DNA of 64,000 nt from Bradymonadia bacterium (GTDB lineage Bacteria > Myxococcota_A > Bradymonadia > UBA7976 > UBA1532). Location of the stretch: assembly GCA_046290225.1 (NCBI GenBank), contig JBKAGE010000036.1, positions 128,001 through 192,000 of the forward strand. The letters run 5' to 3'. The notes under the pieces were generated by a model. That model saw nothing but the letters and a program-made list of their open reading frames with translations. It was not told where the DNA came from and ran no database searches. Shown one piece after another: positions 1 to 64,000 of this stretch (position 1 is its first letter; each line of letters opens with the position of its first letter). Position numbers and translations under genes: made by a program.

Positions 1-450
1 CGCGTGAATGTGCGAGGGGAACGGCACCAGCGCGTGGTGCCACATTTGCGGATGGATGAAGGCCTTCATCGGGCAGTTGCCGATGTGTCGGAAGCCCACC
101 TCTCGCTCAGCGACATCGAGGACGTCGTCCCAGCTGGAGTTGGCCAGATCGATGTCCGCAGCGCGGAAGACCATCTCAAGGGCGGGGTTGAAGCCCACGA
201 AGTTGAGCGGCTTGTCGTTCTGCGCCGCAAAGCGCGGGCTGCCCACGAAGATCAAGCAGGGCTTACCGTGCTCATTGGCCCCAGCGAGCCACCCGTAATC
301 GGGATTGCTCTCCACCATGTGCAGGCGATCAGGGTCGAGGTAGGCGCGGACGGTCTCGAGCTCAAGCTTAGTGACTGAGGCGATGTGCTCAGGGTCGTAA
401 GCTTTGAGGTCGAGGCCTTCGAGGAATGCTTTATCGAGAAACCATGTCAT
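1..450 (-). CDS. hypothetical protein, runs off the left edge
   Basis: ATG at 450 opens a stop-free frame to position 1 (MTWFLDKAFLEGLDLKAYDPEH...) with GC-rich third positions; absent from the ORF track because its stop lies outside the window. Confidence 0.7.
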   Translation of the reverse strand, partial: MTWFLDKAFLEGLDLKAYDPEHIASVTKLELETVRAYLDPDRLHMVESNPDYGWLAGANEHGKPCLIFVGSPRFAAQNDKPLNFVGFNPALEMVFRAADIDLANSSWDDVLDVAEREVGFRHIGNCPMKAFIHPQMWHHALVPFPSHIHA

Positions 451-647
451 GGGCAGATGATGCGCTGACTGAGGGTGAGCGATCTACCCATTTTTCGGAT
501 GCCTGGGCTGTCGAGGCTTCATCGTGAGCCGGGTGCGCCCTCCACATCACCGCGTATTTCGGGAAGTGTGAGCGTGCCCCCTACATAAGATGCTTGCCCC
601 CTACCGGGTTCGAAGCGACGCTTTCTCCCGCACCACCGGGAGCTCGC

Positions 648-1547
648 ATGCGCCACCTACCTCTGTTCGTTTTGACCTTCGCCACCCTGCTCGGCCTCTG
701 TGCGACGAGCTCTGCCGATCACCCCGCGAACTTCGGGAAAGCCAAGAAGGCCATGAAGCGCATCTATCAGGGGCACCAGACCTCGTTCTATTGCGGGTGC
801 CGCTACGACTATCAGGGCAAGAAGGGCGTGCCCTACTTCAACTCCTGCGACTACCAACCGCGCAAGCCCAACACCAAGAGCGGCAAGCGCAACAGCCGCA
901 TCGACCGCATCGAGTGGGAGCACGTGGTCCCAGCGTGGGAGTTCGGCCATCAGATGCAGTGCTGGCGAGAGGGTAAGCGTAGGAAGTGCGGCAAAGATCC
1001 GAAGTTCCGCCGCATGGAGTCGGACATGCACAACCTCACGCCGGCCTTGGGCGAGGTGAATGGAGATCGTGGCAACTTCCAGTTCACGATGCTCTCGGGC
1101 GTGGGCAAGAAGCACGGTCAGTGTGACGTGAAGGTGGACTTCAAGGCGAAACGATTCCAGCCGCCGCCGAACCGCCGTGGCGACATCGCCCGGACCTACT
1201 TCTACTTCCGTGACCGCTACGGTTTGAGCATCTCGCGGCAACAGCGCCAGCTCTATGAAGCCTGGAGCCGACAAGATCCCGTGGATCAATGGGAGCGGGA
1301 GCGAAATCAGCGCATCCAACGCGCTCAAGGGAACGGGAACGCTTATGTCTCGGGCCGCGGCCGAGTAGAGCGGGCGCCTGGGTTCGAGGGTGGCATCGCC
1401 GGCAACGCACCCCGCTGTGATCGCAAGAAGACGAGGTGCAGCCAGATGAAAGACTGCGCTGAGGCGAGGCACTACCTGACGCAGTGCGGACGCAAGAGCT
1501 TCGACCGGAACAAGGACGGGGTGCCCTGTGAGTCGCTCTGTCGGTGA
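648..1547 (+). CDS. endA: secreted endonuclease I (EndA/Dns family) with C-terminal Excalibur Ca-binding domain
   Basis: signal peptide MRHLPLFVLTFATLLGLCA; FYCGC, RIEWEHVVPAWEFG, DMHNLTPALGEVNGDR, RGDIARTYFYF motifs; C-terminal C..M..C.EA...L..CG...DRNKDGVPCE; start moved to ATG 648. Confidence 0.9.
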   Translation: MRHLPLFVLTFATLLGLCATSSADHPANFGKAKKAMKRIYQGHQTSFYCGCRYDYQGKKGVPYFNSCDYQPRKPNTKSGKRNSRIDRIEWEHVVPAWEFGHQMQCWREGKRRKCGKDPKFRRMESDMHNLTPALGEVNGDRGNFQFTMLSGVGKKHGQCDVKVDFKAKRFQPPPNRRGDIARTYFYFRDRYGLSISRQQRQLYEAWSRQDPVDQWERERNQRIQRAQGNGNAYVSGRGRVERAPGFEGGIAGNAPRCDRKKTRCSQMKDCAEARHYLTQCGRKSFDRNKDGVPCESLCR

Positions 1548-1551
1548 TGTG

Positions 1552-1905
1552 TCAGGTGGAGGCGGACGTGTGTGCGGAGTGTGCGCCCAGAAGAACCTTT
1601 CTGGGATCGCCCTTTGACGCATAGCTCAGGTAGAGCACATACGGAAACGCGAACATCCCGCCCATGACGACGTTGAGGACAGCATACGTCTTCCCCCTGA
1701 CGCTGAACTCTTCACGCCAGCTCATCCAAGCTGAAGTCATCAGCAAATAGACGATGAAATCGAAATCGAACTGTGATCTCCAATTCATGGCTTGGAGGTC
1801 TGCGAGCGCAACAGCCGGCCAGTTGAATCCCTGAGAATTGATGGCTGCAACAGTAAACACGTAGATGAGTACAGTTGCGGCCAATAAAAACATCCTGAAA
1901 AACAT
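1552..1905 (-). CDS. small integral membrane protein (DUF1475-like)
   Basis: three hydrophobic segments, W.SQF..DF motif; lower GC than flanks; start estimated. Confidence 0.6.
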   Translation of the reverse strand: MFFRMFLLAATVLIYVFTVAAINSQGFNWPAVALADLQAMNWRSQFDFDFIVYLLMTSAWMSWREEFSVRGKTYAVLNVVMGGMFAFPYVLYLSYASKGDPRKVLLGAHSAHTSAST

Positions 1906-2230
1906 CAATGGTGCCCTCTCTTCCTTTGAGGTCGAGGTCCATTCGTGACAAGACACCTCGCGACATTGATGAGCGCAGTCTTGTGGCTGGAGCTCTCACT
2001 GTTCTGGCGGTATCTGGGTAGAACAATGATCTCTGATCTGAGCCTGCTCAATTACCTCGGGGAGTCATCAGAGCAACAGCGTAGGCGAGACTGTCTTCAG
2101 GGGATGGTGGAGGGGGCTCAGGTGCGGGTGGCTTGCGCAGTCATCCAGAGCACAGGGCATCGCTGAAATCATCGAGCGAGTCGAGGGAGGCGCATGATCA
2201 TGCTGGGGGAGGAACTTCGGTGCACGGAAC

Positions 2231-2260
2231 GAAAAAAGCCCCCGGATTCCGGAGGCTTTT
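2231..2260 (-). terminator. rho-independent terminator after tRNA-Val
   Basis: minus strand reads aaaagcctccgg-aat-ccgggggctttttt, a hairpin plus U-tract. Confidence 0.8.
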
Positions 2261-2265
2261 CGTAG

Positions 2266-2337
2266 TGGGCGATACTGGATTTGAACCAGTGACTTCTTCC
2301 GTGTGAAGGAAGCACTCTACCACTGAGTTAATCGCCC
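2266..2337 (-). tRNA. tRNA-Val(CAC)
   Basis: acceptor stem GGGCGAT/ATCGCCC, anticodon arm CTTCC-TTCACAC-GGAAG, T-loop GTTCAAATC; CCA not encoded. Confidence 0.95.
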
Positions 2338-2380
2338 GCATCAGGTGCGGCATTTCGTGTTCCTTGCGGAACGGAGGAGG

Positions 2381-2409
2381 TTTCTACCCGCACTCTGAAC
2401 GGAGCGCAA
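2381..2409 (-). promoter_or_regulatory. sigma70-type promoter of tRNA-Val
   Basis: TTGCGC-17 nt-TAGAAA on the minus strand. Confidence 0.6.
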
Positions 2410-2518
2410 GAAGTTTCTTTCAGCTTTTTTCTCAGCCCTCGAGCCCGCGCCCATCCTGAGGGGCCAGGCCGACATTTTCGAGAGTCGAACTGGGCAAGTG
2501 TGCTAGCTTCCCGCCGCC

Positions 2519-3442
2519 ATGCATCACATCAAAGCACTTCGTCCACACCAGTGGATCAAAAACTTCTTTGTCTTCGCGGCGTTGATCTTCTCCCGCAACC
2601 TGACCAACCTCGATCTGGGGTTGCGCAGCATGCTGATCTTTGCCGCCTTCAGCGCCGTCGCCAGCTCGATTTATCTGGTGAATGACGTCGCCGACATCGA
2701 GCGTGACCGCCAGCATCCCAAGAAAAAGTTCCGGCCCATCGCCAGCGGTAAGGTCAACCCCAAGACCGCCCTGATGATGGGGGCGTTGCTGTTCCCTCTC
2801 GGGCTCGGCACCGCGTATTGGCTCAGCGTGCCCACCGGGGTCGTGCTCACCACCTACTTCATCATGAACCTCGGCTACTCCACCAAGCTCAAGCACGTGG
2901 TGTTGCTCGACGTGTTCATCATCGCCCTGGGCTTCTTGCTGCGGGTGCTCGCCGGGGCCTTCGCCATCGGGGTGGGTGTGAGCCCGTGGTTGCTCATCTG
3001 CACGCTCTTTGGCGCCTTGTTCCTCGCCTTCTGCAAGCGGCGGAACGAGCTCACCAGCCTCGGTGAGAACGCTGGCAGTCACCGGGCCATCTTGTCGGAG
3101 TACTCCGTGGGGTACATCGACAACGCCATCTCTGCCCTTACCGCCATGACCGTGATGAGCTACGCGCTCTACACCATCGACCCGGCGGTGTGCGCCAAGC
3201 TCGGCACCGATGCTCTCGTGCTCACCGTGCCCCTCGTGCTCTTCGGCGCCTTCCGGTACCTGCACCTCGTGCATCAGAAGGACAAGGGCGGCTCGCCCAC
3301 CATGGTCATGCTCACCGACATCAGCATCCAGGGTGTAGCGTTCTTGCTGCTCGCCTCAGCCATCTCGTTCATCTACTTCAACGTGCAGTTGGGCTTGGGC
3401 GGGACCATGGTCAGGCAGGCTGGTGCGGTTCTGATCCCGTAG
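2519..3442 (+). CDS. UbiA-family prenyltransferase (decaprenyl-phosphate phosphoribosyltransferase-like)
   Basis: RPHQWIKN, YLVNDVADIERDRQHPKKKFRPIASG, KRRNEL motifs; multiple TM helices. Confidence 0.88.
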   Translation: MHHIKALRPHQWIKNFFVFAALIFSRNLTNLDLGLRSMLIFAAFSAVASSIYLVNDVADIERDRQHPKKKFRPIASGKVNPKTALMMGALLFPLGLGTAYWLSVPTGVVLTTYFIMNLGYSTKLKHVVLLDVFIIALGFLLRVLAGAFAIGVGVSPWLLICTLFGALFLAFCKRRNELTSLGENAGSHRAILSEYSVGYIDNAISALTAMTVMSYALYTIDPAVCAKLGTDALVLTVPLVLFGAFRYLHLVHQKDKGGSPTMVMLTDISIQGVAFLLLASAISFIYFNVQLGLGGTMVRQAGAVLIP

Positions 3443-3466
3443 TGCTGACCCGGTAGAGTCCTTTTC

Positions 3467-4465
3467 TCAGTCGAGGCGGTTCCAGCGTACCTCGTAGACC
3501 GTCAGACGATCTTCCTCCACGCAGTTGTCTCCGCTGTAGTCCAACCGCTCGTTCTCCGTGCCTTCGAACTCGAAAGCATCACCGGCGTCGAACAAGTAGT
3601 TCCCTGTCATGTCGCTGATCGTCGAGCCGAAGCACAGCAGCGGGGGTGAGGCGATGGGCGTCGTGTACTCCAGTTCCAGGCGGAACTCGATCTCCAAATC
3701 GTCGATGGCCTCGGCGTCGAAGAACATCGCCCGCGCCTCCGACAGACGCTGACCCTGAACATCGCGTACCACAATGCGGTACACCGGCGGGTTGGGATCA
3801 GGCGAGATCGAGATGCTGGTGTTCTCGACCTGGCCCACCTCGAGATCCGGCACGTTGGTGAGGACCACCGTACGGGTCACTGCGTACTGCCCGGAGAAGT
3901 CAGGGCCGTCGATGGGCGGATCGATGATGATCCCAGAATCGTCATCGAGATCCATGTCCGGCGCTTCCATGTCGGGGAGATCCACATCGGCCATCTCCAT
4001 ATCGGGGAGATCGGCATCACCTGGATCCATATCGCCGGCATCCATCATGCCCATATCGCTGGGATCCATGTCCGGGCCCATGTCGCTGAGATCCATATCG
4101 CTGAGATCCATGTCGCTGAGATCCATGTCTCCGGCGTCCATCATGCCCATGTCTCCGGGCTCGGCGTCGGGCATCCCAGCGTCAGAGAGGTCGGCATCCA
4201 TCTCGGCGTCTGGTGTGGACATCCCAGCGTCAGCGCCCACGTCGGGCATGCTCGCTTGCATCCCACCGTCCTCGCCATACAGGCAGTAACCGCCTGCCGC
4301 GGTATCGCACACCACCCCCTCGGGGCAATCCGCGTTGGTCCCGCATCGGGGTCGACATTTGTCCAGATAACAGCCCAGGCCTCTAGCGCAGTCGTCGTCT
4401 GTCCGACAATTGACTCCAGGGCAGCCCTGCAGCGGCAAGGCCGCACAGAGCGCCAAAGCGAGCAT
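3467..4465 (-). CDS. Cys-rich lipoprotein with Asp-Met repeat linker
   Basis: lipobox LQGC after a hydrophobic stretch; two Cys-rich modules; long DM-rich tract; start estimated. Confidence 0.7.
   Translation of the reverse strand: MLALALCAALPLQGCPGVNCRTDDDCARGLGCYLDKCRPRCGTNADCPEGVVCDTAAGGYCLYGEDGGMQASMPDVGADAGMSTPDAEMDADLSDAGMPDAEPGDMGMMDAGDMDLSDMDLSDMDLSDMGPDMDPSDMGMMDAGDMDPGDADLPDMEMADVDLPDMEAPDMDLDDDSGIIIDPPIDGPDFSGQYAVTRTVVLTNVPDLEVGQVENTSISISPDPNPPVYRIVVRDVQGQRLSEARAMFFDAEAIDDLEIEFRLELEYTTPIASPPLLCFGSTISDMTGNYLFDAGDAFEFEGTENERLDYSGDNCVEEDRLTVYEVRWNRLD
4078..4129. repeat. 15-bp coding tandem repeat (DMDLS) x3
   Basis: atccat(g/a)tcgctgag repeated in tandem. Confidence 0.75.
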
Positions 4466-4679
4466 GAGCACCCGAATCGGGCCCTTGCGCGGGGGCCGGT
4501 TTTCACCTTGCCGACCACAGACGGTCACGTTATCGTCGAAAAACAGGTCGCTTAGGAGTCGAAAGACGAACCCCCAGCGAACAAACCCTCCAGGCCGGCG
4601 CTGCCAGCCTCCGAGCCCCACCCGAGGGCAACCCCCTCGTCGTTCCTGTCTCACATCCAACTGCCCATCGGCCCGTCCG

Positions 4680-5306
4680 TTGACAATCTCTCTGTGTGAC
4701 ATCAGCACCCGGTCTACCTCCGCGTCGTTGTCTGCCGTGATCTCACTGCTTGGGGCACTCGGCCCCATGAGTGCCCATGGACAGACCTCCGATGCAGGTA
4801 CAGCAAAACCCGAGCCAGCCCCGATGAAGCCAACAGCGACGCCTACGAACGGCACCGCTGTGCGGCTCGCCGGTACGTTGTCCCTCGGCGTGGGTCCTGC
4901 GTTCAGTCAGAGTGATGACGGTGGCGTCAAGGACTGGGTGACTGGCGTCGCAGAGCTCGATGTCTCCTTGAGCATGGATTACGACCCGTCGATGGAGTGG
5001 GGCCTGGCAGCGAGCGCTGGCACTGGAGACACGCGTCTGACCGTACTCGTCCCTCGGGTGCGGTTGCTCAAAGACGCAGGTGGTGAGGGCATTCGGTACT
5101 TCGGTACGCTCGGAGTCCCGGTGGCTTTCTCGCCGGAGATGTACCTCGGGGCCGAGCTGGGGGGCGGGATCATCTACCCGCTCTGGCGCATGTTCGAACT
5201 CGTGGGCGCCCTGCACGTTGACACTTTGTTTGCCCTCGACCCCTTGTCGTCGGCGGACACGGTGTTCATGTTCAACGCGAGCGTCGGTGGCCGGATGATT
5301 TTCTGA
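4680..5306 (+). CDS. putative outer-membrane beta-barrel protein
   Basis: signal-like N-terminus ending AHG, alternating amphipathic strands, terminal Phe; start uncertain (in-frame TTG at 4680). Confidence 0.55.
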   Translation: MTISLCDISTRSTSASLSAVISLLGALGPMSAHGQTSDAGTAKPEPAPMKPTATPTNGTAVRLAGTLSLGVGPAFSQSDDGGVKDWVTGVAELDVSLSMDYDPSMEWGLAASAGTGDTRLTVLVPRVRLLKDAGGEGIRYFGTLGVPVAFSPEMYLGAELGGGIIYPLWRMFELVGALHVDTLFALDPLSSADTVFMFNASVGGRMIF

Positions 5307-5365
5307 AGGCGTCGCGCTCTGGAGTGAAGACGATCTCGCATCGACGAGATCACATGGAGGTCATC

Positions 5366-5704
5366 ATGAACCTGGAGATGGTCGGCAAAGAGGTCACCCC
5401 TTCCGACAACCTGCGCAACCGCATCGAGGCCAAGCTGGGCAAGATCGAGCAGCGGGTGGGTCATCAACTCTTTGCACGCGTAGTCTTCGGCAAGGACGGC
5501 AAGGACTACACGTGCTCGGTGCACTTCAAGTCCCACCACCATGACTTCTCGGCTACGGCCAACACCAACGATCTGTTCAAGTCTGCCGACGAGGCCATCA
5601 CCAAGATCGAGCGCCAGGTGCGCAAGGTGCTGCACAAAGACGAGGCCAGTCGTAAGCCCTCGGCGTCGATTCGCGCTACAGTCCCCGAAGATCTCGAGGC
5701 CTGA
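5366..5704 (+). CDS. hpf: ribosome hibernation promoting factor (HPF/RaiA family)
   Basis: MNLEMVGKEVTPSDNLRNRIEAKLGKI...DLFKSADEAITKIERQVRK; GGAGG before ATG 5366. Confidence 0.82.
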   Translation: MNLEMVGKEVTPSDNLRNRIEAKLGKIEQRVGHQLFARVVFGKDGKDYTCSVHFKSHHHDFSATANTNDLFKSADEAITKIERQVRKVLHKDEASRKPSASIRATVPEDLEA

Positions 5705-6081
5705 TGCGCAAGGCGATTCACACCGACGACGCCCCTGCGGCCATCGGCCCTTACAGCCAGGCCATCGAGGCTGGGGGCTGGCTGTGGTGCAGCGGTCAGA
5801 TCGCCCTCAAGCAGGGTCAGATCGTGGGCACCACCGCCGCAGAGCAGGCAGCGGTGGTCCTCGATAACCTCACGGCGGTCCTCGCCGCCGGAGGCGCCAC
5901 CTTCGACCAGGTCGTGCGCTGTACGATCTTCTTGAAGAGCATGGACGACTTTGCCGCGGTGAACGAGGTGTACGGGGCGCGCATGCCCTCACCGCCGCCT
6001 GCCCGTGCAGCGGTGGAGGTGGCCCGTCTACCGAAAGATGTGCTTGTGGAGATCGACGCCGTGGCCTACGTGGGCGGGTGA
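5704..6081 (+). CDS. ridA: RidA (YjgF/YER057c/UK114) imine deaminase
   Basis: APAAIGPYSQA, SGQI, NEVY, PARAAVEVARLPKDVLVEIDA; TGATG overlap with hpf. Confidence 0.93.
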   Translation: MRKAIHTDDAPAAIGPYSQAIEAGGWLWCSGQIALKQGQIVGTTAAEQAAVVLDNLTAVLAAGGATFDQVVRCTIFLKSMDDFAAVNEVYGARMPSPPPARAAVEVARLPKDVLVEIDAVAYVGG

Positions 6082-6094
6082 TCGGTCTTCTGCA

Positions 6095-6125
6095 GCCTGT
6101 GGGGTGATTTTTTGACCCCACAGGC
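6095..6125 (+). terminator. hairpin downstream of ridA
   Basis: 11-bp inverted repeat gcctgtggggt/accccacaggc; no strong U-tract. Confidence 0.5.
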
Positions 6126-6154
6126 TTGCACGGCAGGGCGGGTTCTTCTATAAA
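6126..6154 (+). promoter_or_regulatory. sigma70-type promoter of tRNA-Arg
   Basis: TTGCAC-17 nt-TATAAA followed by a GC-rich discriminator. Confidence 0.7.
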
Positions 6155-6174
6155 CCGCCCTCGCAGTCCAGCAT

Positions 6175-6248
6175 GCACCCGTAGCTCAGCTGGATAGAGC
6201 GCCGGCCTCCGGAGCCGTAGGTCGCAGGTTCGAATCCTGCCGGGTGCG
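6175..6248 (+). tRNA. tRNA-Arg(CCG)
   Basis: acceptor stem GCACCCG/CGGGTGC, D-arm TAGCTCAGCTGGATAGAGC, anticodon loop CTCCGGA, GTTCGAATC; CCA not encoded. Confidence 0.95.
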
Positions 6249-6249
6249 C

Positions 6250-6287
6250 AAAAAAGCCTCAGAGCACATCAGCTCTGAGGCTTTTTT
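6250..6287. terminator. bidirectional rho-independent terminator
   Basis: aaaaaagcctcagagc-acatca-gctctgaggctttttt between convergent tRNA and CDS. Confidence 0.85.
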
Positions 6288-6320
6288 AGTTTTTGCACAC
6301 AGTTGCAGCAGCTCAGTCTC

Positions 6321-7454
6321 TCAGAAGAACAGCCACCGACCTGCTCGGGCCATGATCCAGGCAGCCTCGGCCTCCTCTGCAGGGGCGCCGTGAGCATCCC
6401 GGCCAGTGAGGCCGTCGAGGGACATGTCGGCAGCATGCAGCATGCGACGCAGGTGAGCGCCGGGCAGGCGCAAGCCCGAGGTCGCCTCTGCCGCCGGCCC
6501 CGCACACATCAAGTGCAGCTGGCCCTCGTGACACGTGGCCCGCACCAGTCGCTCCAGAGCGCCCTGAAGACTCAGGGACTGCTCCAACCAGTCAAAAGCG
6601 AAGACGTGATCGAAACGACACGGCAACAGCTCGAGCTCGTCGGGTGAATCTACAGCGTCGACTCCTGGGCGATGCTCTGTGTGGATCGCGTGAACCTCAG
6701 CGTGGGGCAGCAGCACTTTGAGCGCCTCCGCCAATGGACCCACCACGAGCACTTTCTCGCCACAGCCCACATCTCGTGTGGCCGTCCAGGCCCAGTTGAA
6801 CACTGGGGTGGGATCACATGGCAAAGTCCAGAGGTGCTCGAAGAGCGCCCGCGCCTCACCAGGATCACGACCCACGAGGGTGCGGGCAGGGGCCGGAGCC
6901 CGAGTAATGCCCGCCACGACATCGGCGAGATCTTCAGCATTGGCCCCCTCGAGAAACACCACACAGGCGTCCACGAGATCTGGCCGGCCCAGGCGGGCCA
7001 GGGTGGCCAGCAATTGCCTCAGAGACCACCGGGAAGTCGCCGTGGGACGCACGTAGGGCGCCATGGGCAGCGTGCGACGGCTCAGCGCCAACAAGCACTG
7101 GATCCAGCGGAGCGTCGGGGTATCGGCCCCCGTGTCCTCGAGGATGCTCTCCACCGTCTCGTCCATGCCGAGGGCCAGGGCCACGGTGGCCAGCGTGTCC
7201 TCGATGGAGCCCATGGCCTCCTCGCAGGTCCACAGCGGGACCAGCACATCGAGGGCGGCTTTGGCGTCGCCGGCCTGAATCGCCAGACGGGCCCGATTGA
7301 GCGCCACCTCGGTGTCATGGGCGCCATCGGGAAGCAGCGAGAGCACCTGCGCGGCCTCGGCCTGTGATCCCTCTGCCTCGAGGGCCTCGGCCAGGCTGAG
7401 ACCAATGGCTGCCACGTCGACCTCGGCGCGCACCTTGAGCTGTAGACCGTCCAC
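6321..7454 (-). CDS. TPR-like helical protein with C-terminal SAM-methyltransferase-like domain
   Basis: GAGGAGG before GTG; Ala/Leu-rich helical repeats; KVLVVGP, FDHVFAFDWLEQ, GQLHL. Confidence 0.6.
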   Translation of the reverse strand: MDGLQLKVRAEVDVAAIGLSLAEALEAEGSQAEAAQVLSLLPDGAHDTEVALNRARLAIQAGDAKAALDVLVPLWTCEEAMGSIEDTLATVALALGMDETVESILEDTGADTPTLRWIQCLLALSRRTLPMAPYVRPTATSRWSLRQLLATLARLGRPDLVDACVVFLEGANAEDLADVVAGITRAPAPARTLVGRDPGEARALFEHLWTLPCDPTPVFNWAWTATRDVGCGEKVLVVGPLAEALKVLLPHAEVHAIHTEHRPGVDAVDSPDELELLPCRFDHVFAFDWLEQSLSLQGALERLVRATCHEGQLHLMCAGPAAEATSGLRLPGAHLRRMLHAADMSLDGLTGRDAHGAPAEEAEAAWIMARAGRWLFF

Positions 7455-7684
7455 CCTGAATCCTCCTCAGCCCTCTCCAGGGCCCGTTCAATGCGTCGTC
7501 CCCGACGACCGCCTGCTCAGGGGTGCTCTCGCAAAGGTCGGGCCAAGTCGATTTGGCTCAAGATTTACGCCGCTATGGGCGACAGAGGTGCAGTTCAGCG
7601 TCGAACCGTTGACGATCACTGCCAGAAGGGTGGCGTCGGCCAAGGGGACTCGCCTATCGTCTGCGGTGTGGATCACTTGGAGGA

Positions 7685-10075
7685 TTGATGATCACCCTCA
7701 CCCGCCGACGCATGTACAGCCCCATCATGATGTGCATGTCGTGGATGTTGATCGCCTGCAACCCCATCGAAGAGAACGAGGCCCGGCCCCAGCAGCTGGG
7801 TGAAGAGTGCGGCAGCACCGAGGCCTGTGCTGGCGGCCTGGTCTGCAGCGCCCGCAGCATCTGTGTCGCCTTTGGTGATCCGGGCAGCGCCGGACCAGGG
7901 GAAGCCTGTCAGGGCTCTTCTGATTGCCAGATCGACCTGTTCTGCAGCGGCCTCGGTCGGTGCAGCCCCGTACGCTCCGGCATCCAGGGAGACACGTGCT
8001 TTGGCGAAGATGCCTGCCGGGCTGACCTGATCTGCAATCACGAATCAATCTGCGCCACCCCCGGCGACGAGGGCACGACCCCGGCGAGCGGAGACTGCGA
8101 CGCAGACGCTGACTGTGCCTATGGGCTCGTCTGTGGCGTCGACGCTCAGTGTGTGCCCATCCCCATCACCCCTGGGGTGGTGTGCCCGGAGTCTGATCCC
8201 ACCGAGGCGCCCCAGATGCGCTTCGAGGTACCCCGCATCCAAGATGCACAGGGGCCCTTCTTCGCGCTCCCCTTCCCCAACGATGTGCGGCAGCGCGATG
8301 GGCAGCTCGACCTGTGGGGCTACCCCTCACCGGAAGGCGCCACCCTCATCACCCCCTATGCAGATGCAGTGACCTTCGAGGGCAATGGCTTCGGCCTCAA
8401 CCCCGCGGTCATTCTACGGTTCAACACCAACATCGACTTCTCCACGCTGACCTTCGGCGGCGATGACGCCACTCTGGTCTTTGTCGATGTCACCCCCGAT
8501 GCGCCCTCGAAGGGGCGCCGACCTCGGGCCCGGTTCTTCGCCACCACCAGCCGCACTCGATACATCTGCGCGAACTGGCTGGCGATTCGGCCCAGCGAGG
8601 GCTCCCCTCTCGAGGCCGACCGAACCTACGCGGTCTATCTGCTCGCCGGCCTGACGGCCACCGACGGCCGACCGCTCGTGCCTTCCGCTGATCTCACGGC
8701 AGTGCTCGGGGAGCGGCGCCCGGTGGAGCCGGCGCTCGCTGCAGCCTGGAGCCAGTATACGCCTCTGCGCAACTGGCTGACTGAAGAGGGTGTCTCCGCA
8801 GATCGTGTGATCGGGGCTACGGTCTTCACCACAGGTGATCCCACTCAACCTGTCGTGAACTTACCCACCACCACCAACGCCGTGGCGGCACCACAACTGT
8901 CCGACATCACCGAGTGCGACGCCGGCGCCACCTCGCCCTGTGAGGGGGGCGGTGCCCGCACCTGTGGCGAAGCCAATCCGCTGTTCAGGGAGATCCACGG
9001 TCGCGTCAATGTGCCTGACCTGCTACAGGGCAACCCGCCCTATCTCAATGGCGGCAGCGCCATCTTCAACGACGACGGCACCATCAGAGTGCAGGGCAAT
9101 GAAGAGGTCTGCGTCGGGCTCTCGGTGCCTCAAGGCACTCCCCCTGCTGGGGGTTGGCCTACAGTGCTCTACGCCCACGGTACGGGTGGCAGCTTCCGCG
9201 AGTTCGTCACCAACGGCTTTGCCGCCCGCATGGCGCAGCTCGGCTACGCCGTCGTGAGCTATGACGGTGTGCTGCACGGCCCGCGCCGTGGGGCAGATCC
9301 TGATCCAGATGTGCCTCTCGCTCGACGTCTGATGCCTCTCGATCGGCCCTACACGCTGAGAGATCTCCGGATCCAGGGGGCCGCTGATCTGCATCACGTG
9401 GCCCGCCTCGTCGATGCACCCATCAACGCCCCTGGTGGGGCGGTGTCGCTCGACCCCAATCACCTGACCTTCTTCGGTGACGGCCTCGGTGGTGAGGTGG
9501 GCGCGCTGTTCCTCTCAGCCACCGATCGCATCCGCGCTGCAGTGCTCAACGCCACAGGGGGGCAGGTGTTGCAGGTTCTGCTCGCGCGGCAGGACGAGTC
9601 TCGCCTTCGGGCTCAGCTGCAGCTGTCTTTCGCAGATGACGAGCTCAACGGCATGCACCCGGGGATCAACCTCATCCAGGCTCACCTCGACGGCGTCGAT
9701 CCGGTGAACATCGGCCCGCAGCTGACGTTCCAGCGCGGTCGTGAGCGCCCCATGCACCTGTTCGTGCTGTACGGTGCCGAAGACGTCAGCACCCCCGCGG
9801 CCTCGATTCACAGCCTGGCCATCTCTGCTCGCCTGCCCCTGCTCGCGCCGATCTTCAACCCGCTCGACGCCGTAGATGAAGCAGGCAGCACATCAGTGCG
9901 GGGCAACTTCACCGTGGGTGGCAATGGTGTCACTCGAGGCTTGAAGCAGTATGGCGTCGACGACAGTGATCCAGCACAGGTGGCCTTCGAGGCCCAAGAG
10001 GCCATCGAAGACGTCGACCGGTTCCTCAATACGCTGCTCAGCGATCCAGAGGGCGTGCCCACCATCGGGCAATGA
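7685..10075 (+). CDS. lipoprotein: Cys-rich repeats, PFPND/Ig-like region, alpha/beta-hydrolase fold (apparently inactive)
   Basis: lipobox LIAC; Cys-rich repeats; LPFPNDVR; WPTVLYAHGTGG; nucleophile elbow reads GDGLGG. Confidence 0.75.
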   Translation: MMITLTRRRMYSPIMMCMSWMLIACNPIEENEARPQQLGEECGSTEACAGGLVCSARSICVAFGDPGSAGPGEACQGSSDCQIDLFCSGLGRCSPVRSGIQGDTCFGEDACRADLICNHESICATPGDEGTTPASGDCDADADCAYGLVCGVDAQCVPIPITPGVVCPESDPTEAPQMRFEVPRIQDAQGPFFALPFPNDVRQRDGQLDLWGYPSPEGATLITPYADAVTFEGNGFGLNPAVILRFNTNIDFSTLTFGGDDATLVFVDVTPDAPSKGRRPRARFFATTSRTRYICANWLAIRPSEGSPLEADRTYAVYLLAGLTATDGRPLVPSADLTAVLGERRPVEPALAAAWSQYTPLRNWLTEEGVSADRVIGATVFTTGDPTQPVVNLPTTTNAVAAPQLSDITECDAGATSPCEGGGARTCGEANPLFREIHGRVNVPDLLQGNPPYLNGGSAIFNDDGTIRVQGNEEVCVGLSVPQGTPPAGGWPTVLYAHGTGGSFREFVTNGFAARMAQLGYAVVSYDGVLHGPRRGADPDPDVPLARRLMPLDRPYTLRDLRIQGAADLHHVARLVDAPINAPGGAVSLDPNHLTFFGDGLGGEVGALFLSATDRIRAAVLNATGGQVLQVLLARQDESRLRAQLQLSFADDELNGMHPGINLIQAHLDGVDPVNIGPQLTFQRGRERPMHLFVLYGAEDVSTPAASIHSLAISARLPLLAPIFNPLDAVDEAGSTSVRGNFTVGGNGVTRGLKQYGVDDSDPAQVAFEAQEAIEDVDRFLNTLLSDPEGVPTIGQ

Positions 10076-10091
10076 ACAAGCCCCCCTGATC

Positions 10092-11711
10092 TCAGCTCTC
10101 GGGCCCTCCGGCGCCTCGAGGCACCGCCAACATCACAGTTTGAATGCCCAGCGGATCAGTGTGCTGCTCGTCGACCACGAGGCCCGCCCGGTCGATGAGC
10201 GCTGCCAGGGCTGATGCGCTTCGGGGGCGGGTGTGCCACCCGAGGGTGCGACGCATGCGGGGCAGGCCTTCGTGATCTTCGGTGGTGGTGACCAGCACCG
10301 CGCCACCTGTGGCGAGCCGCCCTCGAAGGTGTGCCAGATGGTGCACGACAGTCTCGTCGTCGAGGTACTCCAGCAACCCCACATAGAGCACCAGGTCGAA
10401 GGGGCCTGCGGGGGCGGTCTCCACCGTGGCGTTGATCACCTCAGCCTCTGGAGCCGCAGCCTGAGCGAGGGCCCTTGCAGAGGTGTCAGGATCGATCAGC
10501 ACGAGATGCTCGGCGCCCAGGGCTGCGGCGTCCCTGCCGCCACCAGCGGGCACGGAGAGCACTGCTCGAGGGGCGCGGCGTCGGCCTCGCTGCACCACGG
10601 TCCACCACCGATGGCGCACTGCCCTGGCGCCCGGAGAAGCGAGGATCGCACGATCGAGGGCGGCCCCACGCCAACCTTCCCCACAGGGTGTGTTGGCATA
10701 GATCGCCTCCATCACCACTGCAGATCCACCCAACCGCCGGGCAAGGAAAGGCACACCGGCTCGATCCAACCACCGTCGGGGTTCGATCTCCCCCTGCCCT
10801 CCGGTGAGCGTGGGCGCTGGACGCGCCGGCAGCGAAGGCAAAGAGGGCGCCGACGACATGGGAGCTCTCAGGGTCCCCAGAGCCAGGGCGGGCTCGAGCA
10901 CCCACCCCAAAAGACTCAGAGACACGCCGAAGCCGTCTCTGAGGGCGCTGCTGAGACGAGCACACGTCCCCAGCCCGAGGGCGAGAGCCACTGTGGGCCA
11001 GGTCTCAGGGTTCACCAGTGGGATCAGCGTGCTGAGAATGAGCGTGGGCGGCACCGCGCCCATCAACCCCCAGATGATGCGATCGTGTGCCAGGAGATCT
11101 GAGAGGCCAGCGCGGTGAGCAGCCCAGGACATTGCCGGGGCCCACACAACTGGTGCCCCAGGCACCCCTGACTCGCTCAGCCCCTCTGGCCTGCGCAAAT
11201 CCACGGCCAGCACATGGGCCTTTCTGGCGCGGGCCACCCGAAGGCCTGGGGCATCGCCTACGCCGGGGAGGGCGAGATCATCCCGTCGCATCCAGACACA
11301 TCGATCATCTGCAAAGCCGGCAGAGTGGGTGATGTCATTCACCTTCGCCCCCCCTGCGAAATCTCGGCGCAGGCGCTCGACGGCCAACCCCATCGGGCCA
11401 CCCTGTGGTCGGGGCATCACCGAGACGAAGGCGCCACCGCATGCAGCCAGTCGCCGTGGCAGGTCGGCGCTCACCTGTACTTCGGCCCCGAGCATCAAGA
11501 CCCAGCGAGGGCCGTCGGTGGGGGGATCAAGGCCAGTGTGCACCCGCTCTGGGGGTGGATCGAGGGTGGGTGCTTCGCCGCCGTGGGGCAGCCAGAGCTG
11601 ATATTTGGGCACATGACGGCCAGGCATGGGCAATGGGGCCATCTGGGGCCGTGCCGTCGCCAGCAAGGCCAGAGCCCACACCACCACCATGCACCACGCC
11701 ATCGCGATCAA
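10092..11711 (-). CDS. membrane protein: degenerate GT2-like region fused to class I SAM methyltransferase
   Basis: TM segments; VLSVPAGGGRD, IDPD, FDLVLYVGLLEYLDD, LATGGAVLV. Confidence 0.6.
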   Translation of the reverse strand: MIAMAWCMVVVWALALLATARPQMAPLPMPGRHVPKYQLWLPHGGEAPTLDPPPERVHTGLDPPTDGPRWVLMLGAEVQVSADLPRRLAACGGAFVSVMPRPQGGPMGLAVERLRRDFAGGAKVNDITHSAGFADDRCVWMRRDDLALPGVGDAPGLRVARARKAHVLAVDLRRPEGLSESGVPGAPVVWAPAMSWAAHRAGLSDLLAHDRIIWGLMGAVPPTLILSTLIPLVNPETWPTVALALGLGTCARLSSALRDGFGVSLSLLGWVLEPALALGTLRAPMSSAPSLPSLPARPAPTLTGGQGEIEPRRWLDRAGVPFLARRLGGSAVVMEAIYANTPCGEGWRGAALDRAILASPGARAVRHRWWTVVQRGRRRAPRAVLSVPAGGGRDAAALGAEHLVLIDPDTSARALAQAAAPEAEVINATVETAPAGPFDLVLYVGLLEYLDDETVVHHLAHLRGRLATGGAVLVTTTEDHEGLPRMRRTLGWHTRPRSASALAALIDRAGLVVDEQHTDPLGIQTVMLAVPRGAGGPES

Positions 11712-11744
11712 AAGTTTCCCTCAGCCTTCCACGCGCTCGGCGGT

Positions 11745-12797
11745 ATGCTCCCCGACATGGATACCCCCACCTCCGACATGCCTCCTTCTGACATGGTCTG
11801 CCCCACCCCGCAAGAGAGCCCACCCTGCCCCGTGTGTGGCAACGAGACCTTTACCCCGGTCTTCCAGGGCGCCCGGGACTACATCTGGCGAAAACCTGGC
11901 CGATTCACCCTTGCGCGGTGCACCCGCTGCACATTGGTGATCACCCGGCCACGGCCCACACCAGAGGGCATCGGGTTCTACTACGAGAACGCATACTCTG
12001 GAGAGGCCCAGGCGGGCATGAAGCGCTTTCAGACCGAGAGCGCCATCGGCAAGCTCATCGCCCGCTACCGCCTGAGGGTCATCCACAAGGTGCGCAGCCT
12101 CACCGCCCAGGACAGAGTGCTCGATGTGGGCTGTAGCTATGGCGGGTTCCTCAGAGTGGCCCGTGAAGTGACCGGGTGTGAGACCAGCGGCATCGATCTC
12201 GATGCGGACAGCATCAAAGACGCCGTGGATACCGATCAGACTGACTACAAGATTGGTCGGCTCGAAGAGGTTGGCTATCCCGATGAGCGTTTCAGCGTCA
12301 TCACGTTTTTTCAGTCTCTCGAGCACACCCACCAGCCCGTAGACGCCCTCGCAGCCGCCCGCAAGGCCCTCGAGCCCGGTGGTCTGTGCGTCGTCGAGGT
12401 GCCCGACTTCAACGGTGTGTGGCGCCGGGTGTTCCGGACCGCTTGGTTGCCACTCTTGATCCCCCAGCACCTGTCTCACTTCACGCCCAAGAGCCTCCGA
12501 GCAGCCTTCGAGGCAGCGGGTTTCACCGCGATCAAGCACCGCCAGAGCATGTTCTACCCCTTCGAGGGGGTGGCCAGCCTGGGCATCTGGCTCGGCCGGG
12601 TGCTCAAGTCACCGCCGCCGGGCTCGCCACCCTCCTGGCGTACGCCCTTCGACCTGCTGATTCTTCTGATCTTGATGGTGCTCTATGTGGTGGTGGAGAT
12701 CCCCAGTCAGGCCATCATGCAGTTGCTGGGTGTCACCGGGCATCAGATCATGATTGCTCAGAAGCCGCCGGCTGACTCTTCGGCGCCTGAAGCGTGA
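11745..12797 (+). CDS. class I SAM-dependent methyltransferase with N-terminal Zn-ribbon
   Basis: CPVC...CTRC; VLDVGCSYG; QSLEH; LEPGGLCVVEVPD; HLSHFT; start estimated. Confidence 0.85.
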   Translation: MLPDMDTPTSDMPPSDMVCPTPQESPPCPVCGNETFTPVFQGARDYIWRKPGRFTLARCTRCTLVITRPRPTPEGIGFYYENAYSGEAQAGMKRFQTESAIGKLIARYRLRVIHKVRSLTAQDRVLDVGCSYGGFLRVAREVTGCETSGIDLDADSIKDAVDTDQTDYKIGRLEEVGYPDERFSVITFFQSLEHTHQPVDALAAARKALEPGGLCVVEVPDFNGVWRRVFRTAWLPLLIPQHLSHFTPKSLRAAFEAAGFTAIKHRQSMFYPFEGVASLGIWLGRVLKSPPPGSPPSWRTPFDLLILLILMVLYVVVEIPSQAIMQLLGVTGHQIMIAQKPPADSSAPEA

Positions 12798-13968
12798 GAG
12801 GCTCGAGGATCCGACCGGCGACCTTCAAGGGTCCCTGGTCCTGAAGATCAGGAGGCAGCTTCGCCAGCACCTGAGATGGATCCCGGATCAAGAAGTAGTC
12901 ATTGGGCACCATACGCCCGCTGGCCATCCAGAAGCCGGTGCCGATGCGACACCGATGCCCGAAGGCCCCACCGAGGACCCGCTGCCCACTGGAGTGCAGC
13001 GCGCCGTCCAAGGGGACGCGGATGTCCCCCTCGAAGTTGAGATCCATGGTGAAAGCCCCACCAGTGGTGACCACCTGCCGGCCCAACACACAGAGCTGCA
13101 TGAGGTACTGACTGGCCACCGCCTCGGGATAGAGCACACATGACTTGAGCACAGTCTGCTGGGTGACGATGCACCGCTCTCCGAGGACCGACAGCTCTAC
13201 CTGGGCCCCCGCCATGAGGGTGCTCCCGGCGCCGATGGTGCTCGCCCGCACAAAGCAGTGGGGGCCGATGGAGGCCCCGTCGCCAATCTTGCACCCCTCC
13301 ACCACCGCGGTGTGGTGAATGTCGCAGCCCCGGCCGATGACGTTCATCTTGCCGAGCACCTTCCACTTGTTCACCGAGAGCGATCGCACCGCCGCCCACA
13401 GCCCCCGGACCACCCACTTCCACATGGGCGTGGCCAGGGCTTCCCAGCCCCCCATCAGCTGGTTGGCCCACAAGATGTGCACCCAGTGATGCAGGGTCAT
13501 CACCGGGTGCTTGGGGATCCCCATCTTCATCTCGCTGATGCCGATGTAGTACTCCGGCGTGGGCATCGAGATGATCTTCTCTTCGGGATCAAAGAGCACG
13601 TCGGCACACTCACCCTCAGAGTACAGGCAGCGGATCTTCTCGAAGCGCCAGCCCGCGTCCACAGGGATCACGTGCGGCTGCACCGGCACGGTCTGATCGC
13701 CGAAGACCGACGACTTCAGCACCAGCACCCCGTTCTTGCCTGCACACCCCTCGATGAAGCGCCGGATCCCGGAGCTGGTGATCAACACCGTGTCGGGGAC
13801 CACCAGACACGGCGGCTTCGGAGACTCCACGACGGTGAGCCCCGCCTCCCGGAAAGCCCGGGCCTGCCACTCATAGAGTTCGGTCCCCTGTATCGGAGAT
13901 GCACCTGGGGGGTCGAGGAAAGGCTCGATCAGACGCCCGGAGGGCTCGATGAAGACGTTCATGGGCAT
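12748..13968 (-). CDS. left-handed beta-helix (hexapeptide repeat) transferase-like protein
   Basis: IGRGCDIHHTAVVEGCKIGDGASIGPHCFV hexapeptide repeats. Confidence 0.7.
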   Translation of the reverse strand: MPMNVFIEPSGRLIEPFLDPPGASPIQGTELYEWQARAFREAGLTVVESPKPPCLVVPDTVLITSSGIRRFIEGCAGKNGVLVLKSSVFGDQTVPVQPHVIPVDAGWRFEKIRCLYSEGECADVLFDPEEKIISMPTPEYYIGISEMKMGIPKHPVMTLHHWVHILWANQLMGGWEALATPMWKWVVRGLWAAVRSLSVNKWKVLGKMNVIGRGCDIHHTAVVEGCKIGDGASIGPHCFVRASTIGAGSTLMAGAQVELSVLGERCIVTQQTVLKSCVLYPEAVASQYLMQLCVLGRQVVTTGGAFTMDLNFEGDIRVPLDGALHSSGQRVLGGAFGHRCRIGTGFWMASGRMVPNDYFLIRDPSQVLAKLPPDLQDQGPLKVAGRILEPLTLQAPKSQPAASEQS

Positions 13969-14025
13969 GTTCGTGTGTGAGGGTGGGGCTGCTCGGAGGC
14001 GGCATGAGATACCGCCAGGGCGGGT

Positions 14026-17000
14026 TTACTCTGCGGGCAGCTCGGTGACGGACAGCTCGAAGTTGCCGAAGCGGGGGGCGTCCTCGCCACCAGGGCCGGC
14101 CCGCAGCTCGACATCAGTGAGGACCGCGTTCACCACCGGCCCTGGGGCCTCGACATAGCTCAGGGCCACGTACATGGTCAGGGGCAGCTTCATGCCATTC
14201 GCCGTGATGGTCACGTTGTCGCGGTCGATGCCGTAGTCCACCTGGCCGACCTGCTCGGGATCCGAGGGCACCAGCATGTGGAGCACAGGCGGATCAGAGC
14301 GGGGCTGGGCGTTGCCGTTGGCGATGGGGCCGTCGGCGGTGCGCATGTAAGCGAGATCACGACCGTTGAACTCCGCGGTGAGCTGAGCGGACTGGGTGCT
14401 GCCGTCAGAGCCCAGGTTGCCCGTGAGCACGAAGTCCACCAGGCGCTCGTCGAACTCCACGGTGGGCTCGAGGCGGATGCGCCACACGTTCGGGTGGGGC
14501 TGGCTCGAGTCGATGGTGAAGCCGTAGCCACCCGCCTGGGCATTGCGCTGACCGAGGCTTACGTCGAGCTGGCCGCTCGCGGCGCCGTTGTGGGTGATGG
14601 TGATGCGGCCGTAGCCGTCGAAGGCGTCGTTGCCGCCGTCACTCCAGCCAGCGGCTTGAATGTCGTTCCGGGCCTGGAAGTTCCGGGGATCAGCGGGCAT
14701 CACGATGTTGCCGCCAGCGCTCACCCACTGCTCAGGACCACCGCCATCGATGAAGATGAAGTACTCACCGGGCTCGGCGTCGGGGAGCAGGAGCGTGGGC
14801 TCGGGGTTGGCGAAGTTGCCCGCGCAGGCCACCATGGCCCCAGGCTCCTCGCAGTCGGTGCTCACCGAGATCACCGGCGCATAGTCGGTGCCCTCGTTCG
14901 CGGCGCTGATGCGCAGGGTGGCGGCTTCCTCGAGCACGTAGCGGTACACCGCCTCCGGCGCCTGACGGCCACCACAGCGGTTGTTGTAGCGATCAGGATC
15001 CCCCTCAACGGTGGCGCCCATCACGGTGCCGTTCACCGGGATCAGCGGCGTGTCGACCTCGGGGCGGCACGACTGATCTTCTGAGAGATCACCTGCAGCC
15101 TGGCAGCCCGGATCGTCGGGCCAGTCCGTGAGCAGATCTTCGTCGTCGTCGATCTCGTTGCCGCAGACCGGCAGCACATCGGGATCAGTCTCGTCGTCGT
15201 CTTCATTGTCTTCGCAGCCGAAGTCACGCAAGTCGATGAGACCGTCGAAGTCGTTGTCTACGCCATCGGCACATCGGACCGGCAGCACGCCTTCGTTCTC
15301 CTCGCTGGTGTCGGCGGCGTAGCGACAGCCCGGATCATCAGGGAAGTCGGGGCGGCCATCGCCGTCGTCGTCGTTGCCATTGCCACAGGCAGGGGCGAAG
15401 CGGGGGTCTTCCTCGTCCGGATCAGCCGCCCAGCGGCAGCCGGGATCCAAGGGGAAGTCGGTGATGCCGTCTTCGTCGTTGTCCTCGCCGTCGCTGCACA
15501 CGGGCAGCTCACCCTCGGGGGGATCAGTCTCGTCATCGTCACCGGCGGCGGTGCAACCGGGATCGAAGGGGAAATCGGCGATGCCGTCTCGGTCATCATC
15601 GAGCTCGTTGGCGCAGGCAGGCAGCAGCTCAGGATCAGCCTCGCCGCGATCACCCGCAGCGTAGCAGCCGGGATCGAAGGGGTAGTCAGTGAGGCCGTCC
15701 TGATCGTCGTCGAGGCGGTTGGCGCACTGAGGCGTGGGCCGGGGATCATCCTCGATGGTGTCGGAGCGACTGCTGCACCCTGCGTCGTCGGGGAAGTCGG
15801 TCACGCCATCTTCGTCGTTGTCGATGCCGTCACTGCACTGGGAGACCTCTTCGGGATCAGTCTCGTCGTCATCACCGACCGCCACACAGCCCGGGTCGAA
15901 GGGGAAGTCCGCATACCCGTCGCCGTCGTCGTCGCGGCCGTTGTCGCAGGCGGTGATGATGGCGGGCACCGGATCGCGCTCGTCTTCGTCCACCAGCGAC
16001 TCACAGCCGGGATCCTCACCGTCGATGAGGGCGTCGCCGTCATCGTCGAAGCCGTTGGCGCACCCTGCGGGCAGGCGCTCCGCCTCCACTGTGAGCTTGA
16101 AGGGGGCGCCGTCGCCGAAGCGGGAGTCCACGAAGATGAAGTAGCCACCCACCGTGGCCGAGTCGATGGTGACCTCGGCCCGAGCGATGTTGCCCTCTTC
16201 GTCTTCAGCCCCCTCACTGCAGGCGAGCTCCGAGGCCACCCGGTCGCACTCGCTGCGCACGTAGAGGATGGTGTTGGCCTCGGTCTCGGGGTGATCCGTG
16301 CTGAAGGTCAGCCGGGCGCTGTAGGGGTTGTAGTAGTAGTAGACCAGCTCAGGCTGGTTGGCCCCGCCACAGGATCCGCGGGCGTTGCTGGCGCCGTCGC
16401 CGAGGTTGCCCTGAATGCTGCCCGGATCCAGGAAGATCTCCTGGAAGCGCACGCCGGCACCGCAAATGTCGTCCTCCGAGACGTCAGCGGCGGAGACACA
16501 GCCGGGATCGAGGGGGAAGTCAGCGACGCCGTCGCCGTCGTTGTCGAGACCATCGCTGCAGATGGGGAACTCGCCCTCGTCGAACTCGTCCCGATCATCG
16601 GGGCGCTCACACCCGGGATCTTCCGGATAGTCGATGTTGCCATCACCGTCGTCGTCGATGCCGTTCAGACACTGGGCGAGGGGCACCTCCTCTACGAGGA
16701 TCTCCACATCGCCCCCACGGCCGTCCACCCCATCGAGGAAGATGTAGTACTCGCCGCGATCGAGGTTGTTCAGCGTGATGGTCTGACCAAAGGACTCCTG
16801 GTCGACAGCCTCACGACTGCACACCACCTCCGCAGCGCCGTCGAGGCAGTCGAGCCTGCGCACGTAGACGGTCGTGGGCACCACCGTGCCAGGGTTTGCA
16901 GTGGAGATGCGCAGCGACTCGACATCGCGCTCGAGGCGGTAGAACACCACCACCTCGGGGCTGCCCTGGCCGCCGCAGCTGCCTGCGGTGCCAAAGACGC

Positions 17001-17940
17001 CCCGGCTCGTGTCGATGGTCAGGCTCTGGCCGTCGCTGAGGGTGGGCGGGTTGTAGGCCTCACCACAGGTCCCCTGCTCGCTGTAGTCACCGGCAGCGTA
17101 ACAACCGGGATCGTTCGGGTAGTCGATCTGGCCGTCGTTGTCGTTGTCGCGGTTGTCGGCACAGTCCGGGGTGCGACCGCGATCGGTCTCGTCGCGGTCC
17201 CCTACCCCGATACAGCCAGGATCGTTGGGGAAGTCGACGAAGCCATCAGCGTCGTTGTCCACCCCGTCGGCGCAGCCTGGAGGGTTCTCTGGGGACATCT
17301 CGTCATCGTCACCGGCTGCGGTACAGCCGAGATCGTACGGGAAGTCGATGACCCCATCGCCATCGTTGTCGAGGCTGTCGCTGCACTGAGGGGCCTCTTC
17401 AGGATCGTTCTCCCGAGGATCAGCGACACTGGCACAGCCAGGGTCGAGCTCGTCGACGAGGCCATCCTGGTCGTTGTCGAGGCCGTCGCTGCACTGAGGC
17501 ATCGGCGGTGGGTTGGTCTCGTCGTTGTCCAGAGGAGAGCCACAGCCGGGATCTTCGGGGAAGTCGGTGAAGCCATCCGTGTCGTTGTCGAGGCCGTCGT
17601 CACAAGCCGGCGGCACGGGATCGGTCTCGTCATCGTCGCGAGGGGCATCGCACCCGGGATCGTCCGGGTAGTCGATGGCGCCGTCATCATCGTTGTCCAC
17701 ACCATCATTGCAGGCGGTCTCGACGGGCGCTTCCCCACCGGCACCGCCCACTTCACCACCTGCTCCACCGGGACCGCCAGCGACACCTCCGGCGCCGCCC
17801 TCGCCGCCCTCTCCAGCAGCTCCACCGGCGCCGCCAGCGTCGGGCGGGTCGACCTGATTGTTCTCGGATTCGGAGTCACAGCCCATGGCCAGAGCGGCCA
17901 GAAGGGCGGCGGTACGCCAGATGCGTCCTGTATGCGACAT
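14026..17940 (-). CDS. large Asp/Cys-rich repeat surface lipoprotein with three beta-sandwich (PPC-like) domains
   Basis: lipobox AMGC; Gly-rich linker; 17 units of C.(D/N)G.D(N/D)D.DG..DFP.DPGC; three CGG...PE.VY...G.Y.IF.D domains. Confidence 0.85.
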   Translation of the reverse strand: MSHTGRIWRTAALLAALAMGCDSESENNQVDPPDAGGAGGAAGEGGEGGAGGVAGGPGGAGGEVGGAGGEAPVETACNDGVDNDDDGAIDYPDDPGCDAPRDDDETDPVPPACDDGLDNDTDGFTDFPEDPGCGSPLDNDETNPPPMPQCSDGLDNDQDGLVDELDPGCASVADPRENDPEEAPQCSDSLDNDGDGVIDFPYDLGCTAAGDDDEMSPENPPGCADGVDNDADGFVDFPNDPGCIGVGDRDETDRGRTPDCADNRDNDNDGQIDYPNDPGCYAAGDYSEQGTCGEAYNPPTLSDGQSLTIDTSRGVFGTAGSCGGQGSPEVVVFYRLERDVESLRISTANPGTVVPTTVYVRRLDCLDGAAEVVCSREAVDQESFGQTITLNNLDRGEYYIFLDGVDGRGGDVEILVEEVPLAQCLNGIDDDGDGNIDYPEDPGCERPDDRDEFDEGEFPICSDGLDNDGDGVADFPLDPGCVSAADVSEDDICGAGVRFQEIFLDPGSIQGNLGDGASNARGSCGGANQPELVYYYYNPYSARLTFSTDHPETEANTILYVRSECDRVASELACSEGAEDEEGNIARAEVTIDSATVGGYFIFVDSRFGDGAPFKLTVEAERLPAGCANGFDDDGDALIDGEDPGCESLVDEDERDPVPAIITACDNGRDDDGDGYADFPFDPGCVAVGDDDETDPEEVSQCSDGIDNDEDGVTDFPDDAGCSSRSDTIEDDPRPTPQCANRLDDDQDGLTDYPFDPGCYAAGDRGEADPELLPACANELDDDRDGIADFPFDPGCTAAGDDDETDPPEGELPVCSDGEDNDEDGITDFPLDPGCRWAADPDEEDPRFAPACGNGNDDDGDGRPDFPDDPGCRYAADTSEENEGVLPVRCADGVDNDFDGLIDLRDFGCEDNEDDDETDPDVLPVCGNEIDDDEDLLTDWPDDPGCQAAGDLSEDQSCRPEVDTPLIPVNGTVMGATVEGDPDRYNNRCGGRQAPEAVYRYVLEEAATLRISAANEGTDYAPVISVSTDCEEPGAMVACAGNFANPEPTLLLPDAEPGEYFIFIDGGGPEQWVSAGGNIVMPADPRNFQARNDIQAAGWSDGGNDAFDGYGRITITHNGAASGQLDVSLGQRNAQAGGYGFTIDSSQPHPNVWRIRLEPTVEFDERLVDFVLTGNLGSDGSTQSAQLTAEFNGRDLAYMRTADGPIANGNAQPRSDPPVLHMLVPSDPEQVGQVDYGIDRDNVTITANGMKLPLTMYVALSYVEAPGPVVNAVLTDVELRAGPGGEDAPRFGNFELSVTELPAE

Positions 17941-18070
17941 GCTTCTCCCCAACGATCTCGCCGCGCCAGCCGCGGCACCGATGCACATTACTGCAACTTT
18001 GTAGATTGATTTAAGAGACAAACCCAGATCACTGTGTCACGCCAGTTCGACGTGAGGAGGTCAGGCCAGC

Positions 18071-19273
18071 ATGTGGTGGGTGTCTGTCATCAGTCTCGGG
18101 GTCTTGTTGCTGTTCTGGACCCTCGCCTTGTTGAAGATGCTCAAGGGCGATCCCAAGCCCCCAGAGTACGTCCTCGACGACGAGACCACCCCGGATCCTC
18201 TCCCGGACACGTTGTCGCTCTCGGTGGTGATCCCTGCCCGGAACGAGGCCCACAACATCGAAGCCTGCGTGCGCTCGGTCCTCTCGACTCGATGGTCTGG
18301 GCCATTGCAGGTGGTGGTCATCGACGATCGCAGCACCGACGGCACAGGCGAAATCCTGGCCCGCATCGCCGCAGAGGACGATCGCCTCCTGGTCGTCGAG
18401 GGGGCAGATCCGCCGTCGGGCTGGCTGGGCAAGCCCCACGCCCTTCACCTCGCTCAGAAAGCCGCCACAGGGGATTGGCTCATGTTCATCGACGCCGATG
18501 TCGTGCTCGATCCGCTGGGCCCCCAGCGCATCATCGGCCGAGCGGCGAGCCAGGAGATCGGCATGTGCTCCGGCCTGGGGCGCCTGGTGGTGGAGAGCTT
18601 CTGGGAAAAGGTGATGATGACGCGGATGGGTGGCGTCATCGCCGGCGGCAACCCTCTTGAAGAGGTGAACGACCCAGAGCACGAGCGGGCGCTGGCCAAC
18701 GGGCAATGTCTGATCTTCAGTCGCGCCACCTACGACGCCATGGGCGGCCACGAAGCCATCAAGGGCAGCGTGCTCGACGACGTCGACTTCGCCCGCAAGG
18801 CCAAGGCCGAGAAAGTGCCCTACCGTCTCTACTTTGCTCCTGGCGTCTTCCGGTGTCGCATGTACACCGGCTTCAAGGAGATCTGGGAGGGCTGGACGAA
18901 GAACCTCTTCCCAGCGTTGGAGTACAGCTACTGGGTGACCTTCATCGTCACGGTGTTGCTCTTCGCCAGCACCGTCCTTCCCTTCGTGTTGCTGGCGAAG
19001 AATCTGGTCTGGATGGCCGCGGGCTACCCTGTGGACCCCACCATCCTCGGCTTGGAGATCGGCATCTGCGCTGTGGCCCTCGCCATGGATTTTCAGGGCC
19101 ATCGCACCCACGGCTACGCCGCAGGCACCTTCTGGACGTTCCCTCTGGGCATGTTCTTGATCGTGGTGCTCTTCTGGCGCAGCGCCTGGCGCATCGGATC
19201 CGGCAAAGGGGCTGTCTGGAAGGGCCGTGTGGTGGAAGCAGGCGGCCGCCCTCAAAAGCCCTCTGGTGACTGA
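18071..19273 (+). CDS. GT2 glycosyltransferase (HpnB/CrtQ-like)
   Basis: VVIPARNE, DDRSTDGT, GWLGKPHAL, FIDADV, ANGQC, LDDVDFA, RMY...EIWEGWTKN. Confidence 0.88.
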   Translation: MWWVSVISLGVLLLFWTLALLKMLKGDPKPPEYVLDDETTPDPLPDTLSLSVVIPARNEAHNIEACVRSVLSTRWSGPLQVVVIDDRSTDGTGEILARIAAEDDRLLVVEGADPPSGWLGKPHALHLAQKAATGDWLMFIDADVVLDPLGPQRIIGRAASQEIGMCSGLGRLVVESFWEKVMMTRMGGVIAGGNPLEEVNDPEHERALANGQCLIFSRATYDAMGGHEAIKGSVLDDVDFARKAKAEKVPYRLYFAPGVFRCRMYTGFKEIWEGWTKNLFPALEYSYWVTFIVTVLLFASTVLPFVLLAKNLVWMAAGYPVDPTILGLEIGICAVALAMDFQGHRTHGYAAGTFWTFPLGMFLIVVLFWRSAWRIGSGKGAVWKGRVVEAGGRPQKPSGD

Positions 19274-19283
19274 CACGTGATCG

Positions 19284-19396
19284 AAAATCTGAAACTCAGA
19301 TGTTCAGATTTTGTGGCAACGCCCTCCCCTCCACCTCCACCAAACTCATATTTTCAAGCACTTGCGCTCTCTCGAGCCGATGGCACGCCCTGTGCT
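19284..19396 (+). promoter_or_regulatory. sigma54 promoter with upstream palindrome and IHF-like site
   Basis: AAAATCTGAA-N9-TTCAGATTTT (19284-19312); TTTCAAgcacTTG (19352-19364); TGGCACG-ccct-GTGCT (19381-19396, GG-N10-GC). Confidence 0.7.
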
Positions 19397-19433
19397 CAAG
19401 CAGATGGCGAACTCGGAACTGGGAGATCAAGAC

Positions 19434-22400
19434 ATGAAGCGCAAGACCCCTCGTCTCTCTGGCCTCGTGGCCCCCGCCCTGCTCGCTGGCCTCGCCCTCG
19501 GCGGCTGCGATCAGGACACACCTGACACCACGGGCCCCGTGGGCGGTTCGGAGATCAACCCCGACAGGCCTCAGCCCGATCCGGATCCTGGTCAGACCGC
19601 GTTCATCTCCGCTGACGGCAACGCCGGCCAGCAGGCAGGTCGAGGCGACGACTTCGGCGCCGCCGGTGCTGAAGAGAACGCCGCGCCGCCTGCCGACGAT
19701 GGCGCCGCCGAGCGCACCGTAGAAGAGGGCGACATCTACCGGGTGCTCGACGGCAACCGCATCTTGAACCTCAACAGCTACCGTGGCCTGCAGATCATCG
19801 ACTTCAGCGATCCCGCCGCGCCGGAGATGCTCGGTCGGGTGCCTCTCTCGGGCAACCCCGTGGAGATGTACGTCGTGGGCGATCGAGCGGTGGTCCTGCT
19901 CAACCAGTGGGTGGGCTATTGGGGCAGCCGCGACGACTTGCGCTTCGGCCGCCACGAGGGCGGCGTGGTGGCCCTCATCGATCTCGCCGATCCCAGCGCC
20001 CCCCGACTGCTGGGGCAAATTCCTGTGCCAGGCTACATCCGCACCAGCCGGGTCACCCGAGAGGGCGATCAAGCAGCCCTCTACGTTGCCGCTCAGGTCT
20101 GGCAGACCTGGGACGAGTCCGGCCAGGCCGTCGCCGCCGAAGAGCAAACCGTCGTGCGCAGCTTCGAAATCAGCGGCGGTCGCCTCGCGCCCCGCTCCAG
20201 CATCTCCCTCGGTGGCTACGTCGCCGACATTCAGGGCACCCCCGAGGCCCTGCTCGTGGCCCGCAACGACTATGACTGGAATCGCGACGAGCAGGCTGGC
20301 AGCCAGGTCTCGGTCATCGACATCAGCAGCGCCGACGGCACCATGGTGGAAGGGGTCGATGTGCAGGTGGCGGGCATGGTGGCCAAGAAGACCGACATGG
20401 ATCTCCGCGACGGCGTGCTCCGTATCGTGAGCGGTAGCCGGTGGGGCGGGTCCGAGACCAACCACCTGCAAACCTACGATGTCACCGCCCCTGGTGAGGC
20501 CACCCCCATCGATCACGAGACCTTCGGCGACGGCATGGACCTCTATGCCACCCTGTTCATGCAGGAGAAGGCGTTCTTCGTCACCTACCGCCGGGTCGAC
20601 CCCTTCCACGCCTTCGAGATCACCCCTGAGGGCGACGCCACCGAGATGAGCGAGTTCGTAGTGAGCGGCTGGAACGACTGGTTCAAGCCCGTCTTCGGGG
20701 GCGATCGTCTGCTCGGTGTGGGCTTCAACGACGAGGGGGGCACTCGGGCGCTGGCGGTGAGCCTCTACGACAGCGAGAACCTCGTGAACCCCGAGCCCCT
20801 CATCGAGCGCGCCGAGGTCGACATGGAATGGGGCTGGTCCGAGGCCAGCTGGGACGACCGGGCCTTCACGGTGTTGCAGAACGCCGTGGCCATCGAGTCT
20901 GAAGACGGCGCCCTGGAGACCGGTTTGATCCTCCTGCCCTTCAGCGGCTGGAGCGAGGGCAGCCACTATGAGTCGGGGGTGCAGATCTACACCTTCTCAG
21001 AGCACACCCTCACCCGCCGTGGCGCCATGCATCATGACGCTCCAGTGCGGCGCTCTTTCATGGCCGAAGAGGCCCTCACGGCCAACCTCTCGGAGACCAG
21101 CCTCGATCTATACGACACCGCCAACCCCGACGCGCCGGAGCAGGTGGGTGGCATCGAGCTGGCCCCTGACTACAGCGACGTGCTCCGCTTCGGCGATCAC
21201 CGCGTGCGCCTCAAGGGCACCACGGGCTACTGGTGGTACGGCGACCGCGCTCTGCCTGACGCCGCGGCTCAGATCATCCCTGCCGGGGTGCACCCCGACG
21301 AGGCAACCCCCGTGGCCGAGATCACCCTGCATCCACGCAGCCAGCTGACCAGGGTGAGCGACGATCTGCTCGTGGCCTGGCACATGGAGTACGTCGATGC
21401 GCAACGCCAAGGGGGCGAGGCGCCGATCTACGAGACCACCCTCGACACATATGACCTGTCGAACCCCGCTGAGCCTCGCCACCTCGGCAGCCTCACCACC
21501 CGCGACATCATCCCCGGCGGCTACTACGGAAACGACTATGGTGGCTGGGGGCTCGAGGACTGCTTCGACTGTGGCCACTACTGGGGTCCCTGGCAGAGCC
21601 AGGGACAGGTCTTCGTCACCGGCGATGACGCCCTCACGTTCATCGGCCTCGAAGGCCAGCAAGAGGTCATCGGCGAGCAGGAGAGCTGTCACGAGTACGT
21701 CGACTACAACTGCGACCAGCGGGGTGGCGAAGAGGTCTGCTACTACGGCGGCATCACCTGCAATCGGCTCAACGGCGGCCCTGAGGTCTGCTATGGCAAC
21801 TTCGAGCGCTGCGAATACAGCCCCGAGGGTGGCAGCTGCGAGGCCATCGAGCGTGACGCGCTGCCCGAGGGCGCCCGCGTCGAGCGCAGCTGCCACACCC
21901 ATGACGTCACCCGTTACTGGCAGCGCCAGGTGGTCCAGACCATCGACTTGAGCGATCCCAGCGCCCCCGCCCTTCAGGCGGCGGTGAGCACACCCGCCGA
22001 CGACGAAGCTCAGGGCATCGTGCAGGACGGCGACACCCTCTACCTCTCCTTCAAGCACCCAGTAGAGATCGAGGGGGACGGTCGTCAGTTCGCCCGCTAC
22101 TACATCCGTCCGGTGACCTTCGCCGGCGCCACGCCCATGCTCGGTGACGCCATCAACGTGCCTGGCACCCCCCTCGACATCGAAGGCGATCAAATCATCA
22201 CGCAAGACCTGCTCTGGGGTGAGGAGATCGTCGAGACCGCGTTGGCGCGTCTGCAGATCATCGAAGCCGCCAATGGTCAACAGCTCGCCGTGCTCCGCGC
22301 TCGCCACCGCTTCGAGGGCCAGCTCGTGCACAAGGCCGTGCTCGACGGTGCCGGCAACGTCGCCGTGGCGCACAACCTCGCCTGGCAGATCGCCCGACGC

Positions 22401-22718
22401 GATGCTGAGCCCGACCACCGGCTGCATCTGAGCCTGCTCACCCTCGAAGATCTCGACCTGCAGTCCGCCACCGCCATCGATCACTGGGCCAGCCTGCAGG
22501 CAGCCCAGGCCGGTCGAGCGTTGTTCCAGGTCGGCGGCGGTCTGCTGAGCATCAACACCGAGAACGCCGCCCAGCCTGTGCCTCAGGCTTTCTTCCCCAC
22601 CCAGGGCTGGCCCAGCGGGGTCACCCTCGACGGCGGTGAGATCATCGTGCCCGCCGGTCGATTCGGGGTGTACCGCTTCGATCTCGACCTGCAGAACCTT
22701 CTGCCCGCCCCGCTCTGA
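19434..22718 (+). CDS. secreted beta-propeller domain lipoprotein
   Basis: lipobox LGGC; VEEGDIYR; LYATLF...FFVTYRRVDPF; WSEASWDDRAF; Cys-rich insert. Confidence 0.82.
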   Translation: MKRKTPRLSGLVAPALLAGLALGGCDQDTPDTTGPVGGSEINPDRPQPDPDPGQTAFISADGNAGQQAGRGDDFGAAGAEENAAPPADDGAAERTVEEGDIYRVLDGNRILNLNSYRGLQIIDFSDPAAPEMLGRVPLSGNPVEMYVVGDRAVVLLNQWVGYWGSRDDLRFGRHEGGVVALIDLADPSAPRLLGQIPVPGYIRTSRVTREGDQAALYVAAQVWQTWDESGQAVAAEEQTVVRSFEISGGRLAPRSSISLGGYVADIQGTPEALLVARNDYDWNRDEQAGSQVSVIDISSADGTMVEGVDVQVAGMVAKKTDMDLRDGVLRIVSGSRWGGSETNHLQTYDVTAPGEATPIDHETFGDGMDLYATLFMQEKAFFVTYRRVDPFHAFEITPEGDATEMSEFVVSGWNDWFKPVFGGDRLLGVGFNDEGGTRALAVSLYDSENLVNPEPLIERAEVDMEWGWSEASWDDRAFTVLQNAVAIESEDGALETGLILLPFSGWSEGSHYESGVQIYTFSEHTLTRRGAMHHDAPVRRSFMAEEALTANLSETSLDLYDTANPDAPEQVGGIELAPDYSDVLRFGDHRVRLKGTTGYWWYGDRALPDAAAQIIPAGVHPDEATPVAEITLHPRSQLTRVSDDLLVAWHMEYVDAQRQGGEAPIYETTLDTYDLSNPAEPRHLGSLTTRDIIPGGYYGNDYGGWGLEDCFDCGHYWGPWQSQGQVFVTGDDALTFIGLEGQQEVIGEQESCHEYVDYNCDQRGGEEVCYYGGITCNRLNGGPEVCYGNFERCEYSPEGGSCEAIERDALPEGARVERSCHTHDVTRYWQRQVVQTIDLSDPSAPALQAAVSTPADDEAQGIVQDGDTLYLSFKHPVEIEGDGRQFARYYIRPVTFAGATPMLGDAINVPGTPLDIEGDQIITQDLLWGEEIVETALARLQIIEAANGQQLAVLRARHRFEGQLVHKAVLDGAGNVAVAHNLAWQIARRDAEPDHRLHLSLLTLEDLDLQSATAIDHWASLQAAQAGRALFQVGGGLLSINTENAAQPVPQAFFPTQGWPSGVTLDGGEIIVPAGRFGVYRFDLDLQNLLPAPL

Positions 22719-22798
22719 AGCCTGCCAGCGCCCCCTGGCAGACACTCTTCGCGAAAACCTGCCCACCTTCCCCCTGCCCTCGGCTATATTCCCCCGCC

Positions 22799-23317
22799 AT
22801 GAGATGGCTGTTCCTCGATAGAATCACCGAGATGGTCCCCGGAGAGCGCGCCCAGGGGTTGAAGGGCGTCGCTTCGAGCGAGGACTACTTCGTCGACCAT
22901 TTTCCCAGCTTCCCCGTAGTGCCCGGCGTGGTGCAGGTGGAAGCCCTCGCCCAGCTGAGTGGCAAGCTCATCGAGATCTCGATCTACGAGAGCGAGCGTC
23001 GGTGGGTGTGGCCGATATTGAGCATGGTGCGCAAAGCCAAGTTCAGGCGGTTCGTGCGGCCGGGGGATCAGATGGTCATGACCACAGACATCGTCGAGCT
23101 GCGGGAGGAGTCGGCCATCTGCAAGGTGAAGTCCACTGTCGATGGTCAGATCACCACCAACGCCGAGCTGCTCTTCGTCTTCAACCCCGACCGGCTCGAG
23201 ACCGACGAGGCTCAGAAGCGGCTCGAAGGCCTCGAGCGAGCCAACCTCAAGGTGTTGTGGTCGGAGTACGAGGCCTGGGTCGAGCGGCTCGCCGCGGACG
23301 ACGCAGCTCAGGGCTGA
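22799..23317 (+). CDS. 3-hydroxyacyl-ACP dehydratase-like hotdog protein (FabZ family)
   Basis: LFLDRI, DHFPSFPVVPGVVQVEALAQ, KFRRFVRPGD. Confidence 0.82.
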   Translation: MRWLFLDRITEMVPGERAQGLKGVASSEDYFVDHFPSFPVVPGVVQVEALAQLSGKLIEISIYESERRWVWPILSMVRKAKFRRFVRPGDQMVMTTDIVELREESAICKVKSTVDGQITTNAELLFVFNPDRLETDEAQKRLEGLERANLKVLWSEYEAWVERLAADDAAQG

Positions 23318-23462
23318 GGCCATTTCGACGCGCCCACTTCATCAGCCCCAGCGCATTGGGCTCACCTCGACATCGCGGTGATTGCCGGCCTCCTCGGGCG
23401 GTGGTACACCCTCAAGCACTCATCTTCACTTCGCACCCACACAGGGGCAGCAGCAAGCGGTT

Positions 23463-25139
<1,677 letters not shown>

Positions 25140-25144
25140 CCTAT

Positions 25145-25309
25145 GCTCCGGCGCTCCGGCTCTGTGGCCCGCCATCTGAGCGGCGATTTGGCGCATATTC
25201 GCGGCGCCAAAATGCTCGACGCAGCGCTGCTGCGCCTGCGCTTTTGCCACCACGACTGCGCGCCAACTCACCACTCAGATGACGACCCCCAGAGCCTCCG
25301 CGCCTCCGC
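25145..25309. repeat. 165-bp structured dispersed repeat, copy A
   Basis: 6 differences from the inverted copy at 26788-26952; long imperfect palindrome. Confidence 0.92.
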
Positions 25310-25409
25310 TGAGGCTCTTTCCTACCACCTCTCTTTACTGTTGCTTACCAGTGGGTGGTGTAGGCCCTGATTTCATCTCGACCGAGCCTTAGCGGGCCAG
25401 GATGACACC

Positions 25410-25676
25410 TTGAAGCGATCACAGCTGATCATGCTCTGCCTTTGGCTCACCATTCTGTGCTCTCTTGGGGCGGTGGCCACCCGTTTGATTCGATTCCCTG
25501 ATGGGCAAATGAAAGACATGTTCATCATGATCAGCCCCATCTTCTTTGGCATCGCCGCCAAAAACGGCACTCGGCTTGGTCGAGCGGCCACAGTGGTCGC
25601 CTTGATTGGGCTCGTCTTTGCTGGAGCCGCGCTCTTTGCCGCCATCACCAGCAAAGTGCCGACCCCACCCACCTAA
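25410..25676 (+). CDS. small membrane protein
   Basis: three hydrophobic segments; TTG start; lower GC. Confidence 0.5.
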   Translation: MKRSQLIMLCLWLTILCSLGAVATRLIRFPDGQMKDMFIMISPIFFGIAAKNGTRLGRAATVVALIGLVFAGAALFAAITSKVPTPPT

Positions 25677-25699
25677 GACCGACAGCACACAGAGGCGCA

Positions 25700-26134
25700 A
25701 TGGCCATCAAGTCTGCCCCCTGGCACCCCATCACCGCGCACATCGAGGCTCTCTACGGCGTCAGCAGCCGAGGGTTTGGCAACTTCGGCTTCTGGTTTGC
25801 TGATGGCGAGATCTGGATCAGCCCAGCGGGGTTTCATCACCCCGACAGCCTCGCCGATCTCCAGAATTGGGGCTGGCCGGTGCTCACAGCGTTGCCACCT
25901 GAAGGCGAGGCAACGGGGGATTTGCTCAAGATGATCGGGGCCGACGCCAAGCGCAACGTCGTGCAGGTGAACGACGCACAAGCAGAGCAGTTCACCCAAG
26001 GGCGCCTCGATCCCGAGCTCTGGGCCAATGTTGAACACACGGCGCCCCACCTCGCGGTGTGTAAAGGCCACCTGGCCCTCGGCGGCGTCGTCGCCACCAC
26101 AGGCGAAGCGCTCTCCGCTCGTTGGTTCGGATGA
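25700..26134 (+). CDS. hypothetical protein
   Basis: GAGG before ATG; plausible globular composition. Confidence 0.6.
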   Translation: MAIKSAPWHPITAHIEALYGVSSRGFGNFGFWFADGEIWISPAGFHHPDSLADLQNWGWPVLTALPPEGEATGDLLKMIGADAKRNVVQVNDAQAEQFTQGRLDPELWANVEHTAPHLAVCKGHLALGGVVATTGEALSARWFG

Positions 26135-26149
26135 CCCCGAAGGTCTAAG

Positions 26150-26479
26150 ATGAACTGGCTGTATCTCGCGGGCGCGATCTTGGCAGAAGTCGTGGCCACG
26201 ACATGTCTTCAAGCCAGCAATGGTTTCACCCGTCTGTGGCCCTCCATCGTGGTGGTGGTGGGCTATGGCCTCGCCTTCTACTGCCTCTCGCTCGCTCTGC
26301 GCTCAATCCCCATGGGGATCGCATACGCCATCTGGTCAGGGGTGGGCGTGGTCATGATCACGCTGCTCGGATGGCTGCTGTATGGGCAGAAGATGGATCT
26401 CGCCGGGGTGGTCGGCATCGGCCTCATCGTGGCGGGCGTGGGGGTGCTTAACGTGTTCTCGAGAGCAGCCACCCACTGA
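26150..26479 (+). CDS. small multidrug resistance (SMR) efflux protein, EmrE/QacE type
   Basis: conserved TM1 Glu in [31 protein letters not shown]; 4 TM helices. Confidence 0.93.
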
Positions 26480-26498
26480 GCGGGCCCCACTCAACGAA

Positions 26499-26624
26499 TC
26501 AGTCGTGGCCTTTGTTGATCCAGTTGGAGTTTCGGAAGCGGGACGTTGTCTCGTCGAGTTCGTCTAGATCGGACAACTCAAGATCTGGGTGAAGGCGCGC
26601 CGCCCGTGCCAACAATGTCTTTTC
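26499..26624 (-). pseudogene. orphan diverged copy of the 3' end of yfhL
   Basis: 27/41 aa identical to the YfhL C-terminus by hand count ([17 protein letters not shown]-stop); no Cys clusters or start. Confidence 0.8.
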
Positions 26625-26641
26625 AGCTTTTCGTCGGCGAG

Positions 26642-26724
26642 GGTGGTGGCGGTCATCGTGATGTCGATGAGGCCGTGTGGCAAATGCCTCCGCAGGTATG
26701 GCGGAGAAAGCGCAGGCGCAGCAG
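26642..26724. repeat. degenerate half copy of the 165-bp element
   Basis: 26642-26671 matches copy C at 24/30 nt; 26707-26724 is identical to 26853-26870. Confidence 0.6.
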
Positions 26725-26787
26725 AGCAAGAACCCCCAGTCCCTAAAAAAAGCCCCCAAAGCCATAGAAATGCCAAGGCCGAGGCCC

Positions 26788-26951
26788 GCGGAGGCGTGGA
26801 GGTTCTGGGGGTCGTCAGCTGAGTGGTGAGTTGGCGCGCAGTCGTGGTGGCAAAAGCGCAGGCGCAGCAGCGCTGCGTCGAGCATTTTGGCGCCGCGAAT
26901 GTGCGCTAAATCGCCGCTCAGATGGCGGCCCACAGAGCCGGAGCGCCGGAG

Positions 26952-26952
<1 letters not shown>
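26788..26952. repeat. 165-bp structured dispersed repeat, copy B (inverted relative to A)
   Basis: reverse complement matches copy A; begins at the yfhL stop codon. Confidence 0.92.
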
Positions 26953-28241
<1,289 letters not shown>

Positions 28242-28242
<1 letters not shown>

Positions 28243-29237
28243 CAGTGAGATTCGTCGGGCACACACGCGCGCAGCTCCTGAGTCGGTGTCTGACCCGCCA
28301 CGCGGGGATCAGGTGGGTCGAGATACCCCGTGCGCCACAGGGCGAGGGTCTGTCGGGTGGTGTAACGAGGGGTGTAGTCCAGTGCCAGGGGCATCATCGA
28401 CACATCGAGAGGGGCCGAATCCACGAGACGCTCCCACTCCCCAGGGCCAAAGTTGATGCGTTTCGTGCGCTGCAGAAGCTCCAGGCCGCCCCGAGCCACC
28501 CAAGGATTGAGGTTGACCACCGGCTTCTCGAGGATGCCAGCCATCACCGACAGCGGCACCGCCTCCGTCCCGGCCACGTTCACCGGGCCCACCAGATCAG
28601 GCACCTGCAGCGCACGCACCAAAGCTTCCGCGGCGTCGTCCACATGGAGAAACTGCAATAGCGGATCGCGGCCTCGGCGGCCCAGAATCCAGGGCGATCT
28701 CAGCATGGCGTCGATGCGGGTCTCCACATGGGGCCCGATGACATGACAGCACCGCAGGGCCACAGCCTCGAGGCGGGGGTGAATCTCCGCAAAGCGCCAG
28801 AGGCGTTTTTCCGCCTGCAAGCGGCGGATGGCGTGGCGAGGCGCCACCTGCTCTCCCCACACCGGATCCGACTCTTTGCGTGGTGTCTGGTCGAAACGAT
28901 CACCCGTGGCGTAGACGTCGTAGCCGCTCATCTGCACCACGCGGCGTACTCCGGTGAGGCCGGCGGCTTCGAGGACCTTCTCCGTGGCCAGCACCGCGGT
29001 CTTGCTTCGGGCGCTGTTGCCGAAGACCAGGTTGAGTACGCACTCGATGTCGTTGAGCACCATCAGATCGCCCACGTCGATCGAGGTGAGATCGCCATGG
29101 ATGAACCGCACGGGGCCCAGCTGCTTCGGGGGACGCTGATCGATGCCGAAGACTCGGCCAAAGGGGTTCTTGTGGATCAGTCGACGGACCACCGCCTGAC
29201 CCAAATAGCCGCTCAAACCAGTGATGAGGATGTTCAA
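28242..29237 (-). CDS. NAD-dependent epimerase/dehydratase (atypical SDR)
   Basis: ITGLSGYLG, QFLHVDDAA; GGAGG before TTG. Confidence 0.82.
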
Positions 29238-29376
29238 CGCAACCTCCAGCACATCTGCCCAGGGCAGATCCTGGCACCGATCTACACCCTGAAGCGCTCG
29301 TGATCGAGGGGGTCGGCGCTCCACCTCACACAGAGGGCGAGGCGCGGAGGTTGCCTACGCTCGACGTGGCCGTGCC

Positions 29377-30345
29377 TCAGTGGTTGGCCTTGAACCAGTT
29401 CACAGTCTCTTCGATGCCTGCCTCGAGAGAGATGCGCGCCGAAAAGCCCAGACGCTCTGCGGCGCGAGACACGTCGAGCACTCGACGGGGTTGCCCGTCG
29501 GGCTTGGTGGTGTCCCACATGACATGGCCCTCATACCCCGCAGCGCGGGCGATGAGTGCGCTGAGATCTTTGATGGGGGTCTCTACACCCGTGCCGAGGT
29601 TCATCGGCGCAGGGCCCACGTCCTGGGCCAGCGCCAGAGCGATGCCCCGAGCGGCGTCACGGATGTGCAGGAACTCACGACTCGGGGTGCCGGTGCCCCA
29701 GTTCACCACCTCGGGCGTCCCGGCGCGGGCGGCCTCGACGAAGCGGCGAATCAGCGCCGCCACCACGTGACTGTGGCTGGGGTCGAAGTGATCTTCGGGG
29801 CCATACAGGTTCGCGGGGATCACCACGCTGCTGTTCACACCATATTGGCGCTGATAGGTCTCACACGCTTCGTGCAACAGCCGCTTGGCCATGCCGTAGG
29901 GCCCAGTGGCCCCTGTGGGCGGCCCACCCCAGATCGAGTCTTCCTGCTGGGGCAACGGGGCATCTTGCGGGTATGCACAGGTGGTGCTGATGAGGACCAG
30001 CTTCTCGGTGCCGGCCTGACGGGCCTCTTCGAGCATCATCAGGCCCATCATGGCGTTCTCGTAGAGGAACCGGCCTGGGTTCTCCACGTTGGCGCCGATG
30101 CCTCCACACGCAGCAGCGAGATGCACCACTGCTCGAGGCTTCACCTCACGGTAGAGCGCCCGGACCTCGGATTGCTCGATGAGGTTGTAGTCCGCGCTGC
30201 CGAGGGCCACCACTTCAGCGCCGTGATCAGTCAAGGCCTCGCAGACATACCGGCCGAGGAACCCGCGGCCCCCAGTCACAGCCACCCGCATGTCTCGAAA
30301 AGAATGAGCGAGCAGGATGCGCTCGTCGTCCGGGGAGAGACTCAT
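29377..30345 (-). CDS. fcl: GDP-L-fucose synthase-like epimerase/reductase
   Basis: VTGGRGFLG, HLAAACGGIGAN, STTCAYP, YGMAK, NLYGPEDHFD, WGTG.PSREF, KPDGQPRR. Confidence 0.82.
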   Translation of the reverse strand: MSLSPDDERILLAHSFRDMRVAVTGGRGFLGRYVCEALTDHGAEVVALGSADYNLIEQSEVRALYREVKPRAVVHLAAACGGIGANVENPGRFLYENAMMGLMMLEEARQAGTEKLVLISTTCAYPQDAPLPQQEDSIWGGPPTGATGPYGMAKRLLHEACETYQRQYGVNSSVVIPANLYGPEDHFDPSHSHVVAALIRRFVEAARAGTPEVVNWGTGTPSREFLHIRDAARGIALALAQDVGPAPMNLGTGVETPIKDLSALIARAAGYEGHVMWDTTKPDGQPRRVLDVSRAAERLGFSARISLEAGIEETVNWFKANH

Positions 30346-31328
30346 GCCCCGGTGGCCTTGGCCAGGAAGTGGTCCGCATACCAGCGGGCCGTACGGGCGA
30401 GGCCTTCTTTGAGCGACACCTGCGGATCGTAGCCCAGGCCCCGGAGCTTGCCGATGGCCGGACACCTACGCTTGGTGCCCCCCTCTCGCAGCGGCCCGGG
30501 GATCACGTTGAGCGTCACCCCGAGGGCCTCACCGATGCCTTCCACGAGGGCCTTGATGGAGATCTCTTCTTCGACGCCGAGGTGATAAATCTCACCATCA
30601 CCACCGTCGAGACCCGCGATGACCGCACCCCGAGCCCCATCGTCGATGTAGCAGAACGCCCGGGTCTCCGATCCGTCGCCCTGAATCGGCAGATCGATGG
30701 CCGTCTTCGTAAGGCCTTCAGACAACCGCACGATGCGCTCCACGATCTCGGGGATCACGTGCTCGAAGCCCATGTCGGGGCCATAGATGTTGTGGGGTCG
30801 GAAGATTGAGGTCTCCAGACCGCGCTTCCCGCCAAAGTGCAGCGTGAGCAGCTCGCTGGTGATCTTGCCGCCGCCATAGCTGAAGCGGGGGTTGGTCACG
30901 TCGGGGATCATGAGCCGCTCGGACTCGTCCGTGGGCACATGGGTGGGGGTGTTGTAGGTCTCCGACGTGCTGGCGAGGACATAGCGACGCACGCCGCAGG
31001 CCAGGGCAGCGTCGAGGGTGTTGATGGCCCCCTTCACACCCACCTCGAGCACATCGTCGGGGCGCTCGTAGAAATAGCGCGTGCCGTTGATGTAGGCCAG
31101 ATGCCAGACCACCTCGCAGCCCTCGGTGGCTTTGAGGACCGCCTCGGCGTCGCGGACGTCACCCTGCACCAGCTCCATGTTGCCTTCGATCCCCGCCAGG
31201 CGACCGGAGCGGCCTCGGGAGTGATCGTCGAGGACCCTGACGTGGTGACCTTCACTGCAGAGCTCTTTGACCAGGGCAGCGCCGATGAAACCGGAGCCGC
31301 CGGTGACCAGCATCTTCATTCCGCTCAT
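30342..31328 (-). CDS. NAD-dependent nucleotide-sugar epimerase/dehydratase
   Basis: VTGGSGFIG, ASTSETY, YGGGK, RPHNIYGP, GDGSETRAF. Confidence 0.88.
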   Translation of the reverse strand: MSGMKMLVTGGSGFIGAALVKELCSEGHHVRVLDDHSRGRSGRLAGIEGNMELVQGDVRDAEAVLKATEGCEVVWHLAYINGTRYFYERPDDVLEVGVKGAINTLDAALACGVRRYVLASTSETYNTPTHVPTDESERLMIPDVTNPRFSYGGGKITSELLTLHFGGKRGLETSIFRPHNIYGPDMGFEHVIPEIVERIVRLSEGLTKTAIDLPIQGDGSETRAFCYIDDGARGAVIAGLDGGDGEIYHLGVEEEISIKALVEGIGEALGVTLNVIPGPLREGGTKRRCPAIGKLRGLGYDPQVSLKEGLARTARWYADHFLAKATGA

Positions 31329-32629
31329 GAAGAGGCCTCTCCTTCGATGGTGTCGGCCGCGCTCTCCCCAGAGGATGCAGGGAGGAGCGCCTTGGCCTGG
31401 TAGAAGATCTGGTCGATCCCGCCCACGTTCCACAGATCGGCGATCCAGGCGTGGGGCCGGGTGCGGGCGAGCCGACGCAGCTCTGCGTCATACCCCGTGT
31501 GGTTGGTGGCCACAAATACGCAGTCCACGTCTTCGAGGGCCCGGGCGATGGGCCAGTTCCGCACAGTGCGCCCCGTGTCCTCGATGGCCTCGGGCAGGTT
31601 GTGATCAGTGATCCTGATCCAGCTGGGCAGGGCCCGCTCGATGTATCGGTGCAGCTTCGGCGCGAGGCTGTCGCGGATGTCGTCAGTGTCCTGCTTGAAG
31701 CTGTACCCCAAGATCGCCACCTTCTGATCGTGCAGCTCGGTGCGCTGCTGCAGGTGATTCACCAGGAACGCGGGGATGTACTCGTTCATCTTCCACGCCG
31801 ACAGCAACATGTCGGGGTATGGGCTCCACTCGTTGATCATGCCGAAGTCTTTGCGCAGGCACGTGCCGGCGGTGAAGCCCGGCCGGGCGATGCTGCTCCG
31901 GGGATACTTGTGGTTCGCCATGCGGCGAATCTCGTAGATGTTGGCCCCGAAGGTGTCGGCGACGAGAGCGAACTGGTTGGCCACGGCAAAGTGCACGTAC
32001 CGCGCGATGTTGTTGAACAGCTTCACCAGCTCGGCGCTGACGAAGTCGGTGTGCATGATGTCTTCGGTCAATCGACCGAAGAGGGCCGTGGCGGCCTCAC
32101 GGCTGTTCGGATCTTGCGTGCCGATGATCTGGGGCAAAGTGCGCAGCTCTTCGTAGGCTTTGCCCTCGGCGATGCGCTCTGGGCAGAACGCCAGACACAC
32201 ATCTTCACCGATGCGATGGCCCGTGCGGCGCTCCAACCACTTGCGCACATATTCGGTGGTGCCCGGCGCCACAGTGCTCCGCAGGCAGATGAGCTGGCCA
32301 GTGCGCAGATGAGGGCTCACGCTCTCGAGCACCTTCTGAATCTGGCTCAGATCAGTCTCGATGTGATTGTGCAGCGGGGTGCCCACGGTGATCACCACCG
32401 CTCGGCTCTTGGAGATGACCTCGGGCTCGCCGTGCACCTGGAATGCTTTGGTGGCGATGATCTCGCTGTACCCGGGCTCGTGGAATGGCATCACCCCGGC
32501 ATTCACCGACTCTCGCAGGTTCGGGTCGATGTCCACCCCGGTGGCGTTGTACCCCACCTCGACGAGAGACAAGCCCAGGGGCAACCCCACTCGGCCAGTG
32601 CCTACGATACAGACGTCATACTCGAACAT
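31325..32629 (-). CDS. UDP-glucose/GDP-mannose dehydrogenase family (WecC-like)
   Basis: GTGRVGLP, ITVGTP, RSTVAPGTT, FCPERIAEG, AELVKL, catalytic GTCLRKD, DIRDS. Confidence 0.9.
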   Translation of the reverse strand: MFEYDVCIVGTGRVGLPLGLSLVEVGYNATGVDIDPNLRESVNAGVMPFHEPGYSEIIATKAFQVHGEPEVISKSRAVVITVGTPLHNHIETDLSQIQKVLESVSPHLRTGQLICLRSTVAPGTTEYVRKWLERRTGHRIGEDVCLAFCPERIAEGKAYEELRTLPQIIGTQDPNSREAATALFGRLTEDIMHTDFVSAELVKLFNNIARYVHFAVANQFALVADTFGANIYEIRRMANHKYPRSSIARPGFTAGTCLRKDFGMINEWSPYPDMLLSAWKMNEYIPAFLVNHLQQRTELHDQKVAILGYSFKQDTDDIRDSLAPKLHRYIERALPSWIRITDHNLPEAIEDTGRTVRNWPIARALEDVDCVFVATNHTGYDAELRRLARTRPHAWIADLWNVGGIDQIFYQAKALLPASSGESAADTIEGEASS

Positions 32630-32953
32630 GTGCGCTCCGTGATCCTGAAGGCGTGGCCTGTGCCACTCCGGTGCCGGGTTATGCGGCGTCAGTTGGGGTG
32701 TCGGCGCGAGCGGTGCTGGCCTTGAGACAGCCTCACTCGAAGAGACATCAACACATGGACGCCTCTCGACTCGAGAGTGTGACCCCAGCGGGCGGTCAAG
32801 TGTCTCGGGGCTTACCGCGAAGATGCAATCCGGGCAAGGAAAGGCATGCCCCGAAGTGGGGCATTTAGCAGTGGTCAAACCTGTCTCGATGTAGGAGAAT
32901 GCCTCATCTGTATAGATGTGTGCCTCTCATTCCTTACACCGAAGGGACTCGAC

Positions 32954-35900
32954 ATGGCCCTGAAACAGTTCTCCATCGCATGTGCAGGTCTGGCGACGCT
33001 GGCGCTGTGCAACACAGCAACGGCGCAGACGCCGGCCAACTGCGCAGGCATCCTCGCCGCAGGGCAGAGCGTGGGTGATGGCGTGTATGCCATCGACCCC
33101 GACGGCCCTGGCGGTGACGCCCCCTTCAACGCGTACTGTGACATGACCACTGATGGCGGTGGCTGGACGCTGGTGGGCAACCTGTTCAACCGGTGGGCCC
33201 AGACCCCTGCCCCGGGCCCCTTCTTCACGCAGGACATCACTCAGGCAAGCAATGGCTGGTCGGCGAACAATGGCAACGGCACCACCATCACGCCGGCTCA
33301 GCCCGGTGTGTTGAAGGTGGACGACTGGGAGGTGCCCACGGAGATTCGCTACCAGATGGTGGAGCGCTCCAATGGCATCGTCCGCAATCAGGTTGTGATT
33401 GACGACGCGGCCTCCATCACCCACGTCACGGGCCAGTTCAACGTGGAGCGTGATGCACGCAACGGCTCGGCAACGGGCTTCTCCACGCCCTTCAACCAGG
33501 ACCTCACCTTCTATTACGCCAGTGATTACGAGCACACCTGGCATTACTGGGGCGGCATCATGGGCCGCAGCCGCAAGCGCAACGGCTGGCAAATCGGTCT
33601 CTCGGTGAACCAGGCTGATGGCATCAACGGTTACAACAACATCAACGACGATCAGAACCGCGGCCACCTCAACATCGGCGTCGGCGGTGATCCCCAAGAC
33701 AACCGCGACATCACGGGTTACTGGGCCGGCCTCTGTGAGAGTCAGGGCTGCAACGAGCAGTGGGCCGCCAACCTCGGCTCGGCTACGGCCTCGTTCCGCA
33801 TCTGGTACCGCGGCATCTCCGACACCGACGCAGATGGCATCAACGACGAGCTCGACAACTGCCCTGCTGTAGCCAATGCCGATCAGGCCGACGGCGACAG
33901 TGACGGTGTGGGTGACGCCTGTGACGCGTGCCCGAATGACGGCACCAACGACGCAGACAGCGACGGCGTTTGCCAGGACGTAGACAACTGCCCCTCTGTC
34001 TCCAACGCAGACCAGCTCGATGACAATGGTGACGGCTACGGCGATGCCTGTGTGAGCACCGCCGCCAACATCGACCCCACGGCCACTCTGGGCAATGACA
34101 TCATCATCGGCCCCAACGCGGTCATCGGCAGCTACGCCAGCATCGGCGACGGCACCAACATCGGCGGCACTGTGGGTAACAGCGTGGGCATTGGCGCAGG
34201 CTCGGTGGTGCCCGACGGCTCGAGCGTCGGCAACGGCGCCCGCCTTGGAGCCAACGTGGGCCTCGGTACTGGTTGCTCGGTGGAGGTGCTCGCACGCTTG
34301 GGCGACAACGTCACCGCCGGCGACAACTGCTTCTTCGGCAGCAAGGCCAACGTGGGCGCCGGCAGCAGCTTCGGCGCCAACGTCAGCGTCGGTATCCAGG
34401 CCATCGTTGGCGACGGCTCGAGCTTCGCTGACGGCGCCAGCCTCGGCAACAACAGCCAGGTCGGCGCCAGCGCTGATCTGCTCGCCGGAGCCACCATCGG
34501 CAGCAACACCACCGTCGGCCACACCCTCAGCCTCGGCGCTGGCGGCAGCGTCGAAGGCAACACCGTCATCGGTGACGAGGCAATCATCGGCGCCGGCGGC
34601 ATCGTGCGTAGCTACGTGACCATCGGCAACAGCCTCGCCATGGGCGCTGGCGCTGAGTTTGCCTCTGGTGCCGCTGCAGGCGACGACGCCACCGTCGGTG
34701 AGAACTCCGAGATCCGCGGCGAGATCGGCAACAACGTCACGTTGGAAGACCGGGTGTTCATCGGCAACCAGAGCAGCGTCGGTGACAACGGCCACCTGCA
34801 CCACGACGTGAGCCTCGGCATCTTCGTCAGCTTGGGCTCCGGCGTCACCGTGAACGACGACAGCGCCATCTACGACGGCGCGACCCTCGGCGACGACAGC
34901 ACCGTGGGCGAGCGCACCACCATCTTGTTCCGAGCCAACATCGGCGCCCGGGCCAGCATCGGCGACGACGCCATCGTGGACGAGCAGAACACCATCGGTG
35001 ACGACTTCGTCCTGGGGAACAACAGCCGCCTCTGGCCCCGCTCGACGTACGGGCACAACGTCAACATCGGGGCCAACGTGCTCATCCGCGACAGCGCCGA
35101 CGTCGGCGACGGCGTCACGGTCGAGGATGACGTCATCATCTTCCCCGAGAGCACCCTCGGCGAGGGCGCCATCATCCGCCAGGGCGTTGAGCTCGGCGTA
35201 GAGACCTGCGAGACCCGTGTCTGTGGGCAGGTCAACGTGGGCGGCTGCCAGGATGTCGGCGCCGATCTCGCCCCTGGGGCCAGCTCGGAAGATGACTGCG
35301 CAACCATCGATGGCGATCTGGTGGTCAACGCCAACAGCACCTTCGACCCCACCACCGCTTCGCTCGTGGGCCGCGCCCACCCCGACGCGGTGAACTTCCT
35401 CGCGGCGAGCTTCGGCGCCGACTCGGTCACCGTGAACGCCGATCTGTCGGGCCTCGAAGAGGGCGACGAGGTGTTGATCCTCAACCTGTACGGCAGCTCT
35501 GCCCGTCACAGCTCGGTGGGTGCCTACGAGTTCGCGCGCATCACCGCGCTGAACGAGGCCACCAACACCATCACCTTCGAGCAGAACCTCACCGCCACCT
35601 TCGGCAACGGCAGCAACGCCGATCTCATCGACCAGACGATTCTGGTGCAGCGTGTGCCCACCTACAGCTCTGCTGTCATCAACGGCATGATCACCGCTGA
35701 CGAGTTCAACCCCGCCAATGGCCGCGGCGGCGTGGTGGCCTTCCGCGTCGACGGCACCCTCACCTTCGGGGCCAACGGCAGCGTGAACGTCACCGCCATG
35801 GGCTTCCCTGGTGGCAACTGGGGCCAGGGGAACAACGCCCCTGGCCAGAGTGGCTTCAGCATCACCGGCAGTGGCGTCTACTCCCCTGCCAACGGCGGCG

Positions 35901-36487
35901 TGAACCCTCCGGCCAACTCAACTGGTGGCGCCGGTGGCCATGGTAACAGTCACGGCGGGTGCGGCGGCGGTGGCGGTGGTTATGTCATCCGTGGTGGCCG
36001 AGGCTCGACTGGCGGCTCCACCCATGGTACCCACATCCCCTATGGGGGTTACACCATCGGAAGCGCTGACCTCTCTGGTGGCCTGTTCTTCGGCGGCGGC
36101 GGCGGCGGTGGCGGTGACAACGACAACAATGCCCACATCGGCGAGGGTGGCTACGGTGGTGGTATCGTCTTCATCTCCGCCACCGAGATCGTCGATCTTG
36201 ATGTCATTGCCGACGGTGAAGAAGGCCACAACGGTGATGGGGGCGGCGGTGGCTGTGGTTACGCCATGGGTGGCTCCGGCGCCGGCGGCACCATCTACGT
36301 GGTGGCTGACACCATGACCATCCGCGAGGTCTCCGCCGAAGGCGGCATCCGCAACCTCAACGGCTCCGACTGCCGCAGCGACGGTCAGTTCCGTCCCTAC
36401 GGTGGCGAAGGCTCCGAGGGCCGCGTGCGCATCGATGGTGTCATCAACGGCGCCACAAACACCTCCCCGGCGCCCTACCGACCCTGA
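32954..36487 (+). CDS. secreted modular protein: fibrinogen-like head, TSP3 repeats, long left-handed beta-helix, Gly-rich C-terminal domain
   Basis: signal peptide; [18 protein letters not shown]...NADQ.D.D.DG.GDAC; about 400 aa of (I/V)G hexapeptides; GGGGGG blocks. Confidence 0.85.
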
Positions 36488-36760
36488 TCGGCGCTCAATC
36501 TCTCCTCACGCCTCCCCACGCCTCTCCTCTCTCCTATAGATAGATGCCATTTCGGGCCGTCTCCGGTGCCCGAGACCTCTGATGATCCAACAGAGATTTC
36601 GAGGCACCTCTTCCGACCTTGCACACACCTTACACACCCACCCAAAGACACACCTTGCCCCACCATGAAACACATGTATCTTTATTAGTGACATACTCCC
36701 CACATTGATCCACATTGAGTTACAGGGACGCAGACGGAGCGGCAGAGGGAGACCAGAAGA

Positions 36761-39511
36761 GTGGAGTGCAGGATGCATCGACCATCACGATCGAAAGCGC
36801 TGGGTCGCGTTTTCGTATTCGGGCTCACAACCCTGACATGTGCTGGGATCGCCCATGGAGGACAGGGCAACAACCACTGTGCCATTGATGACACTGGCCA
36901 GGTCAAGTGCTGGGGTCAGGGCCACAACGGCCGCCTGGGCCAGGGCGACACCTCTCATCGCGGCGACGGCGCCAATGAGATGGGTGATTTTCTCAGTTAC
37001 ATAGACCTTGGCACCAATCAACCTGTCGTTCAGGTGGCTCAGGGCGGGGGTCACACGTGTGCATTGTTCGACGATGGCGCGATCAAGTGCTGGGGTGACA
37101 ACGCCAACGGAGAGCTCGGGCAAGAGGACTTCACCACCCGCGGTGACCAGCCAGGTGAGATGGGGGCCAACCTGCCCTATGTCGATCTCGGCACGGGTCG
37201 TACGGTGGTCAGCCTCTCGGCAGGCTTCGATTACACATGCGCCATCCTCGACAACGGCGGGGTGAAGTGCTGGGGACGCAACAGCTTTGGCAACCTCGGC
37301 CTCGGTGACACCATTCGACGGGGCGCCTCCCCCGGTGAAATGGGCGACAATCTGGAATATGTGGATCTCGGCACAGGTCGAACCGCAGTTCAACTCTCGG
37401 CATCGGTGACGTTCACCTGCGCCGTCCTCGACGATGGCAGCGTCAAATGCTGGGGGCAAAACCCATATGGTCAGCTCGGCCTCGGCGACGTCTCGGCTCG
37501 GGGAGACGAGCCTGGGGAGATGGGCGACGCCTTGCCTGCCGTAGATCTCGGCACAGGTCGTACCGCCATCAGCGTCGCCACTGGCACCTCCAACGCATGC
37601 GCCATCCTCGATGATGGCAGCGTCAAGTGTTGGGGCCGGAGCTTCTTTGGAGAAAGCGGCGCCGGCGACGCACTCACTCGGGGCGACGAGCCCGGAGAGA
37701 TGGGTGACGCCTTGCCTGCTGTGGCTTTGGGGACTGATCGCACGGCCACCCAGCTGGCGTTGAGCGACTTTTCGTCCTGTGCCTTGTTGGACAATGGTGG
37801 GGTGAAGTGCTGGGGCCGCAACAGCTTTGGCAACCTCGGCATCGGCGACACCGCTCACCGCGGAGACAACGCCGGCGAGATGGGCAACGCGCTGTTCTAC
37901 GCAGGTACAGCCTCGGGACGCACGGTGCAGCAGGTCGCGGCCGGCGACAATCACACGTGCGCTTTGATCGACGACGGCACTGTGCAGTGCTGGGGCTACA
38001 ACACCTACGGGCAGCTCGGCCAGGGTCACAAGCTCGCCATCGGTGATGAAGCGGGCGAGGTGATCCCCACCGTGCCCCTCGGCGCTAACTTCACTGCAGC
38101 TGTGTTGGGTGGTGCCACCGGCGCCCCCATCGTGCCCGTGCAGTGCGACGTGCCCGACAACGACGGCGATGGTGTGTGTGGTGACGTGGACAACTGCCCC
38201 ACGGTGCCCAATGCCGATCAAGCAGATGACAACGGTGATGGCCATGGTGACGCCTGTGTCAGCCCCCTCGCCGACATCCACCCCACGGCCACGTTGGGCT
38301 TCGGTGTCGTGATCGGGGCCGAGGCCAGCATTGGCGCCTTCAGCAACATCAACGCCTATGCAACGGTGAACGGCACGGTGGGCGACAGCGTCACTGTGGG
38401 TCGGGAAGCCGTCGTACAGGCAGGGGCCATCGTGGAGAACGTCGCTCAAATCGGCGAGCAGACGCAGATCGGCGCCGGGTGTCAGATCGGTGTGCTCGCG
38501 AACATCGGCCCCGAGTCATCTCTCGGTGACGACTGCATCGTGGGTACCCGCGCAGTGGTCGGCGGAGGCGCCAACCTCGGCGCCAGATGCCAGATCGGCG
38601 CGCTGAGCACCCTCGACGAGCGCGCTCAGTTCCAGGCAGATGTCACCATCGGCAGCAACACCATCATCGGTGAGTTCCCACAGATCAGCGCCAACAGCAG
38701 CATCGGGAGCAACACTGTGGTGGGCAACAACCTGGTCATGACCCTCAGATCCACCATCGAGTCCAACACCACCATCGGCAACCAGGTCACCCTCTTCGAC
38801 GATGTGTCCATCGGCAACTACGTCATCGTCGGCAGCGCCCTCACCATGCTCTCGGGGGCAGAGCTCGCTGACGGTGTGGTCGTCGGCGACGCCGTGGATG
38901 TGGGCTCGAACAGCGAAATCCGCGGCACCCTCGAAGACTTCGTCGTCGTGGGCAACGACGCCTTCGTAGGCAACCAAAGCACCGTGGGCAGTCGGAGTGA
39001 GCTCCAGGACGGGGTCACCCTCGGCAGCTTCGTGACCTTGGGTGAGCTCGGCTTCGTACGCGCTGGAGCCACCCTGTACGACGGGGTGACCATCGGCATC
39101 GACTCTCACATCGGCGAAGACGTCACCATCCTCTACAACACCACCCTCGGCACGCGCCCCGTTGTGGCGACGGACGCCTTCATCGATGAAGGGAACACGT
39201 TCGGAGACTTCGTCCGCGTCGACCTTCGATCCCGCATCTGGCCCCGTGGCACCTTTGGTGACAGCGTCGTCGTGCACCCTGACGTGCTCATCCGCGAGCG
39301 GGCCCAGGTGGGTGATGGGGTCATCATCTGGAACGACGCCATCATCTACCCGGAGACCATCATCGGGGAGACCAGCCAGATCGGCCACGGCGTGGAAGTG
39401 GGTGCCGCAGACTGCGCACTGAGAGTCTGTGGGCAGGTCACCATCGGGTGTGGTGTCATCGTCGAAGACGATCTGGCTCCAGCCTCCACAGTGGGCGCCC
39501 TCTGCGACTGA
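36761..39511 (+). CDS. secreted modular protein: RCC1/BLIP-II repeat propeller, TSP3 repeat, long left-handed beta-helix
   Basis: seven CA..D.G..(K/Q)CWG.N..G.LG repeats with GEMGD.L..VDLG inserts; DNCP..PNADQ; hexapeptide stalk. Confidence 0.85.
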   Translation: MECRMHRPSRSKALGRVFVFGLTTLTCAGIAHGGQGNNHCAIDDTGQVKCWGQGHNGRLGQGDTSHRGDGANEMGDFLSYIDLGTNQPVVQVAQGGGHTCALFDDGAIKCWGDNANGELGQEDFTTRGDQPGEMGANLPYVDLGTGRTVVSLSAGFDYTCAILDNGGVKCWGRNSFGNLGLGDTIRRGASPGEMGDNLEYVDLGTGRTAVQLSASVTFTCAVLDDGSVKCWGQNPYGQLGLGDVSARGDEPGEMGDALPAVDLGTGRTAISVATGTSNACAILDDGSVKCWGRSFFGESGAGDALTRGDEPGEMGDALPAVALGTDRTATQLALSDFSSCALLDNGGVKCWGRNSFGNLGIGDTAHRGDNAGEMGNALFYAGTASGRTVQQVAAGDNHTCALIDDGTVQCWGYNTYGQLGQGHKLAIGDEAGEVIPTVPLGANFTAAVLGGATGAPIVPVQCDVPDNDGDGVCGDVDNCPTVPNADQADDNGDGHGDACVSPLADIHPTATLGFGVVIGAEASIGAFSNINAYATVNGTVGDSVTVGREAVVQAGAIVENVAQIGEQTQIGAGCQIGVLANIGPESSLGDDCIVGTRAVVGGGANLGARCQIGALSTLDERAQFQADVTIGSNTIIGEFPQISANSSIGSNTVVGNNLVMTLRSTIESNTTIGNQVTLFDDVSIGNYVIVGSALTMLSGAELADGVVVGDAVDVGSNSEIRGTLEDFVVVGNDAFVGNQSTVGSRSELQDGVTLGSFVTLGELGFVRAGATLYDGVTIGIDSHIGEDVTILYNTTLGTRPVVATDAFIDEGNTFGDFVRVDLRSRIWPRGTFGDSVVVHPDVLIRERAQVGDGVIIWNDAIIYPETIIGETSQIGHGVEVGAADCALRVCGQVTIGCGVIVEDDLAPASTVGALCD

Positions 39512-39615
39512 CATCTCTGACGCGCTGATCCCAGAAGCGCTCTCGAAGACCTCTTGCGGCCTCGGCCGCCTCTGATGCATCTGGTCTCACGTCGTTCGAT
39601 CACGTGAGGCCCGCC

Positions 39616-40608
39616 ATGCCCATCTCCGACCCGCAAATCACCTCTCCCGCCCTCGGCGACTGGGCCGAAGCCCACACCGCCGGTCGACAGCGCGCCGTGC
39701 TCATGATCCTCGGCGGCCGTCAGCGAATGTCCATGGTGGGCCCCGACACCGCCGACTACCTGCATCGCCTGCTCACGTGGTCGGTGAAGGATCTGCAGCC
39801 CGGCGAGAGCGCCACCCCTTTCATGCTCACCACGACGGGGCGGGTCGAGCTGCACTTCGGGCTGCTGCGGGTCGACGAAGAGACCTTCTGGCTCGATCTG
39901 CCGCCGGGACTGTACGACAAGGCCTACGAGATGCTGGAGCGGTTCCACTTCTCGGAAGATCTCGAGTTTGGCGACATCACTGAGCACGTGAGCCTCGTGA
40001 GCGTGCAGGGGCCTGACGCCGGGAAGGTGCTCGCCGCTGCAGGCCTGCCCGTGCCTGATGGCGATCTTCGGCATGTGGCAGGTGAAATCGAGGGCCAGCC
40101 TCTCCGCGTAGCCCAGCGCAGCCGCATCGGCGGCCCGGGATACGACCTCTGGATCAGCGGCGACATGGAGACGGTCATCGGCCATGTGCTGGAAGCAGGT
40201 GTGGTGCCTGTGGGTGGTGAAGCGCTCCACAGCTTGCGCGTCGAAGGCGGGATCCCCCAGTACGGCGCTGAATACACCGACAAGAGCAGCCCCCTCGAGG
40301 TCTCGGATCTGTGGGGCATCACCGATGGCAAGGGCTGCTACCCCGGCCAGGAGGCCATCGAGATGACCATCGCTCGGGGCCGCCCCCCACGGGCGCTCCA
40401 GGCGGTTGATCTGAGCGGCGAGGCCGAGGTCGGTGACGATCTTGTCGCCAATGGCAAAGCCATCGGGAAGCTCACCAGCGTCGCGACGCTCCCTGACGGG
40501 CGCACCGTGGCCCTCGCTCTCGTGCGGCGTCGCGCCCTCGACGCTGAAGGGGTGACCTGTAGAGATCTGCCGGCGGTGTTGAGGTCCCCGGGCATCGACG
40601 CTATGTAG
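39616..40608 (+). CDS. ygfZ: folate-binding YgfZ/GcvT-family protein
   Basis: signature KGCYPGQE; LRVEGGIP. Confidence 0.82.
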   Translation: MPISDPQITSPALGDWAEAHTAGRQRAVLMILGGRQRMSMVGPDTADYLHRLLTWSVKDLQPGESATPFMLTTTGRVELHFGLLRVDEETFWLDLPPGLYDKAYEMLERFHFSEDLEFGDITEHVSLVSVQGPDAGKVLAAAGLPVPDGDLRHVAGEIEGQPLRVAQRSRIGGPGYDLWISGDMETVIGHVLEAGVVPVGGEALHSLRVEGGIPQYGAEYTDKSSPLEVSDLWGITDGKGCYPGQEAIEMTIARGRPPRALQAVDLSGEAEVGDDLVANGKAIGKLTSVATLPDGRTVALALVRRRALDAEGVTCRDLPAVLRSPGIDAM

Positions 40609-40632
40609 GACCTCCACTCTGCTGGAGGCCTC

Positions 40633-41382
40633 ATGCGCGACACCCCGGGCCCGAAAGACGCCCCCGAAAAGACCCCCGAAGAGCGGCAGCTCACCGAGTA
40701 CGAGCGCTACATCCGCACCGAAGCGCTGCTCAGCCTGCAAAAGGCCCCCGCAGATCTGTCGTGCCACGACGAGATGGCCTTTCAGATGGTCCATCAGGTG
40801 GAGGAGCTGTGGATGAAGCTCGCCCTCCACGAGCTGGACCGCGCTCAGGGCTTGATGCATCAGGACAACTTCCCCGAAGCCAGCCGCACGCTGAGGCGGG
40901 TGCACATCATCCTGACCCTCATGGCGAACCAGATGCGGATCCTGGAGACCATGTCGCCGAAGGCCTACTTCACCGTGCGGCAGGTCCTCGGCCGGGGCAG
41001 CGGCCAGGAGTCCCCGGGCTTCAACGCCATGCTCGACGAAGGCCCCCGCATGCGCGAGACCCTCAAGGGCCTGCTCGAGCGGTCGGGGGTGAGCTTGCTG
41101 GAGATTCATCGCGACCCCGAGGCACATCCCGCCCTCTTTGATCTCACCGAGGCGCTGCTCGACGTCGACGACGGGTTTCAGCAGTTCCGTGCCCGGCACC
41201 TGGCCCTGGTCCGACGCATCATCGGCGGGCGCACCCCCTCACTGAAGGGCGCCCCCGCGGATCTGCTCGAAGTGGGGGTGAAGGCGTGCTTCTTCCCGGA
41301 ACTGTGGCTGGTCCGCGAGGCCCTCTTTCGAGACTTCGTCCCCGGGCCTTCACTGGACGACGGCGGCTTCGACGGGCACTGA
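40633..41382 (+). CDS. tryptophan 2,3-dioxygenase family heme enzyme
   Basis: Y.RYI...LLSLQ, HDE..F..VHQVEELWMK, GSGQESPGF, FRARH...V.RIIG. Confidence 0.85.
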   Translation: MRDTPGPKDAPEKTPEERQLTEYERYIRTEALLSLQKAPADLSCHDEMAFQMVHQVEELWMKLALHELDRAQGLMHQDNFPEASRTLRRVHIILTLMANQMRILETMSPKAYFTVRQVLGRGSGQESPGFNAMLDEGPRMRETLKGLLERSGVSLLEIHRDPEAHPALFDLTEALLDVDDGFQQFRARHLALVRRIIGGRTPSLKGAPADLLEVGVKACFFPELWLVREALFRDFVPGPSLDDGGFDGH

Positions 41383-41447
41383 TCGGGATGTGATGGCCAG
41401 AGCGCCTCAGGTGGGCGCAGGTCGAGGGCGCGTTGAGAGGAGCACGC

Positions 41448-42812
41448 ATGTCCAAGGACTGGGAGACCCTCGCTGGAGGGCAAGGACAAAAGCCCACTAC
41501 GGGGCGTCTGGGGCGAGCCATCAAGCTCGGCGGCCTCGCCACACGGGTCACAGGCTCTCTCATCGCTGGGGGCATCAAAGGCAAGATCCTCGGCAAGGAG
41601 CGTGGCGCCGCGGCCCAGGCCGATGTGTTCATGAAGAACGCCGATCGCATCGTCGAGACCATGGGGCAACTCAAGGGCGCCGCCATGAAGATCGGCCAGA
41701 TGCTCAGCATCGACACCGACGGCCTGCCTCCGGAGTTCGTCGACCGGCTCTCGGCGCTGCAGAAGTCCGCTCCACCCATGGACTGGGACACCCTCAGGGG
41801 TCAGGTTGAGGGCGCCCTCGATCGACCCATCGAGGACGCCTTCCAGTTCTTCGACCCCGAGCCCATCGGCTCTGCCAGCATCGGCCAGGTCCACAAGGCC
41901 CGACTCTTCGACGGCACTGATGTGGCGGTGAAGATTCAGTACCCGGGCATCGCCCAGACACTGGAGAGTGATCTCAAGAACCTCTCCACCCTGCTCAACC
42001 TCGGTCGGGTCTTCGCCAGCAGAGAGCGCCTCGAAGGTTTCCTCGAGGAAGCGCGACAGAGCCTGCTCGAAGAGGCCAACTACACCCTCGAGGCCGAGAA
42101 CCTCGTGAAGTACGGCCCGCTGCTCAGCAGCTTGCCGGGCATCAGGACCCCCAAGGCGTTCCCCGAGCTCACAGCGCCTACAGTGCTCACCATGGAGTTC
42201 ATCGAGGGCCAGAAGATCGACGACGGCCTCATGGCGATGACCGACGTCGAAGCTCAGCAACAGATCCTCGAGCGGTTCATCCACGCCTTCGTCTGGATGT
42301 TCCACGACCACCAGATCATCCACGCGGATCCACACCCGGGGAACTTCCTGCTCACCGAGGACGGTGACATCGCCCTGCTTGACTTTGGCTGCATCAGCAC
42401 CTTCAGCGAGACCTTCTCCGACGGCATGCTGCATCTGCTCAAGGCTTATTGGGATCGAGACGGCCAGGCCACCCGGGACCACTACCGCCGTCTGGGCTTC
42501 GGCCCTGAAGACGGCACCTTGCCCAGCGCCGAGATGCTCGTGGAGTATCACGACCTGATCCTCACCCCCATGGGACACAGGGGCCCCTTCAACTTCGGGG
42601 ACTGGGCGGTGAACGCCCAGATCAGGAAGTTCATGCGCACCCACCTCGAATTCCTCAAGATGGTGCCGCCGCCGGAGTCACTCATGTATTTCCGGGTGGT
42701 GGCCGGCATCAAGGGTCTGCTCAACCGCGTCGCCGTGCCGGTGGATGTACATGCTCAGGCCGTCGCCGCCGCCGTCCGTCGGGGGATCGTGCCCGAAGGA
42801 GCCTATCGATGA
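41448..42812 (+). CDS. ABC1/AarF (UbiB/COQ8-like) atypical kinase
   Basis: LKGAAMKIGQ, SASIGQVH, VAVKIQYPG, HADPHPGNF, LDFG. Confidence 0.92.
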   Translation: MSKDWETLAGGQGQKPTTGRLGRAIKLGGLATRVTGSLIAGGIKGKILGKERGAAAQADVFMKNADRIVETMGQLKGAAMKIGQMLSIDTDGLPPEFVDRLSALQKSAPPMDWDTLRGQVEGALDRPIEDAFQFFDPEPIGSASIGQVHKARLFDGTDVAVKIQYPGIAQTLESDLKNLSTLLNLGRVFASRERLEGFLEEARQSLLEEANYTLEAENLVKYGPLLSSLPGIRTPKAFPELTAPTVLTMEFIEGQKIDDGLMAMTDVEAQQQILERFIHAFVWMFHDHQIIHADPHPGNFLLTEDGDIALLDFGCISTFSETFSDGMLHLLKAYWDRDGQATRDHYRRLGFGPEDGTLPSAEMLVEYHDLILTPMGHRGPFNFGDWAVNAQIRKFMRTHLEFLKMVPPPESLMYFRVVAGIKGLLNRVAVPVDVHAQAVAAAVRRGIVPEGAYR

Positions 42813-43660
42813 CCGTACGCCTCGCCTCGACTGTGTTGTTGCTCCGTGAGGCCCCCGCCGACGACACAGGGGCTCAGGTGGAGATCTTCATGGTCCGTCG
42901 CCACGGCAAGTCGCGCTTCATGCCCGACGCTCTGGTCTTCCCTGGTGGGCGACTCGATGACGCTGACTCGGACGCTGATCTTGCCACAGCGTGTGATCTC
43001 ACCGTGGAGGAGGCCGCCATCACGATGGGCCGCCCCGAAGGACTGGGGCTGCTCATCGCTGGTATCCGCGAGACCTTCGAAGAGGCTGGCGTGCTCCTCG
43101 CTGAAGACAAAGATGGTGATCTGATCATCCTCGAAGGTGATCAGGGTGCTCGCTTCGCCGCCCACCGACAGGCACTCAACGAGGGCACCCTGGCCTTCAA
43201 TGCCCTGGTGGCCGACGAGGGGCTCACGCTCCGGACCTCTTCATGTCGCTATGTGACCCGCTGGATCACCCCCGAGGTGGAGCCCCGTCGCTACGACACG
43301 CACTTCTTGATGGCCCGTGCCCCAGCGGGCCAGCGACCCTCTCATGACGGCCACGAGACCACCGCTGGAGGCTGGTGGCGCCCGCAAGATACGCTCACCG
43401 CCTATGAGGCCGGTGAGATCAAGCTGGCCCCTCCGACGCTGCGCATCCTCACGGCGATCTCCACCATTCCCACAGTGGATGGCCTCCTGGATCTGCGCTC
43501 CGGTGTGCCGGACCCCATCGTACCTCAAGGGCACCTGACTGAAGATGGTTTGTTGTTGTTGATGCCGGGTGATCCCGACTTTGAGGGGGCGCCGGTCACG
43601 GGGCGAGATCGATTCTCTCAGAAGGATGGACGCTGGCACTCCGAGGGTGAGCGCTGGTAG
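42809..43660 (+). CDS. NUDIX hydrolase (NUDT19-like)
   Basis: VFPGG, IRETFEEAG, WITP...RRYDTHF, LAPPT. Confidence 0.85.
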   Translation: MTVRLASTVLLLREAPADDTGAQVEIFMVRRHGKSRFMPDALVFPGGRLDDADSDADLATACDLTVEEAAITMGRPEGLGLLIAGIRETFEEAGVLLAEDKDGDLIILEGDQGARFAAHRQALNEGTLAFNALVADEGLTLRTSSCRYVTRWITPEVEPRRYDTHFLMARAPAGQRPSHDGHETTAGGWWRPQDTLTAYEAGEIKLAPPTLRILTAISTIPTVDGLLDLRSGVPDPIVPQGHLTEDGLLLLMPGDPDFEGAPVTGRDRFSQKDGRWHSEGERW

Positions 43661-43661
43661 C

Positions 43662-44195
43662 TCAGGGACCGGACTGCTCACGACGACGCTGAATGCGGTC
43701 GTGCTCGTAGATGAACAGTGAGGTGCGGTCCAGCAGGCTGCGCATGCCGGGGTGGAACAAGAACCGGTGGGCCTGCTCCTCAGTCGCCCAGACGTGCCAG
43801 ATGCCCTTGCGGGGGTGAGGGCCGTGCTCCCGGGTGGGGGCGGCCTCGGGGATGACGCTCCAGTCCTTCACCTCTCCGGTGAAGAAGGTGACGGTCTTCT
43901 CGATCTCCCGGCCTTCGCGCCGGTACTTGTAGTGTACGTGATCTCGGAAGTTGGGCAGCAGCTCCACGTCGACGATGGCGGTCTCTTCCATCAGCTCCCG
44001 AAGAGCCGTCTCCGTCTCGGTCTCCCCTTCGTCCATGCTGCCCTTGGGGAACTCCCAGGCAGCATCGGGGTTACGCACCAGCACGCTGTGCAGCAGCAAA
44101 AATTCGATGGGTCGATCAGGCAGCCTGCGAAAGGGGATCACCCCGCAGGAGAATTCGTAGTCCACGACGCGTTTTGTTTTTTCGGTTCCGCTCAT
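43662..44195 (-). CDS. NUDIX hydrolase (Ap4A hydrolase-like)
   Basis: SCGVI, WEFPKG.MDEGETETETALRELMEET, KTVTFF. Confidence 0.85.
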   Translation of the reverse strand: MSGTEKTKRVVDYEFSCGVIPFRRLPDRPIEFLLLHSVLVRNPDAAWEFPKGSMDEGETETETALRELMEETAIVDVELLPNFRDHVHYKYRREGREIEKTVTFFTGEVKDWSVIPEAAPTREHGPHPRKGIWHVWATEEQAHRFLFHPGMRSLLDRTSLFIYEHDRIQRRREQSGP

Positions 44196-44311
44196 CTCTC
44201 TTCAATACAGCACCACCCGGTGGCCCGTCGACCCATCATCGGAGCGCCGGGTGTGGTTCACGCACCACGGGCCACTTGCGATGATGCCGGCGGTGGGCTC
44301 CAGGGTGTGGT

Positions 44312-44872
44312 TCACGGACGCTTCGCGGGCTCTTCTACCTGGATCAGATCGACCACGGGCACCCCCTCGTCTTTGGGTCGGGGCGGCGGATCCCACAGGC
44401 CCAGGGCCCGTATGACCCGCTCGGGCTCCGGTGTACCCCGCTCTGCGAAGGCCACCCGGCCACCAGGCGTCACGGCGTACACCGTACGCCTCACCTTGGG
44501 GCCCACTGCAGCACGCCACTGGCGGGCCACATGGCTGCGTGGATCGATCAGCAGGTCGAAGTCCAGGCCCAGGTCAGCCTTGAACCTGCGATGAGAGTCG
44601 GCGTCACCAGCGTTGATGCCGAAAGCCACCCCACCCGCTTCACGCAACTTCTCCAGCTGAGAGTTGAACTGCTGCAGCTGACCGGTACACGTCGGCGTGT
44701 GGTCCCGAGGGTAGAAGATGAGCACTACAGGGCGCCCTCGGAGGTCGTACAAGCGCACCGTACGACCTTCTTGATCGCTGAGGGTGAAGTCCGGGGCGAT
44801 GGCCCCCGCCTCAACCGGGGCCATCGAGAGCTCACCAACGGCCTGATCGATCACTTTGAACAACCGACTCAT
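44312..44872 (-). CDS. bcp: peroxiredoxin (BCP/PrxQ family)
   Basis: APDFTL, FYPRDHTPTCTGQ, RTVY. Confidence 0.82.
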   Translation of the reverse strand: MSRLFKVIDQAVGELSMAPVEAGAIAPDFTLSDQEGRTVRLYDLRGRPVVLIFYPRDHTPTCTGQLQQFNSQLEKLREAGGVAFGINAGDADSHRRFKADLGLDFDLLIDPRSHVARQWRAAVGPKVRRTVYAVTPGGRVAFAERGTPEPERVIRALGLWDPPPRPKDEGVPVVDLIQVEEPAKRP

Positions 44873-44888
44873 ACACTCCTCCTGAGGA

Positions 44889-45983
44889 TCAGCTACGCAA
44901 ACGCAGCGGGCTCAGCGCCGACCAGTCCGCAGATTCCGTTCTCCCAGTCTGCAGATACTCTACGACGAGAGGGGCGATGATCGGTGCCAGGACCAATTCA
45001 TCGTCACCGAGGGCCCGCACCTGTAGCAAGCTCACCGCTTCGTCAGGGCCCACGATGGGCAGACCATCTGCCGAGATCTCGTGGTTGATCACTCCGCTGG
45101 GGCCCACGGGCAGCTCAGAGAGGGCCGGCGTGAGGGTGGTGGCGAGGTTGAGCAGGTGCATCATCTCCTCGGTGGTGAGCCGCGGATCGAGGCTGGCGCC
45201 CTTGATGGGGCCCACCACGTGCACGTTGCCGTGTAGATCAGGCGTGATGTAGCCCTCAGGCGACCAGATCGTACGCCGGGGCCATCGCCCCTCTTGCAGG
45301 GTGAGCACAGGCTGACGTTGTACGCTCACGGGCAACGCGCTGGGCCCCGGGCCAATGTCGGTGCACACGATGGTCACCGCGGCCTCGAGAGGCCCTTCGG
45401 GGACTCTGACACCGGCCACGGCGCCGCGAGGCCCTTCGATGAGACCCAGGATCGGGGTGCCGAGGTAGAGCTGGGCCCCCGCCTCCGCAGCGCCAGCGGC
45501 GAGGGCCCGCCGGAGCGCCTGCCGATCGGTCACCACATCTTCGGGCACCGACAACGCCGCCACCACATCTTCGGGGAGGCCGGGCTCGAGCGCTCTGGCG
45601 TCGCCGGCGGTCATGGCTTTGAACGGGCGCCCGCCTTCTTTGAGCCAGGCAGCCTTCTGATGGATCTGCTGCAGCCCCTGCATCTCGAAGGCTGGGATCA
45701 GCGCCCCCTCACCAAGGGCCACATGTTGGCCTGCATCAGCCTCGATCCCCTTGACCCATGCAGCCAATCGCTCCAGTCCCAACCCTCGCAAGCCGTTGAG
45801 AGGGCTCGTGGGCTCGGCACGCGTCCAGCCCAGAACGGCACCAGGCACTGGCCCTGATGGGGTCAACACACCGGGATCGACGAGCCTGACCTTCGCCCCG
45901 GCCCGAGCGGCCTCTCTGGCGATGGCGCAGGCCACGAGGTTGCTGCCGAGAATGGCGAGATCGACGGCAGGGCGTCTGGCCAT
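44889..45983 (-). CDS. FAD-dependent oxidoreductase, glycine oxidase/DAO-like (degenerate)
   Basis: LAILGSNLVA Rossmann remnant, ARALEPGL, SADGLPIVGP, LAP, C-terminal LSPLR. Confidence 0.7.
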   Translation of the reverse strand: MARRPAVDLAILGSNLVACAIAREAARAGAKVRLVDPGVLTPSGPVPGAVLGWTRAEPTSPLNGLRGLGLERLAAWVKGIEADAGQHVALGEGALIPAFEMQGLQQIHQKAAWLKEGGRPFKAMTAGDARALEPGLPEDVVAALSVPEDVVTDRQALRRALAAGAAEAGAQLYLGTPILGLIEGPRGAVAGVRVPEGPLEAAVTIVCTDIGPGPSALPVSVQRQPVLTLQEGRWPRRTIWSPEGYITPDLHGNVHVVGPIKGASLDPRLTTEEMMHLLNLATTLTPALSELPVGPSGVINHEISADGLPIVGPDEAVSLLQVRALGDDELVLAPIIAPLVVEYLQTGRTESADWSALSPLRLRS

Positions 45984-46126
45984 GAGTGATCCTCTCTCGA
46001 AGGGGGCACGCGGTGGTAAAGCGGAGGATGCAACCAGCCTCGGGGTGTGGTGTCAACGGCTGTGTCTGTTGGTGGGGATGGGATTTGTTGTGGTGGGCCT
46101 TGCCCCGAACAGCAGACCCTGTTTCA

Positions 46127-49100
46127 TTGGAACATTGTGATCCTGGATGCCGAGAAGGGGCCATTCTGCGACACCGACTACCCAGAGACTTTCCAGAAGG
46201 ATACCAGGCTGCCATGGAGCTTGGTGAGGGCTCCATGGGCGCCGTCTGGCTCGCCTACAGCGAAGGGGCTCGTGGGCACTGTGCGGTGAAGGTGCTGCAC
46301 CTCGCCGAGCGCAAACGAAACTCCGCAGAGCGGTCCTTCAACCGCGAGGTCCGGGCCATGGCCCGTCTCGACCACGAAGCGGTCATCCGGATCCTCGACT
46401 ACGGACGCACGCCGAAGGGGTCTCCCTTCCTGGCCATGGAATATGTGCCCGGCGTGAGCCTCTCCCGCTATGTGCACGCGCCATGGTCCTGGCCCCGGCT
46501 CTGGACCCTGCTCGACAGCCTGCTCGCCGGTCTGGCTCACGCCCATGCCCGCGATCTGGTCCACCGAGATCTCAAGCCCGGCAATGTGATCATCCACCCG
46601 GACAGCCTCACCCACGGCGCGGTGAAGATCGCCGACTTCGGCATCGCCCTCGCCGTGCACGAAGCCGCCTCGTCGAACCGGCGGGTCGAGGGCACCCCGG
46701 CCTACATCGCTCCAGAGGCCGCCTCTGGTGACGTCGCCTCCGTGGGCCCGTGGACCGATCTCTACTCCCTCGGGGTGATGCTCTTCGAGATCCTCACGGG
46801 GGAGCGACCCTTCAGGGGCCGCAACCTGCTTACCCATCACCAGCGCTCTCCCCTGCCCCCGGTCTCCATCCGCGACGAGGTCGACGTGCCAGAGGGCTTC
46901 GTGGCCATCGTTGAGCGACTGCTCGAGAAGGCGCCCCACGCGCGATACCGCTCCGCTGCCGAAGTCCGCGCCGCCCTCGAGCGGCTGGGCCCCTTGCCGG
47001 AGCGCCAGCGTCTCGGCGATCCGCCCCTCACGCTGCTCGATGACTCCATCTCCCCGGGCTCTCGTTTTGCGCTGATTCCCGCCCGGGGCCCTTCAGGCCC
47101 GGGCCTGTTCCACCTGCGAGAGCCGCCCCTCGCCGGCCGTGATCGCGCCCGAGAGGCCTTGGAGCAGTCCGCCCGGCTGGCGCTCTCGGGCTCTGGCCCC
47201 CGTGTGGTGATCCTGCAGGGTGAGGCGGGCCTGGGTAAATCCCGCCTCGCCGCCTGGATCAGAGAGCAGGTGGAAGAGTCGGGGCACATGCGCACGCTGG
47301 TGGTGCGCTCCGAGCCTCAGACCGAGAACGGCGGTGGCCTGCGTCAAGGGGTGTTGCGCTTCGTCGGCGCCCCGACATCCACCCGCAAAGACGCCGATCA
47401 GGTGCTCTCGGTGGTGCTGCCTGACGAAGAGAGCCGGGCCAACGCCATCGACGTGCTCTGGAGTGACGCGCCCCATCACGGCCCTGGGAGCGAGGTGGTC
47501 ATCAGCCACGCCGCTCGCCTCATCCGCGACCTGTCCGGTGGCGAGCCGATGTTGCTCTGGATCGAAGACGCTCAGTGGTCTCCCGAGGCCAAGGTGCTTC
47601 GGCTGGTCGATCGACTCGCTCGCCCTGACGGTCCTTCTCAGCTTCTGGTGGTGATCACCCTGAGGCCCAGCGCCCGCAGCACGGTGCAGTCCATGCTGGA
47701 TCGACTCCGTCGCAACCCTGCGGTGCGAGAAGTCGACCTGCACCCCATCAGCCCTACAGAGCTGGCCCCGGCCCTCGAGGCCCTGGCGCCCCTGCCCCCA
47801 GGCATCGCCGACGCCGCCTGTGTTCAGGCGGCGGGCAACCCGCTCATCGCGCTGGAGGCGGTGCGCACCTATCTCGAGAGCGAGGGCCTCGGCACCGCTC
47901 CGACAGATCCGGCCCAGGTCCTCACGGAGCGCATCAAGCAGGCCACCGAAGGCCCTGGGGGCGGTGCCCTCAAGAGCACGCTGGCCCGCGCCACCTTGCT
48001 GGGCCGCTCTTTCACCCTCCAACCCCTGGTGAAGTTGTGTGGTGTGCCTGGTGATCCTGAAGCCCCCGCGCTCCATCTCGGCGGAGAGGAGTCAGTGGCG
48101 GCGGCGGTCGATCAAGCTGAGGAGAACGGCTTGCTCATCGTCCAGGGTGCTGGGCGGTGGCGGTTCAGCCACGATCTCGTCCGGGCCCAGTTCCGTAACA
48201 TCTGTCGTTCGCTGGCGAACTGGCAGGCCCTCAACCTCGCCTCCGCAGAGCTGAAATCCCCTCGGGGACACGCCGACACCACAGGCATTGAGATGGAGAT
48301 GGTGGCTCGCCACTATGCCGAGGCCGGCCACATGGAGACCGCCCTCGAGTTGGGGCAGATCTCAGGCCGCCGTCTCTTCGACTCGGGGCTCATGGGCCAC
48401 GCCACCTCGTTCCTGCGCAAGGTCCTCGACTGGGATCGCACCACTCGACGCCTCACGCCTCAGTCTCGTGGTGAGCTTCGGCTCATGTGCAGCGAGGCCG
48501 CTGAGTACGCGGGCCAGCCCGACGAAGCCGAACTTCAGGCCCGCAAAGCCTTGAACCTGGGCGTACGCACGAAGGCCCCTGCGGTGGCGGCCCAGGCGGC
48601 GAGCCGGCTCGCCGTGCTCAGCCTGCACAATGACGACTCCGAGACGGCGCAGACATGGGTACAGAAGGCCCTCAAGTTCGCCGAGCGATCAGAAGAGCCG
48701 CTGGCGCTCTATGCCGCCTGGTACGGCATGGGCGAGCTGAGGCGATACGACGACCAGCTCGACGAGGCGGTGGAAGCCTACGAGTCGGCTTTGGAGAACG
48801 CCCGAGTGGGGGATCTCGTCGGTGAAGCCCTGAGGGCTCGGAGCGCCGTGGCCCACATCGATCGCCTGCAGGGCCGCCTCGAGCGCGCCGAGACCACCTT
48901 CGACGCTGTGGCTGCAGGGGCTTCGGAGGCGGGCTTGGAAGTACTGGCCCTCACCGCCCGGCTGCACCTCGGGCTGTGCGCCTGGGCTCAAGAGGACGCC
49001 CTCACAGCCCGGCAGGCGTTCTCGGAGGTCCGCCAGGGAGCCCGGGGCAACCTGTTTGCCCTCGAACTGTACGCCTGCCTCGGCGAGGCGTGGTCTCTCG

Positions 49101-49321
49101 CCAAAGACGGCGACTGGGAGAACGCCGAGGTCCTCCTGCTCCAGGCAGAAGATCTCCGGTATGATGTGAGGCTACACGAGGTAGAAGCGGCCCGCCTGAG
49201 AGCCAGCCTCAAAGCCCTCGCCCGCAACGCTGGACGCCACGGCGTCCTCGCTTCGCTGGATCGGCTCGAGGTGGTGGTGACCCGCACCCACACCTCGACC
49301 GCTCACAGCGAGGGTTCATGA
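46127..49321 (+). CDS. Ser/Thr protein kinase - P-loop ATPase - TPR protein
   Basis: LGEGSMGAV, AVK, HRDLKPGN, DFG, GTPAYIAPE; Walker A GEAGLGKS; C-terminal helical repeats; start uncertain. Confidence 0.88.
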   Translation: MEHCDPGCREGAILRHRLPRDFPEGYQAAMELGEGSMGAVWLAYSEGARGHCAVKVLHLAERKRNSAERSFNREVRAMARLDHEAVIRILDYGRTPKGSPFLAMEYVPGVSLSRYVHAPWSWPRLWTLLDSLLAGLAHAHARDLVHRDLKPGNVIIHPDSLTHGAVKIADFGIALAVHEAASSNRRVEGTPAYIAPEAASGDVASVGPWTDLYSLGVMLFEILTGERPFRGRNLLTHHQRSPLPPVSIRDEVDVPEGFVAIVERLLEKAPHARYRSAAEVRAALERLGPLPERQRLGDPPLTLLDDSISPGSRFALIPARGPSGPGLFHLREPPLAGRDRAREALEQSARLALSGSGPRVVILQGEAGLGKSRLAAWIREQVEESGHMRTLVVRSEPQTENGGGLRQGVLRFVGAPTSTRKDADQVLSVVLPDEESRANAIDVLWSDAPHHGPGSEVVISHAARLIRDLSGGEPMLLWIEDAQWSPEAKVLRLVDRLARPDGPSQLLVVITLRPSARSTVQSMLDRLRRNPAVREVDLHPISPTELAPALEALAPLPPGIADAACVQAAGNPLIALEAVRTYLESEGLGTAPTDPAQVLTERIKQATEGPGGGALKSTLARATLLGRSFTLQPLVKLCGVPGDPEAPALHLGGEESVAAAVDQAEENGLLIVQGAGRWRFSHDLVRAQFRNICRSLANWQALNLASAELKSPRGHADTTGIEMEMVARHYAEAGHMETALELGQISGRRLFDSGLMGHATSFLRKVLDWDRTTRRLTPQSRGELRLMCSEAAEYAGQPDEAELQARKALNLGVRTKAPAVAAQAASRLAVLSLHNDDSETAQTWVQKALKFAERSEEPLALYAAWYGMGELRRYDDQLDEAVEAYESALENARVGDLVGEALRARSAVAHIDRLQGRLERAETTFDAVAAGASEAGLEVLALTARLHLGLCAWAQEDALTARQAFSEVRQGARGNLFALELYACLGEAWSLAKDGDWENAEVLLLQAEDLRYDVRLHEVEAARLRASLKALARNAGRHGVLASLDRLEVVVTRTHTSTAHSEGS

Positions 49322-51087
49322 GCCACACCACGACGCCCCCCCCTTCAGACACGCTCCGCAACCACCTCGTCGAGCACATCTGCGACTCGATCATCGGCCA
49401 GGACCAGGCCTTGGACGGCCCCTACGGCACCCGTCGCCTGGTCTACGCCGACTACACAGCCTCCGGCCGGGCGCTGCGGTTCGTAGAAGATTTCATCCGC
49501 GACGAGGTGCTGCCCCTCTACGCCAACACCCACACCGAGACCTCGGGCACCGGGCTGCAGACCACGCGCTTTCGCGAAGACGCCCGGGCCATCATCGGCG
49601 AGGCCCTCGGCGCGGATCCCGAGAAGGACGTCGTGCTCTTCGCAGGCTCGGGCGCCACTGGGGCCATCAACAAGCTCATCGACTGTTTGAATCTGCGGCT
49701 GCCTCGAAATCTCGATGCTGAGTACGGGCTCTCTGATCACATCCCCGCAGCCCATCGCCCGGTGGTCTTCATCGGGCCATACGAGCACCACTCCAACGAG
49801 CTGCCCTGGCGGGAATCCATCGCTGATGTGGTGGTCATCGACGAAGACGCTGATGGCCGCATCGATCTCGATCAGCTTCAAGCGGCCCTGAAGCAGTACG
49901 CCGATCGGCCGTTGAAGATCGGCAGCTTCTCCGCGGCGAGCAACGTCACTGGCATTGGCTCGGACACCCGAGCCATCGCCGCCATGCTCCATCGACATGG
50001 CGCGTTGTCGTTTTGGGACTTCGCTGCGGCGGGGCCCTACGTGCAGATCGAGATGAACATGGCCGATGACAGTGAAGACGGCCACCTGCTCTACAAAGAT
50101 GCAGTGTTCCTCTCGCCTCACAAGTTCATCGGCGGCCCTGGCACGCCTGGGATTCTGGTGGTCAAGCGGGCCCTGCTGAACAATGTGGTGCCCTCGCAGC
50201 CAGGCGGTGGCACCGTGGCCTACGTCAACCCCGAAGAGCACCGTTACTTGTCCGATCCGGTGCATCGCGAGGAAGGCGGCACCCCAGCCATCGTGGAGAG
50301 CATCCGAGCCGGCCTGGTGTTTCAGCTCAAAGAGGCTGTGGGCTGGCAACGGATTCGCGCGCTGGAGCACGCCTTCATCAGCACCGCCATCGAGCGCTGG
50401 TCGAGCAACCCCAACATCAGGGTGCTCGGCAACCCCAAGGCATGGCGCCTGTCGATCGTCTCACTCATGATCAAGGCCCCCGAGGCCCTCGCTGCGCACG
50501 TGAGGGGCCCGGAAGAGACCTGGCTGCACCACAACTTCGTCGTTGCCCTGCTCAATGATCTCTTCGGGATTCAGGCGCGCGGGGGCTGCTCGTGCGCGGG
50601 GCCCTACGGCCACCGCCTGCTGGGCATCGACCTCGTGAGCTCACGGGCATTCGAGCGGGAGATCGTGCGGGGCTGCGAGGGCATCAAGCCCGGCTGGGTG
50701 CGGGTGAACTTCAACTACTTCATCTCCCAAACCACCTTCCGCTATCTGCTCGACGCCATCGACCTCGTGGCAGAGCACGGCTGGCGCCTGCTGCCCGATT
50801 ACCGCTTTTGCCCCGAGAGCGGCCAATGGCGCCACCGCAACGCCACCGAGCACCGCGTGCTCCGGCTCGCAGACCTGACCTACGCTTCGGGGCGCATGGC
50901 CTACCCGAGCCGCAAGGCCACCGAGCCCGAGAGCGCCCTAGGCCGCGCCCTGGAAGAGGCAAAGGTGCTCCTCGAGCGTGGCGCCCAGCCTGCTGCGGAT
51001 GCCTCTACCCTCGCGCTCAACGAGGATTTTCAGTCGCTGCGGTGGTTCCCTCTACCTATGGAGGCATGCTCACACCTCAATGGCTGA
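49318..51087 (+). CDS. class V PLP-dependent aminotransferase (cysteine desulfurase-like)
   Basis: YADYTASGR, EHHSNELPW, SPHKFIGGPG, EEGGTP, RGGCSCAGPY. Confidence 0.9.
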   Translation: MSHTTTPPPSDTLRNHLVEHICDSIIGQDQALDGPYGTRRLVYADYTASGRALRFVEDFIRDEVLPLYANTHTETSGTGLQTTRFREDARAIIGEALGADPEKDVVLFAGSGATGAINKLIDCLNLRLPRNLDAEYGLSDHIPAAHRPVVFIGPYEHHSNELPWRESIADVVVIDEDADGRIDLDQLQAALKQYADRPLKIGSFSAASNVTGIGSDTRAIAAMLHRHGALSFWDFAAAGPYVQIEMNMADDSEDGHLLYKDAVFLSPHKFIGGPGTPGILVVKRALLNNVVPSQPGGGTVAYVNPEEHRYLSDPVHREEGGTPAIVESIRAGLVFQLKEAVGWQRIRALEHAFISTAIERWSSNPNIRVLGNPKAWRLSIVSLMIKAPEALAAHVRGPEETWLHHNFVVALLNDLFGIQARGGCSCAGPYGHRLLGIDLVSSRAFEREIVRGCEGIKPGWVRVNFNYFISQTTFRYLLDAIDLVAEHGWRLLPDYRFCPESGQWRHRNATEHRVLRLADLTYASGRMAYPSRKATEPESALGRALEEAKVLLERGAQPAADASTLALNEDFQSLRWFPLPMEACSHLNG

Positions 51088-51203
51088 TGGGCATTCCCAC
51101 CCTCCACTCACCATGAAGTCGAATCAACCAGCTTCGTAGCAAGATGGCGTAGCCCAAGGGTTCATATGCGTCGCAGTGATTTGCTTACTGCGGCGGTCAG
51201 GCT

Positions 51204-51533
51204 CGCTCCGCGGGTAAGAGAGTTTTCGGGCACGGGCACGGGCACGGGCACGGGCACGAGTTGATTCGGGTGTGGACCTGTGGCCGCTCCTGAACTCAGG
51301 GCGAAGGTTGTCATTGAGACTGGGTTGATGCGCTTCAGAATGGCCTGAGGCTTCAGGTCTTGGGCGGTATGGAGTCCAGAGCCTCCACTGAGGAGAGCGT
51401 GGGGCCGAGTGGAGCCTCCACCACCATAAACCCACGAGCGGAGTCATGCCGGGCCACGGGTCCGCGTATGTATCAACTCGTGCCCGTGCCCGTGCCCGTG
51501 CCCGTGCCCGAAAACTCTCTTACCCGCGGAGCG
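51204..51533. repeat. 62-bp perfect inverted repeat with (CGGGCA)5 flanking a 206-bp spacer
   Basis: arms 51204-51265 and 51472-51533 are exact reverse complements. Confidence 0.92.
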
Positions 51534-51550
51534 CCCCCACCCCTCGAAGC

Positions 51551-52708
51551 TCATGCCTTCCGGTTGAACCTGCGGCTCAGCTCCCGGCTCACGATGACCC
51601 GCTGGATCTGGCTGGTGCCCTCGTAGATCTGGAAGATCTTCGAGTCGCGGAGCAGCTTCTCCACCGGATACTCGGCGTTGTAGCCGTAACCACCGAAGAC
51701 CTGCACCGCATCACTGGCCACTCGGTGGGCGGTGTCGGCGGCGAAGCACTTGGCCAGCGACGCCTCCAGGGTGTTGCGCACGCCCTGGTCGATCGTCCAG
51801 GCAGACTTCCAGACCAGCAAGCGGGCCGCCTCGATGTCTTTGTACATGTCGGCGATCATGAAGCTGATGGCCTGGTGGCTCATGATGGGCTTGCCGAAGG
51901 TCTTGCGCTCGTGGGCGTACTGGATGGCGTGCTCGTAAGCAGCCCGTGACAAACCCACAGCGCCCGAGGCCACCAGGGGTCGGGTGTGATCGAAGGCCTT
52001 CATGGCGATGATGAAGCCCATGCCCTCATCACCGAGGCGGTTCTCCACGGGCACCTCGACGTCGGTGAAGGAGATGCCTCGAGTGTCGCTGGCCCGCTGG
52101 CCCAGGTTCTTGAGCTTGCCGCTCACCTCGATGCCGGGGCTGTCGGCGTCGACGATGAAGCCGGTCATGCCCTTGTGGCCCAAGGTCGGATCGGTCTTGG
52201 CGAGCACGAAGTACCAGTTGGCCACCTTGGCGTTGGTGATCCACATCTTCTCGCCGTTGATGATGTACTTGTCGCCCTTGCGCACGGCGGTGGTGCCCAG
52301 GCTGGCCACGTCACTGCCGGCGCCGGGCTCGGTGACGGCGTAGGCGCAGAGCAGCGGGGCCTCGGTCATGCGGCCGAGGTACTTCTTCTTCTGGGCCTCG
52401 TTGCCCGCCACCACCACAGGGAGCTCGGCGAGGGTGTTGGCCTCGATGGCGGTGCTGATGCCGGTGCAGCCCCAGGCGTTCTCCTCGCCGATGAGGGCCC
52501 CCTCGAAGCACCCGAGCTCGAGGCCACCGTAGGCCTCGGGGATGTGGGTGTTCACCAGCCCGATCTCCCAGGCCTGCTTGATGATCTCCATGGGGTATTC
52601 GCCTGTCTCGTCGTGATGCGCCGTTGCGGGGCGGATCACGTCACGGGCGAACTGGCGGGCGGTCTCTTGGAGCTGCTGTTGCTCTTGGGAGAGTTTGAAG
52701 CTGACCAT
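51551..52708 (-). CDS. acyl-CoA dehydrogenase (MCAD-like)
   Basis: [47 protein letters not shown]. Confidence 0.93.
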
Positions 52709-52733
52709 GGAGATCTCCTCAGGGTTGGGCACG

Positions 52734-52778
52734 GTATGGTCGGGCACCATACGATTCAGCACGGTGAATGGTCATTCA
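52734..52778. promoter_or_regulatory. two palindromic operator-like sites upstream of the acyl-CoA dehydrogenase
   Basis: GTATGGT-N5-ACCATAC (52734-52752) and TGAATG-gt-CATTCA (52765-52778). Confidence 0.55.
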
Positions 52779-52829
52779 GCGATTCGCCCATTTAGAGACT
52801 TGTAGGCGTGAAAAGCAAGCGGTGCGCCC

Positions 52830-53190
52830 TCAACCACCTGCCATCGACAAGGCCATCTCTACCAGCGGGTCTTCTTGGCCCGCCCGCGCAACAGCAAGGA
52901 TGGGAAACTGAGCTGTATCAATCGGCCACGCGAGGGCGTCAGGCATGTCTGGACCGACCTCCGCAATCCAAGGAATCAAAGAGAAGCCCAGGCCTGCGGC
53001 CACAAAGGCCAAGATGGCGTCTGCGCTGTTTGCCGAGAGCACCTCTTCCGGGGCCCAGGACAGCGCTTCGAACTGTAGATCGCGATGGGTCGTACCTTCA
53101 GGGTAGGCCACAAAGGGGATGTGTCTGAGGGCGTCAAGATCGGGCGCCTCCAATGCAGTGGCGGTCTCCACCGAAACCTCGGCAGCCGTG
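52830..53190 (-). pseudogene. C-terminal fragment of a LysR substrate-binding domain
   Basis: LDALRHIPFVAY..., SADAILAFVAAGLGFSLIP; no HTH and no credible start. Confidence 0.7.
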
Positions 53191-54352
53191 AGCGTGATCG
53201 ACGATGGGCCAGCTTGTGCGTGGTCGGGGCGAGCAGGCCCAGGGTGGTGACCCACACCGCCAGGGTGCTCCACACACCAGGGCCTGCGAGCAGTGTCAGC
53301 GCCAGCGTGATGGGCCCGAGAAACACAGCGGCCTCCCAGGTGGACTCGTAAAACGGCAGCCTGGCGCAAGCGCCCGGACGATCATGGTGCACGTGAAAGC
53401 CACGGGCGAGCCAGGCCAGCCGACCAGAGTCCGGCGACACGCGCTGGTCGAGGAGCCAGTGGGCCAGACCGCTGACGAAGTCAGTGAGAAACATCGCCGG
53501 CAGCAGCAGCGCCAACAACACCCAGGGGCTCGGGGCCACCCACACCAGCGCTCTGATGGAGCCGGCCACGGTCAGATAGACGCCCACACACTTGATGCCT
53601 TCGACGACAGAGTCGCGATCCAGAGTGCTCCACCATGCCCGGAGAGGCTCGATGTTCGCTGCCCAGACACTCTGAGGTGCGGGTTTCGACAGACCAAATG
53701 TCCTGGTCTTCTCCCCTGACCGATAGGTGCCGAAGAGACGGTCCCACACGATGAAGATGCCACCGAAGTTCGCCGGCTCCGCAGGGGCGTGGTGACGCCG
53801 GTGAGCCTCAGGGTGGTTGAGCAAGGCACCGAGGACGCCGAAGTCACCGAGGCTGTTGCTGTGCAGCAGGAACATGGCGCCAGTGGAGGCCATCATGATC
53901 CCGAGGTAGACCTCGGCGGGGATCCCCATGAGCGCCAGGGGCAAGAAAAACGGAAAGGCACTCAGAGGGGCCAGGATCCCGGAACGAAAACCCACCGTCA
54001 GGTTGTATTCGGTGGGCTGATGATGGACCGCGTGCACGGCCCATAGCCCATGGTGCCGGTGAGCGAGGCGATGCTCCCAATAGTAGAGCAGGTCGTAGGC
54101 GATCAGACCCAGCACCCAAGTCGATGGGGCTTGGGCCGAGAGTGCCCAGGCGCCCCAACTCGACTGGACCATGTGGTAGAGCGCCGCCAGTGTGCCCTGA
54201 GTGGCCACGGCAGCCAGGCCTCTCGCCAAACCACAGGTGAGGTTGGTCTTCACATGGGACCAGGCATAGGCCGAGGTGCCCTGACAGCGATTTTGATGGG
54301 CTTCGGCGCAGATGATGGCGACGCCGAGGGGGCAAAGCAGCGTGAGAATCAT
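52976..54352 (-). CDS. sterol-desaturase/AGMO-like domain fused to a truncated CarF/TMEM189-like domain (probably disrupted)
   Basis: YYWEHRLAH, HAVHH, HRRHH, NFGGIFIVWDRLFGT; then DFVSGLAHWLLD, FHVHH, THKLAH followed by an apparently non-homologous tail. Confidence 0.75.
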   Translation of the reverse strand: MILTLLCPLGVAIICAEAHQNRCQGTSAYAWSHVKTNLTCGLARGLAAVATQGTLAALYHMVQSSWGAWALSAQAPSTWVLGLIAYDLLYYWEHRLAHRHHGLWAVHAVHHQPTEYNLTVGFRSGILAPLSAFPFFLPLALMGIPAEVYLGIMMASTGAMFLLHSNSLGDFGVLGALLNHPEAHRRHHAPAEPANFGGIFIVWDRLFGTYRSGEKTRTFGLSKPAPQSVWAANIEPLRAWWSTLDRDSVVEGIKCVGVYLTVAGSIRALVWVAPSPWVLLALLLPAMFLTDFVSGLAHWLLDQRVSPDSGRLAWLARGFHVHHDRPGACARLPFYESTWEAAVFLGPITLALTLLAGPGVWSTLAVWVTTLGLLAPTTHKLAHRRSRSRLPRFRWRPPLHWRRPILTPSDTSPLWPTLKVRPIAIYSSKRCPGPRKRCSRQTAQTPSWPLWPQAWASL

Positions 54353-54411
54353 GATGTCCCTCTCCTGAACCTTTGAACTCAGGATAGAGGGGCGCCACGA
54401 TGTTCTTCTAT

Positions 54412-54436
54412 TGAGTAATCGTCGACCGATTAATCA
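54412..54436. promoter_or_regulatory. AT-rich palindrome upstream of the desaturase
   Basis: TGAgTAATCG-N5-CGATTAaTCA (one mismatch). Confidence 0.5.
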
Positions 54437-54464
54437 CTGCAGCTAATCAATTGAAAGTGGGGAC

Positions 54465-55160
54465 TCAGCGCTTCTTGATCCAGAGGGCACCCTCGTCGCC
54501 TGCATCGACCTCAATCCAGGTGCCGGCGGGGGTGGTCTTGCGCTGCCAGAACTTTGCGTGCAGGCGCTCCACCTGATTACGAATCACCGCCATGGACTCG
54601 TCCACGGCGACCTTGAGCGCCTCTTCGAGAGCCGTGTCGATGACCTCGCCCGCGATGGCGGAGCACACCCCACCCACATCGAGCTCTTTGCACAGCTGCT
54701 CAGTGACCTGACGGCGCATCTCCGGCCGCTGGGCGTCGATCTGGCGCATGACCCCGGCACGGTAGGCTTCGGTCTCCAGCGTGTAGAACTGGTCGCGCTC
54801 TACGTTCTCGATCTCGATGAAGTCGAGCACCCGCTTTTGCAGATCAGCGTCTGCCCCCACGGTGGTCTCGCCCTCCGGAGGCACAGCCACATAGCCCTGC
54901 ACGCTCTCGCCCACGACGCCGAGGCGCTTGAGGGCGATCTGCTCGTCTACCCGAGCGCGGATGGACTTCAGCACCGCTGTGCGCTCGGCACGCTGCTCCG
55001 GGGTGAGGCTGTAGCCGCTGTCGGCCTTGCCATCTGCTTGCAAGCCAGTGGCTGCAGGGGGATCGATCAGCTCGGGGGTCTCCTCCGCCTCCTCGGCAGG
55101 TGCAGAAGCACAACCGGCGGCGAGGCAGAGAGCGGCGAACAGGTGAGCGAAACGACGCAT
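54465..55160 (-). CDS. lipoprotein with YdbL/DUF1318-like domain
   Basis: lipobox AAGC; GKADS; LKRLGVVGESVQGYV, EN.ER...Y, GTWIE. Confidence 0.65.
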   Translation of the reverse strand: MRRFAHLFAALCLAAGCASAPAEEAEETPELIDPPAATGLQADGKADSGYSLTPEQRAERTAVLKSIRARVDEQIALKRLGVVGESVQGYVAVPPEGETTVGADADLQKRVLDFIEIENVERDQFYTLETEAYRAGVMRQIDAQRPEMRRQVTEQLCKELDVGGVCSAIAGEVIDTALEEALKVAVDESMAVIRNQVERLHAKFWQRKTTPAGTWIEVDAGDEGALWIKKR

Positions 55161-55303
55161 GAGCAGACTCCGAAGGTGATGCGCCGTTGAGTAGCAACCT
55201 TCAGGCCAAACAGAAAGTCACCTCCACAGGCCAGATCTGGCCATGGTGCAGGTGTCGTGGGGCTCATGGACCCCACGGCAGGTGGCAGCTGCGGTGACCT
55301 CTC

Positions 55304-56818
55304 TCAGGGCTCTGGGGGGGGCTCTGGTTGCACGCACACCCTCACATTGCCGCCCTCGCCATTGTCCCGTGGCAGGCACACGCTGCCTGCAGGGCAATCC
55401 TCAGTGCTACAGCACGGCTCCACGCAGCGATCTTCGACGCACAGCCCGCTCTGGCAGGCCTGACCAGCGCCGGATACACACTCGCTGCCAAAGGGCAGCT
55501 CACCTCTGGGCAGTGGGGCGCAGGCTGTGGTGATGCTGCGGTTGTCTACTCCGCTGAGCACCTGATTGCACTGGTAGCCGTTCGGGCAATCCCGGGCGCT
55601 GCAGCACGGATCGGCGCACTGAGCGCGGTTGTCAGCGAAGATGCAGATGCCGCCGAGACAGTCGAGCTCAAGGAACTGGGAGCAGTCGTCACCGGTACGG
55701 CCAAAGCCAATGCCCAAGGGCACGTCGCACATCATGCGCTGGCCACCGTTGACGTTACGCCACGTGCAGATGCGCCCGCCACAGTCCACGTCGGTACAGC
55801 ACCCGCCCTGGCACTGATCGTCTCCCACATCGCACAGGCCGCTGCGGCACGAGTTCCCCGTGGGCCCGCAGGTCTGGCCCGCGTTGGACGTGAACTCCAC
55901 CCCCGGCGGGAAGATGCGGTCGGGGAGGCAGTACTTCACTCCATTCAGGTAGAGACACCCGAAGTTCGGCGGGCACTCGAAGCTGGCGCAGCACAGCTGG
56001 GCACAGACAGACTGCGGATCTCCAGCGACGGCCACCTGCAGGCACAGCCCGCTGTTGCACTCGTCATCGGTCTGGCAATCATCTCCGAGACTGCCCATAG
56101 GCGGCGGCCCGGGGGGATTGCAGTCTCCAGTGTTCTGGTCGCACATCCACCCGTCGGGGCACACGCCGCTCTGCCGGCAATCGTTTGGATCGGCTGGCAC
56201 ACACCGCCCGGTGTTTTGATCGCAGCGCTCATTGGCACCACACATCAACCCGTCACGGCAATCATCTGGGGCGGGAGGCACGCAGTCACCCGTGTTGGGG
56301 TTGCAGGTCCAACCTGCGGGGCATGGAGCACCCTCACGGCAATCTTCTGGGGGCACCTCGGCGTCGGGGGTCGTGGGGGCGATGCATCGACCGGTGACTG
56401 GACTGCACTCGAGGCCCTGGGCGCACCCTTCAGTGAGACAGCCCGGGCCGCACCGGCCAACGGCGCAAATGCTCGCTGGTGGATCACAGCCATCATCATC
56501 GACGCACTCTTCCACCGGTGGCAGGCACTGCCCGCTCTGGCACGTGAGGCCTGCCTCACAGTCGCGATCGGTCCGGCAATCGAAAATGCAGATGCGGCTC
56601 TCGGTGTCGCAGTAGAAGCCCGGATCACAGTCGCTGTTGATGCGGCACGGCGGCGGCGCTGCGTCGACCTGCGCATCTGCCGGGCGCCGCGGGGAGGCAT
56701 CACGGGCAGGCAACGGCTCGGTGCTCGACCCGCCATTGCTCACCTTGTCTTCGCAGGCGCCGAGGCACAGGGAGAGCCCGATGAGCGCACACATCAACCA
56801 TGGGGAAGAGGCAAACAT
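55304..56818 (-). CDS. Cys-rich repeat lipoprotein
   Basis: lipobox LGAC; many C...TG.C and C..D..C modules. Confidence 0.78.
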   Translation of the reverse strand: MFASSPWLMCALIGLSLCLGACEDKVSNGGSSTEPLPARDASPRRPADAQVDAAPPPCRINSDCDPGFYCDTESRICIFDCRTDRDCEAGLTCQSGQCLPPVEECVDDDGCDPPASICAVGRCGPGCLTEGCAQGLECSPVTGRCIAPTTPDAEVPPEDCREGAPCPAGWTCNPNTGDCVPPAPDDCRDGLMCGANERCDQNTGRCVPADPNDCRQSGVCPDGWMCDQNTGDCNPPGPPPMGSLGDDCQTDDECNSGLCLQVAVAGDPQSVCAQLCCASFECPPNFGCLYLNGVKYCLPDRIFPPGVEFTSNAGQTCGPTGNSCRSGLCDVGDDQCQGGCCTDVDCGGRICTWRNVNGGQRMMCDVPLGIGFGRTGDDCSQFLELDCLGGICIFADNRAQCADPCCSARDCPNGYQCNQVLSGVDNRSITTACAPLPRGELPFGSECVSGAGQACQSGLCVEDRCVEPCCSTEDCPAGSVCLPRDNGEGGNVRVCVQPEPPPEP

Positions 56819-57034
56819 GTGCGGTAATGTGCCAGGGGGGCAGAGATGATGGCAATGCGAGATGGCGCGGTGGTGTACTGAGCAGGTGTGAAGCACAGCC
56901 TCACCCCCTGTGAAGTCCCGGCATCACTCGAGGGGCATCGAGGGCGGGCCTCTCGAGTCAACGCAGCACTCACCCCTGAACAACTCTCTTAGAGTTCGAG
57001 CACTTACAGCCGGCCACGCGGCATCTTCCGATTT

Positions 57035-57051
57035 TTGGCATCGTCTGTGCT
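57035..57051 (+). promoter_or_regulatory. sigma54 promoter
   Basis: TTGGCAtcgtcTGTGCT with GG-N10-GC spacing, about 40 nt before ATG 57094. Confidence 0.6.
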
Positions 57052-57093
57052 CTCTCCTGCGAGCGAACCACGATTTCACTCAGGAGAATCTAC

Positions 57094-57807
57094 ATGCGCC
57101 GCTTCACCATCGCCGCCGCCGCTGCCGCCCTCACCCTCACCGGCTTCACCGTGACCGCTCAGGCTGAGGTGCCTCTGGCCACCTCCGCCAGCCTCTTCGG
57201 CGGCAGCTCAGGCTTCAGCGGAGACGTGCAGAGCCGCCGAAGGTATCGTAGGAGTCGCCGTCGGCCTCGGGTCACCCGTCGGGTAGAGGTCGTGCACAGC
57301 AACGCGCAGATCCCTGGCGCTGGCCTGATCTTCGGTCAGATCGGGACCGGCACCGTCGGTGGGGCCGAGACCTACGAGACGCCGGTCGCCCTCGGGGCGG
57401 GCTTCCGCTACGAGGCAGGCAACGCTGGGGTGGAGGTGGGCACCCGGGCGGTCTTCGCTGATGACATCTATGGCCAGAACAACCTCACCAGCACCAACCT
57501 GCGCCTGATCGGTCAGTACCACCTGAACGGGAACAGCATGGCCTCGCCCTACTTTGGCGCCGGCCTTGGCCTGACCCACACCTCGATGGAGCAGGATGGC
57601 CTGCACTATGAGGGCTCGGGCCTCTCTGCAGAATTCGCCGCGGGCCTGTCGTTCCTGCGCGACAGTCCTGTCCGTATGAATGTCGAGGCGGCAGCGTCGC
57701 TGCCCTTCCAACGCTTCAACCGCAACGGCTCGGCCTTTGCCACTGACGATCAGGTGTACGCCCCGACCTTCACGCTGAACGTGGGGCTGGGCTTCCAGGT
57801 GTTCTGA
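57094..57807 (+). CDS. outer-membrane beta-barrel protein with Arg-rich N-terminal segment
   Basis: signal peptide ending AQA; SPYFGAGLG; terminal GLGFQVF; AGGAG RBS. Confidence 0.75.
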   Translation: MRRFTIAAAAAALTLTGFTVTAQAEVPLATSASLFGGSSGFSGDVQSRRRYRRSRRRPRVTRRVEVVHSNAQIPGAGLIFGQIGTGTVGGAETYETPVALGAGFRYEAGNAGVEVGTRAVFADDIYGQNNLTSTNLRLIGQYHLNGNSMASPYFGAGLGLTHTSMEQDGLHYEGSGLSAEFAAGLSFLRDSPVRMNVEAAASLPFQRFNRNGSAFATDDQVYAPTFTLNVGLGFQVF

Positions 57808-57813
57808 TGCTCT

Positions 57814-57978
57814 GCTCCGGCGCTGCGGCGGCGCCAGCCGCCGTGACGCCGGCGATTTCCCGCCCAGCTGCGACCTTTCCGTCCTCGACGCAGCACAGCT
57901 GCGCCTGCGGGTGAAAGCCCACATCTGAACGAGAACTCACCGACCTCACGACGACTGTCGCCACCTCCGCGCCTCCGC
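57814..57978. repeat. 165-bp structured dispersed repeat, copy C (diverged)
   Basis: gapless alignment to copy A, about 64% identity by hand count, motifs at identical offsets. Confidence 0.85.
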
Positions 57979-58065
57979 GGGGCTCGTGCATAGGTGGGCT
58001 GGGGCTTTGAGGGGTTGGGGACTGGGGGTTTGAGTTTTTGGGGATTGGACTGATTTTGAGCGCTG

Positions 58066-59229
58066 TCAGTCCAGGATCTCTTCGAGGAAGTCGCACAGAT
58101 CTTCGGCTCGGGCATCCCAGCCGTCAGGCTCCACCCGTGTGCGTCGGAGAGCGGCGGACTCGGGCGCAAGTTGCAGGGCCTCGGCGATGGCCTTTGCGAA
58201 GGCCTCGGCGCCGTCACCTGTGGGGACCAGATCGCCTACAGCGTTGACGATCTCCGGCATCGCTGTGGTGGCCACAGGGCGGCCGGTGGCCATGAACTCT
58301 CGGAGCTTGAGAGGGTTGATGGTGTCGGTCTGCTCGTTGCGTACATAGGGGATGATCAAGGCATCGGCGCTGGCGAGCCAGCGGGGCACCTCGTTGTAGG
58401 GCACCCCGGGCATGACGTGCACGTTGGGCAACGCGTCGAGGGTGTTCTCGGGGGCAGTCCTTGGGCCCACGAAGACGAAGTGCCATTCGGGGTGGGCCTG
58501 GGCCACGGCGGTGAGCATGGCGGCATCTACTCGGGAGTCGTACAGGCCCAGGCTCATCACCCTCGGGTGGGGCACGGCGGCCATGGGGGCAGGTGCCTCA
58601 CCGCCGGCGGCGAACATGTCGACGTCGACGCCGTGGGGCAGGCTCAGCGTGGGCATCCCCGGACGGGCGCGATCTTCGATCAGCTTTGCTGCGGTGCCCA
58701 CAAGAGCGTCGCAGCGCTCGATCAGATGGCGCTCGAGGGCCTTGATTGCCGTCGCCTCGTAGCCAGGCCACGTCTCGAAGTCGTCTACGCAGTAGTAGAT
58801 GAAGCTCGACTCTTCCAATCGTCCCACCAGGCCCGCCACCGTAGGCACCGTGGTGATCACGATCGGGCGGTGCATGCCCATGGCCTTCGCCTTGCGCACG
58901 ATCAATCGGCTGAGCACCTCGTCATTGATGCGGGCCCCTACAGGGTGACCATAGAACGGGTGCATCGGGGGCGAGAACCGCGTGAGACCTTCGGGCTCTG
59001 GGGCCCACGAAGGGGCGTTGTTCGTCGGGCCGCCGGGGCGCACCCAGCCACGGACCTTCTCCACGGTGCGCTCGATGTCGTAGCGCGTGATCCGCGGACG
59101 CCTCAGGCCGATGGTCTCCACCCACAACACCCGGTTGTGGGGGGCGATCCGCCGGAAGAGATGCTGGCTCGATGAAGGATGTCGACCCCAGTCGTCGCTG
59201 AAGACCACAAAATCCCGACCTCGGATCAT
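58066..59229 (-). CDS. GT-B glycosyltransferase (TuaH-like)
   Basis: FSDDWGRHPSSSQHL, YYCVDDF, HGVD, NPLKLREFMATGRPV. Confidence 0.85.
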   Translation of the reverse strand: MIRGRDFVVFSDDWGRHPSSSQHLFRRIAPHNRVLWVETIGLRRPRITRYDIERTVEKVRGWVRPGGPTNNAPSWAPEPEGLTRFSPPMHPFYGHPVGARINDEVLSRLIVRKAKAMGMHRPIVITTVPTVAGLVGRLEESSFIYYCVDDFETWPGYEATAIKALERHLIERCDALVGTAAKLIEDRARPGMPTLSLPHGVDVDMFAAGGEAPAPMAAVPHPRVMSLGLYDSRVDAAMLTAVAQAHPEWHFVFVGPRTAPENTLDALPNVHVMPGVPYNEVPRWLASADALIIPYVRNEQTDTINPLKLREFMATGRPVATTAMPEIVNAVGDLVPTGDGAEAFAKAIAEALQLAPESAALRRTRVEPDGWDARAEDLCDFLEEILD

Positions 59230-61523
59230 CGCTCGCTCTCCACGCTGTGCTCGGAGGGGGAAGATAGGGCATCGCGGGGCGAGGCGGTAGCTTCCGGCAT
59301 CGGGTAGACGCTGAAGGCCACAGTTGGAGACGTTGCCACTGTGCGGCCATGGTCGTCGAGGGTGGCCACGGCGAGCCGGTGGCGCCCCCGCTCAGGGGAC
59401 CACCACAGCTGATGGTCAGGCTCGGACGTCTCGCCGATGATCTGCTCGTCGAGCAACCACCTCACGGTGACACCCTGGGGCGCTCTGGCCCGCAACAACA
59501 TCTGGCTGTGGGCCTCGCTCACGTCGGGATCCAGGGCAAAGGCGTCGTTGCGTTGAGGCCACTGCACGCTCAGCTCTGGTGCTGTCGATTTGGGCGCGGG
59601 CGACGCGGGCTGCTCGATGTCTTCGTCATCGGCGATGCACCACTCGGAGATGGTGTGCTCACAGTGTGTCAGATCTGCAGAATCTGTGTTGGGGCGGGGC
59701 CGAGCACACAGCGTACATGGTGTCAGGCCCTCTCGGCTGAACGCCCGTGGGGCCTGACCTCGTGTCAGCGTGTCCATGACGGCCCGCCAAAGCGGCGCCG
59801 CGCCGATGCCTCCGCTCACCTGTTTCATCGGCGCGCCGTCGAAGTTGCCCACCCACACACCTACGGTGAACCGATCGGTGAAGCCCACGGTCCAGGCGTC
59901 CGAGAAGTCGGCGCTGGTGCCGGTCTTTGCCGCAGCGGGGTATGGCGTCTCGAGGGGCCCGCTCCGACCGAAAGCGGGGGCCCGGGCCACAGGATCAGAG
60001 AGCATGTCGGTGATCAGGTGGGCCACATGGGCAGGCATGATCTGTGTGTGCTGGCTCGGTGCCTCACCCTGCCGCCACCGGGGTGGGCTGTAGCGTCCTC
60101 CGTTGGCCAGGGTGCGGTAGGCGTTGGCCAGATCGAGCAACCGGACCTCGGCGTTGCCCAGGGCGAGGCCCAGGCCATACTGCCCGGCGTGCTGATCGAG
60201 CCCAGTGAAGCCCAGCCGCCGTAGACGCTGGAGCAACGCCGGCACACCCACCTGCTCGGTCACCCACACTGCAGGCACGTTGTAACTACAGGCGAGGGCC
60301 TGTCGCGGGTAGACCCAGCCATGGAACGTACGATCATAGTTTCGAGGGCTCCACCGCCCTGTGGGTGTGGAGAAGTACACAGGCAAGTCGGGCAGCGGGG
60401 TATGCGGTGGGCCCTTCTCCATGGCGAGGCCATAGACGAAGGGCTTGAGGGTGCTCCCGGGCTGACGTCTGCGGATCACCATGTCAACCTGGCCCTCTCG
60501 CGGATCGAAGAAGTCGGCGCTGCCCACCCACGCGAGCAGCTCGCCCGTTGCGGTGTCGAGGACCACCGCCGCCCCCTGGCTGACCCCACGAGCGCTCAGA
60601 GCGTTCACCTGCTCCGATACAATGCGCTCCACCTGCCTCTGAACATCGAGGTCGAGGGTGGTGGGCACCACGCCAGGGGCCGGGCTCTGGCTCAGGGCCC
60701 AGGTGGTGAAGTGCGGTGCCGTGAGGTTCCGCCGCCCAGGGGCGAGGGTGATGGGCTCCGAGAGGGCCTCGCGCCATGTGGCCTCGTCGATGAACTCCAA
60801 GGTCAGCATGCGATCGAGGATCACGCGCTGGCGCTTGCGCGATCTGGCTTGATGGCTCAAAGGGTTGTTCAGGCTCGGTGCCCGGGGGATTCCCGCGAGC
60901 AGGGCCGCCTCGGCGAGGCTGAGGGCTGCAGAGGATTTGTCGAGGTAGAAACGGCTCGCTGCCTCGATGCCGAAAGTGCCGTGGCCGAAGGGCACGCGGT
61001 TGACGTACTCCGTGAGCACCCCCTGCTTGCCGATGGCCTGCTCCAGCCGCACCGCCAGCAAGGCCTCGTCGAGCTTGCCTCTGAGGCTTCGGGGCGCCCG
61101 TCGCATGTGCTTGACCACCTGTTGGGTGAGCGTGCTGCCTCCAGCCACGACCTCGCCGGCCTGCAGATTCTGAATCGCAGCACGGGCTACGCCTCGCCAG
61201 TCCACCCCGCTGTGATCGAAGAAGCGATGATCTTCGATGGCGATGAAGGCCAGCGGCACCCATGGGCTCACCGACTCGATCGAGCGCCAGTGGCCACGAC
61301 CCTCCATGGGGCCCAGCGCCTCTCTCAGCGGGCGCCCATGACGATCGAGCAGTCTCCAGCTCTCGGTGTCCCGACGGCTCAGATGCTCTTCGGGGAACGG
61401 CGCGCTCCACGCGACGAGGTAGAACACCAGCAACGCCAAAGCAGGGAGCAGAATGACCAGCCCCAAGGCCCCGAGGAGCCAGCGCCGGCGTCGGCTCCAC
61501 CAGGGACCTCGCCTCCCTGGCAC
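59226..61523 (-). CDS. pbpC: penicillin-binding protein 1C (transglycosylase/transpeptidase)
   Basis: EDHRFFDH.GVD, GGSTLTQQ, QPGSTLKPF, SYN, KTGTS, C-terminal BiPBP-like domain; start estimated. Confidence 0.9.
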   Translation of the reverse strand: MPGRRGPWWSRRRRWLLGALGLVILLPALALLVFYLVAWSAPFPEEHLSRRDTESWRLLDRHGRPLREALGPMEGRGHWRSIESVSPWVPLAFIAIEDHRFFDHSGVDWRGVARAAIQNLQAGEVVAGGSTLTQQVVKHMRRAPRSLRGKLDEALLAVRLEQAIGKQGVLTEYVNRVPFGHGTFGIEAASRFYLDKSSAALSLAEAALLAGIPRAPSLNNPLSHQARSRKRQRVILDRMLTLEFIDEATWREALSEPITLAPGRRNLTAPHFTTWALSQSPAPGVVPTTLDLDVQRQVERIVSEQVNALSARGVSQGAAVVLDTATGELLAWVGSADFFDPREGQVDMVIRRRQPGSTLKPFVYGLAMEKGPPHTPLPDLPVYFSTPTGRWSPRNYDRTFHGWVYPRQALACSYNVPAVWVTEQVGVPALLQRLRRLGFTGLDQHAGQYGLGLALGNAEVRLLDLANAYRTLANGGRYSPPRWRQGEAPSQHTQIMPAHVAHLITDMLSDPVARAPAFGRSGPLETPYPAAAKTGTSADFSDAWTVGFTDRFTVGVWVGNFDGAPMKQVSGGIGAAPLWRAVMDTLTRGQAPRAFSREGLTPCTLCARPRPNTDSADLTHCEHTISEWCIADDEDIEQPASPAPKSTAPELSVQWPQRNDAFALDPDVSEAHSQMLLRARAPQGVTVRWLLDEQIIGETSEPDHQLWWSPERGRHRLAVATLDDHGRTVATSPTVAFSVYPMPEATASPRDALSSPSEHSVESER

Positions 61524-61544
61524 CGGAGCGCTACCCTGTGGGCC

Positions 61545-62060
61545 ATGATCTGCACCACCCGCAACGCCAGCATTCGCCTGCTCACCTTCCGCGAAGGTCT
61601 GCTCTCCCGTCTGGGTCACGATCTACAGCTCACACTCGAAGAGTTCTCCCTCACGATCGATCCGGAGACGGGAGAAGTCCAGGGGCGCTTCTTCCCCGCG
61701 AGGCTCGTGGTGGACGGCTCGGTGGAGCGCGGTGTGGTACGGCCTGATGGTCTCAAGGCCAGAGACAAGGCCCAGATCGCCCGAAACGTGCAGCGAGACG
61801 TGCTCCACGTCACCCGGTACCCCCACATCACATTCGAAGGTGCGCTGAGCGACGATGGCGCTTGGGTGAAGGGTGCGCTCACGATGGTGGGCCAGAGTCA
61901 CCCCATCGAGGTGCCCTTCGAGCGCCGCGGTGGCCGTCTGCAGGGCGAGGTGAGCCTCACCCCCTCGCGTTGGGGGATCCCACCCTACACCGCCCTCCTC
62001 GGCGGCATCCGCCTCCAAGATCGCGTAATCCTGCGGTTTGACTTGCCTGATCCCGGGTGA
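61545..62060 (+). CDS. YceI-like lipid/polyisoprenoid-binding protein
   Basis: TFREGLLSRLGHDL, VL....YP.ITF, GALTM.G, WGIPPYTALLG. Confidence 0.75.
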   Translation: MICTTRNASIRLLTFREGLLSRLGHDLQLTLEEFSLTIDPETGEVQGRFFPARLVVDGSVERGVVRPDGLKARDKAQIARNVQRDVLHVTRYPHITFEGALSDDGAWVKGALTMVGQSHPIEVPFERRGGRLQGEVSLTPSRWGIPPYTALLGGIRLQDRVILRFDLPDPG

Positions 62061-62066
62061 CGACGC

Positions 62067-64000
62067 TCAGGGCGTCGCGCTGGCCTGCTCCGCTCGAGGA
62101 TGCACCCACAGTGATCCGCCGCTGCTGTTGCCTCTGACCTCGGGGGTGTACATCTCCTCGGCGATGGCCGGCGGGTGCACGAAGGTGCCTGCGGTGGTGG
62201 CCCGGGCGGTGTAACTGTATTCGTGCACGCCTGGGGGCAGGTGATCGGCGAAGAGCACCACCCGCTCGTCGCGCATCTCGGTGTGATCGAAGGGGCTGAA
62301 CCACTGACTCCGGCCGCTGAGATCCACGCTCGAAGAGCCTGGGCTGTTCGACGCGTCGGCGCTGTTGATCCGAGACTCGGTGAGCAGATCGGTGTTGATG
62401 GCTTCGAGACCACCGGGGATCGGGTCGTCGACGACGACGTAGTATCGGGGAGCGGTGTTGGCCACTCGGAGCCTCACCTGGACCACCTGGCCTTCTTCCA
62501 AGGCGGTGAGGCGCTCACTGCCACCGACGGCGGTGATCCACCGCTGGACCACGATGCCCTGATCTCTCGCCTTGGTGTCGATGGTGCCCGGCACGTACTC
62601 GAGCACGGCGCTGTAGTGCAGCGGCCCCTGCCCCTCGGCGTTGAAGATGATGGGCAATCGGCTCTTGAAGCGCCCGAGGTAGGCCAGCGGGATGGTCTTG
62701 GTGATGCGCCCCAGGCTGTGGCCCTGGAACTGCTGCTGAGCGACGTCTTCTGCCTGACCGCCATTGCCGAGCACCACGCGGCCCACGAGGTTGGGGGCCT
62801 CGCCCTCTACCGCGGCGCTGTAGTCGGCCAAAGCCATGAGGCTGAAGGCGGTCTCCTGCGTGTTGCGCCACTTGCCGCCACGGCGCGCCTTGAGCACGGT
62901 GAACGCCATCCTGGCCAGGTAGGGATGATCAGGTCGCACCTTCACAGCGGCGGCGAGGACCATGGCGGTGGTGCGCACGCTGCTCGAGAACTGCGCGCTG
63001 TAGGTGCTCTGATCGATGTCCACCAGCTGCACGCCCCGGGCGTTGACCTGGGCGCCGTTGAACATCTCCACCAGCAGGGTCTGAGCCTGCTCGCTCTTGG
63101 GATCGAGCTCTGCCATGGCCCGGGCCAGCATGGCCTTGCCGAAGAGGGCCATGCTGGCCCGGCGGGCGTACAGTCGACGGTTGAACTCCCGGCTGCCGGA
63201 CCCCTGTCGCGCGAGGACGAAGGCCGCAAAGGCCCGAGACTCGTCGGTGCGCGGCCGCCACGCCACACAAGGCGACTTCGGATCCCAAGCCTCCTTCAGA
63301 TAGCCACGGGCGCGCTCGAGCACCTTCGGATCCACCGGATAACCCTGAGCTGCAGCGTCACCGAGGGCCAGGGTGGCGTAGGCGCTGCCCCAGTAGTGAG
63401 CGCACGTAGATCCGGGCCAGTACCTGAAGCCCCCGTCGGGCCCCTGCAGTTTGGTGATGGCGGTGATGGCCTCTTCGACGACCTGAGCGGGCTCGCGATC
63501 CCCCACCCACTGCTCGCCATATCGATCCATGAGGCCCTTGAGGGCGACGAAGGGCACCAGCCTGCTGGACTGCTGCTCAAGGCAGCCATAGGGGTACTCG
63601 ATGAGCTGCTCGACGCCCTCCTTGAGGCCCACCAGAGCGCTCGCCGCCATCGTCACCGAGAGCGATCCCACATCTCGACGGCTCGACACCGGCACCTCGA
63701 TGTTCTCGGTCCGGGCCATGGCGGGGATCTCCGCTCTGACCTGACCATAGGTGGCCACCACTTGCGGAGACGCAGGGAACTTGATGGGCAGCGGGATCTC
63801 CACGGCGTCGCTGTGATCTGCGCTGCGTACGGTGAAACGCACCGCAGAGCCCGGGGCGTCAAGGCGACTCGCCCGCTGGACCTTGAAGGCGAAGCGCACC
63901 TCACGGCTCTTGCCCGGCGGGACCATGATCTTGCGGCTGAGGGGCTCCAGGCCCTCAATGGCGCCATCGAGGATCTCCCCTTCGATCCAGACCTCGGTGG
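62067..64000 (-). CDS. bacterial alpha-2-macroglobulin, C-terminal part (continues past the right edge)
   Basis: thioester motif YPYGCLEQ; WRNTQE; DPIPGGLEAIN; ARATTAGTF..PPA.AEEMY.PE. Confidence 0.92.
   Translation of the reverse strand, partial: TEVWIEGEILDGAIEGLEPLSRKIMVPPGKSREVRFAFKVQRASRLDAPGSAVRFTVRSADHSDAVEIPLPIKFPASPQVVATYGQVRAEIPAMARTENIEVPVSSRRDVGSLSVTMAASALVGLKEGVEQLIEYPYGCLEQQSSRLVPFVALKGLMDRYGEQWVGDREPAQVVEEAITAITKLQGPDGGFRYWPGSTCAHYWGSAYATLALGDAAAQGYPVDPKVLERARGYLKEAWDPKSPCVAWRPRTDESRAFAAFVLARQGSGSREFNRRLYARRASMALFGKAMLARAMAELDPKSEQAQTLLVEMFNGAQVNARGVQLVDIDQSTYSAQFSSSVRTTAMVLAAAVKVRPDHPYLARMAFTVLKARRGGKWRNTQETAFSLMALADYSAAVEGEAPNLVGRVVLGNGGQAEDVAQQQFQGHSLGRITKTIPLAYLGRFKSRLPIIFNAEGQGPLHYSAVLEYVPGTIDTKARDQGIVVQRWITAVGGSERLTALEEGQVVQVRLRVANTAPRYYVVVDDPIPGGLEAINTDLLTESRINSADASNSPGSSSVDLSGRSQWFSPFDHTEMRDERVVLFADHLPPGVHEYSYTARATTAGTFVHPPAIAEEMYTPEVRGNSSGGSLWVHPRAEQASATP

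What the first reader, a model, noticed from the sequence alone, without database searches (positions are those of the whole stretch)
25145..57978. Family of 165-bp post-stop-codon elements with covarying stems and a strand-specific G-T/G-U rod
Seen: three copies (A 25145-25309 after ettA, B 26788-26952 after yfhL, C 57814-57978 after an OMP gene), each 165 bp, starting 0-6 nt after a stop codon and oriented the same way relative to that gene. A and C are only about 64% identical (hand count) yet align without gaps. Invariant blocks sit at the same offsets: GCTCCGGCGCT (1-11), CGGCGATTT (37-45), CTCGACGCAGC-nnn-GCTGCGCCTGCG (71-96), AACTCACC (121-128), GACGAC (137-142), CCTCCGCGCCTCCGC (151-165). 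The variable blocks differ between A and C but stay self-complementary within each copy (A: ATCTGAG/CTCAGAT, GGCTCTG/CAGAGCC; C: GTGA/TCAC, CTTTC/GAAAG), which is compensatory change. Most mismatches are C-A on the sense strand, so they become G-T(U) wobbles on the antisense strand, giving a rod of about 70 bp with a fixed internal G-A mismatch and a 3-nt apical loop. Established: strand-specific imperfect hairpins right after ORFs characterise integron attC sites, and REP/REPIN hairpins are substrates of HUH transposases; these copies lack the RYYYAAC/GTTRRRY boxes. Inference: an uncharacterised structured ssDNA recombination/transposition substrate or antisense ncRNA family whose enzyme is encoded elsewhere.
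Basis: partly seen in the sequence, partly recalled or inferred. Interest (0 to 1): 0.9.

Follow-up and report, generated by a model that had tools for sequence, protein, structure and literature searches.

The report
One-strand rod repeats behind genes
The three hairpins belong to a family of about a hundred mobile-looking repeats that sit directly behind genes in this bacterium and are built to fold on one DNA strand only; relatives occur in many other bacteria, but the enzyme that copies this family was not found.

Summary
Confirmed, and larger than reported. The genome holds 83 full and 17 half copies. All 76 tested fold better on the antisense strand, 1,308 of 1,344 mismatches there contain G, and covariation survives a tree-aware test (138 versus 19.6). 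85 of 94 copies follow a gene's 3' end; 56 lie within 8 nt of the stop. Paired rings are exchanged between copies symmetrically. An IS inserts in the apical loop, and a group II intron at the foot.

The copies are not attC sites or REPINs: no boxes, no integron integrase, no RAYT. The apex matches the Geobacter Gmet_R1001-1024 repeats of 2009. Sister rods carry IS5/IS1182-type ends, but this family has no terminal repeat or target duplication.

Best reading: an ERIC/YPAL/MITE-type non-autonomous repeat handled as folded single-stranded DNA. The mobiliser was not found, and DNA versus RNA is not settled. The scan noted similar rods on other DNA (e1-5025768, e1-4780286).

The parts
23463..25139 (+). 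ettA gene upstream of copy A
   Evidence: TIGR03719 943 bits, cut-off 807; start from my own gene caller
25145..25309 (+). Rod copy A; the minus strand is the strongly folding strand; no standard tail
25700..26134 (+). Small ORF between A and B, no Pfam family
26150..26479 (+). Small multidrug resistance (SMR) family gene between A and B
   Evidence: PF00893, E 1.8e-34
26501..26606 (-). Diverged duplicate of the yfhL 3' end, keeps the reading frame of about the last 35 residues
   Evidence: local alignment, score 92; only such case among 76 copies tested
26685..26727 (-). Partial rod (apex and start of right arm)
   Evidence: (I8)
26753..26787 (-). G/T-rich tail of copy B
26788..26952 (-). Rod copy B; first base is the G of the yfhL TAG stop; the plus strand is the strongly folding strand
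26952..27302 (-). yfhL 4Fe-4S ferredoxin gene upstream of copy B (true start probably about 9 codons further in)
   Evidence: NF033683 104 bits, cut-off 86
57094..57807 (+). Outer-membrane beta-barrel gene upstream of copy C
   Evidence: PF13505 E 1.9e-6, at the cut-off
57814..57978 (+). Rod copy C; the minus strand is the strongly folding strand
57979..58010 (+). Conserved tail of copy C, fading into G/T-rich sequence

Best explanation
A non-autonomous mobile repeat of the ERIC/YPAL/MITE kind whose working form is the folded antisense (bottom) DNA strand. Steps: (1) Shown: a rod of about 66 pairs kept by compensatory change, with mismatches almost only G.T, G.A and G.G on the bottom strand. 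(2) Shown: it sits flush with gene 3' ends in one orientation. (3) Shown for sister rods only: they end in inverted repeats identical to IS5/IS1182-type elements and have target duplications. (4) Inferred: this family is moved in trans by such an IS-encoded DDE transposase, missing from the collapsed assembly, by a hairpin-guided insertion that leaves no duplication, as reported for IS1272. (5) Inferred: copies then swap interiors by gene conversion, and only symmetric swaps persist. (6) Inferred: the fixed orientation persists because the mRNA then carries the weakly paired strand.
For: 83 full and 17 half copies. Bottom strand folds better in 76 of 76. Opposed bases on it: 2,946 Watson-Crick, 613 G.T, 492 G.A, 203 G.G, 36 other, over 66 copies. 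48 of 66 pairs change on both sides; 138 same-branch co-changes versus 19.6 +/- 5.1 shuffled. C-GNA-G words: 6.3 per copy on the bottom strand, 1.0 on the top; no GNRA or UUCG tetraloop closes the apex in the 66 copies. Stable GNA triloops and G-containing mismatches are DNA features (recalled). IS end of G013 identical over 18 nt to a rod end of G021, both after CTAG; IS end of G021 identical over 16 nt to a rod end of G053 (NF033581 above cut-off, NF033551 best hit below cut-off). The sister family in this genome has a 3-bp duplication in 9 of 13 copies. Partner rings correlate 0.86-0.92, adjacent rings 0.16-0.74. Two paralogous sites share flank and outer ring but differ in both arms inside. 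IS1272 inserts at stem-loops close behind genes without duplication and showed a 25-bp left-end tandem duplication (PMC5678879, passages); left-end duplications occur here too.
Against: No mobilising gene was found: no IS1182 match, one unrelated-looking DDE_Tnp_1 match whose ends I did not examine. This family has no terminal inverted repeat (at most 2 bp) and no duplication, so step 4 rests on sisters and analogy. No empty site was obtained. The RNA fold is as asymmetric as the DNA fold. No leading/lagging bias was seen, 44 versus 40, with a weak skew proxy. Copies are related, so cell counts are not independent. The intron inserts on the weaker top strand, and 2 of its 6 upstream junctions have only the end motif, not a whole rod. 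The host genes have stronger codon bias than other gap-ending genes, which fits an RNA role equally well.
Confidence: 0.5

Rival explanations
1. A domesticated RNA element: a 3'-UTR rod that protects or tunes the upstream mRNA, or a discrete antisense RNA. Spread is by gene conversion; the asymmetry reflects G-U pairing.
For: 85 of 94 copies follow a same-strand gene end. Host genes have higher codon scores, median 0.40 versus 0.28 (66 versus 1,081 genes, p 7e-12). RNA folds are strong on both strands. ERIC and YPAL affect mRNA stability (PMC2229807). Geobacter homologues were called predicted RNAs.
Against: The strongly folding strand is not the mRNA strand. U.U, A.A, C.C, C.U and A.C mismatches make up 36 of 1,344, and no RNA-type tetraloop closes the apex. 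Sister rods have transposon ends and duplications. No Rfam family at gathering score.
Confidence: 0.2
2. A SINE-like retro-element: the bottom-strand RNA is reverse-transcribed from its 3' end, primed at gene or transcript ends, by the resident group II intron reverse transcriptase. Left-end fragments are aborted starts.
For: The left end is sharp and the tail fades out. TTT precedes 21 of 94 copies. 11 tandem left-end fragments lie upstream of full copies. Copies also follow T-tracts and tRNA-like 3' ends. A group II intron sits at the rod foot.
Against: No intron RT gene is assembled; the two RTs present are retron-like. Sister rods are symmetric and have duplications. Slippage at a hairpin foot also explains partial duplications and the collapsed forms.
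Confidence: 0.12
3. A REPIN-like element moved by a RAYT/Y1 HUH transposase.
For: Extragenic single-strand hairpins at gene ends. In the family, Y1 genes and rods co-occur in 7 genomes, and 14 of 28 have neither (kin are not independent).
Against: No PF01797 match in a 99.4% complete genome. A custom profile from 28 relatives' Y1 proteins gives best E 0.31. No rod within 30 Y1 loci (best E 0.16). GTAG/CGTC tag at the foot in 5 of 66.
Confidence: 0.08
4. Dispersed attC-like sites recombined by a tyrosine recombinase.
For: Bottom-strand fold, fixed unpaired bases near the apex, position after stops, targeting by a group II intron. Both ends carry the same CTNCG-N3-CTNCG word as a direct repeat, and left-end-plus-tail collapsed forms exist.
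Against: RYYYAAC in 0 of 66, both boxes in 0 of 66. Best TIGR02249 score 85.6 against a cut-off of 265. Copies follow large ordinary genes and do not form arrays.
Confidence: 0.05

Closest known systems
Gmet_R1001-R1024 repeats of Geobacter metallireducens (PMC2700814, Fig. S1; supplement read whole, main text in passages)
   Same: Intergenic, multicopy, same central palindrome GRCGTAGCGCTGCTACGCC; rows R1003, R1010, R1015 and R1021 share the flanking CCTC and TGCGG words of our apex (compared by eye).
   Different: About 113 nt against 165-181 nt plus tail. Described only as predicted RNAs; no strand asymmetry, covariation, stop-codon position or mechanism in the passages seen.
ERIC/RU-1 and YPAL/RU-2 of enterobacteria (PMC2229807 parts 1-2 of 3; PMC2759123 passages)
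   Same: Long single rod, non-coding, co-transcribed at gene ends, mobiliser unproven. YPAL is 168 bp, not AT-rich, and inserts beside dyads. The printed ERIC apex has TC on both sides of the terminal stem, which gives tandem G.A on the opposite strand as here (my reading).
   Different: ERIC has TA ends and a terminal repeat, YPAL has 3-26-bp duplications; this family has neither. The printed RU-2 sequence has a different apex.
MITEs of IS5/IS1182-type elements, including IS1272 stem-loop replacement (PMC5678879, passages)
   Same: Sister rods share their ends with such ISs. IS1272 goes into stem-loops 3-66 bp behind genes without duplication.
   Different: The window's family has direct, mismatch-forming end words instead of inverted repeats, and an interior conserved in structure, which MITEs do not need.
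REPINs with RAYT (PMC3116915, passages)
   Same: Intragenomic population of extragenic hairpins.
   Different: No RAYT, no REP tag, interior fully paired.
Integron attC sites (PMC7923331, PMC4792948, passages)
   Same: Bottom-strand fold after stop codons; target of group II introns.
   Different: No R boxes, no IntI, no arrays; the intron lies on the top strand in gene orientation.

Membership tests
attC site / CALIN | RYYYAAC and GTTRRRY boxes at the two ends | tested here: not met
   0 of 66 left, 5 of 66 right, 0 of 66 both
attC site / CALIN | Integron integrase, or clustered cassette array | tested here: not met
   TIGR02249 best 85.6 against 265; copies dispersed
attC site / CALIN | Bottom-strand-specific fold with unpaired bases | tested here: met
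   76 of 76; fixed 3x2 loop below the apex
REPIN/REP with RAYT | RAYT gene in the genome, flanked by the repeats | tested here: not met
   multicopy genes can be missing from this assembly
REPIN/REP with RAYT | GTAG or CGTC tetranucleotide at the hairpin foot | tested here: not met
   5 of 66
Classical MITE | Terminal inverted repeats shared with an IS | tested here: not met
   At most 2 bp in 66 copies; met by sister rods
Classical MITE | Target-site duplication | tested here: not met
   No recurrent duplication at offsets up to 70 nt; inner 3-mers equal in 27 of 66; met by the sister family, 9 of 13
Classical MITE | Short, non-coding, multicopy, stem-loop forming | tested here: met
Classical MITE | Filled and empty sites in close relatives | tested here: inconclusive
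   No same-genus genome among those searched; public runs too shallow
Gmet_R1001-type palindromic repeats | Central palindrome GRCGTAGCGCTGCTACGCC in an intergenic repeat | tested here: met
   Exact in 3 of 66 copies, compensatory variants in the rest
Rfam RNA family | Score at or above a gathering threshold | tested here: not met
   Window: tRNAs only; 8 copies: only generic miRNA-hairpin hits far below threshold
CIR (Caulobacter) and RPE (Rickettsia) repeats | Sequence or model match | not tested
   Apex resemblance is recalled only; the review read describes CIR as two-armed with GANTC

The most novel reading that the evidence does not exclude
The rods are one branch of a bacteria-wide superfamily, including the Geobacter repeats and possibly ERIC, defined by a single-stranded DNA apex (tandem G.A, G.T wobble, short stem) that a common cellular protein reads. 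The ends are interchangeable: some lineages borrow IS5/IS1182 termini, while this one spreads without a dedicated transposase and recombines as folded rods, exchanging both arms at once.
Probability: 0.2. Interest if true: 0.85.

Novelty: new variant of a known kind. Interest (0 to 1): 0.58.

Why it matters
How ERIC-type repeats move is still open (PMC2229807: no experimental support for transposase mobilisation as of 2007). This family offers about 100 divergent copies in one genome, so the structural rules can be read directly: which strand folds, which mismatches are allowed, which words never change. The same apex appears with different IS-derived ends in other genomes, which gives a direct test of whether apex or ends drive mobility. 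The rods are also landing sites for an IS and a group II intron, so they steer other mobile DNA to harmless places behind genes.

Tried and rejected
Enzyme searches in G000: Y1, custom Y1 profile (75), Y2/IS91 (25; control silent, so uninformative), IS110 (26), IntI (23) and IS1182 (105) gave nothing. IS and intron bodies are collapsed at contig ends, so absence is weak for multicopy elements. The two RTs are retron-like (72, 91).

Empty-site search: 2 runs listed, no RNA holder listed; laying them on 18000-26640 gave shallow, mostly foreign contigs (34). The nested-duplication idea (inner rod inserted into a small hairpin) was rejected: 0 empty hairpins (64), 27 of 66 equal 3-mers (98).

Pattern scans: apex-IS end, 0 in metagenomes (33) and only G000 among 301 phylum genomes (71). 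Family pattern, 0 in genome contigs; one search was mis-spaced (control failed, 37), the corrected pattern passed its control (43) and still gave 0 (45). Plasmids gave only 23-29-bp chance hits (66). blastn of copy C found only 32-44-bp hits in 4 of 40 relatives (14). The apex IS could not be assigned to a family (106).

Flawed analyses not used: the fragment walk-back and the family-2 regexes (recounted). One model hit (G122, L072) is a near-perfect palindrome without the typical apex and is treated as false (52). The replichore test was null with a weak proxy (28).

Ten literature searches found no paper describing the strand asymmetry or a mechanism for this apex. Subscription papers (the primary CIR, YPAL, ERIC and RPE reports), 18 of 19 supplements of PMC2700814 and the G. 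bemidjiensis alignments were not seen and may bear on novelty.
Full report
Observation. They follow ettA, yfhL and an outer-membrane protein gene at +5, -1 and +6 nt from the stop. The antisense (bottom) strand folds as one rod with z -10.0 and -7.1 as DNA, the sense strand with -3.2 and -1.6. Rfam finds only tRNAs in the window.

The family in this genome. An iterated profile gives 117 hits: 83 full or nearly full, 17 halves at contig ends, 14 core-only hits and 3 others. Lengths cluster at 165-168 and 178-181 nt; the long forms add a branch at the apex. Most copies continue into a tail of about 30-35 conserved bases. G+T content stays at 0.67, 0.65 and 0.58 over the next three 35-nt bins, against 0.49 after other stops. 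The unit is therefore longer than 165 nt and its right boundary is not fixed.

Structure. All 76 end-to-end copies fold better on the bottom strand, as DNA and as RNA. Ten were dropped because their arms could not be anchored without gaps. In the remaining 66, opposed bases at positions 2-66 are 2,946 Watson-Crick, 613 G.T, 492 G.A, 203 G.G and 36 of any other kind. On 32 diverse copies, 94.4% of cells pair and 48 of 66 pairs change on both sides. On a tree, 138 changes fall on the same branch for partners, against 19.6 +/- 5.1 for shuffled partners and 21-54 for slid partners. Purine-purine mismatches recur roughly every 10 positions. The longest perfect run averages 7.5 bp against 9.6 expected, shorter in 55 of 66 related copies. 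C-GNA-G words are six times commoner on the bottom strand, and no GNRA or UUCG tetraloop closes the apex. From recalled thermodynamics this fits folded DNA better than RNA, but energy alone does not decide.

Position. Gene calls come from my own codon-score caller. Of 94 copies with an intact left end, 85 have a same-strand gene end on that side. 56 start between -1 and +8 nt of the stop, against 2.7% expected for random intergenic placement; 7 follow a T-tract and 4 are read into by the gene. Eleven 30-37-nt copies of the left end stand between a gene end and a full element, and several collapsed forms join the left end to the tail. The right side faces gene starts and ends about equally, 35 and 40. 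Host genes have stronger codon bias than other genes that end before a gap. No leading/lagging preference was seen, with a weak proxy.

Exchange of rings. Each left segment correlates best with its pairing partner across the rod (0.86-0.92), not with its linear neighbour (0.16-0.74). Cluster agreement was weaker for one ring (0.36). Two copies behind tandem paralogues share 251 of 300 upstream bases and the same outer ring, yet differ inside in both arms together. The interior was replaced in place. Ordinary gene conversion followed by selection explains this; recombination between folded rods is the bolder reading.

Passengers. Twenty of 20 contig ends with one IS terminus lie directly after GTAGCC plus three bases, the apical stem and loop; the loop is repeated on both sides, and 17 of these are halves of this family. 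Only 6 such sites remain intact. A group II intron (RF00029, 49.1 bits, threshold 40) starts after the terminal CTCCG in 6 of 6 junctions and is followed by tail-like sequence in 7 of 7. Four of the six follow a complete rod. A metagenome contig links a matching 5' end to an intron maturase gene. Both bodies are missing from the assembly. I read them as parasites of the rods, not as their mobiliser.

Relatives. A covariance model hits 10 of 27 family genomes at E 0.01 or better, with 27 copies in G008 and 12 in G014 and single weak hits in seven, and 11 of 120 phylum genomes at E 0.001. Most inspected hits share the apex but have other arms and near-perfect terminal repeats. Three viral contigs carry it too (host not determined). 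A rod end of G021 equals, over 18 nt, the end of a 1.22-kb IS5-family element of G013, and a rod end of G053 equals, over 16 nt, the end of an IS1182-like element of G021; all follow CTAG. A sister family in this genome has GAGG...CCTC ends with a 3-bp TNA duplication in 9 of 13 copies. The same apex was printed in 2009 for 24 repeats of Geobacter metallireducens (PMC2700814). The printed ERIC consensus has a similar tandem-G.A geometry (PMC2759123; my reading).

Mechanism. Against attC: no boxes, no integrase. Against REPIN: no Y1 gene, no tag, no rods beside relatives' Y1 genes. The window's family also fails two MITE tests, terminal repeat and duplication, while its sisters pass. I therefore call it MITE-like in working but not a classical member. 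The most likely route is mobilisation in trans by an IS5/IS1182-type transposase through a hairpin-guided insertion without duplication, as described for IS1272 (PMC5678879), followed by conversion between copies (0.5). That enzyme was not found and no empty site was obtained. An RNA role (0.2), retro-copying (0.12), RAYT (0.08) and tyrosine recombination (0.05) remain.

Papers seen. PMC2229807 parts 1-2 of 3. PMC2700814 passages and supplement S4 whole. Passages only of PMC2996986, PMC2759123, PMC2267715, PMC5896051, PMC5678879, PMC3184786, PMC3116915, PMC7923331 and PMC4792948. CIR and RPE resemblances are recalled and untested.

Verdict. A real and unusually well-resolved family, a new variant of known palindromic mobile repeats. 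The class is old and the apex was catalogued before. The G-only mismatch rule, symmetric ring exchange and interchangeable ends were not in the papers found by ten searches. Interest 0.58.

Noticed in passing
window 51204-51533: A different repeat: 82-bp inverted arms with GGGCAC hexamer runs around 166 nt. The same family borders 19 and 10 contig ends, where another IS appears to insert into the hexamer run.
   Followed up: no
window 26501-26787: Behind copy B lie its tail, a partial rod and a diverged in-frame duplicate of the yfhL 3' end, as if a new gene end plus rod had recombined into an older yfhL.
   Followed up: partly
G000:C56:53183 (-) and C35:476482 (-): Two copies face a start codon at 5-6 nt; their bottom-strand GGAG would sit at Shine-Dalgarno distance (starts from my own caller).
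   Followed up: no
G000:C55:60821, C37:78167, C24:93: Copies flush with tRNA-like sequences, judged by eye.
   Followed up: no
L094 1676-4943 (G000:C79): Two convergent retron-like reverse transcriptase genes flanked by two related genes of unknown family.
   Followed up: partly
G000 sister family, e.g. C42:41400, C51:16368: Ends read CCTAAC and GTTAGG, close to attC R boxes, but flanked by TNA duplications.
   Followed up: partly
L150 1-85: The related intron in a metagenome contig follows a C-rich flank ending in a CTTTG-N3-CTTTG direct word, like the rod's right end.
   Followed up: no
window 14026-17886, 32954-39511: Large genes with internal repeats of 111, 18 and 180 bp, probably surface proteins.
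   Followed up: no
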